From the NCBI GenBank assembly GCA_964472295.1, contig CAYYJQ010000002.1, positions 32,074-96,073 of the forward strand: a stretch of DNA of 64,000 nucleotides. The letters run 5' to 3'. Positions within the stretch are counted from its first letter, which is position 1, and every line of letters begins with the position of its first letter. This DNA is from an uncultured Thermodesulfobacteriota bacterium. Its GTDB lineage: Bacteria; Desulfobacterota; GWC2-55-46; JADFVP01. A program made the translations under genes and the position numbers. The notes under the pieces are model-generated. The model was not told the origin of the DNA, did no database searches, and was given only the letters and a program-made list of their open reading frames with translations. Shown here one piece after another: positions 1-64,000 of the stretch.

Positions 1-1076
1 ACCGAGTTTGCCGAAGACAGGATGCTTGCCGCCTGATACGAGGTTCCAGTACCAGACCATCTTTGGCCCTGAAGATATGATGAGCAGGGTGCGTTGAACG
101 ATCTCACTGGCGTGAAGCCTGTCCCTTCTCTCCTCCAGTTCCTCGGGGATATTATGCGCGAACATTCTAACATCAGGAGGATACCCCTTCAACCCACGGT
201 CAAAGACCGAATAATCTTTTTTGATCACCCTCTTGAGTTTTCCCAGCACCTTCCTGTCTGGATACTCCATCGGCGTAGGACCGCCGTACTCGGTAACGAC
301 CATGGGCTTGGAGAGACCGAGCTCGTTCATCTTTTCCTTGAACCAGTTAATCCTGTAGGGAATATCGTAAAGGTCGTTGTATATATGGAGGTCGAAGATG
401 TCAAAGTACTTGCTCCCGTGCTTGAAGACATATTCAATTACCTCGTGCCGGGCAGGGGCCGCACCCATAAAATGCCCAGAATGCCCCCCAAAGATAACCA
501 TCGCGTCAGGGTTAACCCCCTTAACGGTCTGAGAAAAGGCCTTTAGCAGCCTGACATAATTCGCTGGCGTATCGTCCCAGAACTTCCTGCTATCGATCTC
601 CCAGTCACACTCAAAGTACCTGACCTTTCCCTCGGTCCTCTCGACGAGCTCACGGACAAAGCTCTTGTAATGCTCCATATCCTTGGGCATGGACGCTTCG
701 CCCCTTGAGGTCCAGGGGCTGTTTGTCTTTATCCTTATAAGGGCCCTGTCGCCATCTCTCAACTGTTTCACAAAGTTGTCAACAGCCCTCCAGTTACGGT
801 GGCCCTTCCGGGGCTCTACCTCCTTCCACCTGATATTGATATGGGTGGAGTTGATATTAAGCTCCCTTATATAATTCAGGAACTTACCCCCCTTGTAAAA
901 TCCACCATAGGCCACGCCGAGGGGGTTCTCATCAAACTCCACCTTACCGCCGAACTCTACTGCGCTATTAAATCTACCTCCCTGGTGCGCGCTTACGTCC
1001 CTGTCCGCACCCATAAAAAACAACATCAGCAGAAATACACCAGATAGAGCCTTTGTTAATGCAGATCTTCGCGTCA
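1..1076 (-). CDS. secreted glycoside hydrolase, TIM-barrel clan GH-A-like (GH5/GH42-like); 3' end runs off the window
   Basis: Not in the ORF track because there is no stop in the window. Minus-strand translation from the ATG at 1076..1074 reads MTRRSALTKALSGVFLLMLFF (signal peptide) ... HINIRWKEVEP ... KMNELGLSKPMVVTEYGGP, giving a TEYG-type nucleophile context. The gap to the upstream gene at 1109 is 32 nt. Confidence 0.5.
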
Positions 1077-1108
1077 TGGTCGCTCCTTAAATAAACAAGA
1101 ACAAATAC

Positions 1109-3115
1109 TCAGGGTATGGAGTGATGAACTACTGACTCACCCTGTGGCGAAATCTCAACCCAGCTGACGAACCTTCTGTTACCGTTCAATACCAGGACCC
1201 TCGGGTTGAGCACTTTGCTATTAATGGCGTTGCTTAGCTTCACGGGGCTCGTCCAGACCGCCCCGTCATACTTCATGTAATAGACCTCTCCGTGACCGTC
1301 CCTGTAGTCAACCCACGCGAGGTACAGAAAGTTGGCATCTCCGGCGGCGGTGGGATACCAGGCGTTTACGCCGCTTAGAGTGGGATGCACAGGAACAGAC
1401 CACGTAAGCCCGCCATCTACAGACTTGGACATGAATATCTCCCAGGGGCCCTTCCTGTTATCTACAAAAAAGAGATAGGGCTCTGACTTAAATACCGTAA
1501 CAAAAGGGGTGATGGATTGAGCGCGGTCATCGCCGATGTCAACGGGCGCACCCCAGAGAGCAGACTTAGATGGTCTGCTCATAATGTAAACGTCCCAGTC
1601 ACCGGCAACTCCGTGTCTAACAAGTCTCTGATAGGCCATCACCAGGCCCTGCCCCAGATATTCGGCACTAATCCCCGCAGGAAAAGAGATCCCCTCGGCG
1701 ATCACCTCTTTCTGTCTCTTAGCATTAACATGGTAGGCATACTTTGCCTTTATGGCGCCAAACTCCTCTGTATACAGAATCGCTTTGCCTCGGCTGTCCG
1801 AGACCACGATAGGCTCGTAGACCCAGGCCGGTTTGGTGCTGGCCGTCTCTATGACGCTCTTGGCCACTATATGCTCTGAGTCCCATGTCTGGCCAAAATC
1901 AGGGCTGTTACGGTACTTGAGAGACCAGAGCCCGCCCTTAAGGTCTATCCATATCACATGGAGGCCGTCCTTGTTAACAGAAATATCAGAGAACTTTGTC
2001 ATAACGCCACTGGCGCTCAACTGGAGCGACGGAGACCAGGACCTTGTGGCGTCGTCATACATTGAAAAATAGACTTCATAGACCCCGCTACTGTTGTCGC
2101 GCCAGACCTTATAGGCCTTTCCTTCATAGGAAGCAGTACGGAGGTCTCTTAAATGGACATCAAATGTGCCAGAATAGTTAAAAAAATCTACTATGCTGTT
2201 TCCCTCTGCAAAAGGGGTCTCAAACCCCATGAGTTCACCTATCGTTGGGGCGATGTCAACATGATAGTACTGAGTGGAAACTTGCATGTTCGCCGGGGAG
2301 TCAGGTCCGAGTATCAAAAGCATAATATCCCTGTCCCCGTCACACATGCCCGTATGGTTCTGGAAACCACCATGAGCGTTATCATGGCGTCCATGATCTG
2401 TAGTTATGATAAGGGTTGTATTGTCCTTGTAGAAGGGGTCGGTCTGGATATGGTTCCATAACTCGGCCACATAATTGTCGGCTGTCCTGATGGTATTGAC
2501 ATAATTGTTCCAGTCACCGCTGTGACCGCTCAGGTCTACGTCCTCGAAGTTGATAAAGAGGAGCCTCGGATGGTCTGTGTCGAGCACGGAGAGGGCCTTC
2601 TGATAGGTCTGGTCATCAGGTCCTGTTATGGCGAGTTTTGCCGCGTAATCTATCCCGTAGCCCGGGTAGATGCTGTAATTTATCATATTAAGAGAACCTT
2701 TTCCAACGACCGCCCAGGTCTCACGCTGAGTGAGACCGAGGCCCTTTCTGGCGTACTCGAAGATCGTTGGGGTCTCGGGCCGGGCATTCATCCATCTCTC
2801 GGTGTTAGGTGCCCAATGCCATCTACCGGTAATGATATTGTAATGCCCGGGGGTAGTATACGTAGCGAAAACGTTCTTGAAATTTGTAAAAGCAGTCCCC
2901 TGCGGACGGAGCTCGCCCCATATGCGCGGTATATAGGGATGTGTTACTTCTCCCGGGTTAAAGCGGTACTTCAAGGCCTCTGTATTCCTGAGCCCATCAA
3001 TGGTAATGACTATGACGTTTCTGGTGGTATAGGCAAGGGCACGATGCGAAAGCCCCAGGGTGAGGGTCAGGAAGAGAAGAAAGACTGACAAGTATCTCGA
3101 TATGGATAGCCGCAA
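1109..3115 (-). CDS. secreted nucleotide pyrophosphatase/phosphodiesterase (alkaline-phosphatase superfamily, NPP-type) fused to C-terminal BNR/Asp-box repeats
   Basis: N-terminal signal peptide MRLSISRYLSVFLLFLTLTLGLSHRALA. NPP-type core motifs VIVITIDGLR, TTPGHYNIITG and ITTDHGRHDNAHGG. The C-terminal half carries Asp-box repeats SVDGGLTWS and DFGQTWD. Confidence 0.7.
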   Translation of the reverse strand: MRLSISRYLSVFLLFLTLTLGLSHRALAYTTRNVIVITIDGLRNTEALKYRFNPGEVTHPYIPRIWGELRPQGTAFTNFKNVFATYTTPGHYNIITGRWHWAPNTERWMNARPETPTIFEYARKGLGLTQRETWAVVGKGSLNMINYSIYPGYGIDYAAKLAITGPDDQTYQKALSVLDTDHPRLLFINFEDVDLSGHSGDWNNYVNTIRTADNYVAELWNHIQTDPFYKDNTTLIITTDHGRHDNAHGGFQNHTGMCDGDRDIMLLILGPDSPANMQVSTQYYHVDIAPTIGELMGFETPFAEGNSIVDFFNYSGTFDVHLRDLRTASYEGKAYKVWRDNSSGVYEVYFSMYDDATRSWSPSLQLSASGVMTKFSDISVNKDGLHVIWIDLKGGLWSLKYRNSPDFGQTWDSEHIVAKSVIETASTKPAWVYEPIVVSDSRGKAILYTEEFGAIKAKYAYHVNAKRQKEVIAEGISFPAGISAEYLGQGLVMAYQRLVRHGVAGDWDVYIMSRPSKSALWGAPVDIGDDRAQSITPFVTVFKSEPYLFFVDNRKGPWEIFMSKSVDGGLTWSVPVHPTLSGVNAWYPTAAGDANFLYLAWVDYRDGHGEVYYMKYDGAVWTSPVKLSNAINSKVLNPRVLVLNGNRRFVSWVEISPQGESVVHHSIP

Positions 3116-3180
3116 GATTAACCCCTGGCTTCAGATATGATAGACACGTTGAGAGCGCCCGGGTATTTCATAAGGGACCT

Positions 3181-3208
3181 CTCCTTAATTCAGGGACGAA
3201 TTAAGGAG
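3181..3208. repeat. hairpin CTCCTTAATTC-AGGGAC-GAATTAAGGAG, member of a motif family also at 59901..59930 and 60042..60069
   Basis: Perfect 11-bp stem. The loop is the reverse complement of the GTCCCG/GTCCCT loops of the copies near the porin gene. It lies about 90 nt 5' of the minus-strand start at 3115. Confidence 0.6.
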
Positions 3209-3294
3209 AAACCAACCTTTAGAGACAGCAAGAGGAGTATGCTTACGAATTAAAGAGTCCTCTATTCATAAAGCCGCCTCCATGCCTTGTTGAA

Positions 3295-5703
3295 TCATTG
3301 AACTACATCAATGGCGTCCAGGGGCACAACTCCTCCGCTGGACAGGGGGTTCCTGCTCCCGCTTACCTCAATCCTCAGCGTATGCGTCCCAGCCGTTGGC
3401 CCGGAATACTCAAAGACCGGGACAGAGACCCTTGACGTTGGTGAATAAAGGTCAACAGACTGAACAAATACATCATCAACAAATACATCGGCTATCCCGT
3501 GGCTGGGGCCCATGGCTGACATCCAGCGTACAAGCCTCCCATAGAACTGGAATTGCATATAGTTTCCCGTATGGCTGGAAAACTTTAGTGTTCCGCCGCT
3601 CAAGGCAGGGTCGTCATGGTCGTTCCATTGTCCTTTATAGTATATGAGGTCACTGCTTTCTTCATAACGGTTAAGGTACTGTACGCCGCTCCAGGTGGCG
3701 CCACCATCGAGTGACCTGAAAAGCCCTTTGTAAGTGCCTGCGAAGATGGTTCCGTCAACTGCGAAGTTCGGCGATAGCTCTATGCACCTTACCATGTTAG
3801 GTAATAGTCCCGTACTGCTGAGACTCCAGCTAGCGCCACTATCAGTACTCTTGTAAACCCCTCCCACAAGCGTGCCGGCAAATACCACATGGTCCTTAAG
3901 ATAATTCGGTGAGAGTGCGAGGGCGTTAACCGTACTGTATGGCAGGCCGTTATTCATGGCAACCCAGGTCTGCCCATCGTCAGTGGACCTGAATACCCCG
4001 TCTCCTGATGTGCCGATAAATATGGTTCTGTCCAGGGAGTAGGATGGCGAGAGGCCTATCACCTCTGCGGACACATGCTCTATTCCCAGATTGACGGCAA
4101 TCCATGAATTCCCACGGTCGCTCGACTTGTATATGCCCCGTCTCGTGACGCTGACAAAGACCGTGCCGTCTCTTGCGTAGTCCGGCGATACGGCAATCGC
4201 CCTTATGCCGGGATTGGGCGGCAGACCGGTATTCGCCTGGGTCCACGTTACTCCGCCGTCTACTGAGCGGAAGACCCCCTCACCGTACTCCGATGAGGCG
4301 AAAACAGTCTGGTCAACAAAAAAGTTTGGCGACAACTTGAGCTGGCGCGCATATAACGTGGAGCCTGGTCTCAAGGGATAAAAGTTCCACGTCCCACCCC
4401 CGTCTACTGTCTTGTAAACGCCGAGGTCTGTGCCGAGGAGCACTGTCCTGTCAAGGATATAGGCAGGGGAAATATCAATGGGGTCGATATAGGTATTGGT
4501 AATTGTCTTGTTTTTAACCCTCCACGTCTCGCCATGGGTAGTCGACTTCAAGACGCCCCCCCCGTATGTTCCGGCAAAGACCGTTCCGTCCAGGGCATAT
4601 GTGGCTGATACGGCGATGGAACGGTTCGTGGTCTGGGGAATAACGTTGGCGGAGAGCCAGATGTTGCCCTGTGTGTTTGAATAAAAGAGACCTTCAAAGG
4701 TGGCGATGTAAAGGGTTTTATCAGAGAGATAGGCAGGTGATATCTCTATATCTCTAAAGTGGAAAGTCGTCTGAGGCGAGAGGTGCTGGAGGCCGTTGTT
4801 CAGTTCCTGCCAGGTAGCGCCGCCGTCTTTGGAGCGAAAGACGCCGGAGCCCTGGGAGATGCAAAACATATGGCTATTGGGGGCAACCTCCACGTCACTG
4901 ATATTAAGGTCTGGAAGCCCGGTATTTATGGCCGACCAGGTACTTCCATCATCAATGCTCTTGAATACACCACCGCCTATGGTAGAGGCCACAACCGTGT
5001 GAGTTGTAAGATAAGACGGTGAGACCGCAACAGAGGTGACATCGAGGCTTGTCAACCCTATATTTACAGTACTCCAGCTACCCCCGGTATCGATGCTTTT
5101 GTATATTCCGTACCCCTGCACCGAGACGAAAACCGTAAAGGCCGCGCCGTAGGTAGTGCCGAGCTCTATCGCGGTAACAGCGCCGGCGCCGGCGCCGGTA
5201 TTTAACGAGGTCCACGTCTGCCCGCCATCAATGGACTTGTATACAAGCCCCCCATCGGTTCCGAGGAAGAGGGTCCGGTCTATTGAGAATGAAGGAGAGA
5301 TTGCCAGCGCCGTAACGCTCGGAGTCCCTATGCCGTTGTTGCTGGCGGTCCATGACTCCCCGCCGTCAGTGGAGACGTATACACCGGAAACGGTCCCGGC
5401 GAAGATGATTCCGTCAGTCGTGAAATCAGGTGAAAAAACAGCGGCCTGAACCTTTATGTTCGACATGGGGTCTGTAGGCGGATAAAAACTCATACCCCCG
5501 TCCACGGACTTGAAGAGCACGTTCTTCTCATCGAGATCGATAAGGAGAGTGCTGTCTGAGGCGAAAGCAGGGCTTAGCGCCACTATACTAATGGGGTCAT
5601 GAGGCTGATGCGCAAAGGCACCTGTGGGAAAGAGCCCTACCATCCCAAGACATAAGGAAAGAACAATACACCCTATTAACCTTCTCAAATCCATCTTCAA
5701 CAT
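3295..5703 (-). CDS. secreted BNR/Asp-box repeat protein (tandem beta-propellers) with a C-terminal carbohydrate-binding-like beta-sandwich domain
   Basis: Signal peptide. At least 11 SxDxGxTW repeats, for example STDGGESWT, SIDGGQTWT, SKDGGATWQ, STDDGQTWV and SLDGGATWS. The C-terminal roughly 140 aa reads ...GTHTLRIEVSG...VPLDAIDVVQ, typical of CBM-like sandwiches. Confidence 0.7.
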   Translation of the reverse strand: MLKMDLRRLIGCIVLSLCLGMVGLFPTGAFAHQPHDPISIVALSPAFASDSTLLIDLDEKNVLFKSVDGGMSFYPPTDPMSNIKVQAAVFSPDFTTDGIIFAGTVSGVYVSTDGGESWTASNNGIGTPSVTALAISPSFSIDRTLFLGTDGGLVYKSIDGGQTWTSLNTGAGAGAVTAIELGTTYGAAFTVFVSVQGYGIYKSIDTGGSWSTVNIGLTSLDVTSVAVSPSYLTTHTVVASTIGGGVFKSIDDGSTWSAINTGLPDLNISDVEVAPNSHMFCISQGSGVFRSKDGGATWQELNNGLQHLSPQTTFHFRDIEISPAYLSDKTLYIATFEGLFYSNTQGNIWLSANVIPQTTNRSIAVSATYALDGTVFAGTYGGGVLKSTTHGETWRVKNKTITNTYIDPIDISPAYILDRTVLLGTDLGVYKTVDGGGTWNFYPLRPGSTLYARQLKLSPNFFVDQTVFASSEYGEGVFRSVDGGVTWTQANTGLPPNPGIRAIAVSPDYARDGTVFVSVTRRGIYKSSDRGNSWIAVNLGIEHVSAEVIGLSPSYSLDRTIFIGTSGDGVFRSTDDGQTWVAMNNGLPYSTVNALALSPNYLKDHVVFAGTLVGGVYKSTDSGASWSLSSTGLLPNMVRCIELSPNFAVDGTIFAGTYKGLFRSLDGGATWSGVQYLNRYEESSDLIYYKGQWNDHDDPALSGGTLKFSSHTGNYMQFQFYGRLVRWMSAMGPSHGIADVFVDDVFVQSVDLYSPTSRVSVPVFEYSGPTAGTHTLRIEVSGSRNPLSSGGVVPLDAIDVVQ

Positions 5704-5726
5704 GATAATCCTTCTCTTACCAGGAC

Positions 5727-7973
5727 CTAAGGCTGAATGGTGAATGCAAAGTGCCCTTCATTCCATACCCTTGAGTAAGACCCTACAAAAGCGTTATAGG
5801 TGTAATTAGACGTGCCTGCGCCTAATGGTATATCGTGACTCATTACCTTGCTGATAGACGAATGGGCCTTTATGGTAAGCGGAACAGGATCAATGAACTC
5901 ACCCGCCGCCGGATACTTCGTACCATTGGGCAAGGTTATGTTGGTCCAGTAATCAAAGGTCAGGTCAACATTTGAGTCGTTAGTAAGAGTGAGGAGGTAT
6001 TTTAGCTTGCCTCCCAAGGGGACAGCAACACTTTCGGGTGTCAAGGTCATGGTCACGCTCGGTTCGGTCAGGGTCAGGAGGTTGTCCGCCGCAACATTAT
6101 AGAGCGTCTGCATAATTCCGCTTGGCCACCTTACTGTAAGCGAATCCACTGTCTGGCTTGTGCCAAGGCCAAAGTGTATGATCTGAGAATTTTGCGAAAA
6201 ACGCGAAGCCCCGCCGGTCTGTTGCCTTGTAGCTGTTCTGGCTCCAATAGTTGCCCTGACCGTAGCGCCTACGGAATCACGGTTATCAACCGAGCCCACG
6301 AGTTTGACCTTGAGCCAGTGGTTGAGGTTTCCATTATTGTGATAAAGGAGGTGGGGGCCGAAACTGAAAGGGGCCATGCCGAAACCGTTAGCGACAAAGA
6401 TGTCCATAAAGCCATTATTGTCATAGTCGCCGATAGCGGCGTTCTCTCCCCTGCCGCCCACATTCGCCTCGACGCCGCTTAATGCGGCGACCTCGGTAAA
6501 GGTCTTGTCTCCGTTATTCATGTACAGGGTGTTGGGCGCGTTGAAGATATGGTCGAGATTAACGACATAGAGGTCGAGATACCCGTCATTGTCAAAGTCG
6601 GCCCAGTTCGCCGAGATGCTGACAGAAAGGTCTGCCGTGTTGGAGGCCGCTGATACGTCGGTAAAGGTTCCGTCTCCCATGTTTTCAAAGAGAATATTGG
6701 GGAATAACTTGAGACTGAACATATCGAAGTTAAAGGGCGTAACAGAAGTTATCGCACCGCCGCTCTTGATAATGCCGGTAAAACTCTCGCCAGAACGGGT
6801 AGAAACTGTCGTGCTCCTAAGGTACCACGTCCCGGCCTCTTCCCAGACGTAGTACGCTGTCTCGGCGCCAGGTGTATAGGCGGGTTTACCGTGAACCTCG
6901 GGAGACCATGACGCCACAGTGAAGGGCATGGACGCCGGATGGACCCCGCTTGCGCCGATGTAGACCTGTGAGGGGTCCACACGCACCTGAAAATTAGATA
7001 TGTCAAATGTAACGGCAGTGCCGGTGGTCGTAAAATCTACGCCCTTCTCGTCCCCCCCGAAGACATCGGTCATGAAATATATGCCACTGCCGTCCCATTG
7101 AATGGTGTCATTTTCGGCGCCCCGTGCAAGGTATAGATCCATATCGCCGTCATTGTCATAGTCTCCCCATGTAAAATCCTGGGCGTAGAATTGCCCACCA
7201 AGACCTGCGGCGTCAGTTACGTCCGTGTAAACTCCGCCGCCGTCATTTCGAAAGAGCATTACCCTGTCTCGGGACTGGAGGTAAATGTCCATTAGGTTGT
7301 CATTGTTGTAATCAACGGCAGTGCCCATGATGGCGCCCATGGCGCTCAGGCCAAGAGAGGGGCCCACGTCCGTAAATGTATCGTCTCCGTTGTTCCTCAT
7401 GAGCGTGGAAGGGTATCCGGTAAGTCTCTCACTACAGAGATACAAGTCAAGGCGTCCATCGAGGTCGTAATCAACCCAGAAACCTCCTCTTGACCGGGCG
7501 TGCGGCACGTCCAGACCAGCAGTAACGGCAATCTCCTCGAAGAGGCCTGTGCCGAGGTTTTTGTAAAGCTTGTTACGGCCCCCACCCTGTGACCGGTTAC
7601 CCCCCTGGGCCTGAAAAAGGTCTTCAAAACCATCGTTGTTGTAGTCGCCCCAGACCGCGCCGTGAAAGTCGCCCACAGGGACGATACCGTAACTATCGGC
7701 CACGTTCTGAAAGGTAAGGTCACCAAGGTTCATAAAGAGCGCTGGCGGGGTCTGCACGTCGGCATGTTGCAACGAATAGTGGTGATTCCCGATATATATG
7801 TCCTCGAGGCCGTCGTTGTTTACATCTCCCCAGGAGACTCCCCATGTGGGTGATACCTGGCTTACTCCTGCCTGGGCCGACACCTCTGTAAAAGAGGTCT
7901 GCGCCGAGGCCTGACCGCTGAACACACTTAAAGAAAGAATAATAATCGCCAGTATTGGAATAATTTTTTTCAT
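5727..7973 (-). CDS. secreted FG-GAP/VCBS-repeat protein with C-terminal ASPIC/UnbV domain (CRTAC1-like)
   Basis: Repeated DYNNDGFEDLF, DYDLDGRLDLYL, DFDNDGYLDLYVVN and DYDNNGFMDIFVANG Ca-binding FG-GAP motifs. An UnbV/ASPIC-like tail reads VGATVRATIG...SLTVRWPSG. The ORF extends to 8015, but the start is likely the Met at 7973, which begins the signal peptide MKKIIPILAIIILSLSVFSGQASA. It abuts the downstream gene with a 23-nt gap, so they are co-transcribed. Confidence 0.75.
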   Translation of the reverse strand: MKKIIPILAIIILSLSVFSGQASAQTSFTEVSAQAGVSQVSPTWGVSWGDVNNDGLEDIYIGNHHYSLQHADVQTPPALFMNLGDLTFQNVADSYGIVPVGDFHGAVWGDYNNDGFEDLFQAQGGNRSQGGGRNKLYKNLGTGLFEEIAVTAGLDVPHARSRGGFWVDYDLDGRLDLYLCSERLTGYPSTLMRNNGDDTFTDVGPSLGLSAMGAIMGTAVDYNNDNLMDIYLQSRDRVMLFRNDGGGVYTDVTDAAGLGGQFYAQDFTWGDYDNDGDMDLYLARGAENDTIQWDGSGIYFMTDVFGGDEKGVDFTTTGTAVTFDISNFQVRVDPSQVYIGASGVHPASMPFTVASWSPEVHGKPAYTPGAETAYYVWEEAGTWYLRSTTVSTRSGESFTGIIKSGGAITSVTPFNFDMFSLKLFPNILFENMGDGTFTDVSAASNTADLSVSISANWADFDNDGYLDLYVVNLDHIFNAPNTLYMNNGDKTFTEVAALSGVEANVGGRGENAAIGDYDNNGFMDIFVANGFGMAPFSFGPHLLYHNNGNLNHWLKVKLVGSVDNRDSVGATVRATIGARTATRQQTGGASRFSQNSQIIHFGLGTSQTVDSLTVRWPSGIMQTLYNVAADNLLTLTEPSVTMTLTPESVAVPLGGKLKYLLTLTNDSNVDLTFDYWTNITLPNGTKYPAAGEFIDPVPLTIKAHSSISKVMSHDIPLGAGTSNYTYNAFVGSYSRVWNEGHFAFTIQP

Positions 7974-8042
7974 GAATAAACGAAGACCCATCTTATACAA
8001 CCCCACGAAGTCCACATAATAACCAACAAGGTTATGGAAGGT

Positions 8043-8062
8043 CTCTTTAATTCAGACTTTCC
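8043..8062. promoter_or_regulatory. CTCTTTAATTCAGACTTTCC motif 5' of the FG-GAP/BNR/NPP/GH operon
   Basis: It shares CTCTTTAAT with 59901..59909 and AAT(T)CAGACTTTCC with the direct repeats at 60172..60200. Confidence 0.4.
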
Positions 8063-8109
8063 AACGGTGAAAATATGCGCCGCCATCTTCAAGGTTTGTC
8101 AGCCCTTGA

Positions 8110-8140
8110 AAATGCAAAAAAACCGCGTTTTTTTGCATTT
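8110..8140. repeat. 31-bp palindrome AAATGCAAAAAAA-CCGCG-TTTTTTTGCATTT
   Basis: Perfect 13-bp arms. A similar A-tract/CGCGG/T-tract palindrome GAAAAAGAAAAAA-CGCGG-TTTTTCTTTTTC lies at 60074..60105. It sits in the 400-bp spacer between the EPS locus and the secreted-enzyme operon. Confidence 0.6.
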
Positions 8141-8414
8141 CATCTCCCCTTATTTCAAGGACGAACTAAGAGGAGGTTCCCTATATTAAAAAAACAATGT
8201 AGCCATATGCTACGGCATTATACATAATTTCAAGATATTTTGCAAGCCGTTGCCCCATGGAGGGAAGGCATCATTAACCATATTTTACAGGCCCCTCCAG
8301 TAGCCCATGACCTGAACCTGGTTTACGCTACGATAGAACCCATGGCCAAACAGGGACCTTCAAAATGGAGAGTTTCCCATGATTTTCCTGAGTCGTACAA
8401 CATCTCCCTTCGTA

Positions 8415-9578
8415 TCATCCTCTTGCGGCCATATCATACACCCTCAGTATATTCTCCATCATGGTATGGACCGAAAACCTATCTTCTACGAAGCGCCTTC
8501 CCTCTTCTGCAAGCCTCTTTCTAAGAGCAGGCTCGCTTAATAGTCTCAAGATGGCCTTGCCGAGTCCCTGCTCATCACCTGCCCTCACAAGCAGTCCCGT
8601 CTTCTCGTGTATTACGGTCTTACTGATTTCGTCTACGTCTGTTGCCACAACGGCCTTTTCATGGGCCATGGCCTCTACGAGCACGAGACCCTGACTCTCA
8701 GTGGAAGAACATAGCACCAAAATGTCCATGGCACTGTACACGGCGTCCATGTCGTTACGCCAGCCCGTGAAGACAACGCTATCGCCCATGCCGAGCTCGG
8801 CGGCGAGCCTCTTAAGGCCCCCCATCAGCGCTCCATCGCCTACTACGAGAAAACGCGCATCCGCCTTGGCCTTAAGCACCCCGGCGGCCGCCCGGAGGAA
8901 GTGGTCGTGGTTCTTCACCGGGACCATCCTTCCTACGATAGCCACAACAGGTGCCCCTGCGCTGATGTCAAACTCTCTCCTAATGTCTGAAGACTCATCC
9001 CCAGCACCGGCCTCGGGAAGGAGTATGCCGTGAGGTATGGTCTCGATCTTCTCCTCACCCACCCCCTGCTCGATGAGCCTTTTCCTTATGCCCCCAGAGA
9101 CGGCGATAAACTTCTTTGTAAACCCGGACATGAGCCTGTCGACCTGAAAAAACAACCTTGCGCCAAGGGGGCTCTTCTCAAGCCCGGCGAGTTCGTCTAT
9201 CATGTAACTGTGCATGGTGGTAACAACGGGAACACCTGCAAGCCTCGCCGAGAGCCTCCCGTAAAAATTGCTGTTTATGGTATGCGTGTGCATCACATCT
9301 ATCCGGTTTCTCTTAAGATAGATGTACAGCCTCGCCACAAGGGCAGGGTCCAGGGGCATGTATTTGGGTATCAGTTCATAGGGTACTCCAAGGTCCTCGG
9401 CCACACGCTGACCCGGACCGGGTATGAAAAAAACCACCCTGACGTCGGCCCTTTCACGGGCCTCCCTGGCAAGCGTCAGGACATGGGTAAGGGCCCCACC
9501 GCCCTGGGCGTCTATAAGGCAGGCTATCCTGAGTCTTCTCCCGCGCCCTCCTCTCCTGGTTCCCGCCCTTGTCCTCAA
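8415..9578 (-). CDS. GT4-family glycosyltransferase (GT-B fold)
   Basis: EX7E-type motif EAMAHEKAVVATDVDEISKTVIHEKTGLLV and a GT-B C-domain. The N-terminus from the ORF track (MRTRAGTRRGG...) is probably over-extended. Confidence 0.75.
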   Translation of the reverse strand: MRTRAGTRRGGRGRRLRIACLIDAQGGGALTHVLTLAREARERADVRVVFFIPGPGQRVAEDLGVPYELIPKYMPLDPALVARLYIYLKRNRIDVMHTHTINSNFYGRLSARLAGVPVVTTMHSYMIDELAGLEKSPLGARLFFQVDRLMSGFTKKFIAVSGGIRKRLIEQGVGEEKIETIPHGILLPEAGAGDESSDIRREFDISAGAPVVAIVGRMVPVKNHDHFLRAAAGVLKAKADARFLVVGDGALMGGLKRLAAELGMGDSVVFTGWRNDMDAVYSAMDILVLCSSTESQGLVLVEAMAHEKAVVATDVDEISKTVIHEKTGLLVRAGDEQGLGKAILRLLSEPALRKRLAEEGRRFVEDRFSVHTMMENILRVYDMAARG

Positions 9579-9654
9579 ACCCGTCCTCTATTGATATATG
9601 CAGACATGCACGCGCCGCGCTAAAAACCCCACCAACGCCCCCTTGGGCGCCCCC

Positions 9655-10836
9655 TTACATCCTCTCGGTCTTGACCCACTTCTTGCCGCTTCCGAGCAAA
9701 CTCTCGAAGACCATGGCCAGCCTCTGCACGAGAAAGAGCGGCGCGTAGACAAGATTCACGTAAACCCTGAAGCTCGCGTGCGCTATCATGAGGCCCGAGA
9801 GGGTATATATCGTTAGTCCTCCCGCCAGCGCCGTCCAGACGCAGAACCATGTGTCAATGCCATTGTAAAATAAGAGGAGGTACATGACGTAGAAGAAGTA
9901 AGTGGCCCCTGCGTAGAGGAGGTAGGGTGGAATTATGAGTTCAAGTACTGCGTCAAGGCAGGCGGGGCTCAGCTCTCTTAACCCCTTTGCAAGTAGCAGG
10001 GGGACGTACTTGTTACGGAGTTTGTACTTCCCTACGTCCCAGCGCGACCTCTGGGTATGGTACGACTTAATCCTTGAGGGCATCTCGGCCCATACCTTTG
10101 TCTCCGGCGCGAAGACTACGGGAACATCTTCAAGGAGGAGCTGGAGCTGATATTCGAGGTCTTCTGATATGGAGAAGGCACGCCAGCCGAAACGCTCTAT
10201 TATCTCTCTTGTAATGCACATGCCGTTCCCGAGGAGGTTTACGCTGAAGCCGAGGCGGCTCCGTCCCCTGTACTTCAGGTTTCTGCTTATGGCGAAACCA
10301 AGAAAGGTAAGGCTCGCCATGGGGGAACTTGCGGGTTTGAGCACATCGTAATATGCCTGCACGACCCTGGCCCCTCCGGCAAGGTACCCATTCATGACAT
10401 TCAGGATATTGGGGTCTACAATAGTATCGGCATCTACTATTATGAAGGCGTCGGAGCCGTGGGTCTTGAGTATTTTCTTGAAGGCCCACTCAAGGGCCTG
10501 CCCCTTTCCGGGGTTGGCCCTGTCATGTCTTTCGAGGCACTCAAGCCCCGCGCCCTTTACTATCTCCACTGTCCTGTCGTCGCAGTTATCGGCCACCACG
10601 AGAACCCTGTACAGGTCCTTCGGATAGGAGATATTACCAAGGCTCTGAAGGGTATCACCTATGACGCTTTCTTCATTATGGGCGGGTACTATTATTGTAT
10701 ATCTCTTCTTGGGTGCGTCCCCCCTCTGCCGGGCAGACCCAGGCCAGAACCCGGCTACGGCCAGGAATACGTAGTAGAGGAGGAAGAGAGAGAATATCGC
10801 CCCTATGCCAAGCACTATGAACTCGATGACGAACAC
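9655..10836 (-). CDS. GT2 processive polysaccharide synthase-like glycosyltransferase (D,D,D,QxxRW class; PgaC/NodC/cellulose-synthase-like)
   Basis: N-terminal TM helix, then TIIVPAHNEE...VLVVADNCDD, IIVDADT and SEDLE, then QRSRWDVG (QxxRW), then several C-terminal TM helices. Confidence 0.75.
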   Translation of the reverse strand: MFVIEFIVLGIGAIFSLFLLYYVFLAVAGFWPGSARQRGDAPKKRYTIIVPAHNEESVIGDTLQSLGNISYPKDLYRVLVVADNCDDRTVEIVKGAGLECLERHDRANPGKGQALEWAFKKILKTHGSDAFIIVDADTIVDPNILNVMNGYLAGGARVVQAYYDVLKPASSPMASLTFLGFAISRNLKYRGRSRLGFSVNLLGNGMCITREIIERFGWRAFSISEDLEYQLQLLLEDVPVVFAPETKVWAEMPSRIKSYHTQRSRWDVGKYKLRNKYVPLLLAKGLRELSPACLDAVLELIIPPYLLYAGATYFFYVMYLLLFYNGIDTWFCVWTALAGGLTIYTLSGLMIAHASFRVYVNLVYAPLFLVQRLAMVFESLLGSGKKWVKTERM

Positions 10837-10849
10837 CTACCGCTTCCTC

Positions 10850-12520
10850 CTACAGGTAACCGAGTCCCTTAAGCCTCTCCTCCACCTCTTTGCTGTCCTC
10901 ATCGGAGTACTCGGTAATCTCTCCCTGACCTGAAAATTCCGTGGCCTTGCCCCTGCTCACGGGCCTGCCCTCTGTGAAAGACCGCTCAAAGACCTCCTTC
11001 AGCACCCGCCCATCCATGTCCTCGGGAACGTCCTCACCGAGGGCGTAGAGTATGGTTGGGGCTATGTCCGTAATGCGCGCCCCCTCGACCCTCTCGTCCT
11101 TTTTTATGACAGGACCAAGGGCCATGAAGACCCCGTCGAGCCTGTGAGTTCCTATATGGAGGTAATCCGAGGCGTCTACCTTCTGGTACTCGCCGAAGCA
11201 GTCTCCGCTCTCGCGCCCCGGGGTATTGGATGTATAAAAAGAGTAGTCCTTCCAGCAGATGATAAGGTCCGGCGCTTCCTCGATCATCTCTCCCCTGTAG
11301 AGGTCCTCCTTCCTGTATACCTTCTCGACTATCTTCTCCCCGCTCTCGGGGTCGGTAAGGGCCTCTATCTCCTCGATGCAACGGGACCGCATGTCTTCGT
11401 ACTCCGCACCGGGCTCCACTATCCCGCCGGGCTCCCTGCCCTTGAGGTTTATGAAGATATTCCCGTACATGCCGAAACCATAGGCCTTTGTCCTGGACCA
11501 GTCTATGTCGTTAAAGAACCTGTAGGACTCGACGCGGTCCCGCACGCCGGGAAGAAAGGTCTTCATGAAGTTTTTGGCCTTTCGCGGCAAGAACCTCTTG
11601 GCCATGTAGCGCCCCATCTCAAGGGTCTTGAAGGCCGCGCCGCCGTTACTATCAAGATAGGCGAGATACCCGTTGAGCTCAAGCCATCTATTGAGATAGA
11701 AGAACCTCTTTATGGGGCCAGAGCCATGGTCTGAGATAATGAAAACGGCAGTGTTGCCATGGGCGTCAGCCCTTTCGAGGAGTTTTCCTATCTGCCTGTC
11801 AACATTCACATATGTCTTTACTATGAGGTTCTCGGGGTCCACCCTTCCAGCGGCAAGCTCGCGCTCCAGTTCCAGGGTGAAGTACTGGTGCTGGACCCTG
11901 TCCGTATTGGTATATGCCGTCATGAAGAGGTCTGTTGGGGTCTTGTCCCAGAGGTAGAGGCCTATATCAGTCCGATTCCTGTCCTCGGCCTGTATATCCC
12001 TCCAGAACTTGTCTTCTTCCACCCTCTTTCTCCCTATGGGAGAAGCGAGGTGTATGTAGTAGTTCCCGAAGCGTTCCCTTATCTCGGCGAGGAGTTCCGG
12101 CGGGTATACGGCCCGCTCATCCTCGGCGGGCGAATCCATGCCAGAGAGCATGAACCCATTGACAGGCTCTGGAGGGTAGGTAAAGGGCACGGCGATACAA
12201 CCCACCTTACTGCCCCTGCGGCTCAGGTGCATGAAGATGGATTCCGCGGACCTTCTGGAGGCGTTTACGAACTCTATGCCATAGGACCCCTCGCGGCGCC
12301 TGATAAAATCAAAAACGCCGTGCTTTCCGGCGTTCTTTCCCGTGAAAAAACTACTCCACGCCTGCGGGGTTATGGGGTGTATGGTGGAGCGTAGCGGCCC
12401 GTGCATGCCTTCGGAGAAGAACCTCGCGAAGTTGGGCAGGAGCCCCTTTTCCACAAGAGGGTTTATGACCTCAAAGGTGGCGCCGTCCACGCCGATTACC
12501 ATTACCTTTAGACTCTCCAT
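10850..12520 (-). CDS. cytoplasmic alkaline-phosphatase-superfamily protein, NPP/type-I phosphodiesterase family (paralog 1 of 4)
   Basis: MVIGVDGATFEVINPL...STIHPITPQAWSSFFTGKNAGKHGVFDF, with an NPP-type metal/nucleophile context. No signal peptide. An acidic linker is followed by the C-terminal tail ERLKGLGYL. Confidence 0.75.
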   Translation of the reverse strand: MESLKVMVIGVDGATFEVINPLVEKGLLPNFARFFSEGMHGPLRSTIHPITPQAWSSFFTGKNAGKHGVFDFIRRREGSYGIEFVNASRRSAESIFMHLSRRGSKVGCIAVPFTYPPEPVNGFMLSGMDSPAEDERAVYPPELLAEIRERFGNYYIHLASPIGRKRVEEDKFWRDIQAEDRNRTDIGLYLWDKTPTDLFMTAYTNTDRVQHQYFTLELERELAAGRVDPENLIVKTYVNVDRQIGKLLERADAHGNTAVFIISDHGSGPIKRFFYLNRWLELNGYLAYLDSNGGAAFKTLEMGRYMAKRFLPRKAKNFMKTFLPGVRDRVESYRFFNDIDWSRTKAYGFGMYGNIFINLKGREPGGIVEPGAEYEDMRSRCIEEIEALTDPESGEKIVEKVYRKEDLYRGEMIEEAPDLIICWKDYSFYTSNTPGRESGDCFGEYQKVDASDYLHIGTHRLDGVFMALGPVIKKDERVEGARITDIAPTILYALGEDVPEDMDGRVLKEVFERSFTEGRPVSRGKATEFSGQGEITEYSDEDSKEVEERLKGLGYL

Positions 12521-12531
12521 TAATACCCCTT

Positions 12532-14058
12532 CTATAGATACCCCAGGGCCTTGAGGCGTCCCTTTATCTTATCAACTTCCATGTCCCCTTCGTCGCTGGC
12601 CGCGGCGCTGGTAGGATTGAAGCTCTCTATGTACGATACAGGAAGGTCCTCGGTGAAGATACCCTTAAGGACCTTTCCCGGCATGTCCCTCGCCACCTCC
12701 ACGCCCATGAGGGCAAGAGATGTGGGGGTAATATCGTATATAGAGGCATCGGGCATTGACTTGCCCACCTTGATGCCGGGGCCTGCCGCCATGAATACGC
12801 CCTCGAGTTTGTGGTCCCCCGAGACGTCAGCCTTGTGCGGCGAGAAGAGCCGGGAGAAGGGCACTTCGCCGAACCTCTCCGCCCTAATCACCCGTTGCGG
12901 GTCCATGACAACGCCGGAGAACTGGTCCCCGAGTTTTATCCCGATGAGCGACTCCTCGTAGATAATATCAAAAACCTTCTCGCCAGTATCGGCAAAACGC
13001 ATCTCCTCGACAATCCCGGAGACTTCCTTAAGGAGATCCCTGTCATTAAAGTACATGAAGGTCATGAAACCTATGTTGGCGGGTATTACCTTTTTCTCAA
13101 TGCCAATGAGGCCGAGAAAGACCTCGTGATTCAACCTAAAGGACTCCTTGAGCATTTCCATGGCCTGGGCCCCGTGGTCGGAGATGAGCATTATGGTGGT
13201 ATCGCTCCCGGCGGCGTTCATGAACTCGCCTACTGTCCTGTCGGCCTCGATGTAAGACCGGGGAATTACATCCGCGTACCTTGAAACAAGGTCTCTATCC
13301 ACGTCCTTGAACCTCTCGGGCTCATAGTACTTCCAGTACCTGTGTGCAAGGGCGTCGCAGAGGTGTATGTGAAAGGTGGCGAAATCGGGCCTGTGAAGTC
13401 CATAGAGGTAGGTGAAGAACTCGGAGCATATCCTCAGGTGCAGGGCCGCCTTTTTCCAGTACTTCTCATCATCAGGGGGCCGCCGGACCATGTTATTGGC
13501 AAGAAAGACGAGGCTCTCAAGAAGGGTACGCGCGCTGACGCCGTGTTTCTTGAGTTTCAGCGCATAACCAACGAAGGTGCCCAGCCTTGAGGACCCCTTG
13601 CCCTTTGACTCAAGCTCGGGTTTGTTCTTCTTTCTCTCACCCAATGTGAGTTCCTGCAAAAAGCTGTATTCCTCGGGGTATGTCTCAGGGCCTATGGAAA
13701 AGAGGGACGGTATCATGAAACCATTTACCGGGTAGGGGGGCCAGGTGACAAAACTTCCAAAGACCCCTACCTTATGCCCCTTCTCGCTCAATATGTCCCA
13801 TATGCGCCGCACCTTCACCATGGACGATGAACTTCCGAAGAACTCCACGCCATGCTCATTGGAACTCTTCCCGGAAAAGATGGTAACCCATAGACGCGGC
13901 GAGATAAGGGGGTGCTCGGAGATGAGGTTGCCCGATACACCTCTTCTCATGAGCGCGGCTATATTGGGGAGCTTGCCAGAGGAAATGAGCGGGTTCATTA
14001 CATCCCAGGTGGCCCCATCGAGCTCAATAATCATAAGTTTTGATCGAAGTCCTCTCAT
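12532..14058 (-). CDS. alkaline-phosphatase-superfamily NPP-family protein (paralog 2)
   Basis: The ORF-track frame extends to 14301. The likely start is the Met at 14058 (MRGLRSKLMIIELDGATWDV), with GGTGGAG 5' of it overlapping the stop of the upstream gene. Motif ISPRLWVTIFSGKSSNEHGVEFF. C-terminal tail GRLKALGYL. Confidence 0.7.
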   Translation of the reverse strand: MRGLRSKLMIIELDGATWDVMNPLISSGKLPNIAALMRRGVSGNLISEHPLISPRLWVTIFSGKSSNEHGVEFFGSSSSMVKVRRIWDILSEKGHKVGVFGSFVTWPPYPVNGFMIPSLFSIGPETYPEEYSFLQELTLGERKKNKPELESKGKGSSRLGTFVGYALKLKKHGVSARTLLESLVFLANNMVRRPPDDEKYWKKAALHLRICSEFFTYLYGLHRPDFATFHIHLCDALAHRYWKYYEPERFKDVDRDLVSRYADVIPRSYIEADRTVGEFMNAAGSDTTIMLISDHGAQAMEMLKESFRLNHEVFLGLIGIEKKVIPANIGFMTFMYFNDRDLLKEVSGIVEEMRFADTGEKVFDIIYEESLIGIKLGDQFSGVVMDPQRVIRAERFGEVPFSRLFSPHKADVSGDHKLEGVFMAAGPGIKVGKSMPDASIYDITPTSLALMGVEVARDMPGKVLKGIFTEDLPVSYIESFNPTSAAASDEGDMEVDKIKGRLKALGYL

Positions 14059-14065
14059 CTCCACC

Positions 14066-15595
14066 TCACATGTACCCAAGGCTCTCAAGGCGCTTACGCA
14101 TCTTCGCGTAGTCCACGGGTTCTTCTTTACCGGAGGCCGCCTCTCCGCTCTCGTAACTCTCAACGTAACGTATGGGATGTTCCTTGAGGAAGTCTTTCGT
14201 AAATATGGCCTTGACGGGACTGCCGTCCATGTCCTTTGCAACGGGATAACCTGCAAGGGCAAGTACCGTTGGAGCAACGTCCATGATGGAGGCGTCCCCA
14301 AGGGAGGAGCCTCTCTTTACGCCTTTACCGTGGAAGAGAAAGATGCCGTTATCCTTGTGCACGCCAGTAACACGGAGCTTCCTTGTGGGGAAGAGATCAG
14401 CAAAACGGTAAGTCCCCAAATCAGCGACAGAGACCTCGGTATCGTCGTTGACATCGGTACGCCAGAGCTTCGTAGTGGTCTGTATGCTGAGATACCTCTC
14501 GTACTGGTCCACCTTGAAGATGCTCTCCTTTGTCCCGGCAAAGGCTATCTTCTCGATAACACCCTTGGCACGCGCCATCTCTTCTTTATCCCTCGAGGGA
14601 AAGGTCAGGTAGACCTTTATGCCGAAACGCGCCGGTATGACGCTGTTCTCAAGGCCGAGTATCTTGAGAAACCTCTCTATGTCGAGGATATGGGGCTGAA
14701 TCGCATCGGGCATGGCACCAAAGCCGTGGTCCGATACAAGCACCACGCTTGTATCATCGTCTATCATATCAAGAAAAGCGCCCACGGTCCTGTCGAGCTC
14801 CATATAGGCCTCGGGGATGACCCCGGCAAACTTGGCAGTAGCGGCGTCAGGGGCCTTGGAAAACTTCTCGGGCTCATAAGACTCCCAGTACCTGTGCGAT
14901 ATGGCGTCGCAGAGGTGGACATGGAAGGTTGCAAACTCAGGCCTATGCCTCTTGTAGAGGTTAATAAAGAGCTCGGTAAGCATCCGGTGGTAAATGGTGG
15001 CCTTTCGCCAGTACTTGTCCAAGGGAGTGTGGCTTCCGGCCTTCTCCCAGAGAAAATACTTTAACATGTAGAGAAATGTGCTATTGCTTATCCCATTCCT
15101 CTGCAGACCTTTGACGGCCTTCAATATGGCGAAGAGCTTACCGCTCCTTGAGGCCTTCTGGGTCAACTTCCTTCTTTCCCTCAGCACCACTTCCTGAAAG
15201 GAGCTGTACTCCTCGGGATAAGTCTCCGGCCCCATGGCGAATACGCTCGGTATAATAAAGCCATTTATGGGGTATGGAGGCCAGGTTACGAGGCTTCCCA
15301 CCACCCCCACCTTATTTCCCTGGTCATTAAAGATGTCCCAGAGCCGTTTCTGACGCACGGACTTGGCGGAGTCGCCGAAGAACTCCACTCCGTGTTTTTC
15401 GGAGCTCTTCCCCGTGAAGATGCTCGTCCATATCCTCGGTGAGATCATGGGCTGTTCGGAACGGAGCACCCCCCAGGAACCGCGGTCCATCAAGCCCTTG
15501 ATGTTGGGAAGGCGCCCCTTGTCAACAAGGGGCTTCATCACATCCCATGTACCGCCGTCAACTTCCACTATTAGTATCTTAGAGGCTGGCTTCAT
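14066..15595 (-). CDS. alkaline-phosphatase-superfamily NPP-family protein (paralog 3)
   Basis: ILIVEVDGGTWDV...MISPRIWTSIFTGKSSEKHGVEFF. C-terminal tail KRLESLGYM. Confidence 0.75.
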   Translation of the reverse strand: MKPASKILIVEVDGGTWDVMKPLVDKGRLPNIKGLMDRGSWGVLRSEQPMISPRIWTSIFTGKSSEKHGVEFFGDSAKSVRQKRLWDIFNDQGNKVGVVGSLVTWPPYPINGFIIPSVFAMGPETYPEEYSSFQEVVLRERRKLTQKASRSGKLFAILKAVKGLQRNGISNSTFLYMLKYFLWEKAGSHTPLDKYWRKATIYHRMLTELFINLYKRHRPEFATFHVHLCDAISHRYWESYEPEKFSKAPDAATAKFAGVIPEAYMELDRTVGAFLDMIDDDTSVVLVSDHGFGAMPDAIQPHILDIERFLKILGLENSVIPARFGIKVYLTFPSRDKEEMARAKGVIEKIAFAGTKESIFKVDQYERYLSIQTTTKLWRTDVNDDTEVSVADLGTYRFADLFPTRKLRVTGVHKDNGIFLFHGKGVKRGSSLGDASIMDVAPTVLALAGYPVAKDMDGSPVKAIFTKDFLKEHPIRYVESYESGEAASGKEEPVDYAKMRKRLESLGYM

Positions 15596-17072
15596 CTGTT
15601 ATTTCCCCTCTTGATTTATGTAACGTATACAGAGTCTGCGCCAATGCGATGACCATCCAGAGGTTCTTGTCAAGGAGGCTGTTCGAAGTACAGAGGAAAA
15701 AGCCGTAACCGCTGAGGGTCCCGAAGAGGGCGAGGGCGAGGTACCTGGTCTTGATGTCTCCCGAGGCCCGCATGACCATCCACATGCGCTTCATTGTTAG
15801 AAGATAGAGGGCGGCGAGGATAGATAAACCGAAAATGCCATACTCCGCGGCTATCTGCAGAGGCGTGTTATGTGTCTTCATGACGGTCTCCTGAAAGGCA
15901 TTGGCGGTATGGTGGGCCGCGTAGCGTCTATAGTTGGAGACAAAGCCATCGGGGCCGATGCCGAATATGGGGTTGTCGAAGAACATGGCCAGCCCGATGG
16001 GCACGTGCTCAAGGCGCATGCTGGCGGTCTGCTCTGAGCGCCCCTCTGAAGAATAGAGCCTCTCTGTATTCATCTCCGGCATTGCGACTACAACGACTAA
16101 GAGCAACATGAAAAACCCCGCCACAATGCCGCCGAATATGAGCCACTTCCTGCGGATCTCGATAAATGTCCAGATCACCATGAGCGAAATGGCAAGGCCG
16201 AGAAGCGCGCCTCTTGAGGCGGTCAGCAGGACGTTTATAGAGGCCACGGCAAAGACAATCCCTATGAGGCCTTTTTTGAGTCTGGAGTTCACGGTGAAAA
16301 ACTTGTAGACACAAAGACTCGCTATAACGACCATGTAGATGCCGTGGTAGGGGGCGTCTCCGATGAGGCCGTTGATCCTTCCCGCGTGCACGTTAAGGAG
16401 CACGTCACTTACGTCAGCCATGAAGATTGACCTGTTCCCAAGAAGGGCATAGGGAGACATATTTATCCTCATCTCAAGAAAACCTATAAGCCCGACTATC
16501 AGCCCGCCGGCCAATACCCAGGAAATCGTCTTCTCCATCTGCTCGCGCTTCTTCAAGGCAGTCTGCAGGTAGAAAAAGATAAGCCAGGAGTATATGAAGA
16601 GCTGTATCTGCTTTGCTGCCGCGGCTATACTCTGACTGTTCTTAATAGATATGAACATGAGGATGAGAAAAGCGCTAACAAGGAGATGCTCGGGCCTCAT
16701 GACGAACATCCCTATGAACTCCCGATCCTTCTTAAGGAGCATGACCATGGTCCACATTATAAAACCAGTCATCATTATTACAGTGGATACTGGAAAACCG
16801 CCTGAGGTTACGGGCAGGTTCAAGAACGCGGCGAATCCAAGGGTCAGGACAAAGATGCGGGCAAAGAGGAACTCATGGCGGAGGTAGAATACCGTGTATA
16901 ATACGGGCATTACGAGTGCTACCCCTATTAACGGATTATAACCTACAAGGGCCGCGTAAACAAAGATGAATGCCAGGAGCAGACCAAGAGCGAGCAGTCT
17001 GAAGGCCGTGGCCATCTGGTAACCTGGCTTTTGCATGTTAATCTCGTACATCACGTCTCCTCGGTCCGGCAT
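15579..17072 (-). CDS. polytopic membrane protein, O-antigen ligase/polymerase-like (Wzy_C-type)
   Basis: At least 10 predicted TM segments read by eye, with a large loop. It sits between the paralog genes and overlaps the upstream gene by 17 nt. The family assignment is from the overall pattern only. Confidence 0.45.
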   Translation of the reverse strand: MPDRGDVMYEINMQKPGYQMATAFRLLALGLLLAFIFVYAALVGYNPLIGVALVMPVLYTVFYLRHEFLFARIFVLTLGFAAFLNLPVTSGGFPVSTVIMMTGFIMWTMVMLLKKDREFIGMFVMRPEHLLVSAFLILMFISIKNSQSIAAAAKQIQLFIYSWLIFFYLQTALKKREQMEKTISWVLAGGLIVGLIGFLEMRINMSPYALLGNRSIFMADVSDVLLNVHAGRINGLIGDAPYHGIYMVVIASLCVYKFFTVNSRLKKGLIGIVFAVASINVLLTASRGALLGLAISLMVIWTFIEIRRKWLIFGGIVAGFFMLLLVVVVAMPEMNTERLYSSEGRSEQTASMRLEHVPIGLAMFFDNPIFGIGPDGFVSNYRRYAAHHTANAFQETVMKTHNTPLQIAAEYGIFGLSILAALYLLTMKRMWMVMRASGDIKTRYLALALFGTLSGYGFFLCTSNSLLDKNLWMVIALAQTLYTLHKSRGEITDEASL

Positions 17073-17110
17073 GGGACAGTCCTCTATCTTTCTCCCTCAC
17101 AGACCTTCCC

Positions 17111-18199
17111 CTATACGTAATCGCTGTCGCCAATAGATATGTCCCACATGGCCGCGTCTGTGACATCTACGGGAGGTGCGTCTTCACGCTCCCATCTCAC
17201 AATAAGATTGTGGTTGGTCTCCTTTACGGCAAAGCCCTTGTGACGCATGACTTCCCATGCATGGGAGTCCTCTCTCAACCAGGAGTTGACTGAATCAGCC
17301 TTCTCATCATAGCAGTAATTGACCGCGCGGTTTATCAAGACCCCCGTGACATCTATTTCCGGGTCAGAAAGCAGTTCCAGTATATAGCCACGCCTCATGT
17401 CTTCATTGAGTACGGCTACGACGGTAAAACCAACGACCACGTCGCCCTTCTCTATGGCAAAGACCCGATAATTGACAGAAGGACAGTCTACATAACGCCA
17501 GTTAAGATAAGCTGAGTCCTTGTAGAGCATAACCTTTACACGGGAAGAGACCGACTTGAGGAGCCTGTCGAAGCGCTCGTCGAACCTCTTTATCTCACTT
17601 ATGCGAAAACCCTCGGGCAGGGTTACGTCCGTGGAGTGCACCATGTGCATCAACGCTCCGGAGACCTTGCCGAGCACACGAGCAAGAGGCGCCGGCGCGG
17701 CCTTTTTTCTCAAAAACTCCCCGGGGTCGAGAACCCTCACAAGACGGCGCACAGGAAAAACGCTCTGGAACTTGAGTAGGCGCCTGCTTATCTTAAGCGT
17801 CTTATGAATGGAGTACCCGAAGACAATCTTCACCCCCGCCGGAGAAAGCAACTGTGTGGCGCAGTCGTGCAGTCTGAAGAAGGGCCCACCCTTCTGGAAC
17901 TCCGGAAGTATTACGATATCACAGGTCTGCGCACCGAGGACCTTCTGTCCATCTATCATCAGCCAGGTAGGAATAGCGCCTACCTGTCCCACAACTCTAC
18001 CGCTCTGTGCCTCTACGCCCACAGCCATAATGTGAGCGCCAGCGGGATTGGCATAGTACTTCCACCTCCAGAAGGCCATGTCCTTGTCTACGCCGAAGAC
18101 CGTCTTGTAAATCGCAGGCAGATACTTCAAGTCCCGCTCTTCGAGCTTGCGTATCTCAATATTCTTGAACCTTTCCCTGGCCATACTCCCTCTTATCAC
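17111..18199 (-). CDS. GNAT-fold / FemAB-like acyl(aminoacyl)transferase
   Basis: Roughly 360 aa. The architecture resembles the FemAB/BioF2-like acetyltransferase proteins common in EPS loci. No transmembrane segment. Confidence 0.45.
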   Translation of the reverse strand: MIRGSMARERFKNIEIRKLEERDLKYLPAIYKTVFGVDKDMAFWRWKYYANPAGAHIMAVGVEAQSGRVVGQVGAIPTWLMIDGQKVLGAQTCDIVILPEFQKGGPFFRLHDCATQLLSPAGVKIVFGYSIHKTLKISRRLLKFQSVFPVRRLVRVLDPGEFLRKKAAPAPLARVLGKVSGALMHMVHSTDVTLPEGFRISEIKRFDERFDRLLKSVSSRVKVMLYKDSAYLNWRYVDCPSVNYRVFAIEKGDVVVGFTVVAVLNEDMRRGYILELLSDPEIDVTGVLINRAVNYCYDEKADSVNSWLREDSHAWEVMRHKGFAVKETNHNLIVRWEREDAPPVDVTDAAMWDISIGDSDYV

Positions 18200-19869
18200 A
18201 GGTAACCCAGGCCCTTAAGGCGCTTTGCAACCTCTTCCTCGTCCTCCTCGGAGAGGAAACTGTCAGCCCCGGAATCAATGACAACACCCTCGTCGTCACT
18301 GAAAGCCGCCTTGTGTGATCTCAGGAATCTGCCCTTGATAATGCCATCAAGGGCCTGACCATCCATTCCCCTTGGAACAGGAACTCCAAGAAGTCTTAGA
18401 ATCGTGGGGGCAATGTCCATTATGTGCGCGCCCTCTACAGCGCCCTTCTTTTTCAAGTCTTTTCCGTAGCCGAGCAGAATCCCCTCCATCCGGTGCGTCC
18501 CCCAGCCGCTCGCATAGCTTGCCTTCTCAAAGACATGTCCCTTTAACTGCACGTCCGCCAGATAGGCCCCTCCCTTCAAGAAGAAGATTATATCAGGCGC
18601 ATCGTCAAGGTAGGGGCCGCTGTAGAGTTCCTCCTTCTTGTAGGTATGTGTAACAACGGCCTCGCCCGTGGCGGGGTCCCGCATCTTTTTGAGAGCGGCG
18701 ATGAGGTCGTCCCTGAACTCCTCGTATTCCTGGCCAGGGCTTATCACGCCATCTGGCTCACGTCCCTTGAGGTTAACATAAAAGCCCTGTTCAGTATTGG
18801 AGGCGGAGTAGGCCTTTGTTTTCGACCAGTTAATAACCTGAAGAAAGTCATATGCGTGTATCCTGCCGCCCTTGCCCCTGCTCGGAAGGATTCGTTTGCG
18901 CAGATTATGTTTGTCTATCCTTCTTAAGTACCTCTTCACCTTGAGCACGCTCTGGCGGAAGGCCATATGAGAGAGTTGTTTGCTCTGATTGAGCTCCAGG
19001 TATCCTTGCTGGTGCAGCCACTGGTTGACGTATACCTTCTTTTCAAGAGGACCGAAGCCGTGGTCTGATACCATGAGGATATTGGCCACATCCCCGTACC
19101 TCTCCATGACCTTGCCCATGAATGCGTCGACCATCTGGTAGTACTCTTTTATCTTCTTAACAAAGCCCTTCTCGCGCGTGGTGAGCGAGTCCGGATCCAC
19201 GGGGTGGATGTACTTCCAGAGATAGTGCTGTATGCGGTCGGAACCGATAAATACCGAGATGAAAAGATCCCATTGCTTGTTTTCCATAAGGTACTCGAAG
19301 GCCCGGCATCTCTGCTCCGTGCACTCGATAATCTCATCGAGAAACTTCTCCACACCACGCTCGCCGTAGTACTGCCACCATACATCCATGGTGTATCCGC
19401 CGATCTTGTTCTTCACCTCCTCGAAGAGACCCTCGGGGTATGAGATGTTCGTGGCGTTCCCGGGCGTTAGAAGACCGGTAATTACGAAACCGTCAACCTC
19501 TGGCGGCGGGTACGTTAGCGGCATGTTGACCATGCCCACCTTCATCCCCGCGTCGTTTACGAGTTTCAGTATGGTAGCGCTCCTGATATGCTTGTAGTTG
19601 ACAGGGTGGCGGCCGACCTCGTTCTTGCCGGCCTTTACAAAGTCATAGATGCCGTGCTTTCCGGGGTTCTTCCCTGTCATGAAGGAGACCCACGACGGAC
19701 CGGTAACAGGGGGAATAGATGAACGGAGGTCGCCACGCACCCCTTCTGCGCACATCTTCTGAAGGTTGGGGAGCTCACCCCTCTTCATGTATGGGTCGAG
19801 GGCGTCGAAGGTGGCCCCATCGAGACCTATCACTATAACCTTTTCATTTATCTTCTTTTTCATTACCAA
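18196..19869 (-). CDS. alkaline-phosphatase-superfamily NPP-family protein (paralog 4)
   Basis: VIVIGLDGATFDALDPY...SIPPVTGPSWVSFMTGKNPGKHGIYDF. C-terminal tail KRLKGLGYL. Confidence 0.75.
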   Translation of the reverse strand: MVMKKKINEKVIVIGLDGATFDALDPYMKRGELPNLQKMCAEGVRGDLRSSIPPVTGPSWVSFMTGKNPGKHGIYDFVKAGKNEVGRHPVNYKHIRSATILKLVNDAGMKVGMVNMPLTYPPPEVDGFVITGLLTPGNATNISYPEGLFEEVKNKIGGYTMDVWWQYYGERGVEKFLDEIIECTEQRCRAFEYLMENKQWDLFISVFIGSDRIQHYLWKYIHPVDPDSLTTREKGFVKKIKEYYQMVDAFMGKVMERYGDVANILMVSDHGFGPLEKKVYVNQWLHQQGYLELNQSKQLSHMAFRQSVLKVKRYLRRIDKHNLRKRILPSRGKGGRIHAYDFLQVINWSKTKAYSASNTEQGFYVNLKGREPDGVISPGQEYEEFRDDLIAALKKMRDPATGEAVVTHTYKKEELYSGPYLDDAPDIIFFLKGGAYLADVQLKGHVFEKASYASGWGTHRMEGILLGYGKDLKKKGAVEGAHIMDIAPTILRLLGVPVPRGMDGQALDGIIKGRFLRSHKAAFSDDEGVVIDSGADSFLSEEDEEEVAKRLKGLGYL

Positions 19870-19884
19870 CCTGACTCCAACCTC

Positions 19885-20667
19885 TTAGATCCTCGCGAAA
19901 AACCTGTACCAAAAGAGGTATAGGATAAATTTTGTATTACCGATAAGGTATCTTCTCCAGAGGCGCCTCGGCTCCACGGCAAGTCTGCAGAGCCACTCGA
20001 AGCCATTGTCAAGGAGCCACGCCGGCCCCCTTCTCGTCATCTCGCTGATAAAATCAAATAGGCCGCCAACGCCCCAAACAACCTCCACATTCAGGCTCAC
20101 GGCGTACCTGTCTATCCACTTCTCCTGCAGAGGGGCGCCGAAACCCACAAGGAGTATATCGGGCTTTACCCTGTTAATCTCCTTTATGAGTTCACTACAG
20201 TCATTGTGATCAAAGTACCCATGGTGCGTGCCCACGACCTTGAGGCCAGGGGCCTGTTCCTCAAGTCTCCTTGCCGCCTCCTCTGCCACGCCCTCACCGG
20301 CGCCAAGAAGATACACGCTTATGCCCTGCTCCGCATACTCCTTGCAGAAGTCCGCGATAAAGTCCGCCCCCGTCATCCTGCCGGGCAGGCGCACCCCCCA
20401 GAGCCTCGCCCCGAGTACCACACCCACACCGTCTGCGTACACGAGGTCCGCGCTGTTAAGAATCCTCCTGTAGCCCCTGTCCTTGAGGGAAAGGAGTGAG
20501 CAGTCGGCGTTAAGATACATAATCTTTCGGACCTTGCCGTCGCCGGCATACTTTAAAGTCTTCCTGAGAAGGCCCTCCCTGTCAAGAATATCGGTCTTTA
20601 CGCCGAAAACCTCAACCGTATCCCTGGGCTCGCTATCCGCCTCTGACCTGCCACTCACTTCACCCAC
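19885..20667 (-). CDS. WecB/TagA/CpsF-family glycosyltransferase (GT26)
   Basis: LNADCSLLSLKD...YADGVGVV...VYLLGAGEGVAEEAARRL...GYFDHNDCSELIKEINRVKPDILLVGFGAPLQEKW, a characteristic GT26 signature. Confidence 0.8.
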   Translation of the reverse strand: MGEVSGRSEADSEPRDTVEVFGVKTDILDREGLLRKTLKYAGDGKVRKIMYLNADCSLLSLKDRGYRRILNSADLVYADGVGVVLGARLWGVRLPGRMTGADFIADFCKEYAEQGISVYLLGAGEGVAEEAARRLEEQAPGLKVVGTHHGYFDHNDCSELIKEINRVKPDILLVGFGAPLQEKWIDRYAVSLNVEVVWGVGGLFDFISEMTRRGPAWLLDNGFEWLCRLAVEPRRLWRRYLIGNTKFILYLFWYRFFARI

Positions 20668-22211
20668 CCCAGTTTTCGTCCCACGATAGATTCCACTCTT
20701 CTATACTCATCAAGCTTCAGGCAACGGCATACGACAAGAAAAAAGACCCAAGACACAAAGGAGATCAGGGCAATCTCGATTAACTGCACCGGCGTATTTT
20801 GAAGATTCAGGTATCTGGCAAGGATCCCCTTCATGAGCATAATGCTGACCCCCATGAAAAGCGTGGCCACACCTATCTTGAGGATTGAACCAAAGATATG
20901 GGAGATCTCTATGCCGCCAATTCCAGCATTGAGTTTCATGTAAAGCAATAGGGTCGTAAAGACCGAGACGCCCAATGTGGCCATTGGTATGCCGATAATA
21001 CCGAATATATTCATGAGGAGAAAATCCAGCAGGGCATTGAGTATGAGTGCCAGAAAAGTCACCTTGAAGGGGGTCCATGTGTCCCCTGAGGCAAAGAATA
21101 TCCCCGAGAGAATAACGCTTGTGGCGCTGAAGAGAATGGCAAGGCTATAGAAGATGAAGACACCTGAGGCGAGCACGGCCGCGTCCCCGGTAAAGTTGCC
21201 CCTCTGGTAGAGGAGCCGGATTATGGTCTCGCTGAAGTACACGAAAATTAGCACCAGCGGGGCAAGGCCGAAGAGCACGAACCTGATGGCATAGGGGACA
21301 AATTTACGAAGATAATCCATATTACCCTCGGCGACTTCCTTGGAAAGGTGGGGCATAAGGGTCTTGCCGAAGGTGGCAACAGCCAATGAGACGGGCAGTA
21401 AAGTAAGCCTGTAAGTATAGCCCAACACCGAGACCGAACCAGCCCCAAGCATTGAGGCAAATAAACGGTCTATCCCTATTATGCCCCTGTTTACGCCTAT
21501 ACCGCCGGCCCTTGGCCCCATGAGCCTTGCGACATTAATGAACTCTCTTATCCCGGAAAACCTGAACCTCGGAAGGACCCCCGCCTTTAAGAGGGCAAAA
21601 AAGAGGACGATGAGCTGAAGCGCCACCCCTGAGAGAAAACCTGCTACCACGGCCTTTATGCCCCAACGCCCTATGCCCCCGAAGAGGATGAAGGAGATGG
21701 CCCCGAGGTCGGGTAACTGCGCGGCCAGGGCCGGAACTCCAAACCTCTGGAGCGTATAGGAGAGCGCGGCCAGGAAGGCGGCAAGTCCCCCGATAAAGAC
21801 CACGGGGCTCAAGAGTCGGAGCAGGTCCACGGCAAGGAGGTAGGCCTCGGTGGAGAAGCCGGGTGCCAGCAGGGCGACGAGGTAGGGAGCAACAAGATAA
21901 AGTACGACCGCGAGCACGAGCAGGGAGAGAAAGAACCACGTAAAGATATGGTTCGCCGCCTCAACGGCCCTCTCTCGGCCCTCCTTGACATGCTTGGACA
22001 CAAGGTAGGGAACGAGGGAATAAGTGAGAACAGTATCGCCCATGCCCCATATGATGAGCGTTATCCAGACCGATATCATATAGGCGTCCGTAGTGGCGCT
22101 GACGCCGTACTCACGGGCTATTAATATGACCTGCAAGAGACCAAAGACCCCAAGCCCCAACCGGGACAGGAGGTTTATCAATGCGGATCTGCCAAGCCTC
22201 TGTTGTCTCAA
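20655..22211 (-). CDS. MOP-superfamily flippase (MurJ/MviN-like or Wzx-like)
   Basis: Roughly 14 TM helices. MurJ-like N-terminus LLSRLGLGVFGLLQVILIAREYGVSATTDAYMIS. Confidence 0.65.
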   Translation of the reverse strand: MRQQRLGRSALINLLSRLGLGVFGLLQVILIAREYGVSATTDAYMISVWITLIIWGMGDTVLTYSLVPYLVSKHVKEGRERAVEAANHIFTWFFLSLLVLAVVLYLVAPYLVALLAPGFSTEAYLLAVDLLRLLSPVVFIGGLAAFLAALSYTLQRFGVPALAAQLPDLGAISFILFGGIGRWGIKAVVAGFLSGVALQLIVLFFALLKAGVLPRFRFSGIREFINVARLMGPRAGGIGVNRGIIGIDRLFASMLGAGSVSVLGYTYRLTLLPVSLAVATFGKTLMPHLSKEVAEGNMDYLRKFVPYAIRFVLFGLAPLVLIFVYFSETIIRLLYQRGNFTGDAAVLASGVFIFYSLAILFSATSVILSGIFFASGDTWTPFKVTFLALILNALLDFLLMNIFGIIGIPMATLGVSVFTTLLLYMKLNAGIGGIEISHIFGSILKIGVATLFMGVSIMLMKGILARYLNLQNTPVQLIEIALISFVSWVFFLVVCRCLKLDEYRRVESIVGRKLGWVK

Positions 22212-22243
22212 CTCAATGCCCTCTGAAGTTCCTTAACGTCTTT

Positions 22244-23284
22244 TTACTTCTTGTAAAAGCCCAGCTCGGCTGCCCGCTTGTACACCTGTTTACGCTCCTT
22301 CAATATCCTCTCGTAATGCAGGGCATTGGAGGAATCGCACATCCTGCAAGTGGGAAGCCCCGAGAGGTCACGGTCGAGGTGCTTCCTTCTCAGCTCGTTA
22401 AAGGCTTCACTGTGCCAGAGGTCCTCTATACTCGAGTCGTTGAAGTTACCTACAGAGAGGGCGCCGTCTATATCTGCACAACATACGGTGGCGGTCCCGT
22501 CCCAGAATATGAGGAGGCGGTCGAAGAGCTGGTGGCAAGGCCTTACCTTCTCCCTTTCTCCGCGTTCCACGTGCGTAAGGTCCTCGACGTTTCCGTACCT
22601 CCCAACTGGCAGGACGTTTATCTTATCCGCATGAGCGGCCCATAGCTCAAAGACACCGTAGATCTCTTCCTCTGTGTCCTTGCTGAGTATGGTATTAATA
22701 ACCACTCGGGGTTTGTCCCTGCCCATATCGTTACGCATCTTTATCAAGGTCATTATATTATCCCTGACCTGCTCATATTTAGCGTTTACACGGATATTCT
22801 CGTAGGTTTCCCTGCTAGAGCCATCGAAGCTGAAAGTTATGGAGTCAAGCCCTGAATTGATTAGCCCTCTGGCCTTCTCCTCTGTCAAGAGCGTCCCGTT
22901 GCTTGTGAAGTAGACCCATGGCACACCCCTGTCCTTGGCATAGCGGATCATCTCCATGAGCCTGGGGTGCAACATGGACTCACCAAAGCGGTTGAGCTTA
23001 AGAACTGGAACCTTTATCTCCACCGCGTTGTCCACGATCCTCTTGAAGAGCTCCATGCTCATGAATCCGCTCTTACGCGTCATGCCGTCACGATCGCACA
23101 TAACACAGTTGAGGTTACAGACATCGGTAAGCTCGACGTAGACCGTAGGAGGAACTTTGGGAAGGATATGGAATTTTTTCTTTAAGGCCTTGCACGCGGA
23201 GTACAGAGGTTTTGCAAACCTTAGTGCTTTGACTTTTTTTAATTTTTGTATATCGGCAACCATCTCATTAGGCCTCTGATGCAA
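22244..23284 (-). CDS. radical SAM enzyme with C-terminal SPASM/twitch-type auxiliary-cluster domain
   Basis: CNLNCVMC (CX3CX2C) cluster motif. C-terminal Cys-rich region CCADIDG...GLPTCRMC. Confidence 0.8.
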   Translation of the reverse strand: MHQRPNEMVADIQKLKKVKALRFAKPLYSACKALKKKFHILPKVPPTVYVELTDVCNLNCVMCDRDGMTRKSGFMSMELFKRIVDNAVEIKVPVLKLNRFGESMLHPRLMEMIRYAKDRGVPWVYFTSNGTLLTEEKARGLINSGLDSITFSFDGSSRETYENIRVNAKYEQVRDNIMTLIKMRNDMGRDKPRVVINTILSKDTEEEIYGVFELWAAHADKINVLPVGRYGNVEDLTHVERGEREKVRPCHQLFDRLLIFWDGTATVCCADIDGALSVGNFNDSSIEDLWHSEAFNELRRKHLDRDLSGLPTCRMCDSSNALHYERILKERKQVYKRAAELGFYKK

Positions 23285-23313
23285 ACCTGAAAAGGGCGTA
23301 CATCTGTAAGAAG

Positions 23314-25350
23314 TCAGTCCAGAAAACTCTGGAGTATCTCAGGTACATACTCAGCCCGCTTGGTCAAGACGATGCCACTTACTGTACCGCCAGCTTCCCT
23401 TACCTTCTCTACGGCCCCCAAAAGCGAACGTCTGGAGGTCTGATCAGCCTCTACCGTGAGAATGACGCCATCGGCGGCGCGAGCGAGGAGAAGGGCATCT
23501 CTGAACCCCGTGGTGCACGGCGTATCGATAAGGACATATTCGTAATTCTCTCTGGCGTACTTGAGAAGCTCAGTCATCTTATCAGATGCGAGCACCTCGA
23601 AAGGGTCTTTTTTGTTCCTGAGAGGGTCCCCGGCGAATATCACCGCCAGACTGCAGGCACTGACAACAAGACCATCTGCCCCGAGGTCACTGCTGTAGTA
23701 ATCCATGAGCCCCCTTGAGGGCTTGACATCTAAAATCCCTTCGAGCGAGGGGGCCCTCATGTCAGCCTCAACGACAAGAACCTTCTTGCCGCGTTTGGCA
23801 AGGGCCCTTGCGAGAAAGACAGCAGTCGTGCTCTTGCCCTCACCGCGTCCGGGGCTCGAAATGAGATAGATACTGCTCGGCCTCTCCATGTTCTTTAACC
23901 GTATGCTGTCGGCAAGACGCTCGTAAGCGGAGAGTGACCTTGCGAGCACCTTCTCAGTAAGCATCCCCAAAAGCTTGTTGCCACCGGCGTGAGAGCCAGA
24001 GCCTATCATAGAAGCGAACACCTTTTTCCTGTTATAAAAGGGTATCATCGGGATAGCTCCAAGCGCAGGTATCGGCACCTCTGACTCAATATCTTTTAAG
24101 GACGTGAAGGACGTGCTCCAGTACTCAATCAAGAGGACGAAGGCAATGGCGGAGAACAGACTCGCCATAAGGGCCAGCGGTATAGTGATTGCCATCTTTG
24201 GCCAGTCAGGCTTTACATAGGAGTATACCTTCGCGCTGTCCAGGACCTTAATCTCAACATCCCCGACATCCGAGTTCATCAGGGCCTCAATCTCAAGAAT
24301 CTTCCCCTTGAGGGTAGTATAAAGATCCTGATGAACCTTCATGTCCTGGCTGAGCCTATCATACTCCACCTCCTCAAGAGGCAATGCCTTCAAGCGCTCC
24401 TTTATCTTCGGAATAATGGTATTCTTATACTCCTCTATCTTAGCGCCAAGGGCCCTTACCTCTGGATGGTTAACTGACTTTTCTATCCTTAATGACGCCA
24501 GCTGACCTTCCATGTCCTTTAGCTCATTCCCGTACTTATCCAGTCTGTTGAGTAATATCGTGGCCTCCTGATCATAGGAGAGTATGCCTGATTTGATCTT
24601 GTACTTACGGAACCTCTCCTGGGAGTCTTTGAGATTCTTGTCAGCCACGGCCAGCTGAACCTTTGTCGCCTCGAGCATGGAACGTAGCGGCAGTTTGCTG
24701 AGTTCCTTGTTCTTCTCCATAGCCAGCTCTACAAGCTTATTGCTGAGCGCCGTCGCTATCTCGGGAGACTCGCCCCATACCCCGACGTCTATGACTGTGG
24801 TATCCTCTTCAAGTTCTATATCCTCGAGGTCATCGAGCATCTCATCAACTGCCGAGGCAAGGTAGTTATCAGGCTTGTCCTTAAGTACGCCGATGTACTG
24901 CAAAAAGGCAAGGGGTTTGCCGATAAGAAAATCGTAGATATACCCGCGGATTATCTCCTTGACACTCTGCGGATCATTTGTCCTCTGCTCCCAGAGTTTG
25001 TCCCTCTTGAATGACTTGACAAGCTTCTCTGCAAGTTCGCGGCTTGTGAGCATCTGTATTATGTCGTTTGCCGGGTTGACGCCCGAGACCTGTCCGGCTG
25101 GCGTGGTAATGCCCTCGAACATTGAGAGTTGTTGCTTACTGCTGTACTGCACCCGTATCTTCGCCGTGGCCTTCCATGATGTGGTGACAAGGTAGGTCCC
25201 GAAGAGTATCCCCAGGAAGGTAACCCCGCAGACGAGAACGGCAAAATACTTCCTCTTGAACAGTGCATAGAGAAAGCCGTAAAGTATATCTCCCTGCGTC
25301 GATTCACTCTGCACTCTGTTTCCACTTGATGACTGGTTGGCCGGGCTCAT
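23314..25350 (-). CDS. polysaccharide co-polymerase / BY-kinase-like protein (Wzc/EpsG-like)
   Basis: N-terminal Wzz-like region with a TM helix and a second TM helix near residue 430. P-loop SSPGRGEGKSTTAVFLARALAKRGKKVLVVEADMR and Walker-B-like LIDTP. No C-terminal Tyr cluster. Confidence 0.75.
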   Translation of the reverse strand: MSPANQSSSGNRVQSESTQGDILYGFLYALFKRKYFAVLVCGVTFLGILFGTYLVTTSWKATAKIRVQYSSKQQLSMFEGITTPAGQVSGVNPANDIIQMLTSRELAEKLVKSFKRDKLWEQRTNDPQSVKEIIRGYIYDFLIGKPLAFLQYIGVLKDKPDNYLASAVDEMLDDLEDIELEEDTTVIDVGVWGESPEIATALSNKLVELAMEKNKELSKLPLRSMLEATKVQLAVADKNLKDSQERFRKYKIKSGILSYDQEATILLNRLDKYGNELKDMEGQLASLRIEKSVNHPEVRALGAKIEEYKNTIIPKIKERLKALPLEEVEYDRLSQDMKVHQDLYTTLKGKILEIEALMNSDVGDVEIKVLDSAKVYSYVKPDWPKMAITIPLALMASLFSAIAFVLLIEYWSTSFTSLKDIESEVPIPALGAIPMIPFYNRKKVFASMIGSGSHAGGNKLLGMLTEKVLARSLSAYERLADSIRLKNMERPSSIYLISSPGRGEGKSTTAVFLARALAKRGKKVLVVEADMRAPSLEGILDVKPSRGLMDYYSSDLGADGLVVSACSLAVIFAGDPLRNKKDPFEVLASDKMTELLKYARENYEYVLIDTPCTTGFRDALLLARAADGVILTVEADQTSRRSLLGAVEKVREAGGTVSGIVLTKRAEYVPEILQSFLD

Positions 25351-25409
25351 AATATATGCCTCATTTAACTACTCTCCTACAAGGTTTTGGATGTGCTATC
25401 TTGTAATGG

Positions 25410-25529
25410 TCAGAACTTTACGATCTTTAAGACCAGAAAAGAGAAGAAGGCCACCAGTCCTGTCCACGACGCAAAGAAAGCCGCTATTATAAAGAACCTC
25501 AGGTATCGCTGAAACTTGTTATCGTCCAT
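25410..25529 (-). CDS. candidate small single-TM protein (39 aa)
   Basis: Below the ORF-track length cutoff. Minus-strand ATG at 25529..25527 gives MDDNKFQRYLRFFIIAAFFASWTGLVAFFSFLVLKIVKF and ends at a stop at 25412..25410. AGGAAAAGG lies 5' of the start. It sits between the Wza-like and Wzc-like genes. Confidence 0.25.
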   Translation of the reverse strand: MDDNKFQRYLRFFIIAAFFASWTGLVAFFSFLVLKIVKF

Positions 25530-25589
25530 AGCCTTTTCCTATCACCCGCCCTGACGGGCGCCTTTATCTTATTTACAGCTCTACGTTAA

Positions 25590-26903
25590 TTAACGAAACC
25601 CTAATGACGTTGAAGAGCCCCTTCCCACGCCGGTCTCTATGTGCTGCCCAACCCAGTATCCGGTCTCGAGGTTGAAGAGGGGTTTGAGGATTTTGTCCAG
25701 ATGGTCGAAGAAGCGGTCCACGTTTGAGATAAAGGTTCTCGGGACATATATAATATCGCCCTTTCCAACAACGGGGTTCTGGGAGATATCGCCCTTCGCG
25801 TAGAGCCTCTTGAGATCCAGAACCTGCACGTCCGCAGACTTAGTGGCGCGCCCGCCCTTTATAAGTACGATGCTCCGTTGCTTTGCATCCAAGGTCAGCC
25901 CGCCGGCCATGGCGATGGCGTCAACTACACCAGCCTGCCCGTCAGCAAGGAATACCCCCGGGTGTTGAACCTCGCCGAAGACAAATACCTTGTGCCCGCC
26001 CAGACCGCTCACCTCTACGCCTACCTGCGGGTCGGCGATCCTCTTCGGGGCGCTAATCCTCATAATGTCGAGCGAGACCTGCGGGTCAACTACGATCTTG
26101 GGCATGCCCATTGAAACAAGGTCCACCCCCACCTGCGGGTCCTCTATGAACCCTGAGAGTCCCTCGGTTATCTCCTTCCTTAAATCGCCAAGGCTCTTGC
26201 CTTCGGCGCGTATTTCGCCGACCAGAGGGATGAAGATAACCCCGTCAGGAGGAATGAACATCTTACGGCTGAGTTCTTCCTGATGGTAGACAGTAATTGA
26301 TATTTCGTCCCCTGGCGCAAGGTATGATTTGCGGTACTTGGAAAGCCCGTCTACGATGACCTGCCTTATCTCACGCAAGGACCTACCGTCAGTGTTTATA
26401 TCGCCGACAAGGGGAAAGAATATATGCCCGTCCGAGGGCACGACAATCTCCCTGCTGAATTCATCATGACCGAAGATGGCCACGGAGATCTTGTCCCCAG
26501 GTGACAAGAACTGTTCCTTGCGCTCCGAGAGCCCTTTGGTTATAACACCCCTTAAATCCTTCAGGCTCATTCCTTTCGTATCAATCTCGCCCACTATGGG
26601 GTAAAAAAACTTTCCGTCAGCGGGGATCCTGATTTTACGTGTAAGGTCTTCATGCCCGTAGACAACGATTGAGATTTCGTCTCCGGGAGAAAGCATAAAC
26701 TTGCTGACCCCAAGTTTCTCTGTAAGAGCCCCTCCTGTAGGGGCACCCTCTGCACCGCCTTCCTGGACAGTACCCGGCGGCACGGGAGCGCTATCGCCAT
26801 GCCCCCTGAGTCCCGCGCACCCCTCTATCGCAGAAAGTAACGCGAGCATGAGCAGGAGGGCAAAGATTTTTCCAGTTTTATTCGCCAATTTTTCCTTCAT
26901 CAA
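25590..26903 (-). CDS. outer-membrane polysaccharide export lipoprotein (Wza/OPX family) with three tandem Poly_export-type repeats
   Basis: Signal peptide with Cys, ALLLMLALLSAIEGC. Three consecutive roughly 55-aa repeats LSPGDEISIVVYGHEDLTRKIRIPADGKFFYPIVGEIDTKGMSLKDLRGVITKGL, LSPGDKISVAIFGHDEFSREIVVPSDGHIFFPLVGDINTDGRSLREIRQVIVDGL and LAPGDEISITVYHQEELSRKMFIPPDGVIFIPLVGEIRAEGKSLGDLRKEITEGL. Confidence 0.75.
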   Translation of the reverse strand: MMKEKLANKTGKIFALLLMLALLSAIEGCAGLRGHGDSAPVPPGTVQEGGAEGAPTGGALTEKLGVSKFMLSPGDEISIVVYGHEDLTRKIRIPADGKFFYPIVGEIDTKGMSLKDLRGVITKGLSERKEQFLSPGDKISVAIFGHDEFSREIVVPSDGHIFFPLVGDINTDGRSLREIRQVIVDGLSKYRKSYLAPGDEISITVYHQEELSRKMFIPPDGVIFIPLVGEIRAEGKSLGDLRKEITEGLSGFIEDPQVGVDLVSMGMPKIVVDPQVSLDIMRISAPKRIADPQVGVEVSGLGGHKVFVFGEVQHPGVFLADGQAGVVDAIAMAGGLTLDAKQRSIVLIKGGRATKSADVQVLDLKRLYAKGDISQNPVVGKGDIIYVPRTFISNVDRFFDHLDKILKPLFNLETGYWVGQHIETGVGRGSSTSLGFR

Positions 26904-27374
26904 TAAGCACCAGTTTTTTAGAGACCTCTCGGATGAAACTTAAAATATCCTTTATTCTTTATCCCAGCCCATTTATATTAATTTCTCACACACCTCACAT
27001 CGTTACACCCTGGCAACCCGGCCATGAAAGACTATCTCCCCACATACATACCAGCCCCACTTATGCCCTCTCGTTCCAGGCGCTCAGGCACCCAGCCACA
27101 AAAACCGTCCCTACCTCCCCCGCCCCCCTGCCCTCTTTAACCACAAAGGTGCAAAGCAGGGTCTTGCCGATATTACCAGCACCCCTCATGTACCAGGACC
27201 TCACCCCGTCCCGCCCAATCCCAAGCGGTACTGGGCCGACCAGGATCATATCACAGATGAAGACGTTGAATAAGCGCGTAAAGCGCTACGATAAGCCCAA
27301 ATCACCTGTCACCAGACTTCAGAGCCCCCGTGAGAAGGAAGCTCTTTAGAACACCATTTGCTGTACCCCTATTC

Positions 27375-29129
27375 TTACCTGGCTCCTATCTTCTTTAGAA
27401 GCACATTAAAGGTCCTCAAGATTATCTTCAAGTCCCCTATAAGCGACTGTTCCTTCACATAGGCGACATCATACCTTATCCAGTCATGGAAGTATGGACT
27501 GCCCCTTCCCTCCACCTGCCAGAGCCCTGTAATCCCGGGCTTCACCCTGAGCCTTATATCCCTCCAGCTCGGGCTGAACTTCATCTCGTCCATAACAAGG
27601 GGCCTTGGCCCCACAAGGCTCATCTCGCCCTTGATAACGTTAATGAGCTGCGGAATCTCATCAAGACTCGTCTTTCTGAGGAAAGCGCCCACCCGTGTAA
27701 TCCTCGGGTCCCTGTCCATCTTGAATACAGGGCCGTCCACGTTCTTGCTCTCCATGTATTTTTTCTGCAGTTTGTGTGCGTCCTTTATCATTGTCCTGAA
27801 CTTCAACATGCCAAACTCGCGCCCGTCCTTGCCGCAACGCCTCTGGCGGTATATGACAGAGCCCGGAGAATCGAACTTGATGACAAGGGCTATGACCAGC
27901 ATGAGTGGGGAGAGCGCCATGAGCGCAACGGCGGAGAGAACGACATCCATGGCCCTCTTTGTAATGAGATAGGCCTGCGACTTCACCGCCTCCATCTTTG
28001 CCATGGAAACGCTGCTTATGCCCTCGGCACTGTCCCTTGAAGGGGCAAGGTTCATGTCCCCATGTTTTATATCACCCACAAGTGCCTTGTTGTTATAGGA
28101 ACGGCCTTCTTTTATATCCGAATTGGAGGCGGCCACGCAGTAAAAGAGGCTCGCCCGGCTCATTACCTTCGTGTCCTGCCAGAGTATGCTCTCCCGGACA
28201 ATGGCGCCCTCGTCCACCACGCACCCGCGGCCGAGTATGACCGGCCCAACGATCTGAGCGTGGTCCTTTACAACGCAGTTGTCGCCGATGACGGCAGGCC
28301 CGATCAGATAAGACCTCGGTGATATTGCCACGTTCTTTCCAACCCAGACATTGGCGCCAACTTCCTTGAGCCCGCTTGGCACATGGCCCTTGAGGATGCG
28401 GGACCTGTGAAGGTTGTAATAATCATCAATACTCTCAATGGTCCTTATAAAGCCCTCGAGCCTGTGAACATATACAGGCATTGAGGCCTTTTTCATGGCA
28501 GGGAACAACTGCTCCTTTATATCAAAATACCCTTCGCTGTCCACAAGAGAGAGCACCTTGGAATTCACCATGAAAATGCCCTCGGACTTTACGAGGGACC
28601 GCCTGTTCCTTGAGGCATGGATAATGGAGATGTCATCGACAAGGCCGTCATCGCGGGCCTTGATGGTCTCGAGTGTGGCGTCCCGCCTGCACGAAGCCCC
28701 GATGGTAAGGGCCGCCCCCTTGTTCATGTGAAATCTTATCAACTCGTCAACAGCGCTGTACTCGGCATAAGTGTTGCATTGCATAACAAGGACATCGTCG
28801 TCCTCGAAAAAGTCCCTGAGGTCGCGAAGGACCCCTGCCGTGCCCCGCGGCCGATCTTCCTCGTAGTACTCTATCTTTACGGGTGGCCTCCTGCCTCCAA
28901 AGTGCTCCGACGGGTCTACAGGCCGGGCGCCCTTGCGTCCAACTACCACTACGCTGGAGATGCCGTTGTCAGAGAGACACTGGATGGTCTGTTCCAGTAT
29001 GGGCCTGTTAAAGACCGGCAGGGAACATATTGGGGCGTGCTTGATGAGGGGCCTGAGGAGAGCGTTCTCTCCATCGGCAAGGATAACCGCCCTCTTTACC
29101 CTGGCTTTGATATGCGCGTGGTTAATCAT
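27375..29129 (-). CDS. fusion of nucleotidyltransferase-like domain, left-handed beta-helix domain, and polyprenyl-phosphate sugar-phosphate transferase (initiating PGT, WbaP/PglC-type)
   Basis: N-terminus RAVILADGENALLRPL has the NTP_transferase fold with the glycine-rich motif degenerate. Hexapeptide repeats VGKNVAISPRSYLIGPAVIGDNCVV. TM helix, then the bacterial sugar-transferase core SVIYRQRRCGKDGREFGMLKFRTM...DEIPQLINVIKGEMSLVGPRP...PGITGLWQV. Confidence 0.75.
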   Translation of the reverse strand: MINHAHIKARVKRAVILADGENALLRPLIKHAPICSLPVFNRPILEQTIQCLSDNGISSVVVVGRKGARPVDPSEHFGGRRPPVKIEYYEEDRPRGTAGVLRDLRDFFEDDDVLVMQCNTYAEYSAVDELIRFHMNKGAALTIGASCRRDATLETIKARDDGLVDDISIIHASRNRRSLVKSEGIFMVNSKVLSLVDSEGYFDIKEQLFPAMKKASMPVYVHRLEGFIRTIESIDDYYNLHRSRILKGHVPSGLKEVGANVWVGKNVAISPRSYLIGPAVIGDNCVVKDHAQIVGPVILGRGCVVDEGAIVRESILWQDTKVMSRASLFYCVAASNSDIKEGRSYNNKALVGDIKHGDMNLAPSRDSAEGISSVSMAKMEAVKSQAYLITKRAMDVVLSAVALMALSPLMLVIALVIKFDSPGSVIYRQRRCGKDGREFGMLKFRTMIKDAHKLQKKYMESKNVDGPVFKMDRDPRITRVGAFLRKTSLDEIPQLINVIKGEMSLVGPRPLVMDEMKFSPSWRDIRLRVKPGITGLWQVEGRGSPYFHDWIRYDVAYVKEQSLIGDLKIILRTFNVLLKKIGAR

Positions 29130-29462
29130 GGAGTGGTTTTATCTGCAGTTTCCAAAGGTGTGATGTGAAGGTTTCAGAGGTTTATGCCGTAAAACCGGCG
29201 ATGAGCATCTGAGGCCTGAAGCCCTTGAGGAGGGCTGGAGATGAACCCCGCACTTGCAACTATTTTCGCCTGAACGGCTCTTTTTTGAGGAGGCCCGGGG
29301 AGGCCCGCCGATACATCATGTATTAAAATAAACCATAAGCCCCCTTTTGTCAATCCCTCTTTAGGGGGTTTTTAAAATTCTGCATACAGTGGGGGGGGTA
29401 GGGATCTTGAGAGGGGGACTCTTTTGAAATACCTAAGCCAGGCGTGATGCGAAGAAGGAGGA

Positions 29463-30083
29463 CTATCTATGACTCTCGAAAATCCTACAAATAAGAAGCG
29501 AGCGGTTGTTGACGCCTATCTTCTGCATGAGGCTCTTCACGTGGTCCTTCACCGTATGCTCGCTTATGAAGAGAAGACCGGATATGTCCCTGTTGGTCAT
29601 GCCCCTGGCAAGCCCCTTCAAGACCTCGGTCTCGCGCTTTGTAAGCCCGAACCTCGAGCAAATCTTGCCGATGTCAGCCGTAAGCCTCGTAGAGAACCTC
29701 TCCACTGTAATCATTACATGGGAGGCGCCGTCTTTCTTTGAGATCCTGTGTATGGGTATGGCCCTGAGGAAGTACTCCTCTCCCATGGAGACGATATTCT
29801 TGTAAATAAAGTGTTTTTTACCCTCCTTTTCCTCCCCTTCCTCCTTTTCCTCTCCGCCCATGGCCGAAAGGAGTTCATCGCAAAGCGATGGTATGGGTTC
29901 TGGCAAAGAGACGTCCTTCCCATCGGCGGGGTCCGGCTCCAGGTCCCCTTTTCCCATGAGGCCGCGGAGGAATTTTCGGGCCTCCTCGTTAACATAGAGG
30001 AGTTCCTTGCCGGCGCTCAATATCATCACCCCCGCAAGGGCCCGTTTCTGTATTATATCGCTATACGAATCCATACCAGTCAA
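29463..30083 (-). CDS. LuxR-family transcriptional regulator (PAS-like N-domain + LuxR HTH)
   Basis: C-terminal LTKRETEVLKGLARGMTNRDISGLLFISEHTVKDHVKSLMQKIG. It is transcribed divergently from the plus-strand glycan operon. Confidence 0.8.
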   Translation of the reverse strand: MTGMDSYSDIIQKRALAGVMILSAGKELLYVNEEARKFLRGLMGKGDLEPDPADGKDVSLPEPIPSLCDELLSAMGGEEKEEGEEKEGKKHFIYKNIVSMGEEYFLRAIPIHRISKKDGASHVMITVERFSTRLTADIGKICSRFGLTKRETEVLKGLARGMTNRDISGLLFISEHTVKDHVKSLMQKIGVNNRSLLICRIFESHR

Positions 30084-30385
30084 GTCATCGGCCCCCGGGC
30101 CGGCCGGGAGGTCTTCATGGCCGGCGCATACTTTGACATATTATCATATTCTCTGTTACGGCCTGTTGTCAAGAAGTTCCATGGTCACCTGACCTCAAGA
30201 CCCCGGGGCAGGCAAGAGACCGGGGAGCGGCGCGGAGTTAAATCTTTTTTATTGCCAAGAAGAGGCCTGCTCTTATATTATTACTTATTCAGTATAATTT
30301 TCATCCCGGTGCGGGAAGGCCCCTGACGCGGCGAAGTGGGCCCGGACCATCCAAGATTCCGGCCTATAGGAGACATAAGACATAG

Positions 30386-31132
30386 ATGAGCCTATCGGAG
30401 ACCAACAAGAGGATCTGGGACGGATTTGTCCCTGATTACGTTGACAAGAGGGTGGAGAAGATCCTCGACCTCCTGCCCTCTTCCCTTAAGAACCCCCGCT
30501 ATCTTGACATAGGTTGCTCCAACGGGGCGGCGACAATGCTCGTGGCAGGACGCATAGGGGCGGACGTGGTAAAGGGCGTTGACCTTGTGCTCACTGACGA
30601 GGCAATAAAAAGGGGCGTTGACGCCTCAGCCAATGACCTTAACAGCGGCGAGCCGCTACCATTTGACGACAACTCCTTTCACGTCGTAACGTGCATGGAG
30701 ACCCTTGAGCACGTCCATGACACGGACTTCCTCCTCTCGGAACTACGCCGCGTCCTCCAAGACGACGGCACAGCCATAGTGGACATTCCGCGCCTTGACT
30801 CCATGATGAACGTCCTACTCCTCTTCTTCGGTTTTCAGCCCCCTGGAGTTGAGTGCTCGGCAAAAAAAAGATACGGCGCCATAAACGAGGGGAGCATCCT
30901 TACAGGCCATGTATCGTACTTTACAAAGCGGGCCTTCATGGAGATACTCGGGGCCAGCGGCTTCAATGTCCTTGAATTCGCCCAGAGCGGGCAGAAGAGC
31001 GACTGGGAGGCCGTGCAGGCAAAGCTTGGCCGAAGGCCCGGAACCATTCCAAGGCTCCTCTGGACGCTCTACGACCTTATCCCCTTCAAGAAAGACTACA
31101 TGATAGCGAAGATCGGGAAAAAGATTAGATGA
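30386..31132 (+). CDS. class I SAM-dependent methyltransferase
   Basis: Motif I YLDIGCSNGAATMLVAG and an acidic motif II. It overlaps the next gene by 4 nt (ATGA). Confidence 0.7.
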   Translation: MSLSETNKRIWDGFVPDYVDKRVEKILDLLPSSLKNPRYLDIGCSNGAATMLVAGRIGADVVKGVDLVLTDEAIKRGVDASANDLNSGEPLPFDDNSFHVVTCMETLEHVHDTDFLLSELRRVLQDDGTAIVDIPRLDSMMNVLLLFFGFQPPGVECSAKKRYGAINEGSILTGHVSYFTKRAFMEILGASGFNVLEFAQSGQKSDWEAVQAKLGRRPGTIPRLLWTLYDLIPFKKDYMIAKIGKKIR

Positions 31133-34100
31133 AGTCACCCGAGAGGCCCACTTACCCCCATGCAACCGGTCTTGCCGTCTTTATCCTCGCCATAGCCGCG
31201 TACCTTCCCATCTCGCAAGTAGACCTCTCCATGCTCGACGAGGGCGCTCTCCTCTATGTGGCCGAGAGGCTCACAAAAGGGGATGTCCTCTACAGAGACA
31301 TTGTAACAGGCATAATGCCGGGGGTATATTACCTTCAGGCGCTCTTCTTCTCGGTCCTCGGATACTCGGTCATGGCGGGCCGTGTCCTTGCCTGCGCAAC
31401 TCTGGCGCTGAACGCGCTCCTTGTCTATCTTCTCGCCACCCGATTCTTAAGTAAAAAGACCTCAATCGCCCTTGGCCTATTCTTCATCTCCACGGCGCTA
31501 CCGTCCTACTGGATGGCCGGTTACTCGCAGGTATCCCTTACCTTTGTCCTCACAGGCCTCCTCTTTTTTCTCCGTTATCTCGGCTCCAGGGGTCTTGTTG
31601 ACCTTCTCATCTCAGGGGCCGCGGCGGGCATGGCCCTTGTCTTCAAACAGAACTACGGCGTCTTCATTACAGCGGGGCTCGGCATGACGCTTATGGCGAG
31701 GCTGGTCTTAAAGAGAGAATGGCGGCCCGTACTTGTCTTTTCCGCGGCCTTCCTTACCCCTCTTATCGTGATGGTCCTCTATTTCTATTCCACCGGGGCC
31801 CTCCCCAATATGACAGAATATACCTTCTTCTCGCTCTTCAAGAAGGCGGCGGGCGCGTACTACAAGCCCTATCCCCTTCTCTCGCGAACTGACCCCCTGT
31901 TTTTCAACCATGAACTCTACAACTTCATCCCCTTCAGGAACCTCGCCATCTGGTCCTTAAAGGAGGGATATGCCCGCGAGGCCTGGGTGCGCGCCGCCGT
32001 GGTCATTATATACGCCCTCGCGCCCCTTATAATAGCGTCTTCCCTTGTTTACGGGGCCATCGCCCTTGTACGGAGAAGACTCAAGTGGGAAGAGGGCGTC
32101 CTCATGCTCGTATCCTTCCTCCTCTTTCTCGGCGTATTCCCTCGTAGCGACATTCACCACCTTATCTTCATAGCCCCGCCCCTCATGGTCACAGGGGCCA
32201 TGCTCGCGGGCAGGCTACCCGTGGGGGGCAAGGCCCTCATGATCTCAAGGACCTGCGCCCTTGTCATCATGGGTCTTTTCTCGGCCCTCTGCCTTGTCTC
32301 GTCATACATGCCGCTCCTGCACCCAGCGCCAGGCCGCGAAAAAGTAGCCCTCGACATACCAAGGGCAGGGGGGATAAGGGTCGAGAAGCGCGAGGCCAGG
32401 GTAATAAGGGCCGTTACGAATCATATCAGAAAGCATACCCGGCCAGACGAGCCAATCCTCGTGGTGCCAACAGGGGCCATGTACTATTTTCTCGCGGGCA
32501 GGAGGAGCGTGGTCCCATACCCCCTCATAATGCCCGGCGCCATGGACGAGGCCGTTGTAATCAAGGCCATGGAGAAGGCCTCGCTCAGATACATAATCTA
32601 CTCGGACATGAGCTTTGACGAGGAGACCCTCAGCCGGCACATGCCCCTTATCCATGATTACATACAAAAGAACTACAGTATAGACCCCTCCTATCCATTA
32701 AGAGAGACGGGCGGGAATGTCTATGTCCTGAAGAGGGGAAGGCCCGGAGAAGAAATAACCCCCCTCGATAGCGAGGCCGGTGAGGCCCTCGTGCATACGC
32801 GCGGCAGACATCTGCCCGTGCTCCTTGACCTTGCAGGGGGCCTTGAGAAGGCCCGTAGCGGCGTAATCCTCGGGAGCGGCAGGGGCGTGCCGCTCTTCCG
32901 GGAAAATCAGGTAACGCGCAACGCCTGGCTCCTGAAGGACGCCATACTACAGGAACCGGGCCGTGGCTGGTCCAAGGTATACACCGCCTTCAGCCTCCAC
33001 GTCCCGCGCTCCTCTGGACTCAGGTTCTCCATAGGCCAGTCCCCTGTGGTATGGTCCCCATGGTTCGGCGACGGGGCCCTCTTCGAGGTCTTTTTATATG
33101 ATAAAAGCGAGGGGAGACTCGTGAGGCTCTTCTCACGCTACCTTGACCCCAAGAACAACCTTAAGGAACGAAGGTGGTTCACCTATCTTGCGGGTTTGAA
33201 AAAATACGGCGGTCGTGATTTAATAATATACTTTGTAACATCTGGCGGGCCGCGGCTCAACCTCACCCTGGGAGAGATGAACAGGTGGAGGCAGATTGAC
33301 ATGGCCGGCTGGGGCGCCCCGGCAATCGTGGGCATTGGCAAGGTAGAGGGCTCCAATGGCGCCATGGTCTCTGGCAAGGCACAGAAGGTCCTCCTGCCGC
33401 CAATGGCCGCGCGGGAGATGGCGCGCTTTGACGACATATCCTTTATACTGGAAGAAAAAAAGAAGTACCCCGGTGATTATGACGTGCTCCTCACGCTGGG
33501 GAGGATATATGAGAGGGCGGGCAGAAAAGATAAGGCAATCAGGGAGTACAGGGCCGCACTTAAGTCCTACGCCCGGGGAAGCGAGGCAAGGAACCTCCTT
33601 TCGAGATATTATATAAGGAAGGGCCAGCATAAAAAGGCCGAGGGCCTTCTAATTGAGGGCCTCGGCCTTGACCGGACGGACGCGAAGCTCAATATGACCA
33701 TGGCGGACCTTTACAGGCGCAGGGGAAAATATGAGATGGCCGTCATGAGTTACGGCCAGGTTCTTCGCGCACGGCCAGGTGACGAGTGGGCTCTCCTTGG
33801 GCTGGCCCGCACCTACCTCGCCGAAAAAAAACCCGGGAAGGCCATGTCCGAGGCCAATAAGGCCCTTGACGCGCACCCCGGGAGCACGGCGGCCCTGATA
33901 ATGATTGGCGATGCCTACAGGCTCAAGAAAGAATGGAAAAGGGCCGAAAAAACTTACAGGAAGGCCTTGAGGACAAATCCGGACAGCCCGGCCCTGAAAC
34001 TCAAACTCGCCCTCTCGCTTAAGGCCATGGGCAGAACTGAAGAGGCCCTGAAGGCTTACGGCGAGGCCCTCACGGCAAGGGGGGCCAGCGATGCCCTCAA

Positions 34101-34158
34101 GAAGATGGCGAAAAAGGAAATATCCTCCATCTTGAGACAAAAGAAGGAACAGAGATAA
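31129..34158 (+). CDS. GT-C-fold membrane glycosyltransferase (ArnT/PMT-like, polyprenyl-P-sugar dependent) with periplasmic DUF and C-terminal TPR repeats
   Basis: Roughly 12 N-terminal TM helices. The central soluble domain FEVFLYDKSEGRLVRLFSRYLDPKNNLKERRWF...IYFVTSGGPRL is shared with the protein at 39648..43298. The C-terminal 250 aa are TPR repeats. Confidence 0.65.
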   Translation: MKSPERPTYPHATGLAVFILAIAAYLPISQVDLSMLDEGALLYVAERLTKGDVLYRDIVTGIMPGVYYLQALFFSVLGYSVMAGRVLACATLALNALLVYLLATRFLSKKTSIALGLFFISTALPSYWMAGYSQVSLTFVLTGLLFFLRYLGSRGLVDLLISGAAAGMALVFKQNYGVFITAGLGMTLMARLVLKREWRPVLVFSAAFLTPLIVMVLYFYSTGALPNMTEYTFFSLFKKAAGAYYKPYPLLSRTDPLFFNHELYNFIPFRNLAIWSLKEGYAREAWVRAAVVIIYALAPLIIASSLVYGAIALVRRRLKWEEGVLMLVSFLLFLGVFPRSDIHHLIFIAPPLMVTGAMLAGRLPVGGKALMISRTCALVIMGLFSALCLVSSYMPLLHPAPGREKVALDIPRAGGIRVEKREARVIRAVTNHIRKHTRPDEPILVVPTGAMYYFLAGRRSVVPYPLIMPGAMDEAVVIKAMEKASLRYIIYSDMSFDEETLSRHMPLIHDYIQKNYSIDPSYPLRETGGNVYVLKRGRPGEEITPLDSEAGEALVHTRGRHLPVLLDLAGGLEKARSGVILGSGRGVPLFRENQVTRNAWLLKDAILQEPGRGWSKVYTAFSLHVPRSSGLRFSIGQSPVVWSPWFGDGALFEVFLYDKSEGRLVRLFSRYLDPKNNLKERRWFTYLAGLKKYGGRDLIIYFVTSGGPRLNLTLGEMNRWRQIDMAGWGAPAIVGIGKVEGSNGAMVSGKAQKVLLPPMAAREMARFDDISFILEEKKKYPGDYDVLLTLGRIYERAGRKDKAIREYRAALKSYARGSEARNLLSRYYIRKGQHKKAEGLLIEGLGLDRTDAKLNMTMADLYRRRGKYEMAVMSYGQVLRARPGDEWALLGLARTYLAEKKPGKAMSEANKALDAHPGSTAALIMIGDAYRLKKEWKRAEKTYRKALRTNPDSPALKLKLALSLKAMGRTEEALKAYGEALTARGASDALKKMAKKEISSILRQKKEQR

Positions 34159-34961
34159 TGTCCATATCCATAACAAGGGGGCTCAAGCGGTCCCTTGAGT
34201 TCAGGAACCTTGTCACCGAGTTCGTAAAGAGCGACCTTCGGGCACGGTACGTGGGCTCAACGCTGGGCATCTACTGGTCCATAGTAAACCCCATTCTGCT
34301 CCTCATCATCTACACGCTCGTCTTCTCTGTCATACTCGGCGTAAGGTTCAAGGGCGGGCAGAGTTCTGACCACTACGCCCTCTATCTCTTCTGCGGCATG
34401 CTCCCCTGGCTCACCTTTCAGGAATCCATCACCACCAGCGTCGGAATACTGCCAAAGAACGCGAGCCTCATAAAAAATGTCGTATTCCCGCTAAAGACCC
34501 TGCACACCTCCATGGTCATATCAGGACTCATAAGCGAACTCATCGGCATAGCCATACTCCTTGTCTTCAGGCTTGTGCTCCTACACTCCATCGGAAACCT
34601 CTTCCCACTGCTCCTGGTAATCATATTCTTCCAGTTTTTCATGACCATGGGTTTTGCCCTCTTTCTCTCGGCCCTCAACGTCTTTTTCCGGGACGTGAAC
34701 CCCCTCATGAGGCCGCTTATCAGGATGTGGATGTACCTTACCCCGGTATTCTTCCCCCTCTCCATAGTACCCTCCACGGTAAGGTTCTTCATATACTTGA
34801 ACCCCATGACCCCCCTCATCATGGCGTACAGGGACGTGCTCCTGAATGACAAACTCCCTGGAGTAGGCTTTATTTACTTCATGATATTCTCGATAGTCAT
34901 CTTTATATACGGGTACAGGTTCTTCACAAAAAACCATATGAAACTCGTGGACCTCCTATAG
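34158..34961 (+). CDS. wzm: ABC-2 type polysaccharide exporter permease (Wzm/KpsM/TagG family)
   Basis: LRARYVGSTLGIYWSIVNPILLLIIYTLVF. Six TM helices. It is followed immediately by the ATPase gene. Confidence 0.8.
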   Translation: MSISITRGLKRSLEFRNLVTEFVKSDLRARYVGSTLGIYWSIVNPILLLIIYTLVFSVILGVRFKGGQSSDHYALYLFCGMLPWLTFQESITTSVGILPKNASLIKNVVFPLKTLHTSMVISGLISELIGIAILLVFRLVLLHSIGNLFPLLLVIIFFQFFMTMGFALFLSALNVFFRDVNPLMRPLIRMWMYLTPVFFPLSIVPSTVRFFIYLNPMTPLIMAYRDVLLNDKLPGVGFIYFMIFSIVIFIYGYRFFTKNHMKLVDLL

Positions 34962-34964
34962 ACA

Positions 34965-36218
34965 ATGATTGCCATCAAGGCCGAGAACCTCGGCAAAAAA
35001 TACGAGGTATACAAAAAACCCTCTCACCGGCTTGCGGAGATGCTCTTTCCAAAGGGCAAGAAGAGGCACAGGGACATGTGGGCCTTGAGAGAAGTCGACT
35101 TCGAGATAGAGAAGGGCTCTACCTGCGGGATTATCGGCCATAACGGGGCTGGAAAGAGCACGCTCTTAAGGCTCCTCTCGGGGCTCAGCCAGCCCAGTAC
35201 GGGCAGGATAACCACAAGGGGCAAGGTCACGAGCGTGCTTCAGCTTGGCGCTGGCTTCAGGGGAGACTTCACTGGAAGGGCGAACCTCTTCATGAACTGC
35301 TCCCTCATGGGTATCCCCAGAGAGGTAATCGAGACCAAGTTAGAGGAAATCCTGGACTTTTCCGAACTCGGGCACTTCATAGACATGCCCGTGAATACCT
35401 ATTCCTCTGGCATGAAGATGCGCCTTACCTTCTCCATCATGGTTGCCCTTGAACCGGAGATACTCCTCATAGACGAGGTCATTGCCGTTGGGGACGAGTA
35501 CTTCAGGGGGAAATGCTTCAACAAGATAAACGACCTCAAGCGCAGCGGCACGACCCTTGTAATAGTCACGCACAGCCTTTACAATCTAAGGAGCATCTGC
35601 GACCGCGTCATACTCCTTGAAAGAGGCCGCCTTGTTGCCAACGGCCAGCCCGACGAGGTGGTGGACAAATACCTCAACATGGTCCATGCCCAGAGAGAGG
35701 AACAGATACATAAGATAAATACTCGGGTAAAGGCAAAGGATTCGAGACCACGATGGGGCGAGGGCACCATAACCATAGACAAGGTGCGGCTCCTCGACAA
35801 TACCGGAACCGAACGCTACGTCTATCAGCCCGGTGACAGGGTAATAATCGAGGCCTCCTACAGTGTCAGAGAGACTACGAAAAAACCCGTCTTCGGCATA
35901 GGCATTTTCAGAAGCGACGGCACGTATATCTCGGGACTCAACCACCTCTGGCACAGAGACCCCCTTGAGATAGAAGAACTCAGGGAGGGAACACGGGGCA
36001 CCATAACCTGCCGAGTGAACGAACTCCCCCTTCTCAAGGGTTCTTATTATATATCCTATTACTGTTACGACCACAGCGAACTCGCCCCCACGCCCGTGGA
36101 CCACATGGAAAAGGCCCTCATCTTCGAGGTCATGGAGGGTAATGTCATAGAGCATGGCATGGTCTCCATTGCCACGTCGTGGGAATTAAGGCAGAACGAG
36201 GCCCATGAACCCGCTTAA
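34965..36218 (+). CDS. wzt: ABC polysaccharide exporter ATPase (Wzt/KpsT/TagH family) with C-terminal carbohydrate-binding extension
   Basis: Walker A GHNGAGKST, signature YSSGMKMRL, Walker B ILLIDEV. A roughly 170-aa C-terminal extra domain is typical of Wzt terminal-residue-binding modules. Confidence 0.85.
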   Translation: MIAIKAENLGKKYEVYKKPSHRLAEMLFPKGKKRHRDMWALREVDFEIEKGSTCGIIGHNGAGKSTLLRLLSGLSQPSTGRITTRGKVTSVLQLGAGFRGDFTGRANLFMNCSLMGIPREVIETKLEEILDFSELGHFIDMPVNTYSSGMKMRLTFSIMVALEPEILLIDEVIAVGDEYFRGKCFNKINDLKRSGTTLVIVTHSLYNLRSICDRVILLERGRLVANGQPDEVVDKYLNMVHAQREEQIHKINTRVKAKDSRPRWGEGTITIDKVRLLDNTGTERYVYQPGDRVIIEASYSVRETTKKPVFGIGIFRSDGTYISGLNHLWHRDPLEIEELREGTRGTITCRVNELPLLKGSYYISYYCYDHSELAPTPVDHMEKALIFEVMEGNVIEHGMVSIATSWELRQNEAHEPA

Positions 36219-37260
36219 ACTGCCCTTTGACCAGTACCAGAGATACCGCGTTGCTTGCGACGCCATAGAGGCGGTGCGCGAGGAGGGGGAAAAACTCACC
36301 GTCCTTGACGTTGGCGGCAGCCCGGGCCTTGCGCTGGATTTTCTCCCCAAGGACCGTGTCTTTGTCATCGACAGGACTGATGCCTCGAAGGGGCCTTTTA
36401 TCCGCGGTGACGGCACGGCCATGCCCTTCAGGGACAGGGCCTTTGACGTGGTAATGAGCGTGGACGTGCTCGAACACATCGCGCCCGAGAGAAGAGAGAC
36501 CTTCCTGAATGAACTCAAGCGTGTCTCGAAGAGATACGTCTTTATCGCCGCGCCCTTCCGCTCGGACGCCGTGGTAGAGGCCGAACGCGTCCTATATGAC
36601 GTAATAAAGGCCGCAAGCGGCGAGGAGCACGCCTTCTTGAAGGAGCACCTTGAGCACGGCCTGCCCGAAGAGTCAGGCGTGAGAGAGACCCTGGAGGGAG
36701 ACAGATGGGAGACCCTCTCCATACCCAACGGCGCCCTCAAGCGCTGGCTCCCCATGATGGCGCTCATGCTTTACATGATAGGGGACGAGAACCTCAGGGA
36801 CATTGCCGGACGGGTAAGCGCCTTTTATAACTCCAACTACTACGAGGACGACAACAGGGAACCCTCGTACCGCCGCCTTGTGGGCGCGGCAAGGGGCGGG
36901 TTCCCGCAAGGGGCCGCCGAAAAGATAGCGTTCCTTGCCTCAGGTGAAAAAGACGAAAAGGGACTGGACCTCTCGTGGCTCTCACTCTTTATCACCCTCT
37001 TCGGGTACAGAGACCTTAAGAAGGCACGCCATGACGAGAGAGAAGAATTCAAAAAAGTCATCGAGGCGAGGGATAACCATATAGAGAGCCTCAAGGAGAC
37101 GGTTACGGAGAAGGACAGGCGCATAAAAAGACAGAAAGATACGATAGAGGGTCAGAAAAAGACCATTGAAGCGCTCAGGAAGAGGCTTGAGACGCTGGAA
37201 AGATCCCCTGCCGTAAAGGCCCTCAAGGGGATTGGCGTCATAAAGAAGACCGGGAAATAA
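36205..37260 (+). CDS. SAM-dependent methyltransferase with C-terminal coiled coil (WbdD-like chain-terminating/capping enzyme candidate)
   Basis: LTVLDVGGSPGLALDFL...FDVVMSVDVLEHI methyltransferase fold. C-terminal heptad-like ESLKETVTEKDRRIKRQKDTIEGQKKTIEALRKRLETLE. It overlaps wzt by 14 nt. Confidence 0.6.
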   Translation: MNPLKLPFDQYQRYRVACDAIEAVREEGEKLTVLDVGGSPGLALDFLPKDRVFVIDRTDASKGPFIRGDGTAMPFRDRAFDVVMSVDVLEHIAPERRETFLNELKRVSKRYVFIAAPFRSDAVVEAERVLYDVIKAASGEEHAFLKEHLEHGLPEESGVRETLEGDRWETLSIPNGALKRWLPMMALMLYMIGDENLRDIAGRVSAFYNSNYYEDDNREPSYRRLVGAARGGFPQGAAEKIAFLASGEKDEKGLDLSWLSLFITLFGYRDLKKARHDEREEFKKVIEARDNHIESLKETVTEKDRRIKRQKDTIEGQKKTIEALRKRLETLERSPAVKALKGIGVIKKTGK

Positions 37261-37268
37261 GGGTTCTA

Positions 37269-38672
37269 ATGAAGGTACTTGAGGTCATTCACGATTTTCT
37301 GCCCCGCCATACGGCGGGTTCCGAGGTCTACACCTTCAAACTCTCGAAGGAACTTCAGAAGATGGGCCACGAGGTGAGCCTTTTTTTCACAGAGGCCGAC
37401 CGCTCCCAGAAGCAGTACACCCTGAGAGAGTACACCTACGAGGGGCTTCCCTGCTTCGAGGCCATTGTCAACCGCGCATACAGCGACTTTACCGAGACCT
37501 ACCTGAACCCGGCCATGGACGCTCTCTTCTCCGAGGTCCTCGACAGGACCAGGCCCGATGTCATACACCTTCAACACATCATCAACCACTCGCTTAACTA
37601 CACACGCATGGCAAGGGAGCGCGGCATCCCCGTTGTCTTCACCCTTCACGACTACTATCTCACCTGCCCGCTTGGCGGGCAGAGGATAAGGCCCGACCTC
37701 ACCATATGCCATGACGTTCTGTCGGCAAGATGCGCCAGGTGCATCTCAAGGTACTCAAAGGGCTCATTCAAACTCAAGAAACTCTTCAACCGCGTCTCTG
37801 GACGCATCACACCCCGGGGGGCCGGCAACTCATCTCCAGGCAGGGGCCTTGCGGCAAGGTCGCTCATGAGGTTCAACGGGATCTTTGATACCATGGCCGT
37901 TAAAAAACTCATCCCAGAGGTTGAAAAGAGGCTCCTTCGAGTACTGGAGGCATCGAAGGACGTTGACCTCTTTATCGCGCCCTCGCGCTTCCTGAGGGAC
38001 AGGTTCCTGGACTTCGGCATCCCTGAGGAAAAGATACTCTACTCTGATTACGGCTTTGACGTGGCGGCCTTCAGGAAGATAAAAAAGGAGAGGAAAAAGC
38101 ACAGAGGCCCCATGGTCTTCGGCTACACGGGAAGCCTCGTGCCCCACAAGGGCGTGCACGTCCTTGTCCATGCCTTCAGCGCCCTGGAGCCCGGAAGGGC
38201 GGAACTCAAGATATACGGCAACCTCACATGGTTTCCCGATTACGTCGCAAGGCTTCGCAAGATAGCGGGGGACGCGGACATAAAGTTCATGGGGGCCTTT
38301 GATAATAGCGATGTGCCCGGCGTGCTCGCGGACATGGACGTACTTGTCGTGCCCTCCATATGGTTCGAGAACTCGCCCCTGACCATACACGAGGCCTTTA
38401 TCTCCAGAACCCCTGTCATAACGAGCAACCTCGGCGGCATGGCCGAACTCATAGATAACAACGTCTCGGGCCTTGTCTTTGAGACAGGCGACTCAGATGA
38501 CCTTCGCGCCAAGATGGAGGCTCTCATAAACGAACCTGGCCTTTTGGAAAGGCTCCGAAAGGGCCTGCCCCCTGTAAAGACCATAAGCGACGACGCCCGT
38601 CATATGGAGGAGATTTTCAGGGGGCTTATCGCCGGCAAGCCGTCCGTGCTTAGAGCCAGGGGGCAGGGCTGA
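37269..38672 (+). CDS. GT4-family glycosyltransferase with N-domain Cys4 insertion
   Basis: EAFISRTPVITSNLGGMAELIDNNVSGLVFETGD GT4 motif. Insert TCPLGGQRIRPDLTICHDVLSARCARC. It is a paralog of the N-domain of the protein at 39648..43298. Confidence 0.75.
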   Translation: MKVLEVIHDFLPRHTAGSEVYTFKLSKELQKMGHEVSLFFTEADRSQKQYTLREYTYEGLPCFEAIVNRAYSDFTETYLNPAMDALFSEVLDRTRPDVIHLQHIINHSLNYTRMARERGIPVVFTLHDYYLTCPLGGQRIRPDLTICHDVLSARCARCISRYSKGSFKLKKLFNRVSGRITPRGAGNSSPGRGLAARSLMRFNGIFDTMAVKKLIPEVEKRLLRVLEASKDVDLFIAPSRFLRDRFLDFGIPEEKILYSDYGFDVAAFRKIKKERKKHRGPMVFGYTGSLVPHKGVHVLVHAFSALEPGRAELKIYGNLTWFPDYVARLRKIAGDADIKFMGAFDNSDVPGVLADMDVLVVPSIWFENSPLTIHEAFISRTPVITSNLGGMAELIDNNVSGLVFETGDSDDLRAKMEALINEPGLLERLRKGLPPVKTISDDARHMEEIFRGLIAGKPSVLRARGQG

Positions 38673-38696
38673 GGGGATGACACCTCTATCTTAACC

Positions 38697-39644
38697 ATGA
38701 AAAAGGTCCGCGTCTCCATAGTCATACCCTCTCTTAACGGCGGCCCGCTCTTCAGGGAGTGCCTTGAGGCGGTCTTTTCACAGGAGACAGAGACGCCATA
38801 TGAGGTAATCGTGCTGGACTCGGGCTCCACGGACGGCACAATTGAGGCGGCCAAGGCGCGCGGCGTGAGGCTTTACGGCGTAGGTCCCGGAGAGTTCAAC
38901 CACGGCGAGACGAGAAACAGGGGCATAGCGCTCTCAAAGGGAGAGTTCGTGGTCCTGATGACGCAGGACGCCGTGCCAATGGGAAGGGGCTGGCTCAACG
39001 CACTGATAAGGCCCTTTAATGGCGACCCCCTCGTGGCGGGCGTATACGCGAGACAAGTACCGCACGAAGACGCGGACGTGCTAACGAAAAAACACCTCAA
39101 TGAGTGGCTCACGGGAAGGGCCGAGAGACACGTCTCCTATATCACGGACCGCGATGAGTATGAGACCATGAGGCCCATGAAGAGGTATTTTTTCTGTAAC
39201 TTCGACGACGTTTGCTCGGCCATACGAAAGAGCGTATGGGAAAAGATACCCTACGAAAGGACGGACTTTGGCGAGGACATCGAGTGGTCCAAGAAGGCCC
39301 TTGAGGCGGGCTTCAAGATAGTCTATGAGCCAGCGGCCAGCGTGAGGCACTCTCACGCAAGGCCCCTTAAGTATGAGTACCAGCGGACACGCCTCTGCCA
39401 CAGGCGTCTTAATGAGATATTCGGCATGAGGACAGTGCCAACAAGAAAACTTATACTCCGTTATGCCCTTAACTCGGCCATGAAAGACGCGGCCTATGTA
39501 TGGCGAAACGAGCCTTCTCTTAGTAGGCGCCTTGTCCTCATGGCGCGCGCGCCGCTTGCGAGTCTTATAAATGTTTACGCCCAGTACAGCGGGGCAAGGG
39601 ACGCCATGAAGGGGCGGACCAAAAAAAAGATTGCCGGAGTCTGA
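38697..39644 (+). CDS. GT2-family glycosyltransferase
   Basis: VSIVIPSLNGGPLFRECLEAVFSQ...VIVLDSGSTDGT, with a DxD-type region. Confidence 0.75.
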   Translation: MKKVRVSIVIPSLNGGPLFRECLEAVFSQETETPYEVIVLDSGSTDGTIEAAKARGVRLYGVGPGEFNHGETRNRGIALSKGEFVVLMTQDAVPMGRGWLNALIRPFNGDPLVAGVYARQVPHEDADVLTKKHLNEWLTGRAERHVSYITDRDEYETMRPMKRYFFCNFDDVCSAIRKSVWEKIPYERTDFGEDIEWSKKALEAGFKIVYEPAASVRHSHARPLKYEYQRTRLCHRRLNEIFGMRTVPTRKLILRYALNSAMKDAAYVWRNEPSLSRRLVLMARAPLASLINVYAQYSGARDAMKGRTKKKIAGV

Positions 39645-39647
39645 TAT

Positions 39648-42600
39648 ATGCGCATCGCCCTTGTTATACATGGTTTTCCGCCGGAGAACATGGCAGGCTC
39701 CGAGGTATATACCTGTAACCTTGCCGTGGAACTCGCAAAAAAACACGAGGTCTTTGTCTTTCAGAGGACCGCCGACCCGGACCGGCCAGAGTACGACGTT
39801 CAGAAACGCGGGTACCGGGGCCTCAACATAACCGCCATAAACAACAACTTCCGAAAGTGCCCGGATTTTTCCTGGACCTATCGTAACGACGAGATAGCGA
39901 AAAAATTCGGCGAGTTCCTTGACGAGACCAGGCCGGATGTAGTGCATTTTCACCACCTTACGTGCCTCTCCACCACCTGCGTGGAAGAGGCAAAAAAAAG
40001 AGGTCTTCCCGTTGTATACACGCTTCACGACTTCTGGCTCATCTGCCAGAGGGGCCAACTCCTCACAAGGGACCTCCATATATGCCCCGGCCCCTCGGTA
40101 GAGGCCTGCGCCGAATGTCTCGCAGGGCAGCTCGCCATGGGCGAGAGGACGAAAAAGGCCGCCGAGGCCCTCAAGAAGGGCCTTCCCGTGCTCGGGGGCA
40201 AGGGCAGGGCAAAGGAACTCCTCAGAAAGGTCTTTCTCTTCTCATCAAAGACCCTGCAGAGGGATGGGACCAAGGCCGCGGGGAAGATAAGACAACGGGA
40301 AGGGCATATAAGAGAGACCTTGTCTCTTATTGACAGGTTCATCTCTCCATCAGAGTTTGTAAGGGAAAAATTCATAGAGGCCGGAGTACCTGAAGACAGG
40401 ATAACCTTTCTTGACAATGGCTTTGATACCGCCATCTTCAAGGGGCTGAAGAGAAAGCCCTCCAAGAAGATACGCTTCGGATACATAGGCACATGGATAC
40501 CATCAAAGGGTGTGCATGTGCTCCTGAAGGCCTTCAGCCGCGTAAAAGAGAGCAAGGCCACGCTCACCGTGTACGGACGCCACGCCGCATATGATGGTTA
40601 CAGGGATTATGGAAAAGACCTTGAGGCCCTTGCGGACAACAAGGCCATACGCCTTGCCGGTCCCTATGACAATTCTGACGTTGGGAAGATACTCTCCGGG
40701 ATAGACGTCCTTATCGTGCCCTCCATCTGGTACGAGAACTCCCCCCTTACTGTGCACGAGGCCTACCTTGCCGGGGTGCCCGTCCTCGCTTCAGACATCG
40801 GCGGCCTTGCCGAGTACGTGGGCGAGGGCCGGGGCGGCATGAACTTTCGCGCGGGAGACGACAAGGACCTTTACGAAAAGATAAAGGAGATTATGGATAA
40901 CCCCTCCCTTATCGAGAAGATGAGAAGCACAATCCCACCCGTAAAGTCCATAGAGGAAAACGCAGGAGAGTTGGAGGGGATATACAGGGACCTTGCCAGC
41001 CCGGCCATGACCAGTGGTTATGACTTCATAAGCAATATCTTCACGGCAGAGGTCAAAAAAGACGGCAAGGGCTTCACCGAGTGCGCCTACCCCAAGTACA
41101 GGCACAAGGAGATGGTGAACGAGGGCGCCTTCAAGGTTGGAGGCGAGGAACGCCGCGTACTCTTCGAGCACCCCGCCATACGCGTTGGCGATACGTCCAT
41201 GACAGTGGCCTTCAGGAAAGTCAATGTAAAGGAAGGCGACGCACTCGAATTCGGCATTGGCGTAAACGAAGAGGCATGGACTAAGCCCGGCGACGGCGTG
41301 GACTTCGAGGTCCTTATAAAGGACGGCGAGACGCTGAAGCCTGTCTTCAAAAAATACATTGACCCCAAGCGAAATGAGGCGGATAGAAAGTGGTTTGATG
41401 AAAGAGTAGACCTTGGCGCATTTGAGGGCCGGACCATTGAAATACTCTTTCGCACCTCTGCCGGGCCGCGCGGCGATACGGAGTATGACTGGGCAGGCTG
41501 GAGCGAGCCCGCGGTGGTAAGCGGGGACGGCGCGTGTCGTTGCCTCCTTGACGAGTTGGACCGCGCCTTTATTGTGCGTTATGAAAAAAAGGAAGAGCAG
41601 GTCCTCGAAGACGTCCTGTATCTTGGCGACGACGCCCGGCAGGTGGTCTCTCTTGAGAACGGCGTGGAACTCGTCTACAGGGGCGTTACAGTTCCAGAGG
41701 GGGCGAGACTGAGGCTCGGCATAGGCGGAAGGAGCGGCCCCTCTGGCATGAGCCTCAAGGGGGGGCTTGAGATAGACGTAACAAGAGACGGGTCGAGGGA
41801 GACCATCTTCTCAAAAAACGCCCTTAGCGTGCTCTCAAAGCGCCTTACGAGCAAGGCCTGGCACGACGTGGAACTGGACCTTGAGAGATACTCGGGCCAG
41901 ACCCTTGACTTTCACTTTCGTAACAGGAGCAGTCAGATAATGGGCCTTGGCCCCCTTGAGATAATTTCAAAGGAAAAGAAAGAGATACGCCCACGGAAGT
42001 CAGAGCATACAAACGTCCTCATCATCACCCTTGACGCCGTGCGGGCCGACCGCATGGGTTTCATGGGCAACAAGGCCATGAAGACACCCTGCATGGACCG
42101 CTTAGCCCGCGAGGGCGTAGTATTTACCAACCACTTCGCCCAGTCGCACATTACAATACCATCGCACATGTCTCTTCTCTCATCAAAATTTCCGCGTACC
42201 ATAAAGACCCTCGATAACTACCAGTACAACCTCCCGTCCCTCCAGACCATAGCCGAGAGGCTCGGAGACAAGGGCTACAGGAGCTCGGCGGTGGTAAGCG
42301 TATCTCTACTCAACCCCTCGTGGTGCCGGGGAATAGAGCGGGGGTTTGACGACTACTTCCCAGTGCTTGGAAGGGAGCGCACCGCCTCACAGGGCATGAA
42401 CATCCTTGGCAACTGGATAGAAAAAAACAGCGAGAACCCCTTTTTCTCGTGGATACACCTCTATGACGCCCACTTCCCATACCAGGCCCCAAAACCCTTT
42501 CACACCATGTTCAAGGGGGGCGCGTCCCGTAGCGGCGCGCCCGCCATTGACGAGATAAAACTACACCCCCAGACAAGAAAATGGCTTGCTGACAGGGGCA

Positions 42601-43298
42601 TCACGGCCATGGACGCCCCAGTGGCCGAGTACAACGCCGAGGTGACATACCTTGACCATGAACTAAACCGCCTCTTCACCCGCATGGAGGCCCTCGGGGT
42701 CCTCGATAATACCCTTGTCATGATAACGGCTGACCACGGCGAGTGCCTCGGCGAGAGGGGGAGTTTCTTCTCCCACGTCGGGGTCTTTGACGAGACCATG
42801 CGAATACCCCTTGTCATGCGCCTTCCCGGGAGGCTTCCCGCCGGAAAGAGGATAGACGCCATGACCATGAACGTAGACCTCGTGCCAACGGCCATGGACA
42901 TACTCGGCCTCGCAGAAGAAAAAAAGGGCATGGAGGGTAAAAGCCTCCTGCCCCTCGTGGAAGGGAGCGCCAAGGGGATCCATGAGTATGTCATCGACGA
43001 GGGCGGCCACGGTGCCCAGGTGGCCCTGAGGACAGAAAAATGGAAGTTCATAAAGACCTTTGACGACATCTCCTATCTTGCCAACTTCCAGCGAAACAAG
43101 GGCGATGTGGAACTCTTTGACCTTGAGTCTGACCCGGGGGAGAAAAAGAACATTGCCAAGGAAAACCCGGAGACCTGCAGGCGTCTTTCCGGCCTCCTCG
43201 ACAAGTGGCTCGCCTCGCGAGCGGGAGCGGAGCAGGCCGAGATGATAGAGGCCGACGAAGAGACAAAGAAGAAACTCGAGGCCCTGGGGTATCTATAG
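39648..43298 (+). CDS. multidomain 1216-aa protein: GT4 glycosyltransferase + two copies of an uncharacterised domain + C-terminal sulfatase-family (alkaline-phosphatase superfamily) domain with Thr/His in place of the Cys/Arg sulfatase motif
   Basis: N-terminus MRIALVIHGFPPENMAGSEVYT...EAYLAGVPVLASDIGGLAEYV (GT4), with Cys4 insert ICQRGQLLTRDLHICPGPSVEACAEC. DUF copy 1 FEVLIKDGETLKPVFKKYIDPKRNEADRKWF...EILFRTSAGPRGDTEYDWAGWSEP, then a second degenerate copy. C-domain NVLIITLDAVRADRMGFMG...HITIPSHMSLLSSKFP...TADHGECLGERG...DLESDPGEKKNIAKE. It ends with the tail KKLEALGYL. Confidence 0.75.
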   Translation: MRIALVIHGFPPENMAGSEVYTCNLAVELAKKHEVFVFQRTADPDRPEYDVQKRGYRGLNITAINNNFRKCPDFSWTYRNDEIAKKFGEFLDETRPDVVHFHHLTCLSTTCVEEAKKRGLPVVYTLHDFWLICQRGQLLTRDLHICPGPSVEACAECLAGQLAMGERTKKAAEALKKGLPVLGGKGRAKELLRKVFLFSSKTLQRDGTKAAGKIRQREGHIRETLSLIDRFISPSEFVREKFIEAGVPEDRITFLDNGFDTAIFKGLKRKPSKKIRFGYIGTWIPSKGVHVLLKAFSRVKESKATLTVYGRHAAYDGYRDYGKDLEALADNKAIRLAGPYDNSDVGKILSGIDVLIVPSIWYENSPLTVHEAYLAGVPVLASDIGGLAEYVGEGRGGMNFRAGDDKDLYEKIKEIMDNPSLIEKMRSTIPPVKSIEENAGELEGIYRDLASPAMTSGYDFISNIFTAEVKKDGKGFTECAYPKYRHKEMVNEGAFKVGGEERRVLFEHPAIRVGDTSMTVAFRKVNVKEGDALEFGIGVNEEAWTKPGDGVDFEVLIKDGETLKPVFKKYIDPKRNEADRKWFDERVDLGAFEGRTIEILFRTSAGPRGDTEYDWAGWSEPAVVSGDGACRCLLDELDRAFIVRYEKKEEQVLEDVLYLGDDARQVVSLENGVELVYRGVTVPEGARLRLGIGGRSGPSGMSLKGGLEIDVTRDGSRETIFSKNALSVLSKRLTSKAWHDVELDLERYSGQTLDFHFRNRSSQIMGLGPLEIISKEKKEIRPRKSEHTNVLIITLDAVRADRMGFMGNKAMKTPCMDRLAREGVVFTNHFAQSHITIPSHMSLLSSKFPRTIKTLDNYQYNLPSLQTIAERLGDKGYRSSAVVSVSLLNPSWCRGIERGFDDYFPVLGRERTASQGMNILGNWIEKNSENPFFSWIHLYDAHFPYQAPKPFHTMFKGGASRSGAPAIDEIKLHPQTRKWLADRGITAMDAPVAEYNAEVTYLDHELNRLFTRMEALGVLDNTLVMITADHGECLGERGSFFSHVGVFDETMRIPLVMRLPGRLPAGKRIDAMTMNVDLVPTAMDILGLAEEKKGMEGKSLLPLVEGSAKGIHEYVIDEGGHGAQVALRTEKWKFIKTFDDISYLANFQRNKGDVELFDLESDPGEKKNIAKENPETCRRLSGLLDKWLASRAGAEQAEMIEADEETKKKLEALGYL

Positions 43299-43300
43299 AT

Positions 43301-44002
43301 ATGAAAACACTCGTAATCCTTCCCACATATAACGAAGCCGGAAACATCGAGAAGATGGTGCGCGCTGTCCTCAAGATGCGATGCGCCCACGTGCTTGTCG
43401 TGGACGACAACTCCACCGACGGCACAGGGGAAATCGCCGACCATCTCGCCAAGAAGGACAAAAGGGTGCGCGTACTTCACAGGAGCGGAAAACTGGGCCT
43501 TGCCTCGGCCTATATAGAGGGCTTTCACCTTGGGTTCGAGAATGGATATGAGTTCATACAGCAGATGGACTGCGACTTTTCCCACGACCCCGCGGACCTG
43601 CCAAGATTTCTTGAGGAGATGAAGACCAGCGGCGCGGACGTGGTCATCGGGTCGCGCTATGTGCCGGGCGGGGCCATTATTGGTTGGCCCCTTGCGAGAC
43701 ACATACTCAGCAAGGGCGGCAACCTCTACGCGCGCTTTATCCTCCGATGCAACCTCAGGGACTGGACAGGAGGGTTCAACCTCTTCAGGGCCGCGGCGCT
43801 AAGAGAGATTATAGATGAGAAGAACTTTGCCGAGGGATACGCCTTTCTCGTGGAGATGAAGTACCACGCCGTAAAGAGGGGATTCAAGGTAAGAGAGATT
43901 CCCATTGTCTTCAGGGAAAGGACCATAGGCGAGTCCAAGATGGGAAGGAATATCGTCACCGAGGCGGCAAAGAGGGTCTGGAAACTGAGAAGAGAGGGCT
44001 GA
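43301..44002 (+). CDS. polyprenyl-phosphate sugar synthase, GT2 (DPM1/GtrB/CsbB-like)
   Basis: The ORF-track frame starts at 43205 inside the previous gene. The likely start is the ATG at 43301, 2 nt after the upstream stop. MKTLVILPTYNEAGNIE...VLVVDDNSTDGT...GSRY... gives a dolichol-phosphate-mannose-synthase-like pattern. Confidence 0.8.
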   Translation: MKTLVILPTYNEAGNIEKMVRAVLKMRCAHVLVVDDNSTDGTGEIADHLAKKDKRVRVLHRSGKLGLASAYIEGFHLGFENGYEFIQQMDCDFSHDPADLPRFLEEMKTSGADVVIGSRYVPGGAIIGWPLARHILSKGGNLYARFILRCNLRDWTGGFNLFRAAALREIIDEKNFAEGYAFLVEMKYHAVKRGFKVREIPIVFRERTIGESKMGRNIVTEAAKRVWKLRREG

Positions 44003-44005
44003 GGG

Positions 44006-46117
44006 GTGAGAAGGCCTGCAACCCTCTTGGCGGCGCTCCTCCTCATTGGACTGGCCGCCCTCTACTGGAAGATATGCGTCCTCATGGCCGCCACGGGCAG
44101 GGTCTCGCCTTTTGGCTCCGAGAACCTCTACGTACTCTACTACCCCCTCATACGCTACGGCGTAGAGTCCATGAAGGCCCTGCATATCCCCCTCTGGAAC
44201 CCCTACCAGTCCCTTGGAGCGCCCTTTCTGGGCTCAGCGCTCTTCGGTCTCTTCTCGCCCTTCAGTTTTCTCTACTACATACTGCCGACGCACATTGCCA
44301 TGGGCTGGTCCACCGTTCTGAACATAGCCCTTGCAGGGTTCTTCACCTTTTTATTCCTCAATAAGAGCCTTAAGATAGCACCTGCCGGCGCCCTCGCCGG
44401 GGCCATTGTCTTCATGTTCTCAGGGCCACTGCTTCTTGAGATAATACACCCATCGCTCGTAGGGGCCATGAGTTTTCTACCCCTTCTGCTCTATCTCACG
44501 CAAAAGATATTCGAGAGAGAGAGCACCCGGTGGGCGGCACTCTTTGCCGTCATACTTGCCTGCCAGATGCTTACAGGCGCCGTGCAGGTAATCGTCCATA
44601 GCATCTTCCTGACAGGGGCCTACGCCATGGCGCTCTTCTACCATGCCTGGCGTGACAAAAGGGCAGGCATGAGGCCCCTTGTCCTCATCGTCATCGGCGG
44701 CCTTGTGGCCATTGCCCTCTCTTTAATACAGTGGCTTCCGCTCCTTGAACTCTCGGGCCATACTGGAAGAGACGCGAGCGGGCTCTCCCTCAAAGACGCC
44801 GAGCCATTCATATCCGTCTTCACCCCCGCCTTTGTCATAAAGAGTCTCCTCTTCGGCGGACGCGGCATGACTATTGGTCTTATTCCTGTATTACTGGGCC
44901 TCTTTGCCGTCTTTAACCGCAGGTCTCGTGGCCGCACGCTTTTTTTCGCCTTCATGGCCCTTCTCACGCTCCTCATGGCCTTTGGCACTCATACGCCCCT
45001 TTACGGCATTTACTACCACTATATACCCACAGGCAAGATGTTCCGCGTGCCCGTGCGCTGGCTCTGGCTAACGGCATTTTCCGTGGCCGTACTCGCGGCC
45101 TACGGCGCGGGGGCCATCTTCAGGGAGTTGGAGGCCCGAAGGGGCCTTCGCGCCGCGGCCCTCATCATCATCCCCTTCCTCATTACGGTCTTTCTCTTTC
45201 AGAAGAACGTGATGAGACTCTATAACCACCCCCAGCAGACGCCAGCCCTCTTCACGCGCCACGCGGAAGAAGGCGCATTCCTCAGAAAGGTTCAGGGCAC
45301 GTACCGCACATACATATCAAGCGACTTTGGAAGAGATTTTTCGCTCCTTCAGAAGTTCGGCACCATAGAGAAGGTCTATGTCCTCAATGACTACGAATCC
45401 CTGAGCCTCGGCTCCTACCAGAGGTTCGCGGCCGCGGTCCTCGGTAGAGACGATATGCTCTCAAAAAAAATCTTCTACGGCGCCTTCATGCTCAAGAACG
45501 GCCAGAAGAGCCTCCGCCTCATGAGCCTCTTAAGCACAGGCTTTGTAATGGAAAAAGGCCATGGCCCCTTCGGCAAAAAAACGCCACCCGGCATGGACGA
45601 GATATACAACAAGAAGGGCGTTAAGATATACCGCTATAAAGGCGCCCTCCCGAGGGCCTATGTGGTCTACAGGAGCGAGACCATAAAGGACGAGACCACG
45701 GCCCTTAAGAGGCTCGCATCTCCTGCCTTCAACCCCAGGGCCGCCGCAATTCTTGAGCATGACGCGGGCCTTGCCAAGGCCCCCCCGCAAGGCCCTGCCC
45801 TTACAAGGGCGCGCATAACGCGCCTTCTCCCCGAAAAAGTGGAGATAAGGGCAGACCTCCGGGAAAGGGGCGTCCTCGTCATGACGGACTTTTTCTATCC
45901 CGGATGGCGCGCCTACGTGGACGGAGCGGAGGCCCCCATTCTCAGGGCAAACACCATCATGAGGGGCCTTGTCCTTGATAAAGGCCCTCACAAGGTGGTA
46001 TTTGTCTACAGGCCCCTGCCCTTCAGGATAGGGCTCTGGGTATCTATCCTTACCCTTGCGGGACTTCTCATATACCTCGGCCTTGACATCAAGAAAGGTG
46101 CGCGGAAAAGACCATGA
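44006..46117 (+). CDS. YfhO-family GT-C membrane glycosyltransferase
   Basis: At least 12 TM helices. The periplasmic C-terminal domain ends ...MTDFFYPGWRAYVDGAEAPILRANTIMRGLVLDKGPHKVVFVYRPLPF plus a final TM helix, the YfhO hallmark. Confidence 0.65.
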   Translation: MRRPATLLAALLLIGLAALYWKICVLMAATGRVSPFGSENLYVLYYPLIRYGVESMKALHIPLWNPYQSLGAPFLGSALFGLFSPFSFLYYILPTHIAMGWSTVLNIALAGFFTFLFLNKSLKIAPAGALAGAIVFMFSGPLLLEIIHPSLVGAMSFLPLLLYLTQKIFERESTRWAALFAVILACQMLTGAVQVIVHSIFLTGAYAMALFYHAWRDKRAGMRPLVLIVIGGLVAIALSLIQWLPLLELSGHTGRDASGLSLKDAEPFISVFTPAFVIKSLLFGGRGMTIGLIPVLLGLFAVFNRRSRGRTLFFAFMALLTLLMAFGTHTPLYGIYYHYIPTGKMFRVPVRWLWLTAFSVAVLAAYGAGAIFRELEARRGLRAAALIIIPFLITVFLFQKNVMRLYNHPQQTPALFTRHAEEGAFLRKVQGTYRTYISSDFGRDFSLLQKFGTIEKVYVLNDYESLSLGSYQRFAAAVLGRDDMLSKKIFYGAFMLKNGQKSLRLMSLLSTGFVMEKGHGPFGKKTPPGMDEIYNKKGVKIYRYKGALPRAYVVYRSETIKDETTALKRLASPAFNPRAAAILEHDAGLAKAPPQGPALTRARITRLLPEKVEIRADLRERGVLVMTDFFYPGWRAYVDGAEAPILRANTIMRGLVLDKGPHKVVFVYRPLPFRIGLWVSILTLAGLLIYLGLDIKKGARKRP

Positions 46118-47214
46118 CCAGGACCCCCCCACTCGTTAGCATCATTATCATACACTATGGAGACGCGGGCGTGCTCGGCGAGTGCCTCGCCTCGCTAAGG
46201 TCCATAAAATACCCTGATGTAGAGTTCATCGTCCTCTCCAACTCCCCGCGAGACAGCCTCCTTGATGCCATAATCTCCGCTCACCCAGACAAAAAATTCA
46301 TCTTTACAGAGACCAACCTCGGTTATGCGGGAGGTTGCAACAGGGCCGTGGAGGCGGCCCGTGGAAAGTACGTCTTCATACTCAATAACGACGTAACCCT
46401 TGACTCCGACGCTGTTTCGCCCCTTCTGAAGGTATTGGAGGCAGACGGCAACATAGCCCTTGCCCAGCCAAAGATACTCTCCATGAGTGAGCCGGAGCGC
46501 TTTGAGTACTCCGGGGCCGCTGGAGGGCTCATGGACAGATACGGCTATCCCTTTGCCGCGGGAAGGATTTTCAATGATATAGAGCGTGACACCGGCCAGT
46601 ACGAAGAACCAAGAGAGATATTCTGGGCCTCAGGGGCCGCCCTCTTCGCAAGAAGAGACGTTATAACCAGGGCCGGCCTAATGGACGAGAGTTTCTTTGC
46701 CTACATGGAAGAAATCGACCTTGCCTGGCGCGTCCACCTAATGGGATACAAGGTCGTATACGTGCCAGGGGCGCGAATCTTTCACCTCGGGAGCCCCAAC
46801 CTGGACAGAAAAAGCGCCCGGCACCTCTACCTTAACCACAGGAACAACCTCGTCATGGTCCTCAAAAACTACTCACTTGCCTCGCTCCTTCGTACCCTCC
46901 CCCCAAGACTCGCACTCGAAGGCGCCACCATGCTATATGGCCTTGTACGCGAAAACCCCCTCAGGGCAAAGGCCATCATAAGGGCCATGCTGAACGTAAC
47001 TGGAAACATCCTAAGCATATTAAAGGAGAGAAAAAAGGCGCAGGCCATGAGGAAAGTCGGAGACGACGTAATACTCAAGAGGATGTATCACGGCTCCATA
47101 GCGGTCGAGTATTTCTTGAGAAAAAAAAGGACCATAAAAGAAATACCCGGTGCCGCGCCGCGGCCTTATGTGGATAGAAAAAACAAGAGAGGGAAAATAA
47201 AAGACAAAAGATAA
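46114..47214 (+). CDS. GT2-family glycosyltransferase (Glyco_tranf_2_3-like)
   Basis: VSIIIIHYGDAGVLGECLASL...NLGYAGGCNRA...ILNNDVTLD. The last 20 codons are Lys-rich and are encoded by a purine-rich stretch that merges into repeat element A, so the true stop may be uncertain. Confidence 0.75.
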   Translation: MTRTPPLVSIIIIHYGDAGVLGECLASLRSIKYPDVEFIVLSNSPRDSLLDAIISAHPDKKFIFTETNLGYAGGCNRAVEAARGKYVFILNNDVTLDSDAVSPLLKVLEADGNIALAQPKILSMSEPERFEYSGAAGGLMDRYGYPFAAGRIFNDIERDTGQYEEPREIFWASGAALFARRDVITRAGLMDESFFAYMEEIDLAWRVHLMGYKVVYVPGARIFHLGSPNLDRKSARHLYLNHRNNLVMVLKNYSLASLLRTLPPRLALEGATMLYGLVRENPLRAKAIIRAMLNVTGNILSILKERKKAQAMRKVGDDVILKRMYHGSIAVEYFLRKKRTIKEIPGAAPRPYVDRKNKRGKIKDKR

Positions 47215-47221
47215 AAAAACC

Positions 47222-47380
47222 TCCCAATTTCTTTTAGAAAAAAGAAAGTCTTTTGATTGGGCGGCGAAGCCCATCTCAATTATTTGGTCAATACGCATGA
47301 CAGGCAAATTTTGCCAGAAAGAAAGCGCGTCAAAGAAAACCAATAGTGGAGTGGGCACTGCCCACCAAAAAAAAGAAGAA
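47222..47380. repeat. intergenic repeat element, copy A (truncated; ncRNA / MITE-like candidate)
   Basis: T-tract/A-tract palindrome TTTCTTTTAGAAAAAAGAAAG (47227..47250). Core GTCAAAGAAAACCA (47329..47342). Hairpin GTGGGCACTGCCCAC, then an A-rich tail. Confidence 0.7.
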
Positions 47381-47419
47381 AAAAAGGAGAGGCCCGCGCC
47401 CCCAAAGGGGACGCGGGCC
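47366..47419 (-). terminator. rho-independent terminator after the DUF2249-hemerythrin gene, embedded in repeat element A
   Basis: Stem GGCCCGCG/CGCGGGCC enclosing CCCC-AAA-GGGG, followed on the minus strand by CTCTCCTTTTTTTCTTCTTTTTTTT. Confidence 0.6.
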
Positions 47420-47446
47420 GGGGTGTACAACACAAAACAAAGGCCT

Positions 47447-48124
47447 CTAAAGGGTCTGGGCCTTCCTGATAAAGTCCTTGCGCTCGCCGGGAGAGAGAAA
47501 CGAGTCAGACTCGGGGTAGAGTATCTGCTCTTCCTTCATGTTGTGGTCCGCAAGGGTATTGACCAGCATGTCCGTGCCCCTTGCCGTCTCCTCGCGGTCC
47601 CTGGCCTCTGTGGCGTTCATAATCTTCTCAAGAAAATCCCTTATATCCGTGTGCTCCATGCGCATCACAAATGTGGGACCTGCGTCATGCATGCCTGTCT
47701 TTTCCTCGAAGAGGGGAAATAGCACATCTTCCTCGCCCTGTATGTGCCTCCTGAGGCCAAGGTCAAACTCCCTGAAATAGGCTTTGGCCTCGTCCCATCT
47801 CTCTTCCTTGAAGGCCTCCTGAAAACTGTTGAATATGTGATCAAGCCTCCTGTGGTCCTCCTGAAGATAATCCGTCACATCCCGCTCCACGGCCTTTGTG
47901 CGCCTCTTCACAATGCGGACACGCCAGGCCTCGGGACCGCGCTCAAGGGGCCACCACTCGAACTCGCCGTCATGCTCGTTCTGAAACTGATAAAGGAGCG
48001 GCTTTGGGTCGTGGTCATTAACGAGAACAAAACTATCCCCTGGCTCAAGAGATTTAAAGGTGTTGAATATGCCGGGGTGCCTCTCCGGCGGGCTGAGCGG
48101 CCTTACGTCAAGTACGGTCTCCAT
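47447..48124 (-). CDS. DUF2249 + hemerythrin-like (HHE cation-binding) two-domain protein
   Basis: The likely start is the ATG at 48124 (METVLDVRPL...), preceded by CAGGAGG. DUF2249-like VLDVRPLSPPERHPGIFNTFKSLEPGDSFVLVNDHDPKPLLYQFQ. A hemerythrin-like helical domain carries H/E/D ligands (HIFNSF, EEDVLFPLFE, MRMEHTDI). The ORF track extends it to 48196. Confidence 0.6.
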   Translation of the reverse strand: METVLDVRPLSPPERHPGIFNTFKSLEPGDSFVLVNDHDPKPLLYQFQNEHDGEFEWWPLERGPEAWRVRIVKRRTKAVERDVTDYLQEDHRRLDHIFNSFQEAFKEERWDEAKAYFREFDLGLRRHIQGEEDVLFPLFEEKTGMHDAGPTFVMRMEHTDIRDFLEKIMNATEARDREETARGTDMLVNTLADHNMKEEQILYPESDSFLSPGERKDFIRKAQTL

Positions 48125-48526
48125 ATGTATATCTGCCTCCTGTTTATAATTATTATAGACGCATTTTAACAAGAAGGGAAAGATTGTAAATGACAAAAGT
48201 CAGTTATGCGGGGAAGGCTACACGTAAAAAAAATATCATAATCACCCCCATGTCAAAAAAATGAATATCCCCCTTCCGTGGGGTTGTTTTTCTGACATGC
48301 CTGTGCTATTATTACACAAACTTCAGTCCTGACGACGGGGCGGATGATGGCAGAGTGGCCACTGGGCAGGGATGGGGCTTAGTTAAAGTCCCCACCTGCG
48401 AGCACATGGCCTTACTCAAGGCCTGGCCCCTGGTTTGTACGTCCATAAAAGAGGAAGGTCTCTATTCTCCTCCTTATTGCGTAATCTTTTACCGCCCCGA
48501 GTATATTCTCATCCCGGAGACTCAGC

Positions 48527-49597
48527 ATGGCGCGCGTAAGCGTTCTTATCGTTACATACAATTCCAAAGATACCATAGGCACTGTTCTTGAATCACTCAA
48601 CAGGCAGACCCACAAAGACTTCGAGGTAATACTTGTTGATAACGCCTCAACGGACTCTACCCGCGCCGTTGTGCGGGGGTTTGCCCCACGGGCCTCCTAT
48701 ACGCTCAAGACCCTTTTCCTTGACAAAAACAGGGGCTTTGCAGGGGGTAACAATGAGGCCTACTCCCTTGCAACAGGCGAGTTCATAGCCCTTCTTAACC
48801 CCGATGCCAGGGCCTCCGAGACCTGGCTCGATGAACTCCTCTCAGGCCTCGAAAGAGACCGTTCCGCCGGCATCTGCACTTCCCGCGTCCTTACCTGGGA
48901 CGGCTCTGCCGTTGATAGCGCGGGCGACGTCCTTCTATCCACCCTCAGGTGCTTCAAACGCGAGGCTACGGAGAACGAGAGATACAAAAAACGCGAGTAC
49001 GTCTTCAGCGCCTGCGCCGCGGCGGCCATGTACAGAAGAGAGATGCTCGACAAAATAGGTTTTTTTGACGAAGACTTCTTCATACAGTGTGAGGACACTG
49101 ACCTCAGCATGAGGGCACAGGTCGCGGGGTGGAAGGTCCTCTACCTCCCTCGGGCCGTGGTATACCACAAGGTGGGCCACTCCATTGGAAAGGCCAGCGC
49201 CACAGGCGTGTACTACAGCCAGCGCAACATGGAGTTCCTGCGAATAAAATACCTGCCTCTCTCGCTACTCGTAAAGAGCCTGCCGCAGATGCTCTTTGGT
49301 TTCACGGCAGACATGCTCTACTTCGCCATACGCCAGAGAAAGGCAGGCCCCTTCTTCCGGGCAAAGCTCGACGCCTTGAAGATGACAGGGGGTATGCTGA
49401 AAAAGAGAAAATACATCAGAAAAGAACTTAAAAAGGTGGATAACGCCTACCTTGCCTCTCTTGTCACACCAGTATTCCTGAATAAAGAACTCATAAAAAT
49501 GAAACTCGCCAAACTCATGCCAGCGCCTGCCGCGAAAGACACTACCCCAGCAACAAACCCCGGCTTTCTGAGACGACTCCTCTCCATCTACAGATAA
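48527..49597 (+). CDS. GT2-family glycosyltransferase (paralog of 46114..47214)
   Basis: VSVLIVTYNSKDTIGTVLESL...NRGFAGGNNEA...LLNPDARAS. Confidence 0.75.
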   Translation: MARVSVLIVTYNSKDTIGTVLESLNRQTHKDFEVILVDNASTDSTRAVVRGFAPRASYTLKTLFLDKNRGFAGGNNEAYSLATGEFIALLNPDARASETWLDELLSGLERDRSAGICTSRVLTWDGSAVDSAGDVLLSTLRCFKREATENERYKKREYVFSACAAAAMYRREMLDKIGFFDEDFFIQCEDTDLSMRAQVAGWKVLYLPRAVVYHKVGHSIGKASATGVYYSQRNMEFLRIKYLPLSLLVKSLPQMLFGFTADMLYFAIRQRKAGPFFRAKLDALKMTGGMLKKRKYIRKELKKVDNAYLASLVTPVFLNKELIKMKLAKLMPAPAAKDTTPATNPGFLRRLLSIYR

Positions 49598-49659
49598 AAA
49601 CTAAAAAAGGAAAGAGAGAAGGTCAAGGATGGACTGCGTCCACCAGAAGAGATGAAATG

Positions 49660-49885
49660 ATATTTCCCCTTTCTTTTTGGAAAAAGAAAGTTTTTTATTC
49701 AGGCGGCCATCTCCCTCAGGATTTCTTGGACACACCGTATGATATGCACGCTTTATCAGGAAGAAACCGCGTCAAAGAAAACCAAAAAATTTGTAGTAGT
49801 GGGGTGTGCCCCCAAAAGAAAAAAGTTCTCGTAGGATGGGTGGAGCGTGTGCGAAACCCAACAACTCAAAAGATAAAAAGACAGT
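49660..49885. repeat. intergenic repeat element, copy B (full length)
   Basis: Palindrome CTTTCTTTTTGGAAAAAGAAAG (49668..49692). Core GTCAAAGAAAACCA (49771..49784). Hairpin GGGGTGTGCCCC. Second core AGGATGGG...GCGAAACCCAACAA (49831..49865). Confidence 0.7.
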
Positions 49886-49906
49886 AGTCCCATGGCCCAA
49901 GGCCAT
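49860..49906 (-). terminator. candidate terminator after thiE, embedded in repeat element B
   Basis: Stem ATGGCC-CAA-GGCCAT, followed on the minus strand by GGGACTACTGTCTTTTTATCTTTT. Confidence 0.4.
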
Positions 49907-49932
49907 TTGACGTGCCCGGCAGACTTCTACCC

Positions 49933-50577
49933 CTACTCCATCATACCCATAATCCGCCGCGCCTTCTTGGCGGGGTCCCGGTCCAGCAGTACGTCCGAGA
50001 TCAAGGCAACGGCGTCAACACCAGTTGCAAGCACCTCTGGCAGTCTGTCTTCCGTTATGCCGCCTATGGCAACGAGTTTTTTTGTGACAATACTCCTGGC
50101 CTCGCCAAGAAGACCAATCCCCTGGGCCGGGTCCGCGTTCTTCTTGGTGCTCGTCGCGAAGACAGGACCAAAAGATATATAATCAGCGCTTGAATCGCCG
50201 GCCCTCCGGGCCTGCCCGAGGTCGTGCGTCGAAAAGCCTATAACAGCCCCCTCTCCAAGGAGCCTTCGCGCCTCATCCACAGGTATATCGTCCTGCCCGA
50301 GGTGCACGCCCCCGGCCCCCGAGAGTAGCGCTATATCCACCCTGTCGTTCACAATAAAGAGCGCGCCCCTTGAAGAGGCCATGGAAGAAAGCCGCCTCGA
50401 AAGAACGAGAAACTCACTGGACCCGAGGCCCTTTGCCCGTAACTGCAGAACCCCTGCCCCGGCGCCAAGGAGCTTTTCCGCCAGCGCCGCCGTCTCCTTA
50501 ACGGGCACGAGTGACGTATCCACAATGGCGTAAAACCCCTTTATCCCCGCCGCCTTATCCATCCCCGGAGAGATCAC
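49933..50577 (-). CDS. thiE: thiamine-phosphate synthase
   Basis: FYAIVDTSL...LQLRAKGL...GVHLGQDDIP...LVAIGGITEDRL, the ThiE TIM-barrel signature. Confidence 0.75.
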   Translation of the reverse strand: MISPGMDKAAGIKGFYAIVDTSLVPVKETAALAEKLLGAGAGVLQLRAKGLGSSEFLVLSRRLSSMASSRGALFIVNDRVDIALLSGAGGVHLGQDDIPVDEARRLLGEGAVIGFSTHDLGQARRAGDSSADYISFGPVFATSTKKNADPAQGIGLLGEARSIVTKKLVAIGGITEDRLPEVLATGVDAVALISDVLLDRDPAKKARRIMGMME

Positions 50578-52016
50578 GGCCTGCCCCGTCCCCCGGCGCC
50601 GGCCTTCTTCTCTATGCCAAGGAGTTTTATCTTCTTCCTGAGGGTGTTCCTGTTTATGCCAAGAACCTCGGCGGCGCGAAGCTGATTCCCCCCTGTCTTC
50701 TCAAGGACAAGACGGAGCAGGGGCCTCTCCATGAAGGGCATGATAAGGGCGTATATGTCCTGCCTGCCCCTCGACTCCATTCTCTCGAAAAAGGGCTTCA
50801 GCCTCGCGGCAATGACATTCTCAAGGGAATCTCCCCTGCGCTCTCCCGGTGTTATGTTAAGGTCGCAGGGAAGTATCTCCATGGTGGAAGAAAGGAGCAC
50901 GGCCCTCCTTATTACGTTCTCCAGTTCGCGCACGTTACCGGGCCAGCGGTAATGCTTGAGGGCCTCAACGGCCGCCGGAGAAAGAGTCCTCGCCCCTGTG
51001 CCGAACTCACTGGAAAACCTCGCGAGAAAGTACCCGGCAAGGAGCGGAATGTCAGAGCGGCGTTTTCTGAGAGGAGGCATGGTAATCGTGACCCCGCCGA
51101 GACGGAACCAGAGGTCTTCCCTGAAACTCCCGTCTCTAACCATGGCCGGTATGTCGTGATTCGTGGCCGCTATGATGCGCACATCTACCTTTATGGGCGC
51201 CTTTCCCCCCACCCTGTAGAACTCGCGTTCCTGCACCACGCGAAGGAGCCTGGCCTGAAGGTCCGGGCTCATGTCCCCTATCTCGTCAAGGAAGATGGCC
51301 CCGGTATCGGCAAGCTCAAACTTTCCGGGCCTCGCCTCCACCGCGCCTGTAAAGGCGCCCTTCTCGTGCCCGAAGAGTTCGCTCTCCATGAGCCCCGCAG
51401 GAACAGCGGCGGCATTGAAGGCCACAAAGGGGCCGTCCTTCCGGGGGCTCGAGGCGTGGAGGATGCGCGCCATGAGTTCCTTTCCCGTGCCGCTCTCGCC
51501 AAGGACCATTACGTCCACATCCGAGGCGGCAAGCCTTCCCACGGTCTTGAAGACCTCCTGCACGGCCCGGGACTTTCCCACAAAGACGGTGCTCTCGGCA
51601 AGGCCTTCGTCCAGCCTTGTCGAGAGCCTTCGGAGTTTTTTACGCATGGCCCGGTCTTTGAGGGCACGCTCCACGATTATCTCAAGTTCATCAAGGTCAA
51701 AGGGCTTACCTATATAATCAAAGGCCCCGAGCTTCATGGCCTCAACCGTGTTATCCATGGTGGCCTCGGCGGTCATTATGATGAAAGAGGTCTCTCCCGC
51801 GAGGTCTCCTGCGTCCTTTAATATGGCGAGGCCGTCCTTTCCCGGCATGTTTATATCCAGAAGGGCCATGTCCGGCGACTTCTCACGCAGGAGGGCCTCG
51901 GCCCCATTGCCGTCAGAGGCACGTAGAGTCTCAAGACCCTTGTCCGAGAAAAAACTCTCAAGGAGCCAGAGCATGCTCTCGTCATCATCTGCTATAAGAA
52001 CAACCTGTTTCTTCAT
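50574..52016 (-). CDS. sigma-54-dependent response regulator (NtrC family: REC + AAA+ sigma-54 activator + Fis-type HTH)
   Basis: REC domain LIADDDESM...DINMPGKDG. AAA+ domain with GESGTGKELMARILH and ESELFGHEKGAFTGA (GAFTGA). C-terminal HTH. Confidence 0.85.
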   Translation of the reverse strand: MKKQVVLIADDDESMLWLLESFFSDKGLETLRASDGNGAEALLREKSPDMALLDINMPGKDGLAILKDAGDLAGETSFIIMTAEATMDNTVEAMKLGAFDYIGKPFDLDELEIIVERALKDRAMRKKLRRLSTRLDEGLAESTVFVGKSRAVQEVFKTVGRLAASDVDVMVLGESGTGKELMARILHASSPRKDGPFVAFNAAAVPAGLMESELFGHEKGAFTGAVEARPGKFELADTGAIFLDEIGDMSPDLQARLLRVVQEREFYRVGGKAPIKVDVRIIAATNHDIPAMVRDGSFREDLWFRLGGVTITMPPLRKRRSDIPLLAGYFLARFSSEFGTGARTLSPAAVEALKHYRWPGNVRELENVIRRAVLLSSTMEILPCDLNITPGERRGDSLENVIAARLKPFFERMESRGRQDIYALIMPFMERPLLRLVLEKTGGNQLRAAEVLGINRNTLRKKIKLLGIEKKAGAGGRGRP

Positions 52017-52038
52017 TTTCCTGATTCTATTTCTTGAC

Positions 52039-53205
52039 TTATCCGGCCCGCGCCGCCCCTCTCCGGTCCGTCACTGCGCGCGCTATGGGTAGATAAACCC
52101 TCACCCTTGTGCCCTCACCGGGCGTGGACTCTATATTCAAGTACCCGCCCTGCTCCCGCACTATCTTGAGCGATACGGGCATTCCAAGTCCGCTCCCGCC
52201 CTTCTTGGTGGTGAAAAATGGGGTGAAAATCCTCTCAAGGTCCTCTGCCTCAATGCCGCACCCCTTATCACGTACCTCCACCACGGCCATCCTTGCTCCC
52301 CCGGGCCCCCTTGCCGCCGTTTCTCCCACGGCACGACCCGTCCCGCCGCGCCCTGTGCCTGAGATATGAAAATCCGTTATAATCCTTGTCCCAACAGAGA
52401 TGACCCCCGCGCCCGAGAGGGCCTCCCTCGCGTTCTTGAGGAGGTTCAGGAATACCTGCACCAGGGCCCCTTCATCTCCCGCCACAGGCGGAAGGGAGGG
52501 GTCGTACTCCCGTCTTATCACGAGGTCCGGGCACTCTCCAGAGACGAGGAATATTACTGAATCAAGGAGTTTGTGTATGTTTATCTCCTTCTTTACATCT
52601 CTTCGAGGGGCCGTGAGCGCCGCCACCTCCATAAGCATGGCGTCGAGGCGGTCAGTCTCTCTTATGATAATATCCGTATAATTGGAGAGTCCGCCATCTG
52701 TAGTCTTCCTTGAGAGGAGCTGGGCCGCGGCCCTGATGCCGCCAAGCGGGTTTCTTATCTCATGCACGAGTTTTGCCGCGAAAAAACCAATGCCAGAAAG
52801 ATCCCCGTCCTGCGGCGACTGGCCCGCAAGGGATTTTCCTCCTGAGCCAAGGTCCCTTATAAAGGCAATGGCCCCTTTAAGGACTCCTTCGGCATCGTGG
52901 ACCAGCCCTGTTGTCACGCTCACCGAGAGAGGCCCGCCAAAGGCACGGTGAAGACGCCCGGCGCGGTCGATAAAGACCTTGCCATCCCTGATGGTCTCCT
53001 CCATCAGCTCAAAGAACCAGGGGTCGCGGGGAAAGACCTCGTCAAGGGACCGATTGAGGGCCTTTTTCCTTGACCTTCCCGAGAGGCGCTCGGCCATCTG
53101 GTTGAAGACCTGTATCCTCATGGAGAGATCCACATAGACAAGCCCCCCCAGGAAGCTGTCCATGATCTCCTCGTAGATCTTCTCCTGCTCTCCTCTCATG
53201 GCCAT
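52039..53205 (-). CDS. cytoplasmic PAS sensor histidine kinase (NtrB-like)
   Basis: The likely start is the ATG at 53205 (MAMRGEQ...), preceded by AGGTG. PAS domain, H-box HEIRNPLGGIRAAAQLL, and HATPase_c with G-boxes. No TM segment. Confidence 0.75.
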   Translation of the reverse strand: MAMRGEQEKIYEEIMDSFLGGLVYVDLSMRIQVFNQMAERLSGRSRKKALNRSLDEVFPRDPWFFELMEETIRDGKVFIDRAGRLHRAFGGPLSVSVTTGLVHDAEGVLKGAIAFIRDLGSGGKSLAGQSPQDGDLSGIGFFAAKLVHEIRNPLGGIRAAAQLLSRKTTDGGLSNYTDIIIRETDRLDAMLMEVAALTAPRRDVKKEINIHKLLDSVIFLVSGECPDLVIRREYDPSLPPVAGDEGALVQVFLNLLKNAREALSGAGVISVGTRIITDFHISGTGRGGTGRAVGETAARGPGGARMAVVEVRDKGCGIEAEDLERIFTPFFTTKKGGSGLGMPVSLKIVREQGGYLNIESTPGEGTRVRVYLPIARAVTDRRGAARAG

Positions 53206-53235
53206 CACACACCTATATTTGCCTAAATAATAGGC

Positions 53236-53264
53236 ATTATAACACGGTATTTTCCAGAAGACAA
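53236..53264 (-). promoter_or_regulatory. sigma-70-like promoter for the NtrB-like kinase / NtrC-like regulator operon
   Basis: The minus strand reads TTGTCT-17 nt-TATAAT, about 30 nt 5' of the AGGTG/ATG at 53205. Confidence 0.45.
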
Positions 53265-53387
53265 GGTAATGAAAAGTGAAACGCCTACAGCCGGACCTGC
53301 GCGGCCACGGCACCCGGCGCGGCAAAAGGGGAGTGAAAGTCCCTGGTCCTCGGCATAAAGGGAGCGCCCAATACCGGTTTTCTTTGT

Positions 53388-53417
53388 CTTACTTTCTTTT
53401 TTCAAAAAGAAAGTAAG
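53388..53417. repeat. 30-bp perfect palindrome CTTACTTTCTTTTT-TC-AAAAAGAAAGTAAG (partial relative of elements A-C)
   Basis: Same arm sequence (CTTTCTTTT / AAAAGAAAG) as the palindromes opening elements A, B and C. It is followed by GGAAAACCAAGG and the nirB terminator hairpin. Confidence 0.6.
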
Positions 53418-53459
53418 GAAAACCAAGGGGGGCGAGGGGGCTCAAGGCCCCTCGCCCCC
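53395..53459 (-). terminator. rho-independent terminator after nirB
   Basis: 12-bp GC stem GGGGGCGAGGGG/CCCCTCGCCCCC with an 8-nt loop, followed on the minus strand by CTTGGTTTTCCTTACTTTCTTTTT. Confidence 0.6.
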
Positions 53460-53470
53460 ACTTCCCCCCC

Positions 53471-55852
53471 TCAACCCGCGATTCGTTCCTTCCATGGGTC
53501 CCGTACAACGGCAAGGGCGGAAGAGAGGCGTTGCAGGAGCCTGGCTCTCCCAGGCGCGTCCTCCACCACGGCCTTTTTCACGGCCTCAAGGCCAACTCGT
53601 TCAATAAACGTAGCGGTCCTCTCTCCATAATGGGCCTCTTCGCGATAATACTGGAGAAATGCCCCGGCAATCTCGCGTACTTCATCGGCTGTCTTTACGG
53701 TGCAGAGGATCTCGGCCCCCCGCGTCTTTGTGCCGCCGCAGCCGCCGACATAAATCTCCCAGCCGCCCGATATTCCCGTTATGCCTATATCCTTTATCGC
53801 TGTCTCGGCGCAGTTTCGCGGACAGCCCGTAACTCCCATCTTCACCTTGGCGGGTGTCCAGAGCCCCTCGAACTCCTTCTCAAGGGCCATGCCGAGGCCC
53901 ACGGAGTCCTGCGTGCCGTACCTGCAAAAAGTCGACCCCACACAGGTCTTTACGGTGCGAAGGGCCTTTCCATAGGCATAACCCGAGGGCATGCCGAGGT
54001 CTTTCCAGACACGCGGAAGGTCTTCTTTTTTTATACCAAGGAGATCAAGACGCTGGCCTCCTGTTACCTTCACGAGGGGCACATGGTACTTCTCGGCAAC
54101 CTCGGCTATGCGCCGTAGTTCCCTGGGCGTGGTAATGCCTCCGTACATCCTCGGCACAACGGAGAAGGTCTTGTCCTTCTGGATATTTGCGTGGGCGCGC
54201 TCATTTACCACCCTTGATGTGGGGTCGTCCTCGCTCTCTCGGGGCCAGACCATGGAGACATAGTAGTTTATGGCGGGCCTGCACCTGTCGCACCCCACGG
54301 TCTCCCAGCCAAGGGAATCCATGACAGCCATGACAGAGGTAAGCCTGTTATCGCGTATGTTCCTTATAAGGTCATCCCGCGTATAACGTGTGCAGGCGCA
54401 GATGGCGCGGTCCTCGCCCCCGCCCTGAAAATCAGAGCCAAGTACTGCCTCGAGTATCTGCTCAACGAGCGTTCCGCATCCGCCGCAGGACGTTGCGGCC
54501 TTTGTCTCGCGCTCCACGTCTTCGCGCGTGAAGAGGCCCTTTTCCTCTATGGCCTTTACGATTTCGCCCTTTGTCACTCCGTTACAGCCGCAGATAATGG
54601 CATCATCAGAGAGGGCGTCCACTGAGGCCGTGGCCCTCGCGGAGAGGCCCTCGCCAAAGAGTATGGTGCCCCGCTTCTCAGTGATGTCATTCCCGTCAAT
54701 AAGGTGCTGAAAGAGACGCGGCCCGTCGCTGGTCTCGCCGTAGAGGAGTATTCCCTCTATCCTACCGTCCCTTATGAAGAGTTTCTTGTACGTGCGAAGC
54801 CCCCTGTCCGAGAACTCGATGGTCTCAACGCCAGGGCCGGTCTCTACACTCCCCGCGGAATATAACTCAATGCCCGGGACCTTGAGTTTTGTTGAGAGGG
54901 GTTTATTCACAAAATAAAGCCGCGCGTCCCCAGCAAGGTGGTTGGCAAGGACACGGGCCTGCTCAAAGAGCGGGGCAACAAGGCCGAAGGTCAGGCCCCT
55001 ATGCTGGACGCACTCGCCAACAGCGTATACGGCAGGGTCATAGGTCTGCAAGGTGTCGCTCACCACTACGCCGCGCTCGCAGTATATGCCCGAGGCACGG
55101 GCAAGGACCATATTGGGCCTGATTCCAGTAGAGAGGACTACGACATCAGTCTCAAGGTGGCTGCCATCAGAGAAGGTAATCCCCTCGACCCTCTCCCTGC
55201 CCGTAATCTCCGTGGTCTTCGCTCCAAGGCGTATCTTCATGCCCCGCTTCTCGAGGTCTTCCTTGAGGAGCGCACCGGCCTCGGCGTCGAGCTGACGCTC
55301 CATGAGCCGGTCCATGAGGTGTACTACCGTAACCTCAAGGCCAAGGTCCATGAGCCCCCTTGCCGCCTCAAGGCCCAGAAGCCCGCCACCAAGGACTACT
55401 GCGCGTCTGCTCGCGGCGGCCTCGCGCTTAAGGCGTTCGCAATCCTCGATGTTACGAAAGGGGATTACCCCTTCCTTATCTATCCCATCTATGGGGGGCA
55501 CAAAGGGGACCGAGCCCGTGGCGAGGATAAGGCTGTCATAGGCGGCCTCCGTGCCGTCCTCGGAGACGGCCACGCGGCGGCTCCTATCTATCTTCTTAAC
55601 AGGACTCCCCGTATGGAGCGTAATCCCCCGCTCTTCATACCACTCAAAGGCATTGAGTGTTATATCTTGAAGGGTCTTCTCGCCCGTAAGGAGCGATGAG
55701 AGAAAGACCCTGTTGTAGTTGGGGTGGCGCTCCTTGCCGAATACCGTTATCTCGTAACGCTCGGCGTCAAGGCGCAGTATCTCCTCGATACAACTCGTGC
55801 CTGCCATACCGCCACCTATGACAACGAGTTTTTTTCTTGTGTTCTTCTTCAT
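53471..55852 (-). CDS. nirB: assimilatory NAD(P)H-nitrite reductase large subunit
   Basis: The likely start is the ATG at 55852 (MKKNTRKKLVVIGGGMAG). FAD/NAD Rossmann folds, BFD-like [2Fe-2S] CGCNGVTKGEI, and siroheme/4Fe-4S motifs CVGSTFCRYG and TGCPRNCAE. Confidence 0.8.
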   Translation of the reverse strand: MKKNTRKKLVVIGGGMAGTSCIEEILRLDAERYEITVFGKERHPNYNRVFLSSLLTGEKTLQDITLNAFEWYEERGITLHTGSPVKKIDRSRRVAVSEDGTEAAYDSLILATGSVPFVPPIDGIDKEGVIPFRNIEDCERLKREAAASRRAVVLGGGLLGLEAARGLMDLGLEVTVVHLMDRLMERQLDAEAGALLKEDLEKRGMKIRLGAKTTEITGRERVEGITFSDGSHLETDVVVLSTGIRPNMVLARASGIYCERGVVVSDTLQTYDPAVYAVGECVQHRGLTFGLVAPLFEQARVLANHLAGDARLYFVNKPLSTKLKVPGIELYSAGSVETGPGVETIEFSDRGLRTYKKLFIRDGRIEGILLYGETSDGPRLFQHLIDGNDITEKRGTILFGEGLSARATASVDALSDDAIICGCNGVTKGEIVKAIEEKGLFTREDVERETKAATSCGGCGTLVEQILEAVLGSDFQGGGEDRAICACTRYTRDDLIRNIRDNRLTSVMAVMDSLGWETVGCDRCRPAINYYVSMVWPRESEDDPTSRVVNERAHANIQKDKTFSVVPRMYGGITTPRELRRIAEVAEKYHVPLVKVTGGQRLDLLGIKKEDLPRVWKDLGMPSGYAYGKALRTVKTCVGSTFCRYGTQDSVGLGMALEKEFEGLWTPAKVKMGVTGCPRNCAETAIKDIGITGISGGWEIYVGGCGGTKTRGAEILCTVKTADEVREIAGAFLQYYREEAHYGERTATFIERVGLEAVKKAVVEDAPGRARLLQRLSSALAVVRDPWKERIAG

Positions 55853-55943
55853 CTCATTAACCTCGAAGACGCCTGGCGTCGGCTCATAACCAGGACCAGA
55901 GAGTTTTATCCCTCCTGGAGAGGCGGGGGCCACCGAAGTGGGC

Positions 55944-55997
55944 CGCAAAAAACCATTTAAACAGGCGAGGGGCGCGGGGAAAGACCCCGCGCCCCTC
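55944..55997 (-). terminator. rho-independent terminator after amt copy 2
   Basis: 13-bp stem GAGGGGCGCGGGG-AAAGA-CCCCGCGCCCCTC, followed on the minus strand by TGTTTAAATGGTTTTTT. Confidence 0.6.
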
Positions 55998-56021
55998 GTA
56001 TCTTTCCTTAATTTGTCTATC

Positions 56022-57296
56022 TCAGAGGCTATATCCGCTCTCGCCGTGAAGCGCGTAGTCAAGGCCGGCCACCTCGTCCTCGTCAGTGACCCTGAGGCCA
56101 ACCACAAGGTCAACTATCTTGAGGATTATGAAGGTAGCCACAGCCGCAAGCACCATGGTGGCCACGACACCTATAATCTGCGCCTTCATCTGCCCCGGGT
56201 TGCCAAAGAAGGCACCCTTTGCCCCTACGGAGGCGAAGAGCCCCGTGGCCAGCGCCCCCCAGGTACCGCCAACGCCGTGTATGCCAAAGGCGTCAAGGGC
56301 GTCGTCATAACCAAGGGCGGGTTTTACAATAGCCACCATGAAGTAGCAGATAACTCCACCAACAGCACCGATGATGATGGACGATACAGGCCCCACAAAG
56401 CCAGCCCCGGGAGTAATGGAGACAAGGCCGGCCACGGCGCCAGAGACAACGCCAAGCACAGTGGGTTTGCCCCTGTGAGCCCACTCCACAAATACCCAGG
56501 CAAGGGCCGCGGCGGCGGAGGCCGTGTTTGTCGTGACAAAGGCCATGGCCGCTATGCCGTCTGCCGCAAGGGCGCTCCCCGCGTTAAAGCCAAACCAGCC
56601 AAACCAGAGTATGGCGGCGCCAATGACCGTAAGGGTCATGTTATGGGGCGGCATGTGCTCGCGCGGATAGCCCCGCCTCTTTCCAAGGACTATGGCCACG
56701 ACAAGGGCCGATATGCCCGAGCTTATATGAACTACCGTGCCGCCGGCAAAGTCCAAGGCCCCCATGCTACCTATCCAGCCCCCGCCCCAGACCCAGTGGC
56801 ATATGGGGTCATATACAACGGTGGTCCAGATGAGGCTGAATATGATAACAGCGGAAAATTTCATTCTACCGGCTACTGCTCCGGTGATGAGGGCTACGGT
56901 AATGATGGCGAACATTCCCTGAAACATCATGAAGATAAGGTGCGGGATGCTGCCCTTCGCCTCCATGCCCACATGGGCAAGCCCAAAGTACTTAATGCCC
57001 CCGACAATGCCACCAAGGGCGTGGGGCCCAAAGGATAGCGAGTATCCCCAGAGGACCCATTGAACGCTAATCAGGCAGAGCAGGAAAAAACTCTGCATGA
57101 TAGTGGAGAGGACATTTTTCTGTCTTACCATGCCCCCGTAAAAGAGGGCGAGCCCGGGGGTCATGAACATCACAAGGGCCGTTGATACGAGTATCCATGC
57201 CGTGTCACCTGCGCTTATGGAGCCCCCCTCCCCCGCAAAGGCCGTGCCCCCGAGGGCAATGAAAAGAAACAAGACCAATGATGCCTTTTTGAGCAA
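56022..57296 (-). CDS. amtB: ammonium transporter (Amt family), copy 2
   Basis: Signal peptide. 11 TM helices. DFAGGTVVH and FGWFGFN Amt signatures. TTG start. Confidence 0.85.
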   Translation of the reverse strand: MLKKASLVLFLFIALGGTAFAGEGGSISAGDTAWILVSTALVMFMTPGLALFYGGMVRQKNVLSTIMQSFFLLCLISVQWVLWGYSLSFGPHALGGIVGGIKYFGLAHVGMEAKGSIPHLIFMMFQGMFAIITVALITGAVAGRMKFSAVIIFSLIWTTVVYDPICHWVWGGGWIGSMGALDFAGGTVVHISSGISALVVAIVLGKRRGYPREHMPPHNMTLTVIGAAILWFGWFGFNAGSALAADGIAAMAFVTTNTASAAAALAWVFVEWAHRGKPTVLGVVSGAVAGLVSITPGAGFVGPVSSIIIGAVGGVICYFMVAIVKPALGYDDALDAFGIHGVGGTWGALATGLFASVGAKGAFFGNPGQMKAQIIGVVATMVLAAVATFIILKIVDLVVGLRVTDEDEVAGLDYALHGESGYSL

Positions 57297-57372
57297 CTCT
57301 CTTCTCCTTTCAGACCATTTTTGTATTTAAACATTAAACATATCACCTCCTGTAATTACTGACAACTGAAAA

Positions 57373-59857
<2,485 letters not shown>

Positions 59858-59897
59858 CTTGTCTCCTCTTCTTGCCCCGGTTTTTTATCTTGAGGAA

Positions 59898-60212
59898 CCT
59901 CTCTTTAATCCGTCCCGGAATTAAGGAGAGACGGGAAAGAAAAAAACGCTGTTTTTCTTTCCCTCACATTTTCAAGAACTTACAGTTATAGAAAATCTCA
60001 ACACGTCCCGGCGTTGCTGGAACATCTGAATTAAGGAAGCTCTGAATAATTCGTCCCTGAATTATTCAGAGACGAAAAAGAAAAAACGCGGTTTTTCTTT
60101 TTCTCACATTTTCAATAACTTACAGTTATCGAAAATGGCAACACGTCCATGTGTTGCTGGAAAGTCTGAATTAATCAGACTTTCCTTAATCAGACTTTCC
60201 TTTCTTATCCCG
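59898..60212. repeat. tandem 139-bp direct repeat (2 body copies, 3 hairpin modules) in the leader of the porin-glnK-amt operon
   Basis: Unit 1 starts at 59935 (GAAAGAAAAAAACGCTGTTTTTCTTTCC...) and unit 2 at 60074 (GAAAAAGAAAAAACGCGGTTTTTCTTTTTC...). The units contain ACTTACAGTTAT(A/C)GAAAAT and GCAACAC-N6-GTGTTGC. The hairpin modules lie at 59901..59930, 60042..60069 and 60164..60200. Confidence 0.7.
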
Positions 60213-60339
60213 AAGGTCATCCATATCTCCCCCCCTGCCCCGGGCGCGCCGCGCCGCGCTCCACCTGCCAACCGCCGTCATGACAATCAGGAGGGAGACG
60301 AATAAGGACATGCCTACTCGTCAATTCCCTTCATATAAC

Positions 60340-60355
60340 GCAACTTTGGTGCCAC
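60340..60355 (-). promoter_or_regulatory. sigma-54 (-24/-12) promoter for the porin-glnK-amt-amt operon
   Basis: The minus strand reads TGGCAC-CAAAG-TTGC, a perfect match to TGGCAC-N5-TTGC, about 480 nt 5' of the porin start. An NtrC-family activator gene is present in the window. Confidence 0.55.
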
Positions 60356-60439
60356 AATGGGCCTGTTTTAAAAAACTATTATTTTTTAAATAGTTAGAGT
60401 GATTAAAGAAAAGATGGGAAGGTATTTGCGAGGGCAATA

Positions 60440-60456
60440 TGCCTATATTTTAGGCA
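60440..60456. promoter_or_regulatory. candidate enhancer-binding-protein site (6-5-6 palindrome) upstream of the sigma-54 promoter
   Basis: TGCCTA-TATTT-TAGGCA lies about 95 bp 5' of the -24 element. An AT-rich palindrome AACTATTATTTTTTAAATAGTT sits in between, at a position expected for IHF-induced bending. Confidence 0.35.
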
Positions 60457-60522
60457 TCGGTTGAGCATAAAAGGGCTTTATTGAGGCAGTTTTGTAAGAG
60501 TCTGATTGATCTTCCGGGGCGC

Positions 60523-61236
60523 TCAGGCTATCTGGCGAAGGAACCTCTTTATGATGGCCCGGCCAAGGCCGTTGATGGCGGGAAGTACTTCGCGGGCCTC
60601 TTCCATTATGGCCTCTGGGGACTTTATATAGGGGACCCCTCTGAGTTCGTCCTCTCCGGCCGTGAGAAATTCCCTCACCATGTGTTCAGTCACCTCTATA
60701 TGAAACTGAAGACCATAGGAATTTGTACCAACCTTTATGAGCTGATGTTCAAAGAGGGGCGATGAGGCGAGGTTTCTCGCACCTTCCGGGATGCTGAAGG
60801 TGTCTCCGTGCCACTGAAATACAGTGAACTCTTCGGGAAGGCCAAGAAGGAGCCTATCGCCAAGGCCTTCTGGCGTAAGGCCTATATCATAAAAACCTAT
60901 CTCTTTCTTATCTCCGCTCGTCACCCTGCCGCCAGCGGCGCGGGCCATCATCTGGGCCCCGAGGCATACGCCGAGCACGGGCACCCGCGCCCTGAAGGCA
61001 GACTCGATAAGCCGGAGTTCGTGGGGTATGAAAGGATACTCCTCTTCGTCATATACACCCATGGGCCCGCCTATGACAACTATGGCGCACCACGGCAGGG
61101 GGTCCGCCGGGACCCTCTCGCCGCGAAAGAGCCCCACCGTCTGAAGCGAAAAGCCATTTTCCAGGGCCACGGCGCCTATGAGGCCAGGTCCCTCGGCCTC
61201 TACATGCTGAAGAACGAGTATCTCATTATCTCTCAT
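60523..61236 (-). CDS. class I glutamine amidotransferase-like protein
   Basis: The likely start is the Met at 61236 (MRDNEILVLQHVE), preceded by GGAGAGG. Catalytic-Cys context GVCLGAQMMA. Confidence 0.65.
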   Translation of the reverse strand: MRDNEILVLQHVEAEGPGLIGAVALENGFSLQTVGLFRGERVPADPLPWCAIVVIGGPMGVYDEEEYPFIPHELRLIESAFRARVPVLGVCLGAQMMARAAGGRVTSGDKKEIGFYDIGLTPEGLGDRLLLGLPEEFTVFQWHGDTFSIPEGARNLASSPLFEHQLIKVGTNSYGLQFHIEVTEHMVREFLTAGEDELRGVPYIKSPEAIMEEAREVLPAINGLGRAIIKRFLRQIA

Positions 61237-61320
61237 AAAGAACCTCTCCTGATGAAAAGACAGCCATCCCTTGCCTGTGGTATCCCTGCTCACCACTCCC
61301 CCCTCCAGCCCTGCCCCTCC

Positions 61321-62829
61321 TCAACCTTGCCGCGGTCTCCTGCCCCAGATGTCCTTTTTAGCCCTGCCCCCTCCTGGCGCCGCCTTTTTCATGGCAAGTT
61401 CGTATAGTTCCATGTACCTCTCTGCTGAACGCGACCACGAAAAGTCCTCGCTCATGGCCCTGGCCTGAAGTTCACGCCACTCTTCCCTCTTCCTGAAGAC
61501 TTCCACGGCCCTTCCAACTGCCTCTATAAGGGCGCCCGTGGAGTATCGCCTGAACTTGAAGCCCGTGGGCCGGGGCTCGTTTCCATAGTCCCTTACAGTG
61601 TCGTCAAGGCCGCCCGTAGCCCTGACAACAGGTATGGTCCCGTACTTCTGACTGTATATCTGGTTAAGACCGCAGGGCTCGAACTTCGAGGGCATGATAA
61701 ATATGTCGCTCCCCGCCTCCACGAGGTGGGCAAGGTTGTTGTCAAAACCCGTCCTGAGCGCCGCCCTGCCAGGGTGTCTTTCGCAGGCTCGGCCAAGGCG
61801 GGCCTTGGTCCTGCTCTCGCCCGAGCCAAGAATGGCAAGGCTGATGCCCTGCTTCATAAGCCCGTCCATGGCCCTTATGACAAGGTCTATGCCCTTCTGC
61901 GAAGTTAGCCTCGTAACCATCCCTGCGACCAGCCCATGGCCCTCCTCCCTGAGCTCAAATTCCTTCAATAGGGCGCTGCGGCACACGGCCTTGCCGCTCA
62001 AATCCACCTTCGAGTACCGCGCCGGGATAAGGGGGTCCACGGCAGGGTCCCACTCATTATAATCAATGCCGTTAAGAACACCGAAAAGGTCGTCACTGCG
62101 TATCTTGTAAAGCCCCTCAAGGCCATAGCCACACCGCGGGGTCTTTAGCTCCCTGCAGAACCCGGGGCTCACGGTAGTGAGTACGTCCGAGAAGACAAGA
62201 CCTGCCTTCAAGAGACTTATTCTCCCCCAGAACTCAATGCCCTGCGGCGTAAAGAGCCTGTGGCTGACTCCAAGAAGGCTGTAGTCCTCTGAAGAGAAGA
62301 GCCCCTGAAATGCGCTGTTGTGCACCGTAAAGAGCGTGCCAGTGCCCCTGAAGGCAACGTCCCCCCTGTAAAGATTCTTAATGTATAGCGGGACAAGGCC
62401 TGTCTGCCAGTCATTGGCGTGCACCACCCCGGGCCTGAGCCCAAGGGCACAGACCGCCTCGAGCACTGCCCTTGAAAAAAGCGTGAACCGCTCAAGGTTA
62501 TCAAAGTAATCCCTCTCAGGGGTGCCGTAAAGAAAAGACCTGTCAAAGTACTCGTCACAGCTTATAAAATACGTCTTTACCGCCGCACCGCCTGCCCTGT
62601 AGACCCCGGCCCTGATCATCCGCCGCCCAAGGGGTACCACCACCTCAAGGCCCGTGTCCCTTATCTCAAGCCCCCTGGAGAGGGTCTCCCTGTAAAGGGG
62701 TAAAAAGAGCGTAACGTCAGCCCCCTCCCCCTTCATGGCCGCGGGCAGGGCCCCGGCCACGTCGCCGAGCCCGCCTGTCTTTGAAAAAGGAGCGGCCTCG
62801 GAAGATACGAATATTACACTCAGAGCCAT
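61321..62829 (-). CDS. glgA: glycogen synthase
   Basis: MALSVIFVSSEAAPFSKTGGLGDV (KTGGL) plus a GT-B C-domain. Confidence 0.85.
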   Translation of the reverse strand: MALSVIFVSSEAAPFSKTGGLGDVAGALPAAMKGEGADVTLFLPLYRETLSRGLEIRDTGLEVVVPLGRRMIRAGVYRAGGAAVKTYFISCDEYFDRSFLYGTPERDYFDNLERFTLFSRAVLEAVCALGLRPGVVHANDWQTGLVPLYIKNLYRGDVAFRGTGTLFTVHNSAFQGLFSSEDYSLLGVSHRLFTPQGIEFWGRISLLKAGLVFSDVLTTVSPGFCRELKTPRCGYGLEGLYKIRSDDLFGVLNGIDYNEWDPAVDPLIPARYSKVDLSGKAVCRSALLKEFELREEGHGLVAGMVTRLTSQKGIDLVIRAMDGLMKQGISLAILGSGESRTKARLGRACERHPGRAALRTGFDNNLAHLVEAGSDIFIMPSKFEPCGLNQIYSQKYGTIPVVRATGGLDDTVRDYGNEPRPTGFKFRRYSTGALIEAVGRAVEVFRKREEWRELQARAMSEDFSWSRSAERYMELYELAMKKAAPGGGRAKKDIWGRRPRQG

Positions 62830-62925
62830 GACGAAAACTTAACAAAAAAAAACCATGAGGGCAAGACATATGAGGAGAGGAGAAAAGGGATAAAATAAAA
62901 AAAGGGGAAGAAACAAAGGGGGAAT

Positions 62926-63044
62926 GGGCGGGCTTCGCCCGCAAAGAGATAGAATAGGAAAGAAGGGGTGAAGCGGGCGGGCTTCGCCCAAAGAGGCCAA
63001 AGAGAGACAAAAAGAGGATAATGGGTGGGCGGGCTTCGCCCGCA
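62926..63044. repeat. three regularly spaced GCGGGC-TTCG-GCCCGC hairpins/inverted repeats inside a roughly 220-nt polypurine tract
   Basis: GGGCGGGCTTCGCCCGC at 62926..62942, 62973..62989 (variant) and 63028..63044, with about 50-nt spacing. The plus strand at 62840..63056 is almost devoid of C and T outside the hairpins. Confidence 0.65.
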
Positions 63045-63057
63045 AAGAAAAAGACTT

Positions 63058-63260
63058 CAAACTTTCTTTTAGAAAAAGGAAAGTTTTTTGGCTGGGTTGC
63101 TCTCTACCTCTGGCTTTTTGGAAGTTAAATCAAGAAAGGTTAGTCTGCCACAAAAAGAAATTGTCAAAGAAAACCAATACCAATGGCCTTCGGCCATTGG
63201 AAATAACTTGCAGGATGGGCGAAGCACAGCGAAACCCAACAAGAAGCACAGAAGAGAAAG
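63058..63260. repeat. intergenic repeat element, copy C (full length)
   Basis: Palindrome CTTTCTTTTAGAAAAAGGAAAG (63062..63085). Core GTCAAAGAAAACCA (63163..63176). Hairpin CCAATGGCC-TTCG-GGCCATTGG. Second core AGGATGGG...GCGAAACCCAACAA (63211..63243). Confidence 0.7.
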
Positions 63261-63264
63261 AAGC

Positions 63265-63303
63265 GGCAAGACCCTGTCTTTGCCTTCCCCTCCTTTTTGT
63301 GTT
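63265..63303 (+). terminator. plus-strand rho-independent terminator at the 3' end of repeat element C
   Basis: GGCAAGAC-CCT-GTCTTTGCC followed by TTCCCCTCCTTTTTGTGTT. No plus-strand CDS lies upstream, since glgA is on the minus strand. Confidence 0.45.
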
Positions 63304-63342
63304 AAAAAAAGGTAAGGGAAAAAAACAGGAAATGGATAAAAG

Positions 63343-64000
63343 ATGTTCATAAAGACACTTAACGACGTGCAGGCCGAGGCCGCCACCTTCGGCGACGGCC
63401 CCATACTCGTACTTGCCGGGGCCGGGAGCGGAAAGACGCGTGTGCTTACCTCGCGCGTGGCCTGGCTCATGAAAGAGCGCGGAGTACCGGCCCGCCGCAT
63501 ACTTGCCGTAACCTTTACCAACAAGGCCGCCGGAGAGATGCGCTCCCGTCTCGCCTCGCTCCTTGGAGGGGCGGCAAAAGACCTCTGGCTCGGCACCTTT
63601 CACAGCATTGGCCTCCGCATACTAAAGGAACAGGCAGGCCCCGGGCGCGCGGGAATGAGCGTCTACGCCGAGGACGAGCAGATAGCCCTCATAAAGAAGA
63701 TACTAAAGGAACTAAACCTTGGCGACAAGGCCATGACGCCAAAGTCCATAGCCTGGAAGATCTCCCGCGCCAAGAACGAACTCATGGACCCCGAGGCCCT
63801 CCTGGCCTCTTCCCACGATTTTCTCACCGAGCGCCTCTACAAGATATACAGCCTATACCAGAAGCGTCTTCGCGAGATGAACGCCTATGACTTTGGAGAC
63901 CTCATCGCCGAGCCCGTGCGTATCCTTGAGCGCAATCCCGAAGTCCTGAAAAGGTACCACGAACAGATCCACTATATCCTTGTAGATGAGTACCAGGACA
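63343..64000 (+). CDS. UvrD/PcrA/Rep-family DNA helicase, 5' part (continues past window end)
   Basis: Not in the ORF track because there is no stop. The ATG at 63343 gives MFIKTLNDVQAEAATFGDGPILVLAGAGSGKTRVLTSRVAWL...ILVDEYQD. Confidence 0.8.
   Translation, partial: MFIKTLNDVQAEAATFGDGPILVLAGAGSGKTRVLTSRVAWLMKERGVPARRILAVTFTNKAAGEMRSRLASLLGGAAKDLWLGTFHSIGLRILKEQAGPGRAGMSVYAEDEQIALIKKILKELNLGDKAMTPKSIAWKISRAKNELMDPEALLASSHDFLTERLYKIYSLYQKRLREMNAYDFGDLIAEPVRILERNPEVLKRYHEQIHYILVDEYQD

Follow-up and report, generated by a model that had tools for sequence, protein, structure and literature searches.

It is well known that an exopolysaccharide (EPS) locus can encode a hydrolase of its own, and PslG, PelA and others serve as biofilm-dispersal tools. 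PslG, a GH39 enzyme of Pseudomonas aeruginosa that hydrolyses the Psl exopolysaccharide, joins a barrel to a beta-sandwich and has an export signal at its N-terminus, and its gene lies in or beside an operon for polysaccharide biosynthesis; PelA, BcsZ, AlgL and PgaB belong to the same wider class of hydrolases encoded in EPS loci. A second set of enzymes encoded in or near glycan loci – BcsG, OpgB/MdoB, LtaS and EptA – belongs to the AlkP superfamily, uses a Thr or Ser nucleophile and acts on glycans in the periplasm. Asp-box repeats (SxDxGxTW) mark the propellers of sialidases (GH33), of GH74 and of the Ycf48/sortilin type, while CRTAC1/ASPIC-UnbV proteins combine FG-GAP repeats, with their Ca-binding loops, and a UnbV_ASPIC domain.

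Likenesses to all of these are found in four adjacent genes of a 64,000-nt window (the whole stretch of DNA that was analysed). The protein gD shares the features just listed for PslG and, by location, those of the wider class; gC shares the superfamily and nucleophile type of the AlkP enzymes; gB and gC carry Asp-boxes (12 and 2, respectively); and gA has the repeats and the domain of CRTAC1. The features referred to below are as follows.

1..1077, minus strand: gD, exported PslG-like clan GH-A (GH39-fold) glycosidase (AF2, Foldseek, phmmer, conserved residues)
1109..3115, minus strand: gC, exported fusion of a putative phosphoesterase and a propeller, 668 aa (Pfam, conserved residues, predicted structure)
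3183..3204, minus strand: second copy of a hairpin element, in the 179-nt gB–gC spacer
3295..5703, minus strand: gB, exported tandem BNR/Asp-box propeller protein, 802 aa (Pfam, NCBIfam, Asp-box count)
5727..8015, minus strand: gA, exported CRTAC1-like FG-GAP/ASPIC protein (Pfam, PDB match, Ca motifs)
8148..8169, minus strand: dispersed hairpin, stem CTCTTAGTT/AAATAAGGG, loop CGTCCTTG, in the leader of gA, followed by an AT-rich hairpin
8217..8245, minus strand: sigma-70-like promoter candidate TTGCAA-17-TATAAT (consensus match)
8415..29129, minus strand: co-directional Wzx/Wzy exopolysaccharide locus, upstream of gA (Pfam, NCBIfam)

Layout of the probable operon and its propeller proteins

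The four open reading frames lie on the minus strand and are read from position 8015 towards 1 in the order gA, gB, gC, gD, with intergenic gaps of 23, 179 and 31 nt. By a heuristic criterion each product carries an N-terminal export signal: one hydrophobic segment with basic residues before it and an AxA-like site after it (ASA/Q, AFA/H, ALA/Y and VSA/H). The initial annotation had described four co-directional, closely spaced genes for secreted proteins, and this description is borne out; Pfam and fold evidence likewise upholds the general types it gave to the products (CRTAC1-like FG-GAP/ASPIC, BNR, fusion and TIM-barrel). The set is more than a chance grouping, as shown by the strength of the domain E-values and by a gene order that a second locus, L001, preserves at 68–79% protein identity.

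The EPS locus upstream of gA encodes, in order, a Bac_transf fusion, Wza, Wzc, an rSAM-SPASM protein, a MurJ-type flippase, a WecG glycosyltransferase, an NPP-like protein of 557 aa, a GNAT protein, Wzy, further NPP-like proteins of 509, ~507 and 556 aa, a GT2 and a GT4; the fourth NPP-like reading frame is at 14066–15595. The heuristic applied to gA–gD found no N-terminal export signal in the NPP-like paralogues, which are taken to be cytoplasmic. The GT4 gene and gA are separated by 399 nt, and the promoter candidate in this interval aligns with TTGCAA-17-TAGTAT at the equivalent site in L001; gA–gD probably form an operon with its own promoter. No terminator-like site was seen after gD in contig L002; an S8 peptidase gene lies downstream of gD.

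On balance we lean, by a narrow measure, towards reading gA–gD as an accessory operon of Sec-exported proteins, placed at the distal end of a Wzx/Wzy EPS locus in an uncultured Thermodesulfobacteriota-like host, that trims or remodels the polymer made there. The host's phylum was assigned from relatives of GlgA. The arrangement is familiar; the host EPS locus is conserved but uncharacterised. Within such an operon gA and gB may be propeller proteins without catalytic activity, located in the matrix or at the cell surface and binding Ca or glycan.

From its GTG start gA would have 762 aa, the likelier start being an ATG at 7973 that gives MKKII... Its FG-GAP_3 match (PF13517, 3e-41) is followed by UnbV_ASPIC (PF07593, 3e-19), and the solved CRTAC1 structure 9etn is matched at 1e-19. 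Six DxDxDG-type Ca-binding motifs lie in the FG-GAP repeats, and the protein ends in a beta-rich tail of ~110 aa. Unlike CRTAC1, gA is bacterial, has this extra C-terminal beta domain and, in two lineages, keeps its place beside an EPS locus (orthologues of 75% identity in L001 and 50% in L088). A literature search on bacterial UnbV/FG-GAP proteins found nothing relevant.

In gB the 12 canonical Asp-boxes fall into two groups of six, with a spacing of ~46 aa. Pfam matches are to Sortilin-Vps10 (3e-30), PSII_BNR and BNR, and PDB matches are to 3b7f (1e-9) and to the GH74 structure 4lgn (1.5e-6). The latter is a weak sequence similarity to GH74, a family whose two seven-bladed propellers hold a catalytic Asp pair in the cleft. 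The C-terminal tail of 127 aa had been called CBM-like, a label that is not confirmed: it has no significant Pfam match (CE2_N is best, E=0.09) and no PDB match. A search for CBM or Ig domains in the tails of both gB and gA gave non-significant hints (besides CE2_N, an RbmA-like FnIII at 0.02). An orthologue of gB was found only in L001 (68% identity).

The predicted PslG-like fold of gD

The window edge cuts gD, leaving the first 359 of its 474 aa inside and the C-terminal beta-sandwich outside; the full-length protein (P0123) was taken from the near-identical JGI contigs L002 and L003, an exact-sequence look-up of gC having matched no gene record. Its AF2 model (pLDDT 81) is a (beta/alpha)8 barrel followed by the beta-sandwich, and the top four Foldseek matches are GH39 enzymes: PslG three times (4zn2, 9g17 and 5bx9), then 5jvk, with E-values of 1e-20 to 1e-22 (for the PslG structures, E ~1e-21 and TM 0.66/0.75). 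phmmer also finds 5jvk (1e-8), in an alignment that sets the acid/base motif four residues out of register.

The putative catalytic positions are conserved. E160 and E263 are invariant among nine homologues, H231 and Y233 are invariant and W344 is conserved; the H-x-Y motif and the beta-8 Trp of clan GH-A are thus kept as well. In the model E160 stands in FExDWE, two residues past the predicted strand 154–158, and E263 in TEYGG. The two are 103 residues apart, similar to the Glu165/Glu276 pair of PslG at 111 (PMC11912335). From this pair and the fold we infer that gD is a retaining endo-glycosidase. The TIM-barrel glycoside hydrolase of the initial annotation is supported by the predicted fold, whose closest structural match is PslG. 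The annotation's further proposal of a remodelling or degrading counterpart to the locus fits the PslG-like fold as far as gD is concerned.

gD differs from PslG in several respects: identity is ~16%, Trp stands in place of the Asn of the clan GH-A NEP motif (DWE), the neighbouring EPS locus bears no relation to psl and the Pfam GH39 model is not matched. No Pfam family was found at E<=0.01 for the part of gD inside the window, nor at E<=1 for full-length P0123, and PF01229 is matched only by remote members of the gD family, at a marginal 27.9 bits (cut-off 26). What gD adds to the known EPS hydrolases is a PslG-like enzyme from a family that lacks a Pfam model. Like PslG for Psl, gD could cleave the polymer that its gene neighbours make, either in the periplasm or extracellularly, whether for chain-length control, clearance of failed products or the release of cells.

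The link between gD and EPS is limited to a close subfamily, because a metagenome scan returned only relatives of at most 39% identity, none with neighbours like those in the window. A Pfam search of ten neighbours of the scanned relatives found no glycan-assembly genes, and both the distant relatives (28–39% identity) and one relative of 69% identity (L087) lie in unrelated contexts.

The gC fusion and its candidate reactions

The predicted structure of gC is confident. Residues ~30–312 (nt 2180–3028) form a catalytic domain of the AlkP superfamily and residues ~320–668 (nt 1112–2156) a seven-bladed, degenerate BNR propeller. Three Pfam families exceed their cut-offs over the catalytic domain – Phosphodiest (PF01663, 3e-12), Metalloenzyme (PF01676, 2e-11) and Sulfatase (PF00884, 2e-11) – with bit scores (47 against a cut-off of 23 for the first, then 44.7 and 44.0) that do not separate the families. 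The nucleophile motif, T87-T-P-G-H-Y-N-I-I-T-G97, or TxPxH(x4)TG, is kept across 28 homologues, with Thr at position 87 in 22 and Ser in six. Among the metal ligands D194, H198, D240, H241 and H254 are invariant, and D40 is present in 27 of the 28. We infer a two-metal phosphoesterase with a Thr nucleophile. The "NPP domain" of the initial annotation thus stands as regards the Thr motif and the residues of the two-metal site, all of which are kept; as regards kinship, the domain is only marginally nearer NPP and PafA than sulfatases. Compared with the solved enzymes of the NPP/PafA branch (Xanthomonas NPP, PafA and ENPP4/6/7), gC has 19–20% identity and a fused propeller that those enzymes lack.

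The same annotation had noted that BNR propellers occur in sialidases and GH74 glycanases, but a catalytic module of that kind is not supported for gC. The propeller has seven blades, not six, with no conserved Arg triad, Tyr or Glu of the sialidase type; none of its polar residues is invariant among the 28 homologues, in which only Trp, Pro, Gly and Asp-box positions are kept. BNR_2 scores under its cut-off (7e-4), and the two canonical Asp-boxes compare with about six in the family consensus. In fold it comes closest to CylK, bacterial lectins, PL25/PL42 lyases and integrin alpha. We regard the propeller as generic and non-catalytic, an outcome that the initial annotation had itself named as refuting its reading and that here applies to a catalytic BNR; a binding role is possible.

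If the operon acts on the EPS, the propeller of gC would grip the polymer for the catalytic domain, which would either take off a phosphate-ester substituent or cut a linkage of that type, and the phosphate group could be one added by the four cytoplasmic NPP-like enzymes. A phosphodiester-decorated glycan is a plausible substrate in view of the gene's context. A stronger version, which we consider unlikely, holds that the locus makes a phosphate-ester-rich EPS (teichoic-acid-like or phosphoglycan) by means of these four enzymes, the GNAT protein and the radical-SAM proteins, with gC as a dedicated extracellular phosphodiesterase. Were it true, the biosynthetic route would be an undescribed one, and gC would stand for a new family of EPS-remodelling enzymes across Thermodesulfobacteriota, Planctomycetota and other uncultured lineages. 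A literature search for PF01663 or nucleotide pyrophosphatases in EPS clusters found nothing relevant.

The superfamily offers other chemistries. S1 sulfatases dominate the Foldseek list for gC and the Pfam Sulfatase match is over its cut-off; CysD/CysN sulfate-activation genes lie ~7 kb downstream in contig L003, and a GT4–Sulfatase fusion is encoded at 39648–43298 of the window. A sulfatase acting on a sulfated EPS is nevertheless the reading to which we give least credence: the S1-defining formylglycine motif, C/S-x-P-x-R, is absent at the nucleophile, where gC has T-T-P-G-H, with His for Arg and Thr or Ser in all 28 homologues. Moreover, none of the genes noted around the operon encodes a formylglycine-generating enzyme, and the best NCBIfam matches of the rSAM-SPASM protein of the EPS locus are not of the anSME type.

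Addition of phosphoethanolamine or phosphoglycerol to the EPS, in the manner of BcsG, OpgB, LtaS and EptA, would account for the Thr nucleophile of gC, for the presence of YejM/PbgA among the best Foldseek matches of its AlkP domain, together with the Sulfatase-family fold common to LtaS/EptA-type enzymes, and for a weak NCBIfam match to OpgB-type phosphoglycerol transferases (E 0.006). Those transferases have a polytopic membrane domain and draw on phospholipid donors, whereas gC is predicted to be soluble after signal-peptide cleavage. We hold such a role to be highly improbable.

PafA and NPP, among the solved structures closest to the catalytic domain, bring in a different alternative, since PafA is a general phosphate-scavenging phosphatase. 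gA–gD could be a nutrient-scavenging secretome, in which gC is an extracellular phosphatase or phosphodiesterase for phosphorus acquisition, gD a glycosidase for foreign polysaccharides and the propellers bind substrate, the EPS genes being adjacent by accident. Such a role would suit the hundreds of domain-only gC relatives with T9SS tails that occur outside EPS loci in Bacteroidota and Ignavibacteriota, the transporters and TonB-type receptor that adjoin distant gD relatives, and the apparent promoter of the operon, set apart from GT4. Pho-box, transporter and SusC/D-type uptake genes were, however, not found adjoining the operon, and the comparison of loci below also weighs against scavenging, which we judge unlikely.

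Conservation among related loci and a dispersed hairpin

In L001 the order NPP, NPP, GT2, GT4, gA, gB, gC, gD is unchanged, at 68–87% identity. The more distant L088 keeps three NPP genes, GNAT, Wzy, GT2 and GT4 at 54–64% identity; a gD of 46% identity follows, its start overlapping the GT4 stop, and after it come gA and an S8 peptidase that shares 61% identity with its counterpart downstream of the gD described here. In L006 two gD-like genes lie directly upstream of a gC homologue within a Wzc/Wzx/Wzy/NPP/rSAM locus, and in L090 and L091 gC homologues are found among Wzy, GT, rSAM and NPP genes. Altogether, eight independent contexts of gC fusion homologues were compared, and four of them are glycan-assembly loci; three of the eight (L004, L089 and L092) are without glycan-assembly genes, and in L005 the homologue adjoins GH114/cellulase-type degradative proteins.

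The last of these contexts speaks for a scavenging role. Against that role stand the synteny with biosynthetic genes, held at 46–68% identity and including the GT4–gD overlap, and the position of gC homologues inside, not beside, the loci of L006 and L090. The link between operon and glycan locus that the initial annotation proposed is supported by this synteny (L001, L088, L006 and L090), in keeping with the remodelling operon that we favour.

Since L088 is otherwise orthologous and lacks both gB and gC, these two are dispensable add-ons. The same absence bears on a further proposal: that gC cleaves the sugar-phosphate or pyrophosphate bond joining the Wzy polymer to undecaprenyl diphosphate, thereby freeing the EPS while the propeller grips the chain. 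To our knowledge the release of Wzy-dependent EPS from Und-PP is a step unassigned in most systems, and an NPP/PafA-like two-metal core with a Thr nucleophile, a predicted export signal and recurrence in Wzy-type loci would befit an enzyme filling it. Yet gC cannot be an essential release step, because the L088 locus does without it, and apart from a signal peptide that looks cleavable it lacks a membrane anchor, although the substrate is embedded in the membrane; we consider the proposal highly improbable.

Beyond the hydrolase, then, the locus adds to what is known an uncharacterised phosphoesterase–propeller fusion, found repeatedly in uncultured bacteria at glycan loci rich in Wzy, radical-SAM and NPP genes. 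Should gC act on the polymer, environmental EPS would be likely to involve phosphate-ester chemistry, and the enzyme would offer a way to take that chemistry apart; should it not, the genes would be an ordinary secreted hydrolase set beside an EPS locus.

The hairpin element of the gA leader and the gB–gC spacer was examined as a possible riboswitch, conserved leader or operon-specific regulator, and each reading was rejected: it has no Rfam match, is missing from L001 and recurs at unrelated genes. Its absence from L001 suggests that it is probably an organism-specific, REP-like dispersed palindrome and not a conserved regulator. The window has four copies in all, and those at 59905 and 60050 lie close to unrelated genes.

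Organization of the operon and the exopolysaccharide locus

Four large open reading frames, all on the minus strand and read from 8015 to 1, occupy the region 1-8015:

Genes of the operon
5727-8015, minus strand: gA, 762 aa
3295-5703, minus strand: gB, 802 aa
1109-3115, minus strand: gC, 668 aa
1-1077, minus strand: gD, a 474-aa protein running off the window, which holds its first 359 codons

The successive gaps of 23, 179 and 31 nt agree with the initial annotation, which had described four co-directional genes spaced by 23-180 nt. The complete sequence of gD was taken from near-identical JGI contigs of the same genome (L002 and L003). By its GlgA relatives, 68% identical in named MAGs, the host falls close to uncultured Thermodesulfobacteriota. 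Export signals were judged by a heuristic and not by SignalP: each product has one N-terminal hydrophobic segment, with basic residues before it and an AxA-type site after it. The operon probably has its own promoter, since a sigma-70-like site (TTGCAA-17-TATAAT) inside the 399-nt spacer between the upstream GT4 gene and gA aligns with TTGCAA-17-TAGTAT in L001, a related locus from a JGI metagenome. On L002 and L003 the 414-nt gap 3′ of gD contains no terminator-like site; beyond the window's left edge (L003, 5001-13131) follow genes for an S8 peptidase, a polysaccharide deacetylase, a further Phosphodiest protein (450 aa), the sulfate-activation proteins CysD and CysN, and type II secretion pseudopilins. 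The S8 peptidase is 61% identical to that of the related locus L088 (GCA_040961615.1).

Upstream, on the same strand, lies a Wzx/Wzy-type exopolysaccharide (EPS) locus:

Features of the EPS locus
29129 to 8415, minus strand: in order, polyprenyl-phosphate sugar transferase/nucleotidyltransferase fusion, Wza, Wzc, radical-SAM/SPASM protein, MurJ-type flippase, WecG-type GT, NPP-like protein (557 aa), GNAT, Wzy, three further NPP-like proteins, GT2, GT4
10850-12520, 12532-~14058, 14066-15595 and 18196-19869, minus strand: the four NPP-like (PF01663-type) paralogues
22244-23284, minus strand: the radical-SAM/SPASM gene
27375-29129, minus strand: the initiating Bac_transf, fused to an N-terminal sugar-1-phosphate nucleotidyltransferase and a hexapeptide-repeat domain

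Two of the four NPP-like paralogues are tandem duplicates. None of the four has an export signal by the same N-terminal heuristic, or an NCBIfam family, and they are predicted to be cytoplasmic. L088 carries the set too, at 54-64% identity and accompanied by a GNAT (~360 aa). The longest reading frame for one paralogue, 12532-14301 (minus strand, 589 aa, TTG start), is ~80 codons too long and overlaps the preceding NPP-like gene; its likely start is MRGLRSKLMIIELDG near 14058. Because the radical-SAM/SPASM gene and B12-binding radical-SAM genes recur across related glycan loci (L006, L088, L090 and L091), they hint that the glycan contains a sugar or substituent of an unusual kind, which may be methylated.

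The four exported proteins

The product of gD has no Pfam match. The structures closest to its model (pLDDT 81) are those of Pseudomonas aeruginosa PslG (4zn2, 9g17, 5bx9; E about 1e-21, TM 0.66/0.75), followed by a Bacteroides GH39 enzyme (5jvk) and then by GH39, GH51, GH5 and GH30 enzymes; phmmer finds 5jvk at 1e-8. In PslG the acid/base is Glu165 and the nucleophile Glu276 (PMC11912335). Residues E160 (in FExDWE, just past a predicted strand at 154-158) and E263 (in TEYGG) of gD are invariant, as is an H-x-Y motif (H231, Y233), with a conserved Trp late in the sequence (W344); unlike clan GH-A, gD has Trp at the Asn position of N-E-P. That E160 is the acid/base counterpart we infer, because the phmmer alignment at this motif is four residues out of register. 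With 165 representatives below 1e-30 and 3,122 below 1e-10 in an exhaustive profile search, the family is not small; its remote members reach Pfam GH39 and GH42 just marginally. Since the Pfam GH39 sequence test gave no match, we call gD PslG-like in fold and probable mechanism, and not a proven member of GH39.

The product of gC matches Pfam Phosphodiest (47 bits), Metalloenzyme (45) and Sulfatase (44), and BNR_2 only below threshold. With 28 homologues as input, AlphaFold gave a confident model (pLDDT 89.6), in which residues ~30-312 make up an alkaline-phosphatase-type core and a propeller with seven strand groups comes after it. Nearest relatives of the core differ between structural searches, YejM and sulfatases heading the Foldseek results, and the best matches of the propeller (CylK, the BP39L/CV39L/PLL lectins, PL25 and PL42 lyases, integrin alpha) are all seven-bladed. 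All 28 aligned sequences share D194, H198, D240, H241 and H254, and 27 of them have D40; at the nucleophile position, T87, every one has Thr or Ser. The motif at T87 (T-T-P-G-H-Y-N-I-I-T-G) follows the NPP pattern TxPxH(x4)TG and differs from the sulfatase pattern CxPxR; it makes a sulfatase very improbable. A BcsG/OpgB-like transferase is also very improbable, because gC has no membrane domain.

Conservation in the propeller is limited to Trp, Pro, Gly and Asp-box positions, no polar residue being invariant among the 28 homologues. Because the core residues are conserved and the propeller is not marked in this way, gC is probably a two-metal phosphoesterase, predicted to be active, joined to a non-catalytic propeller; the idea of a catalytic BNR region is not supported. 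The family comprises >30 clusters, named only "sulfatase-like" or "alkaline phosphatase family", and a literature search turned up nothing on this family. Domain-only relatives of the core are common in Bacteroidota and Ignavibacteriota, often with T9SS tails.

The label CRTAC1-like holds for gA, which contains FG-GAP_3 (3e-41) and UnbV_ASPIC (3e-19) domains and six Ca-binding loops of DxDxDG type, and matches solved human CRTAC1 (9etn) at 1e-19. The product of gB matches Sortilin-Vps10, PSII_BNR and BNR. Its 12 canonical SxDxGxTW boxes fall into two sets of six, at intervals of ~46 residues; its likeness to GH74 is weak (4lgn, 1.5e-6). To call its 127-residue tail CBM-like is still a guess, because domain-family and structure comparisons of the tail gave no significant match.

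Recurrence beside glycan loci and proposed roles

In L001 the order NPP, NPP, GT2, GT4, gA, gB, gC, gD is kept at 68-87% identity. Conserved in L088 (54-64%) are three NPP-like genes together with GNAT, Wzy, GT2 and GT4; there the start of a gD orthologue (46%) overlaps the GT4 stop. Next in line are a gA orthologue (50%) and an LVIVD propeller protein; the S8 peptidase lies some way beyond, and the locus lacks gB and gC. A gC homologue (31%) in L006, from a Deltaproteobacteria MAG, sits within a Wzc/flippase/NPP-like/B12-rSAM/Wzy locus, directly downstream of two gD-like genes, and those in L090 and L091 lie among Wzy, GT, rSAM, PMT-TPR and NPP-like genes. In contrast, no glycan-assembly genes neighbour the gC homologues of L004, L089 and L092. 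Within close subfamilies the link to this type of EPS locus is thus real, and for the fusion it recurs, but it is not universal. Neighbours of the gC homologue in L005 are degradative enzymes, gD relatives of 28-39% identity occur in unrelated contexts, and a 69%-identical gD relative (P0125, on contig L087) stands alone amid small ORFs and actin-like ParM (ALP_N), Cas4-like and AbiEii genes, a setting like that of a mobile element and not an EPS locus. A phosphorus- and carbon-scavenging secretome that adjoins the EPS locus by chance is unlikely.

That EPS loci encode hydrolases of their own is well established, and gD is a new, divergent case of this pattern; its proposed role matches those of PslG, PelA, BcsZ and AlgL in their own systems. 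Established here are synteny, export signals, protein folds and the conservation of catalytic residues. As to function, we lean, with moderate confidence, towards a picture in which gD, as a retaining glycosidase, would cut the polymer made next door, gC would remove or cleave a phosphate ester on it, the propeller serving as polymer-binding module, and gA and gB would be Ca-binding or glycan-binding proteins of matrix or surface. The remodelling role proposed initially, as counterpart to the phospho-transfer enzymes of the glycan locus, is plausible. As a tentative suggestion, the substrate of gC may be a phosphodiester that decorates the EPS; that gC frees the polymer from undecaprenyl diphosphate is distinctly improbable. 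A phosphoesterase-propeller fusion as accessory enzyme of an EPS locus would be a novel variation on the established pattern.

Other features of the window

Between the genes for a NirB-like reductase and an ammonium transporter, 1259 nt (56114-57372) lack an ORF of >=90 aa, which may be an ORF-filter artefact, as at 14302-15578. A hairpin element is dispersed in the window:

Copies of the hairpin element
3183-3204, minus strand
8148-8169, minus strand
59905-59926, plus strand
60050-60061, plus strand

The loop, CGTCCCTG, is conserved, and the changes between the stems come in pairs. A GGAACCTC prefix is common to the copies at 8148 and 59905, and behind each of these two stands a second, AT-rich hairpin. 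Rfam has no match for the element. As L001, the 68%-identical locus, lacks it, the element resembles a REP-like repeat particular to this genome. A second glycan locus, of ABC-transporter (Wzm/Wzt) type, spans 30386-47214; it holds methyltransferases, a PMT_2-TPR protein (1009 aa), a YfhO-like protein and, at 39648-43298 (plus strand), a 1216-aa GT4 glycosyltransferase fused to a C-terminal Sulfatase/SGSH_C domain.

Follow-up and report, generated by a model that had tools for sequence, protein, structure and literature searches.

Background

Hairpins that recur in front of genes for exported proteins raise the question of whether they are regulatory sites shared by those genes or have another origin. 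The question is posed by a 64,000-nucleotide stretch of DNA from an uncultured Thermodesulfobacteriota bacterium, analysed over its whole length and referred to here as the window, in which a sequence-only reading had noted a hairpin at positions 3181-3208, inverted likenesses of it upstream of a porin gene and a related motif upstream of an FG-GAP operon. These were proposed to form a common cis-element for exported-protein genes, implying a shared regulator or control at the RNA level. Our analysis makes it very probable that the hairpins are instead parts of a non-autonomous MITE that transposes at TA-centred 4-bp targets. The features of the window on which the argument draws are as follows.

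1109..3115, minus strand: phosphodiesterase/sulfatase-type gene (NPP), with Phosphodiest and Sulfatase domains and a weak BNR_2 match
3174..3264: probable 91-nt remnant, a putative internally deleted or rearranged copy of the element
3181..3208: hairpin CTCCTTAATTC-AGGGAC-GAATTAAGGAG, perfect 11-6-11; a solo, diverged H5 of the element
3295..5703, minus strand: BNR/sortilin protein gene
5727..7973, minus strand: FG-GAP/ASPIC protein gene, start codon at 7973
8036..8180, plus strand: full-length copy, 145 nt (unit3); nhmmer model positions 1-150, E=2.6e-28
8217..8245, minus strand: sigma-70-like promoter TTGCAA-17-TATAAT upstream of the FG-GAP gene, 10/12 matches; host sequence
8415..9578, minus strand: GT4 glycosyltransferase gene
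59117..59857, minus strand: Gcw_chp/TorF-type porin gene, followed by glnK and amtB
59894..60200, minus strand: outer copy (unit2), split by unit1 into 60200-60186 (left half of H1) and 60030-59894 (the rest)
60035..60185, minus strand: inner copy, 151 nt, canonical sequence (unit1); nhmmer model positions 1-150, E=9e-45
60340..60354, minus strand: sigma-54-type promoter TGGCACcaaagTTGC; host sequence upstream of the inserted copies

Hairpins in the window

A perfect hairpin had been reported about 90 nt 5' of the NPP-BNR gene, and it is present at exactly 3181-3208. On the minus strand it precedes the TTG start of the NPP gene (3115) by 66-93 nt and follows the stop codon of the BNR/sortilin gene at a distance of 87 nt. 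Its reported inverted match to the porin-upstream hairpins was recovered (31 nt at 90% with 59900-59930; 25 nt at 88% with 60047-60071), as was the likeness of the motif at 8043-8062 to the porin region, where 8032-8063 matches 60158-60189 at 88% over 32 nt. With one mismatch or none, CTCCTTAATTC occurs eight times in the window against 1.31 expected, a count reached by 0 of 100 shuffles. Six of these matches lie inside the three intergenic regions that the sequence-only reading had named, and the other two (5287 and 52559) are single-mismatch matches within coding regions, at chance level.

The hairpins are pieces of a discrete element with five stem-loops (H1-H5), of which a profile search of the window found only three units and the solo H5. 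Unit3 has its H1 at 8043-8062 and its H5 at 8144-8175, and the former motif seems to combine pieces of the porin modules because H1 and H5 carry the two inverted ends of the element, which is also the reason that they have TCTGAnTnATTCAG in common. Unit3 is flanked by TTAT (8032-8035) and CTAT (8181-8184) and is positioned between the sigma-70-like promoter and the FG-GAP start codon. The region upstream of the porin gene has the appearance of two tandem units of ~140 nt on the minus strand, with a fold z of -8. Here unit1 sits in the H1 loop of unit2, with TTAA on both sides (60186-60189 and 60031-60034). The H5 of unit1 is the hairpin at 60042-60069, in canonical form; the hairpins at 3181 and 59901 are diverged variants, the latter (59901-59930) included in the remainder of unit2. 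CsrA-type loops of unit1 lie at 60051-60060 (H5) and 60143-60152 (H2). Genes around all copies in the window are on the minus strand throughout. Judged by loop sequence, the 3181 hairpin and unit3 are antisense to these genes, and only the composite of unit1 and unit2, in the 5' leader of the porin-glnK-amtB operon, is sense.

The profile matched the 3181 hairpin at 3178-3209 on the plus strand (model positions 113-144, E=1.5e-4). Its AGGGAC loop reads on that strand, and TCAGGGACGA at 3190-3199 fits the CsrA-type consensus. The surrounding 91 nt (3174-3264) are probably a decayed, internally deleted copy of the element. They are bounded by end-like inverted sequences, GGGACCTCTCCTTAATTC (3174-3191) and GAATTAAAGAGTCCTCTA (3247-3264), the second of which, reverse-complemented, is TAGAGGACTCTTTAATTC and resembles the element terminus; its half-site at 3247-3257 was recovered by the mismatch search described above. 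A 7-nt direct repeat, TTCATAA, flanks the whole (3167-3173 and 3265-3271). Both the ends and the H5 arms of this remnant are nearly palindromic and so do not reveal its orientation. As a separate observation, a 17-codon ORF (3173-3120, minus strand, ATG at 3171, MKYPGALNVSIISEARG and then the stop codon) starts right after the end of the remnant; its stop codon precedes the TTG of NPP by 4 nt, so that the ORF could couple translation.

Anatomy and distribution of the element

Alignment of 28 copies defined an element of 142-155 nt with sharp boundaries and unrelated flanks, ordered as left inverted repeat/H1, H2, H3, H4 and H5/right inverted repeat. The aligned sequence is (A)AGGAAGGTCTGATTTATTCAGACCTTCC - GCGACACAtGGAtGTGTCGC - CATTTTCAgtGGCggcAAGCCatTGAAAATG - TGAGAAAAAGAAAAtcGCAtTTTTCTTTTTC - GTCTCTGAATAATTCAGGGACGAATTATTCAGAGGTTCC. 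The window copies hold no conserved ORF, and the element is non-coding.

A tolerant H5 pattern was scanned against a species-representative collection with one genome per bacterial species, and 28 loci were returned. Twenty-six are real and come from eight Thermodesulfobacteriota/'Deltaproteobacteria' MAG species (JBHHTR, JBHHYT, JBHHXU, JBHHUP, CAYOVP, CAZEBZ, CAZMKZ and JAJRYL), with up to 8 loci per fragmentary MAG. The other two, L007 (Nitrospirae) and L012 (Dehalococcoidia), were discarded as chance matches in which the stems are unpaired and the rest of the element is missing. A profile search of the window and the loci yielded 28 full copies and ~8 partial ones, including extra copies inside the 8-kb loci. 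DNA similarity between the window and the loci is confined to the element (up to 88.6% over 158 nt), barring a ~43-nt match to L018 that belongs to a second repeat. A strict hairpin pattern run against metagenomes gave only a chance match, L002, in AT-rich eukaryote-like DNA, from a collection that does not include the source sample. The element had no blastn match in a plasmid collection, and a literature string search for its sequence returned nothing relevant and no description.

Copies are on average 84% identical within a genome and 75% identical between genomes. Copies in the same genome have thus diverged by ~16%, so the family does not reflect a recent burst. It is old yet keeps its fold, and it is conserved more in structure than in sequence. 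Internal-deletion derivatives occur in L026 and L020. In L011 (6970-6736, minus strand) H5 is split by an unrelated insert of ~112 nt (GGAAGCATCCCACGG...GAGGCATA) that may be another small mobile element. Copies in L020 (6688-6810, minus strand) and L021 (2781-2883, plus strand) lie near the same place in orthologous flanks in opposite orientations, pointing either to an inversion or to separate insertions at a hot spot.

Evidence for transposition

The element has imperfect terminal inverted repeats (GGAAGGTCTGA.../...TCAGAGGTTCC). When its left 18 nt (GGAAGGTCTGAtTtATTC) were compared with the reverse complement of the right end (GGAAccTCTGAaTaATTC), a mean of 12.6 of 18 positions matched, against 4.7 in internal controls. 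The 4-nt flanks of the copies resemble each other as target duplications do: they are identical in 10 of 28 copies and agree in at least three positions in 19 of 28. Flank matches total 81, compared with 56.9 +/- 3.8 under random re-pairing, and 0 of 10,000 re-pairings reached 81. NTAN is found on the left of 15 and on the right of 20 of the 28 copies; strict YTAR is found in just 8-10 of the 28, about a third. The commonest flanks are TTAG, CTAA, TTAA, ATAA, ATAG and TTAT. Some duplications look 3 or 5 bp long, and 4-5 unexplained bases separate the ends of the outer porin copy from its ATAA repeats.

The porin leader preserves one insertion inside another, as GGAAAGTCTGA-TTAA, the 151-nt copy (60185..60035), and TTAA-TTCAGATGTTCC.... 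Removal in silico of the inner copy and one TTAA improved the profile match of the outer copy from model positions 11-150 (114.7 bits) to 1-150 (126.5 bits).

Related genomes show the same locus without the element. Four orthologous GT5-GATase-porin-glnK-amtB loci (L032, L033/34, L035 and L036), with porins 84-86% identical, lack it and keep the sigma-54 promoter, followed by a 100-130 nt leader; the MAG behind one of them has at least five copies elsewhere. The orthologs read GGATAAAAAAAC at the insertion site, where the window reads GGATAAgaaa, the copies, and tcaagATAAAAAACC. The promoter itself, TGGCACcaaagTTGC, is the window's only perfect sigma-54-type match, and it recurs at the orthologous place as TGGCAC-N5-TTGC in L033/34, L035 and L036 and as GGCAC-N5-TTGC in L032. 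Its conservation is consistent with nitrogen control of the porin-glnK-amtB operon. Apart from the element, the leader that follows this promoter comes in different forms: one is common to L032 (~2470-2560), L033 (~2385-2480) and L036 (~2385-2480) and reads GGGGATTAGAGCGAAGC...GACCTTTTCGGGGC..., and the window (60338-60201) and L035 have a different, GC-rich leader instead, which in the window contains a 41-codon ORF (60311..60186, MSLFVSLLIVMTAVGRW...).

In L037, which is more distantly related (NPP 68% identical), the syntenic GT-FG-GAP-BNR-NPP locus likewise has no copy in its FG-GAP leader or in its BNR-NPP spacer. Its spacers are shorter by about 100 and 167 nt, and the BNR-NPP spacer, 179 nt in the window, measures 79 nt there and lacks the hairpin. 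L037 has a TTGCAA...TA-rich stretch similar to the sigma-70-like promoter of the window. Copies also occupy different positions in the syntenic region of L005 and L023, which offers no clean empty site because the cupin genes differ as well.

In the window, then, two copies, one nested in the other, have entered the porin leader and one has entered the FG-GAP leader in antisense, and what is probably a decayed remnant lies between BNR and NPP.

Resemblance to IS5

The termini point to a possible source of mobility. The ends of E. coli IS5 are GGAAGGTGCGAATAAG and GGAAGGTGCGAACAAG; the left end of the element (GGAAGGTCTGATTTAT) and its right end in reverse complement (GGAACCTCTGAATAAT) each match E. 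coli IS5A at 11 of 16 positions. The first 7 terminal bases (GGAAGGT; IS5-type end GGAAGGTGCGAA...) are identical, which is suggestive, though the stretch is too short to establish descent. IS5 duplicates a 4-bp (C/T)TA(A/G), or YTAR, target (PMC5009759). Both IS5 and the element duplicate a 4-bp TA-centred target and prefer non-coding DNA, although the target is looser in the element (NTAR/NTAN). IS5 is 1195 bp long and carries the transposase InsH, whereas the element encodes nothing.

Neither a transposase or InsH-like gene (tblastn with E. coli InsH) nor further element ends marking an autonomous copy (end-sequence search) were found in the window and 26 loci, ~300 kb in all; a weak InsH match in L024 proved to be cobyrinate a,c-diamide synthase. 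Since no transposase was found, assignment to IS5 is an inference from the 7 terminal bases and the target type. The mobilising enzyme is probably of the IS5 family and encoded elsewhere in the genome, from where it would move the element in trans. Copies insert at [T/C/A]TA[A/G] sites, which abound near stop and start codons and in AT-rich spacers, so they build up between genes in either orientation.

Conserved RNA fold

Covariation among the copies supports all five helices. Of the cells in paired columns, 91.4% can pair, compared with 41-49% when partners are slid by 1-3 columns; double (compensatory) changes occur in 21 of 50 pairs and amount to 77 cells against 16-30 in the slid controls, and 0 of 500 shuffles reached the observed covariation values. 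The aligned strand has 77 G-T cells against 35 A-C cells; two columns supply 19 of these, so the cells do not count as independent. Such a strand bias is what selection on one strand, as RNA or single-stranded DNA, would give. A DDE transposase has no need of five stems kept by compensatory changes, and they indicate a further constraint, on RNA or a single strand.

No conserved promoter or intrinsic terminator was found inside or beside the element. A conserved TTGAAAATGTGAG had suggested an internal promoter, and the copies hold no sigma-70-like or sigma-54-like site. H2 followed by CATTTTC was flagged as terminator-like, with a T run just 4 long. Rfam at gathering thresholds returned nothing for the whole window. 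A permissive search matched gyrA RNA (RF01740) at 59880-59969 on the minus strand, spanning GUGAG plus H4 and H5 of the outer porin copy, with 29.5 bits against a gathering threshold of 45 (E about 1e-5 in this small region). This identity was rejected, as seven loci with canonical copies give no match; by coincidence, the copy in L010 lies upstream of a gyrA gene.

Neighbouring genes and alternative explanations

Relative to the downstream gene, ~16 copies are sense and 9 antisense. Sense copies elsewhere precede genes for an ABC ATPase, GyrA, glyoxalase II, a Na/Ca exchanger, GT2, TrpD, Fmt, a CCG/Fe-S oxidoreductase, Mrp/ApbC and GlgB. The neighbours are thus mostly cytoplasmic housekeeping genes and have no common function. 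By inspection of N-termini, about 6 of 17 downstream products look exported, near the normal share of a proteome, and the proposed link with exported-protein genes is not supported. With neighbours so diverse and about a third of them exported, the three exported-protein genes in the window are a coincidence.

An operator or RNA element that co-regulates exported-protein genes through one regulator would account for the enrichment of CTCCTTAATTC in the window and for three of its four sites lying upstream of signal-peptide genes (NPP/BNR, FG-GAP and porin-like). Against it stand the mostly cytoplasmic housekeeping neighbours in other genomes, the two window sites antisense to their genes, the orthologous loci that keep their promoters and lack the element, and the target duplications and nested insertion, which show arrival by transposition. 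The consistent position, consistent orientation and related genes expected of a regulon were not found among the copies, and we give this explanation hardly any credence. What holds of the common cis-element is that the same element stands at all three sites and has a hairpin, RNA-level character; the shared regulator is not supported, the element being dispersed, in both orientations and absent from orthologous loci with intact promoters.

The conserved fold invites two further readings. The copies might be a structured-RNA family that does not move, whether small-RNA genes in many copies or a riboswitch-like 5' leader multiplied by ordinary duplication, and the five covarying helices, the excess of G-T over A-C, the fold z of the tandem units and the sense placement of most copies upstream of a gene all agree with this. 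Such a family is nevertheless very unlikely, given the absence of a conserved promoter or terminator in or beside the copies and of an Rfam family at threshold, the unrelated flanks, the third or so of copies antisense to neighbours, downstream genes that share no function, and the inverted ends, target duplications, nested insertion and empty orthologous sites that indicate transposition. A mover of single-stranded DNA, of the REP/REPIN type with a RAYT or derived from IS200/IS605 as a palindrome-associated element, would suit the hairpin-rich architecture, the strand-biased conservation of structure and the failure to find a DDE transposase in the sequences searched. However, REP/REPIN and IS200/IS605-type elements have no target-site duplications and no terminal inverted repeats, and REP units are 20-40 nt long. 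The element has both duplications and inverted repeats, is ~150 nt long and ends in termini that resemble those of IS5; nor was a Y1/HUH transposase noticed in passing, and we regard a single-strand mover as very improbable too.

CsrA-type loops and a donated ribosome-binding site

In the account of Schubert 2007 given in PMC6849547, the optimal CsrA/RsmE site is (A/U)CANGGANG(U/A), an ANGGAN hexaloop closed by C-G. CANGGANG lies in the loop of H2 in 20 of 28 copies and of H5 in 26 of 28. Across 38 elements the full CsrA-type motif was counted 44 times in sense (8.7 per kb) and twice in antisense, over a background of 0.17 per kb. In the window as a whole, WCANGGANGW was counted 27 times, mostly inside coding regions, against 7.8 +/- 2.9 in dinucleotide shuffles, an excess that is probably an effect of codon or amino-acid composition. 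The genome background is thus ~3x the shuffle expectation, which makes 0.17 per kb the proper yardstick for the enrichment in the element.

The H2 and H5 loops fit the optimal RsmE site, as far as that account describes it, as do RsmZ/RsmY/CsrB sRNAs and hcnA-type leaders. The likeness to Rsm/Csr hairpins is one of sequence only, and each element has two sites about 95 nt apart. The Shine-Dalgarno sequence of the element is AGAGG, not GGA, and is partly buried in the H5 stem. Rfam Rsm and Csr models gave no match, and tblastn detected no csrA in ~300 kb (window and loci).

In at least five loci the right end of the element, ...CAGAGG, is followed at 7-10 nt by the start of a gene, as in the L014-type junction ...CAGAGGTTCCATAAATG. 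Since these genes start within that distance and their Pfam domains begin within the first residues, AGAGG must be their ribosome-binding site. In L013 the native Shine-Dalgarno sequence is still visible just outside the left end.

The effects on neighbouring genes are likely ones, read from anatomy. A sense copy would add five stable stem-loops to a leader, could replace the ribosome-binding site by AGAGG, half-paired in and gated by H5, and may also supply two predicted CsrA-type binding loops. A copy in antisense, for instance 8036-8180, would give complementary, less well-paired RNA, as would the 3181 loop when taken as plus-strand sequence. A bolder, tentative reading, which we think rather unlikely, is that the element serves as a mobile carrier of post-transcriptional control, bringing two CsrA/RsmE-type hairpins and often a ribosome-binding site to genes downstream in sense orientation. 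If so, transposition would wire new genes into a CsrA-like regulon, or transcribed copies would together titrate the protein, and such selection would have left its mark in the strand-specific conservation, over at least eight species, of all five stems and of the GGA loops. Functional CsrA-type loops would amount to a mechanism that spreads a post-transcriptional regulon by transposition. Our literature search found no work linking MITEs and CsrA; among the papers searched, the two terms co-occur only in the Rfam 12.0 update.

Relation to known elements and implications

The element is ordinary as a class, a bacterial MITE, and its sequence has not been described before as far as we found. 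Correia elements (CREE/NEMIS) of Neisseria are co-transcribed and alter the expression of neighbours through promoters, an IHF site and RNase III cleavage (PMC10969869). Like the element, they are non-coding MITEs of 100-200 nt with inverted ends and a TA-containing duplication, present in many copies, often immediately upstream of genes, and form RNA hairpins. Sequence and host phylum are unrelated, however, and the duplication is 2 bp in Correia elements and 4 bp here. Correia elements form one long hairpin from their ends, whereas the element forms five local covarying stem-loops and, unlike them, has no detected internal promoter-like site. We know of no counterpart of the CsrA-type loops in Correia elements.

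A second relative by description is the Chunjie MITE, found in Geobacter uraniireducens. Its intergenic copies number in the dozens, besides partial ones that lack ends, and one copy lies inside an operon that it does not break (PMC10969869). Both are MITEs of an anaerobic former 'deltaproteobacterium'. Chunjie measures 178-235 bp, against 142-155 nt for the element, and the two are likened by description, not by sequence. The family described here extends over at least eight uncultured species, and its structure is better conserved than its sequence.

In genome annotation the hairpins are best masked as members of a repeat family, and regulons should not be inferred from them. The family marks a clade of uncultured Thermodesulfobacteriota and can aid binning and strain typing. 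Its copies also show clearly, in natural settings, how a MITE rebuilds a 5' leader: those in the window have placed ~300 nt of stable stem-loops between a conserved sigma-54 promoter and the porin-glnK-amtB operon, and elsewhere the end of the element replaces the native ribosome-binding site of housekeeping genes.

A second intergenic repeat was also observed. It consists of a palindrome, ACTTTCTTTT-(A/T)G-AAAAAAGAAAGT, then (A)AGnCAAAGAAAACCAA, the parts being adjacent or separated by an insert of ~75 nt. Its occurrences are as follows.

Window 47227-47345, 49669-49787 and 63062-63179, plus strand: second repeat family
Window 53370-53413, minus strand: second repeat family
L018 4047-4087 and 6896-6938: second repeat family
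L033/L034 1887-2120: second repeat family

The copies in the window and in MAG SRP216583_co1_91 are 95-98% identical over ~43 nt, and tandem partial copies lie in the GATase-porin spacer of L033/34.

Follow-up and report, generated by a model that had tools for sequence, protein, structure and literature searches.

A stretch of 64,000 nucleotides from an uncultured Thermodesulfobacteriota bacterium (the window, meaning the whole stretch analysed) raises two questions: whether its genes for a surface polysaccharide, read in an earlier note as a mixture of assembly modes, form a single pathway, and what four NPP-fold paralogues do in it. Positions 8415-29129 are filled by a run of 14 co-directional minus-strand ORFs (coordinates below are on the minus strand unless stated), so the claimed gene string is real, and all the components named in the earlier note were detected by Pfam and NCBIfam, some with corrected identities. 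The 471-nt spacer between the PGT and Wza genes (26904..27374) had been placed exactly. The rule that spacing is otherwise 0-30 nt does not hold, because there are further gaps of at least 239 nt (25351-25589, between the Wza and Wzc genes), 76 nt (9579-9654), 38 nt and 32 nt, besides one of 29 nt, and neither does the label of a FemAB-like protein. Two NPP ORFs seem to overlap by 236 nt; on inspection of start codons, this overlap vanishes if NPP_c begins at the ATG at 14058, which is preceded by the Shine-Dalgarno-like GAGGTGGAG.

Judged from its sequence and from that of its relatives, the string is most simply described as one conserved operon for export of a surface polysaccharide, with a LuxR-type regulator gene at its head. 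Gene order is nearly identical in L005 (64% identity), the majority of the gene set is retained in L007 (51%) and L173 (42%), the core of the block in L008 (45%), and gene sets and orders are conserved in L005, L007, L008, L010-L015, L032 and L173. Rather than being split into unrelated units in relatives, which was the objection raised in advance against a single block, the genes stay together in L005, L007, L008 and L173, and thus at 64, 51, 45 and 42% identity, so that the objection falls. A single unit is also supported by signals at its two ends, since a promoter-like sequence occurs only before the PGT gene and terminator-like sequences only after the GT4 gene. The former is a sigma-70-like candidate (29325..29353; TTGACA-17-TATTTT, 10/12 matches), a consensus match only, about 200 nt upstream of the start of the PGT fusion; the latter are terminator-like hairpins (8199..8216), likewise consensus matches only, about 200 nt past the GT4 stop codon, and they are the only non-coding minus-strand terminator-like sites in 7900-25400. 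In the 471-nt spacer neither a promoter-like nor a terminator-like site was found on the minus strand, nor any Rfam match, and its length is not conserved, as relatives range there from an overlap to about 300 nt, mostly below 160 nt. The regulator gene (29463..30083; LuxR/GerE type, GerE HTH 3.9e-18) lies immediately upstream of the string and co-directional with it, outside the coordinates covered by the earlier note. Its orthologues in L011 and L017 hold the same position, followed by the PGT fusion on the same strand, and its matches to CsgD and to the EPS regulator EpsA cover the HTH only, well below cut-off.

The first enzyme of the string had been called an initiating PGT. A Bac_transf PGT domain is indeed present, in what is in fact a three-part nucleotidyltransferase-LbH-PGT fusion by Pfam and NCBIfam (27375..29129; Bac_transf 2e-66, NTP_transferase 2.3e-11, LbH; TIGR03025 279.7 bits), which recurs in L005, L011, L015, L017, L031, L032, L043 and L173. 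It has one hydrophobic helix (residues 393-422), its PGT part is predicted to be a small monotopic phosphoglycosyl transferase, and the fusion would prime undecaprenyl phosphate. The nucleotidyltransferase signature loop is degenerate (LADGENALLRPL) in the window fusion and in most orthologous fusions; this N-terminal domain probably senses nucleotide sugars instead of acting as an enzyme.

The remaining machinery is that of a Wzx/Wzy pathway. The Wza-type outer-membrane polysaccharide export protein (25590..26903; Poly_export 6.5e-50 in three stretches, plus SLBB) carries three Poly_export repeats and a hydrophobic segment with a Cys at its N-terminus, and it is about 100 aa longer than its orthologues (329-340 aa). 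The Wzc-type co-polymerase (23314..25350; Wzz, GNVR, AAA_31) is fused to a BY-kinase-like ATPase, with matches of TIGR01005/TIGR01007 type, and lacks a Tyr-rich tail, since only one Tyr is found among its last 20 residues. Between both genes, the 239-nt gap contains a conserved ORF for a single-helix membrane micropeptide of 39 aa (25410..25529; MDDNKFQRYLRFFIIAAFFASWTGLVAFFSFLVLKIVKF), which gave no match in an NCBIfam search and has homologues of 37 and 34 aa at the same position between wza and wzc in L005 and L007. The flippase in the Wzx role is a MurJ-family MOP protein (20655..22211; MurJ 3.9e-68; TIGR01695 242.9 bits against a cut-off of 235.55) that is kept in the locus in L005, L007, L010-L015 and L173, and the polymerase is of Wzy type (15579..17072; Wzy_C 1.9e-21); at least nine hydrophobic segments were found in each. 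Flipping, polymerisation and export of the polymer would fall to the MurJ-type flippase, to Wzy, to Wzc together with the micropeptide, and to Wza. Wza and Wzc are ordinary parts of diderm Wzx/Wzy pathways, and their presence is therefore no sign of mixed assembly modes.

The repeat unit would be built at the cytoplasmic face by three glycosyltransferases: a WecG/TagA-family GT26 (19885..20667; Glyco_tran_WecG 1.2e-60; also in L005, L014, L032 and L173), with EpsA as its second-best NCBIfam match (1.5e-40); a membrane GT2 (9655..10836; Glyco_tranf_2_3 3.8e-27); and a GT4 (Glycos_transf_1 1.3e-37 and Glyco_transf_4), the last gene of the string. The GT4 gene, at 8415-9578, lies inside the range of the earlier note and was missing from its list. 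The GT2 had suggested a hybrid locus, with a processive QxxRW synthase whose homopolymer is made next to the Wzx/Wzy heteropolymer pathway or feeds into it. This 393-aa protein does have DxD and QRSRW motifs, an N-terminal TM segment, a hydrophobic C-terminal region and a weak PgaC/IcaA match (7.9e-18). However, its best NCBIfam match is EpsU (5.4e-71, spanning 30-390 of 394 profile positions, with 239.7 bits below the curated cut-off of 700), which is one of five glycosyltransferases in a proven Wzx/Wzy EPS pathway of Myxococcus xanthus (PMC7484181). Its relatives bear the JGI names "PNAG/cellulose synthase-like" as well as non-processive diacylglycerol glucosyltransferase, so that the QxxRW motif alone is no proof of processivity. 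Moreover, domain searches of the window proteins detected no PilZ, co-polymerase or synthase-type porin, the string has no deacetylase or TPR partner of synthase type, and the GT2 gene is not constant in position or strand from one relative to another (homologues lie within or close to the locus in L005 and L173, and on the contigs of L007 and L008), whereas the Wzx/Wzy core is fixed. We thus consider a hybrid very unlikely: the locus is one Wzx/Wzy/Wza/Wzc pathway.

The M. xanthus EPS pathway (EpsZ, EpsU, EpsA, Wzx, Wzy, EpsV, EpsY; PMC7484181) is similar in combining a PHPT-type PGT, an EpsU-type membrane GT2, EpsA, and PCP and OPX proteins in a Wzx/Wzy scheme. EpsU ranks as the first specific NCBIfam match for the GT2, EpsA as the second for the GT26 and EpsZ as the fourth for the PGT, but the Eps proteins are distant relatives, not orthologues, because scores fall far below equivalog cut-offs (240 against 700 bits for EpsU). 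The description of that pathway (PMC7484181) contains no NPP paralogues, tandem GNAT, radical SAM enzyme or PGT fusion. The four NPP-fold paralogues, the tandem GNAT and the radical SAM/SPASM enzyme, families seldom discussed in such loci, do stand beside Wzx/Wzy/Wza/Wzc in the window; thus, the perception of an unusual combination was right, and the combination is not accidental, even if mixed assembly modes, a GT2 synthase and amino-acid decoration by FemAB are not supported.

The supposed FemAB-like protein (17111..18184) is instead a GNAT in tandem form with a closer resemblance to acyl-CoA enzymes; it is a conserved partner, encoded directly after NPP_a, that would N-acylate an amino sugar. 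The radical SAM/SPASM enzyme (22244..23284; Radical_SAM and SPASM) is found in L007 and L010, is missing from L005 and L008, and occurs in 10/77 loci overall; it is a variable accessory and probably a sugar modifier. A different role might be imagined, that of an anSME-like maturase converting the active-site Ser/Thr of the AlkP-superfamily paralogues into a modified nucleophile, as anSME is among the SPASM radical SAM enzymes, the AlkP fold is common to sulfatases, and the best NCBIfam matches of the enzyme are "metalloenzyme maturase" families. However, among proteins of solved structure the nearest in sequence are BlsE, GDGT-MAS and BtrN, with the sugar and small-molecule enzymes BlsE and BtrN closest and anSME absent among these matches. 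Besides, the target motif C/S-x-P-x-R is missing from every AlkP-fold protein in the window (T-I-P-S-H stands in the sulfatase-fold domain), and the gene is present in so few NPP loci and missing even from the close relative L005. Maturation is therefore already disfavoured and highly improbable.

The four NPP-fold paralogues belong to two types. NPP_a (18196..19863, with the ORF running to 19869; PF01663 "Phosphodiest") and NPP_d (10850..12520; Phosphodiest 2.3e-39) are long, with a Thr nucleophile, a basic insertion and a C-terminal tail (LGYL in NPP_a). NPP_b (14066..15595; 5.1e-25) and NPP_c (12532..14058, with the ORF running to 14301; 6.1e-21; a 508-aa product in the JGI call) are of the b/c type, NPP_b having a Ser nucleophile and the tail, without the basic insertion. 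Identity is 45% between NPP_b and NPP_c, 36% between NPP_d and NPP_a, and about 26% between NPP_b and either NPP_a or NPP_d; orthologues of NPP_b, whose catalytic columns are conserved in the alignment, occur in L005, L007, L027 and L032. The paralogues are ancient subfamilies whose catalytic set is intact; being old and having positional orthologues, they are non-redundant. Over 71 NPP sequences the metal ligands and the Thr/Ser nucleophile are invariant, and 69 of them have the basic insertion (median net charge +10). TM prediction returned no segment for the four paralogues, which are described as soluble, and a signal peptide is not apparent because the aligned N-termini lead straight into the catalytic core; the window enzymes are predicted to be active and cytoplasmic. 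The family, with more than 5,000 cluster representatives and no characterised member found, is glycan-linked: at least two copies are present in 51/77 loci, GT4 and GT2 each occur in 41/77, and GT2, GT4 and Wzx-type flippases are frequent among the genes directly beside it. Its fusions include one to a DUF2304 domain and one tandem NPP-NPP.

The earlier account of these paralogues overlooked that their family is tied to sulfate activation by its genomic context. In three phyla its members are embedded among genes for this activation: an array of six NPP genes in L075 encloses those for ATP sulfurylase and APS kinase, and in L043 and L071 cysD and cysN lie between or adjoining NPP genes. For the CysD clade of the L043/L071 type, an independent metagenome set has an NPP-family gene in 35/45 loci on contigs of at least 5 kb and, with shorter contigs included, one directly after cysN in 31 loci, all catalytic columns being conserved (26/26); the 80 metagenome loci are not fully independent, since they represent a single CysD clade. 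This strongest linkage involves a shorter subfamily (about 430 aa, tailless), whereas the window has the long types. Among the genome loci only 3/77 have sulfate-activation genes within 10 kb, and the 64-kb window has none; we assume that the host is a sulfate reducer and needs no dedicated APS supply.

A second link is the invariant acidic-LxxLGY C-terminal tail common to the four paralogues. Its regular expression matched 148/175 NPP ORFs and only six others among about 7,600 ORFs from the loci and the window (some duplicate loci skipped): an APS kinase, two CysD, two sulfatase-fold proteins and a GT4-sulfatase fusion of the window. The latter (39648..43298, plus strand; Glycos_transf_1 and Sulfatase 7.6e-37) sits in a divergent ABC-type glycan locus, has T-I-P-S-H where sulfatases have C/S-x-P-x-R, and ends in EADEETKKKLEALGYL. 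Further bearers of the tail in the CysD loci are an ABC-transporter ATPase and small proteins, which by eye resemble ribbon-helix-helix regulators and two-helix membrane proteins. The NPP tail resembles in sequence the native C-terminus of E. coli CysD (...ELKKRQGYF; L-x-x-x-x-G-Y-F/M), while E. coli CysC has no tail. NPP proteins and CysD share only the tail, not the fold.

We think that the best reading, to which we give a probability of about 0.45, is a sulfated exopolysaccharide pathway with non-canonical sulfuryl transferases of AlkP fold. The four soluble paralogues would be tailoring transferases, whose Thr/Ser nucleophile and two-metal site would serve to take an anionic group off an activated donor and pass it to the lipid-linked repeat unit. 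We infer that this group is most likely sulfate, from APS or PAPS, passing through a covalent sulfo-enzyme intermediate; the enzymes would then be sulfotransferases of non-canonical fold, and through the tail they probably dock onto a shared hub, which may be CysN or a TPR domain. We know of no AlkP/NPP-fold sulfotransferase, and it counts against this reading, like the lack of sulfate-activation genes in the window, their rarity near the genome loci and the shorter, tailless form of the subfamily with the strongest linkage, that the nearest structural relatives act on phosphodiesters and phosphonates.

We regard the transfer of phospho-groups in the same single pathway as the main rival, although an unlikely one. 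Donors could be phospholipid of the inner leaflet or CDP-alcohol, giving a phospho-alcohol head group, or NDP-sugar or Und-PP-glycan, giving sugar-1-phosphate, with a teichoic-acid-like polymer rich in phosphodiesters as product. The covalent phospho-Thr/Ser mechanism would be that of LtaS, EptA, BcsG and OpgB, which we propose by analogy as the mechanistic model for transfer of either kind: they share the AlkP fold, the Thr/Ser intermediate and delivery of an anionic group to glycan or lipid instead of water, but belong to PF00884, carry multi-TM domains at the N-terminus, work outside the cytoplasm and move phospho-groups. The Thr nucleophile and a conserved Asn113 suit diester chemistry, anionic lipid could bind the basic insertion, and several NPP-rich loci without a GT2/GT4 match (among them L058, L072 and L075, with five, four and six NPPs) suggest that NPPs could build the chain. 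However, genes for CDP-glycerol, CDP-ribitol or CDP-choline synthesis are absent from the window and from most loci, and those for a donor in L071 (IspD-like and CDP-alcohol phosphatidyltransferase) come with a dedicated non-NPP transferase. Moreover, phospho-transfer leaves unexplained why the family lies among genes for ATP sulfurylase, APS kinase and CysDN, and why it shares the CysD-like tail with sulfate-metabolism proteins.

Hydrolysis is somewhat less likely still. To our knowledge, the characterised enzymes of the NPP branch are all hydrolases, and the paralogues might serve to remove or control metabolites linked to nucleotides in the surroundings of the pathway (APS/PAPS/PAP, NDP-sugars, pyrophosphate or stalled lipid-linked intermediates). 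In cysDN operons the NPP gene stands where E. coli has cysC, for the APS-consuming enzyme, and APS kinase was not detected in the 80 CysD-clade loci; the short NPP after cysN could merely pull the unfavourable sulfurylase reaction hydrolytically, which also speaks against sulfuryl transfer. On the other hand, APS hydrolysis beside an APS-making enzyme would be futile, and the 2-6 old, positionally conserved paralogues per locus fit substrate-specific tailoring, not housekeeping. The NPPs are also tightly paired with the tandem GNAT and GT4 inside flippase/polymerase strings, and in the window one glycosyltransferase forms a fusion protein with an AlkP-fold domain that bears the tail. Xac NPP, ENPP4/6/7 and PhnA do share the two-metal ligand set and a Thr nucleophile at the homologous position, but they are secreted or ecto-hydrolases (PhnA a soluble hydrolase), about 200 residues smaller than the predicted cytoplasmic window proteins, which differ in family-specific insertions, conserved tail, paralogue number, and glycan-assembly and sulfate-activation operon context.

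The closest precedent for the proposed sulfated product is synechan, the Wzx/Wzy-dependent sulfated exopolysaccharide of the xss cluster of Synechocystis sp. PCC 6803 (PMC8205485). Both systems have a Wzx flippase, a Wzy polymerase, a PCP, several glycosyltransferases, a dedicated transcriptional regulator and several tailoring enzymes, in number matching the anionic substituents, and in both the repeat unit would be decorated at the cytoplasmic face before flipping, as we propose for the window locus. The window locus differs in encoding its own Wza and BY-kinase-type Wzc. Synechan relies on canonical PAPS sulfotransferases (PF00685, PF03567, PF13469; PMC8205485), of which none was found in the scanned window proteins; nor did any canonical sulfotransferase domain appear in the fully annotated contexts, the sulfate-linked loci being covered for part of their ORFs. 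In their place we propose the four NPP/AlkP-fold paralogues. Since the family adjoins sulfate-activating genes elsewhere, these paralogues may be, and if the sulfuryl reading is true would be, a new kind of sugar-sulfating enzyme.

Fourteen long open reading frames follow each other on the minus strand between positions 8415 and 29129, and their products were identified with Pfam and NCBIfam. The first gene of the string encodes a fusion protein (27375-29129) in which a nucleotidyltransferase-like domain and a left-handed beta-helix are joined to a small monotopic phosphoglycosyl transferase, PGT; the PGT part is identified as an initiating enzyme by Bac_transf (2e-66) and TIGR03025 (279.7 bits). 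Within the nucleotidyltransferase-like N-terminal 360 residues, the signature loop, canonically GGxGTRLxPL, is degenerate (LADGENALLRPL), as it is in most of the orthologous fusions, and this domain looks like a non-catalytic sensor (cf. GMPPA, eIF2B), not a pyrophosphorylase. Next come a Wza-type export protein of the OPX class (25590-26903; Poly_export in three tandem repeats, SLBB), which exceeds its orthologues by about 100 aa, and a Wzc-type co-polymerase/ATPase (23314-25350) that joins Wzz, GNVR and AAA_31 in a single protein, as PCP-2a proteins with a BY-kinase do. In the latter, Walker A, A' and B motifs are present, and where a tyrosine-rich C-terminal cluster was sought, there is one Tyr in the last 20 residues (…KRAEYVPEILQSFLD); the window showed no phosphatase of the Wzb type, and the ATPase may be of the pseudokinase type or differently regulated. 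The string continues with a radical SAM/SPASM enzyme (22244-23284), a MurJ-family flippase above the TIGR01695 cut-off (20655-22211), a WecG/TagA GT26 (19885-20667), the alkaline phosphatase-fold protein NPP_a (18196-19863), a tandem GNAT (17111-18184), a Wzy_C protein (15579-17072), the NPP_a paralogues NPP_b (14066-15595), NPP_c (12532-14058) and NPP_d (10850-12520), a GT2 with a QRSRW motif (9655-10836) and a GT4 (8415-9578). A flippase (MurJ, 3.9e-68) and a putative polymerase (Wzy_C, 1.9e-21), both with multiple transmembrane (TM) segments, are found in one unit, their roles being assigned by family only. All the components listed in the earlier note are present; its list had left out the GT4 and had not recognized the PGT as a fusion. 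Its "FemAB-like" label holds at the level of the tandem-GNAT fold and no further, as neither the FemAB Pfam domain nor a FemX-like structure with a tRNA-binding coiled-coil region was found in this protein.

As the window is metagenomic and identical contigs add nothing, gene neighbourhoods were read around NPP_a homologues instead. Nearly the same order is found in L005, at 64% identity (PGT fusion, Wza, Wzc, MurJ, GT26, NPP, tandem GNAT, Wzy, NPP, NPP, GT2, GT4). At 51%, L007 retains Wza, Wzc, radical SAM enzyme, MurJ, NPP, GNAT, Wzy, NPP, NPP, GT4 and NPP, and at 45% a Desulfobacterales MAG (L008) retains kinase, PCP, NPP, flippase, NPP and Wzy, with a GNAT close by. Even L173, at 42%, has PGT fusion, Wza, kinase, PCP, NPP, MurJ, Wzy, NPP, NPP and radical SAM enzyme, the GT2 and GT26 genes being divergent and beside the main gene set. 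The unusual gene combination is thus kept as a block in these four relatives, not split into unrelated units, which upholds the earlier note on this point. Consensus scans placed a promoter-like site upstream of the PGT gene only (29353-29325), and terminator-like hairpins outside coding sequence only just after the GT4 gene (~8216-8199). A LuxR/GerE gene (29463-30083), co-directional with the string, occupies the same place in two further loci, L011 and L017. We think it very probable that the string is one conserved Wzx/Wzy operon.

The spacing of the genes is less uniform than the 0-30 nt with one exception that had been claimed, since wza and wzc are also at least 239 nt apart, and the GT4 gene is preceded by 76 nt of spacer. 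The 471-nt spacer upstream of wza (26904-27374) is lineage-specific, and a 62-aa ORF was called inside it by JGI. Neither this spacer nor the 239-nt one contains a minus-strand promoter or terminator consensus site or an Rfam family, and the idea of a regulatory RNA or an internal promoter or terminator was rejected. A micropeptide gene (25410-25529, minus strand) lies in the 239-nt gap and explains it; its hydrophobic product and the homologues of this product, at 3880-3993 in L005 and 1581-1685 in L007, measure 34-39 aa and share the core ...W(T/A)G...FFSF...LK...F*; a strict pattern search in distant loci gave no match beyond these two. The micropeptide may belong to the Wzc/Wza machinery as a small subunit.

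The idea that the string is a hybrid with a synthase system was not borne out. Although the GT2 (393 aa) has the DAD, ED and QRSRW motifs of the synthase class (D, DxD, QxxRW), the NCBIfam model that fits it best is EpsU (5e-71, with nearly full profile coverage and under the cut-off), compared with only 64.6 bits for PgaC_IcaA, the cut-off of which is 422. Among NCBIfam ranks, after generic family models, EpsA comes second for the GT26 and EpsZ fourth for the PGT. EpsU, EpsA and EpsZ belong to a genetically proven Wzx/Wzy pathway in Myxococcus xanthus (PMC7484181), to whose glycosyltransferases the set of the string is similar, yet below orthology thresholds. Relatives of the GT2 carry the names of PNAG/cellulose-synthase-like enzymes or of a non-processive diacylglycerol glucosyltransferase. 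No Pfam or NCBIfam family of a synthase partner (PilZ c-di-GMP receptor, co-polymerase, periplasmic scaffold or modifier, porin) was found in the 14 proteins or the flanks, and the string is probably not a synthase hybrid.

Two genes of the string encode putative tailoring enzymes besides the NPP proteins. The tandem GNAT, whose predicted model is confident (pLDDT 95), directly follows an NPP gene in about 15 loci of several phyla, and a PIG-L de-N-acetylase gene comes before it in a Brocadia locus; together, these contexts suggest N-acylation of an amino sugar. The Brocadia locus (L172, GCA_021646415.1, 8489-21671) is an anammox-lineage string of flippase, NPP, B12 radical SAM enzyme, NPP, PIG-L, tandem GNAT and GT4. 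A deacetylase beside a GNAT in anammox-lineage loci is reminiscent of heparan-type N-modification, in which deacetylation is followed by re-substitution. The radical SAM enzyme of the window is nearest to the sugar/small-molecule enzymes BlsE and BtrN, and its presence among relatives is patchy. It was also considered as an anSME-like maturase of the NPP paralogues and rejected in this role, because there is no anSME among its PDB matches, no C/S-x-P-x-R target in the AlkP-fold proteins of the window and no consistent co-occurrence.

The four NPP proteins have the AlkP-superfamily core, the two-metal site and the Thr nucleophile type of the NPP/ENPP family (PF01663). Across two alignments, of 20 and of 71 sequences, the metal ligands D15, D209/H213, D267/H268 and H457 do not vary, and the nucleophile column, which aligns with the catalytic Thr of PhnA, holds Thr in NPP_a and NPP_d and Ser in NPP_b and NPP_c. 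The family is described as one of extracytoplasmic hydrolases of nucleotide or phospho-head-group diesters, a location that these proteins apparently do not share: TM segments are lacking in all four, and none of 20 aligned family members has an N-terminal extension fit for a signal peptide, as the N-termini enter the catalytic core at once. Judging from their sequences, the paralogues are old, with identities of 36% between a and d, 45% between b and c and about 26% between the two pairs, the positional orthologues in relatives being 51-64% identical. The long type, a/d, carries an insertion of about 59 residues with a median net charge of +10. At the C-terminus of each of the four stands an acidic stretch and then LxxLGY(L/M), a tail that is invariant in the family.

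This COG3379-like family is very large (5,045 representatives at 50% identity, E≤1e-30) and ranges over anammox bacteria, Desulfobacterota, Nitrospirota, Chloroflexota, Verrucomicrobiota, Omnitrophota and even Bathyarchaeia; nothing relevant was found in the literature on COG3379/AlkP/NPP enzymes in polysaccharide loci. Two to six NPP copies occur in 51 of 77 genomic loci from many phyla, GT4 and GT2 genes in 41 each, and GT2, Wzx-type flippases and GT4 predominate among the nearest neighbours, of which 114 proteins were scanned. NPP-rich loci of the window's type are also present in Brocadia genomes. Two other loci, L058 and L072, are arrays of PCP/kinase, methyltransferase, NPP, NPP, MurJ, NPP and NPP in which no GT2 or GT4 was detected. 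Natural fusions, namely a tandem NPP-NPP protein (P0364, 1,104 aa) and an NPP with N-terminal DUF2304, presumably a small membrane protein family (P0381, 709 aa), hint that the paralogues act jointly and at the membrane.

A link to sulfate activation was first met on inspecting NPP-rich loci without a GT2/GT4 match. In a locus of candidate division TA06 (L075), an ATP sulfurylase and an APS kinase are encoded within a six-NPP array, between PGT and flippase, and the APS kinase has an extra 35 residues, lacking in E. coli CysC, with the NPP-type tail in duplicate. When some 7,600 ORFs of the loci and the window were searched for the tail, it was found in 148 of 175 NPP ORFs and in only six others, which are this APS kinase, two CysD proteins (L043 from Nitrospiraceae, L071 from Omnitrophota), two sulfatase-fold proteins and a GT4-sulfatase fusion of the window. 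In both CysD loci, cysD and cysN lie between or beside NPP genes.

For the reverse test, metagenomes were scanned with the CysD clade of L043 and L071. Among the 80 loci obtained, 45 span at least 5 kb, and these contain cysN in 42 cases and an NPP-family gene in 35; an NPP gene stands directly after cysN on the same strand in 31 loci, shorter contigs included. No APS kinase was detected in the 80. The cysN-adjacent NPPs are not of the long type, as had been considered, and form a distinct short subfamily of about 430 aa with a Ser nucleophile, the catalytic columns kept in 26 of 26 and no tail; long tail-bearing NPPs are encoded farther along in several of the loci. Hydrolysis by the NPP enzymes, including a "pulling" role next to cysN, would also account for such a position, and we regard it as rather improbable. 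In this clade (L091-L170), an ABC-transporter ATPase, CysA-like by eye, also ends in the tail (L148). The tail is seen as well on two kinds of small protein. One, encoded between cysD and cysN and about 100 aa long, looks by eye like a two-helix membrane protein and is DUF2061-like; the other, of about 75 aa and encoded upstream of cysD, has by eye the look of a ribbon-helix-helix regulator. Examples of non-NPP tail-bearing ORFs are 10770-11117 in L130 and 3920-4147 and 7857-9098 in L148.

The tail can be likened to the C-terminus of CysD, as that of E. coli natively ends in ...ELKKRQGYF. For the same reason, the idea that PAPS_reduct proteins had acquired it was abandoned: they are CysD, with a native C-terminus of this form, and the tail is an add-on only in the APS kinase. 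It appears to be the tag of a sulfate-centred protein network. The contact of CysN with CysD is much like that of EF-Tu with aminoacyl-tRNA (PMC5770160).

The tail also reaches beyond the string. On the plus strand, the divergent half of the window (30386-47214) is a separate ABC-transporter-type glycan locus, with Wzm, Wzt with Wzt_C, two methyltransferases, GT4 and GT2 genes, YfhO and a 1,009-aa PMT_2+TPR membrane protein (31129-34158), the gene for which recurs in L173. The first two genes of this locus, for a methyltransferase and the PMT_2-TPR protein, have the same divergent layout with the LuxR gene in L011 and L017. A 1,216-aa fusion of GT4 and sulfatase fold (39648-43298) has a T-I-P-S-H nucleophile motif, no formylglycine motif, and the C-terminus ...KKLEALGYL, an NPP-type tail by which the plus-strand locus is linked to the minus-strand string. 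Downstream of the string are three large minus-strand genes (1109-3115, 3295-5703, 5727-8015). The first encodes an AlkP-superfamily+BNR protein whose N-terminus has a hydrophobic, signal-like segment and whose orthologues adjoin the locus in both L012 and L010; the second a BNR/sortilin-repeat protein ("F510_1955 family glycosylhydrolase", 181 bits against a cut-off of 175); and the third an FG-GAP/ASPIC protein. These proteins may process or bind the polymer.

The NPP family is genomically tied to both glycan assembly and activated sulfate. The simplest account, to which we give a probability of about 0.45, would be that the NPP enzymes take the sulfuryl group of APS or PAPS, form a covalent intermediate on Ser/Thr and then sulfate the lipid-linked repeat unit, so that the polymer of the window would be a sulfated exopolysaccharide; the plus-strand locus with its tail-bearing fusion would be part of the same functional network. 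Promiscuous sulfatase activity can be measured in NPP-type enzymes, and PAPS is hydrolysed by ENPP1. Against sulfuryl transfer, there is no sulfate-activation gene in the 64-kb window, the tightest linkage concerns the short subfamily, and the CysD loci are all of one clade. In favour of sulfuryl transfer, canonical sulfotransferases (PF00685, PF03567, PF13469) were found neither in the 34 window proteins scanned nor in the precomputed annotation of L001, L005, L007, L008, L172 and L173. The main rival, by analogy with LtaS, EptA and BcsG, is transfer of a phospho-group, which we consider unlikely. In L071, genes upstream of cysD (989-3430) encode an epimerase/dehydratase, a CDP-alcohol phosphatidyltransferase and an IspD-like cytidylyltransferase; therefore, phospho-alcohol decoration seems to be served there by machinery apart from the NPP genes. 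Extending sulfuryl transfer to the whole family, the COG3379-like NPPs would be an unrecognized class of cytoplasmic AlkP-fold sulfotransferases, recruited to sulfate activation by a CysD-mimicking tail, and their loci would supply the genetic basis, so far missing, for the sulfated extracellular polymers of anaerobic and anammox biofilms, a wider proposal that we make with considerable doubt.

To our knowledge, the sulfated polysaccharides of bacteria outside cyanobacteria are poorly explained. Synechan, a sulfated EPS of Synechocystis, is made by a Wzx/Wzy-dependent pathway that has tailoring enzymes of its own (PMC8205485) and that the pathway proposed for the window locus resembles; however, canonical sulfotransferases belong to the synechan system and are absent from the window locus. 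Prokaryotic glycosaminoglycan sulfotransferases have not been identified, and sulfated glycosaminoglycan-like polymers have been measured in the matrices of anammox and granular sludge, their producers and enzymes being unknown (PMC7356697). The type of locus described here matters because of this acknowledged gap for anaerobic and anammox biofilms (PMC7356697) and because NPP-rich loci occur in Brocadia. The export pathway itself is standard; what is new is a widespread, uncharacterized NPP family in a proposed tailoring role. It offers a concrete candidate, a very large soluble AlkP/NPP-fold family in Wzx/Wzy glycan operons of many uncultured phyla, Brocadia included, that repeatedly shares an operon with ATP sulfurylase. 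Should these enzymes transfer sulfate, sulfation would be catalysed by them in a new way, and they would be a genomic marker for sulfated EPS; should they transfer phosphate, head-group transferases of the LtaS/EptA type would have in them their first cytoplasmic equivalents. In both cases, a context would be given to the many thousands of proteins annotated as "alkaline phosphatase family protein", and the common tail could serve to find the remaining machinery.
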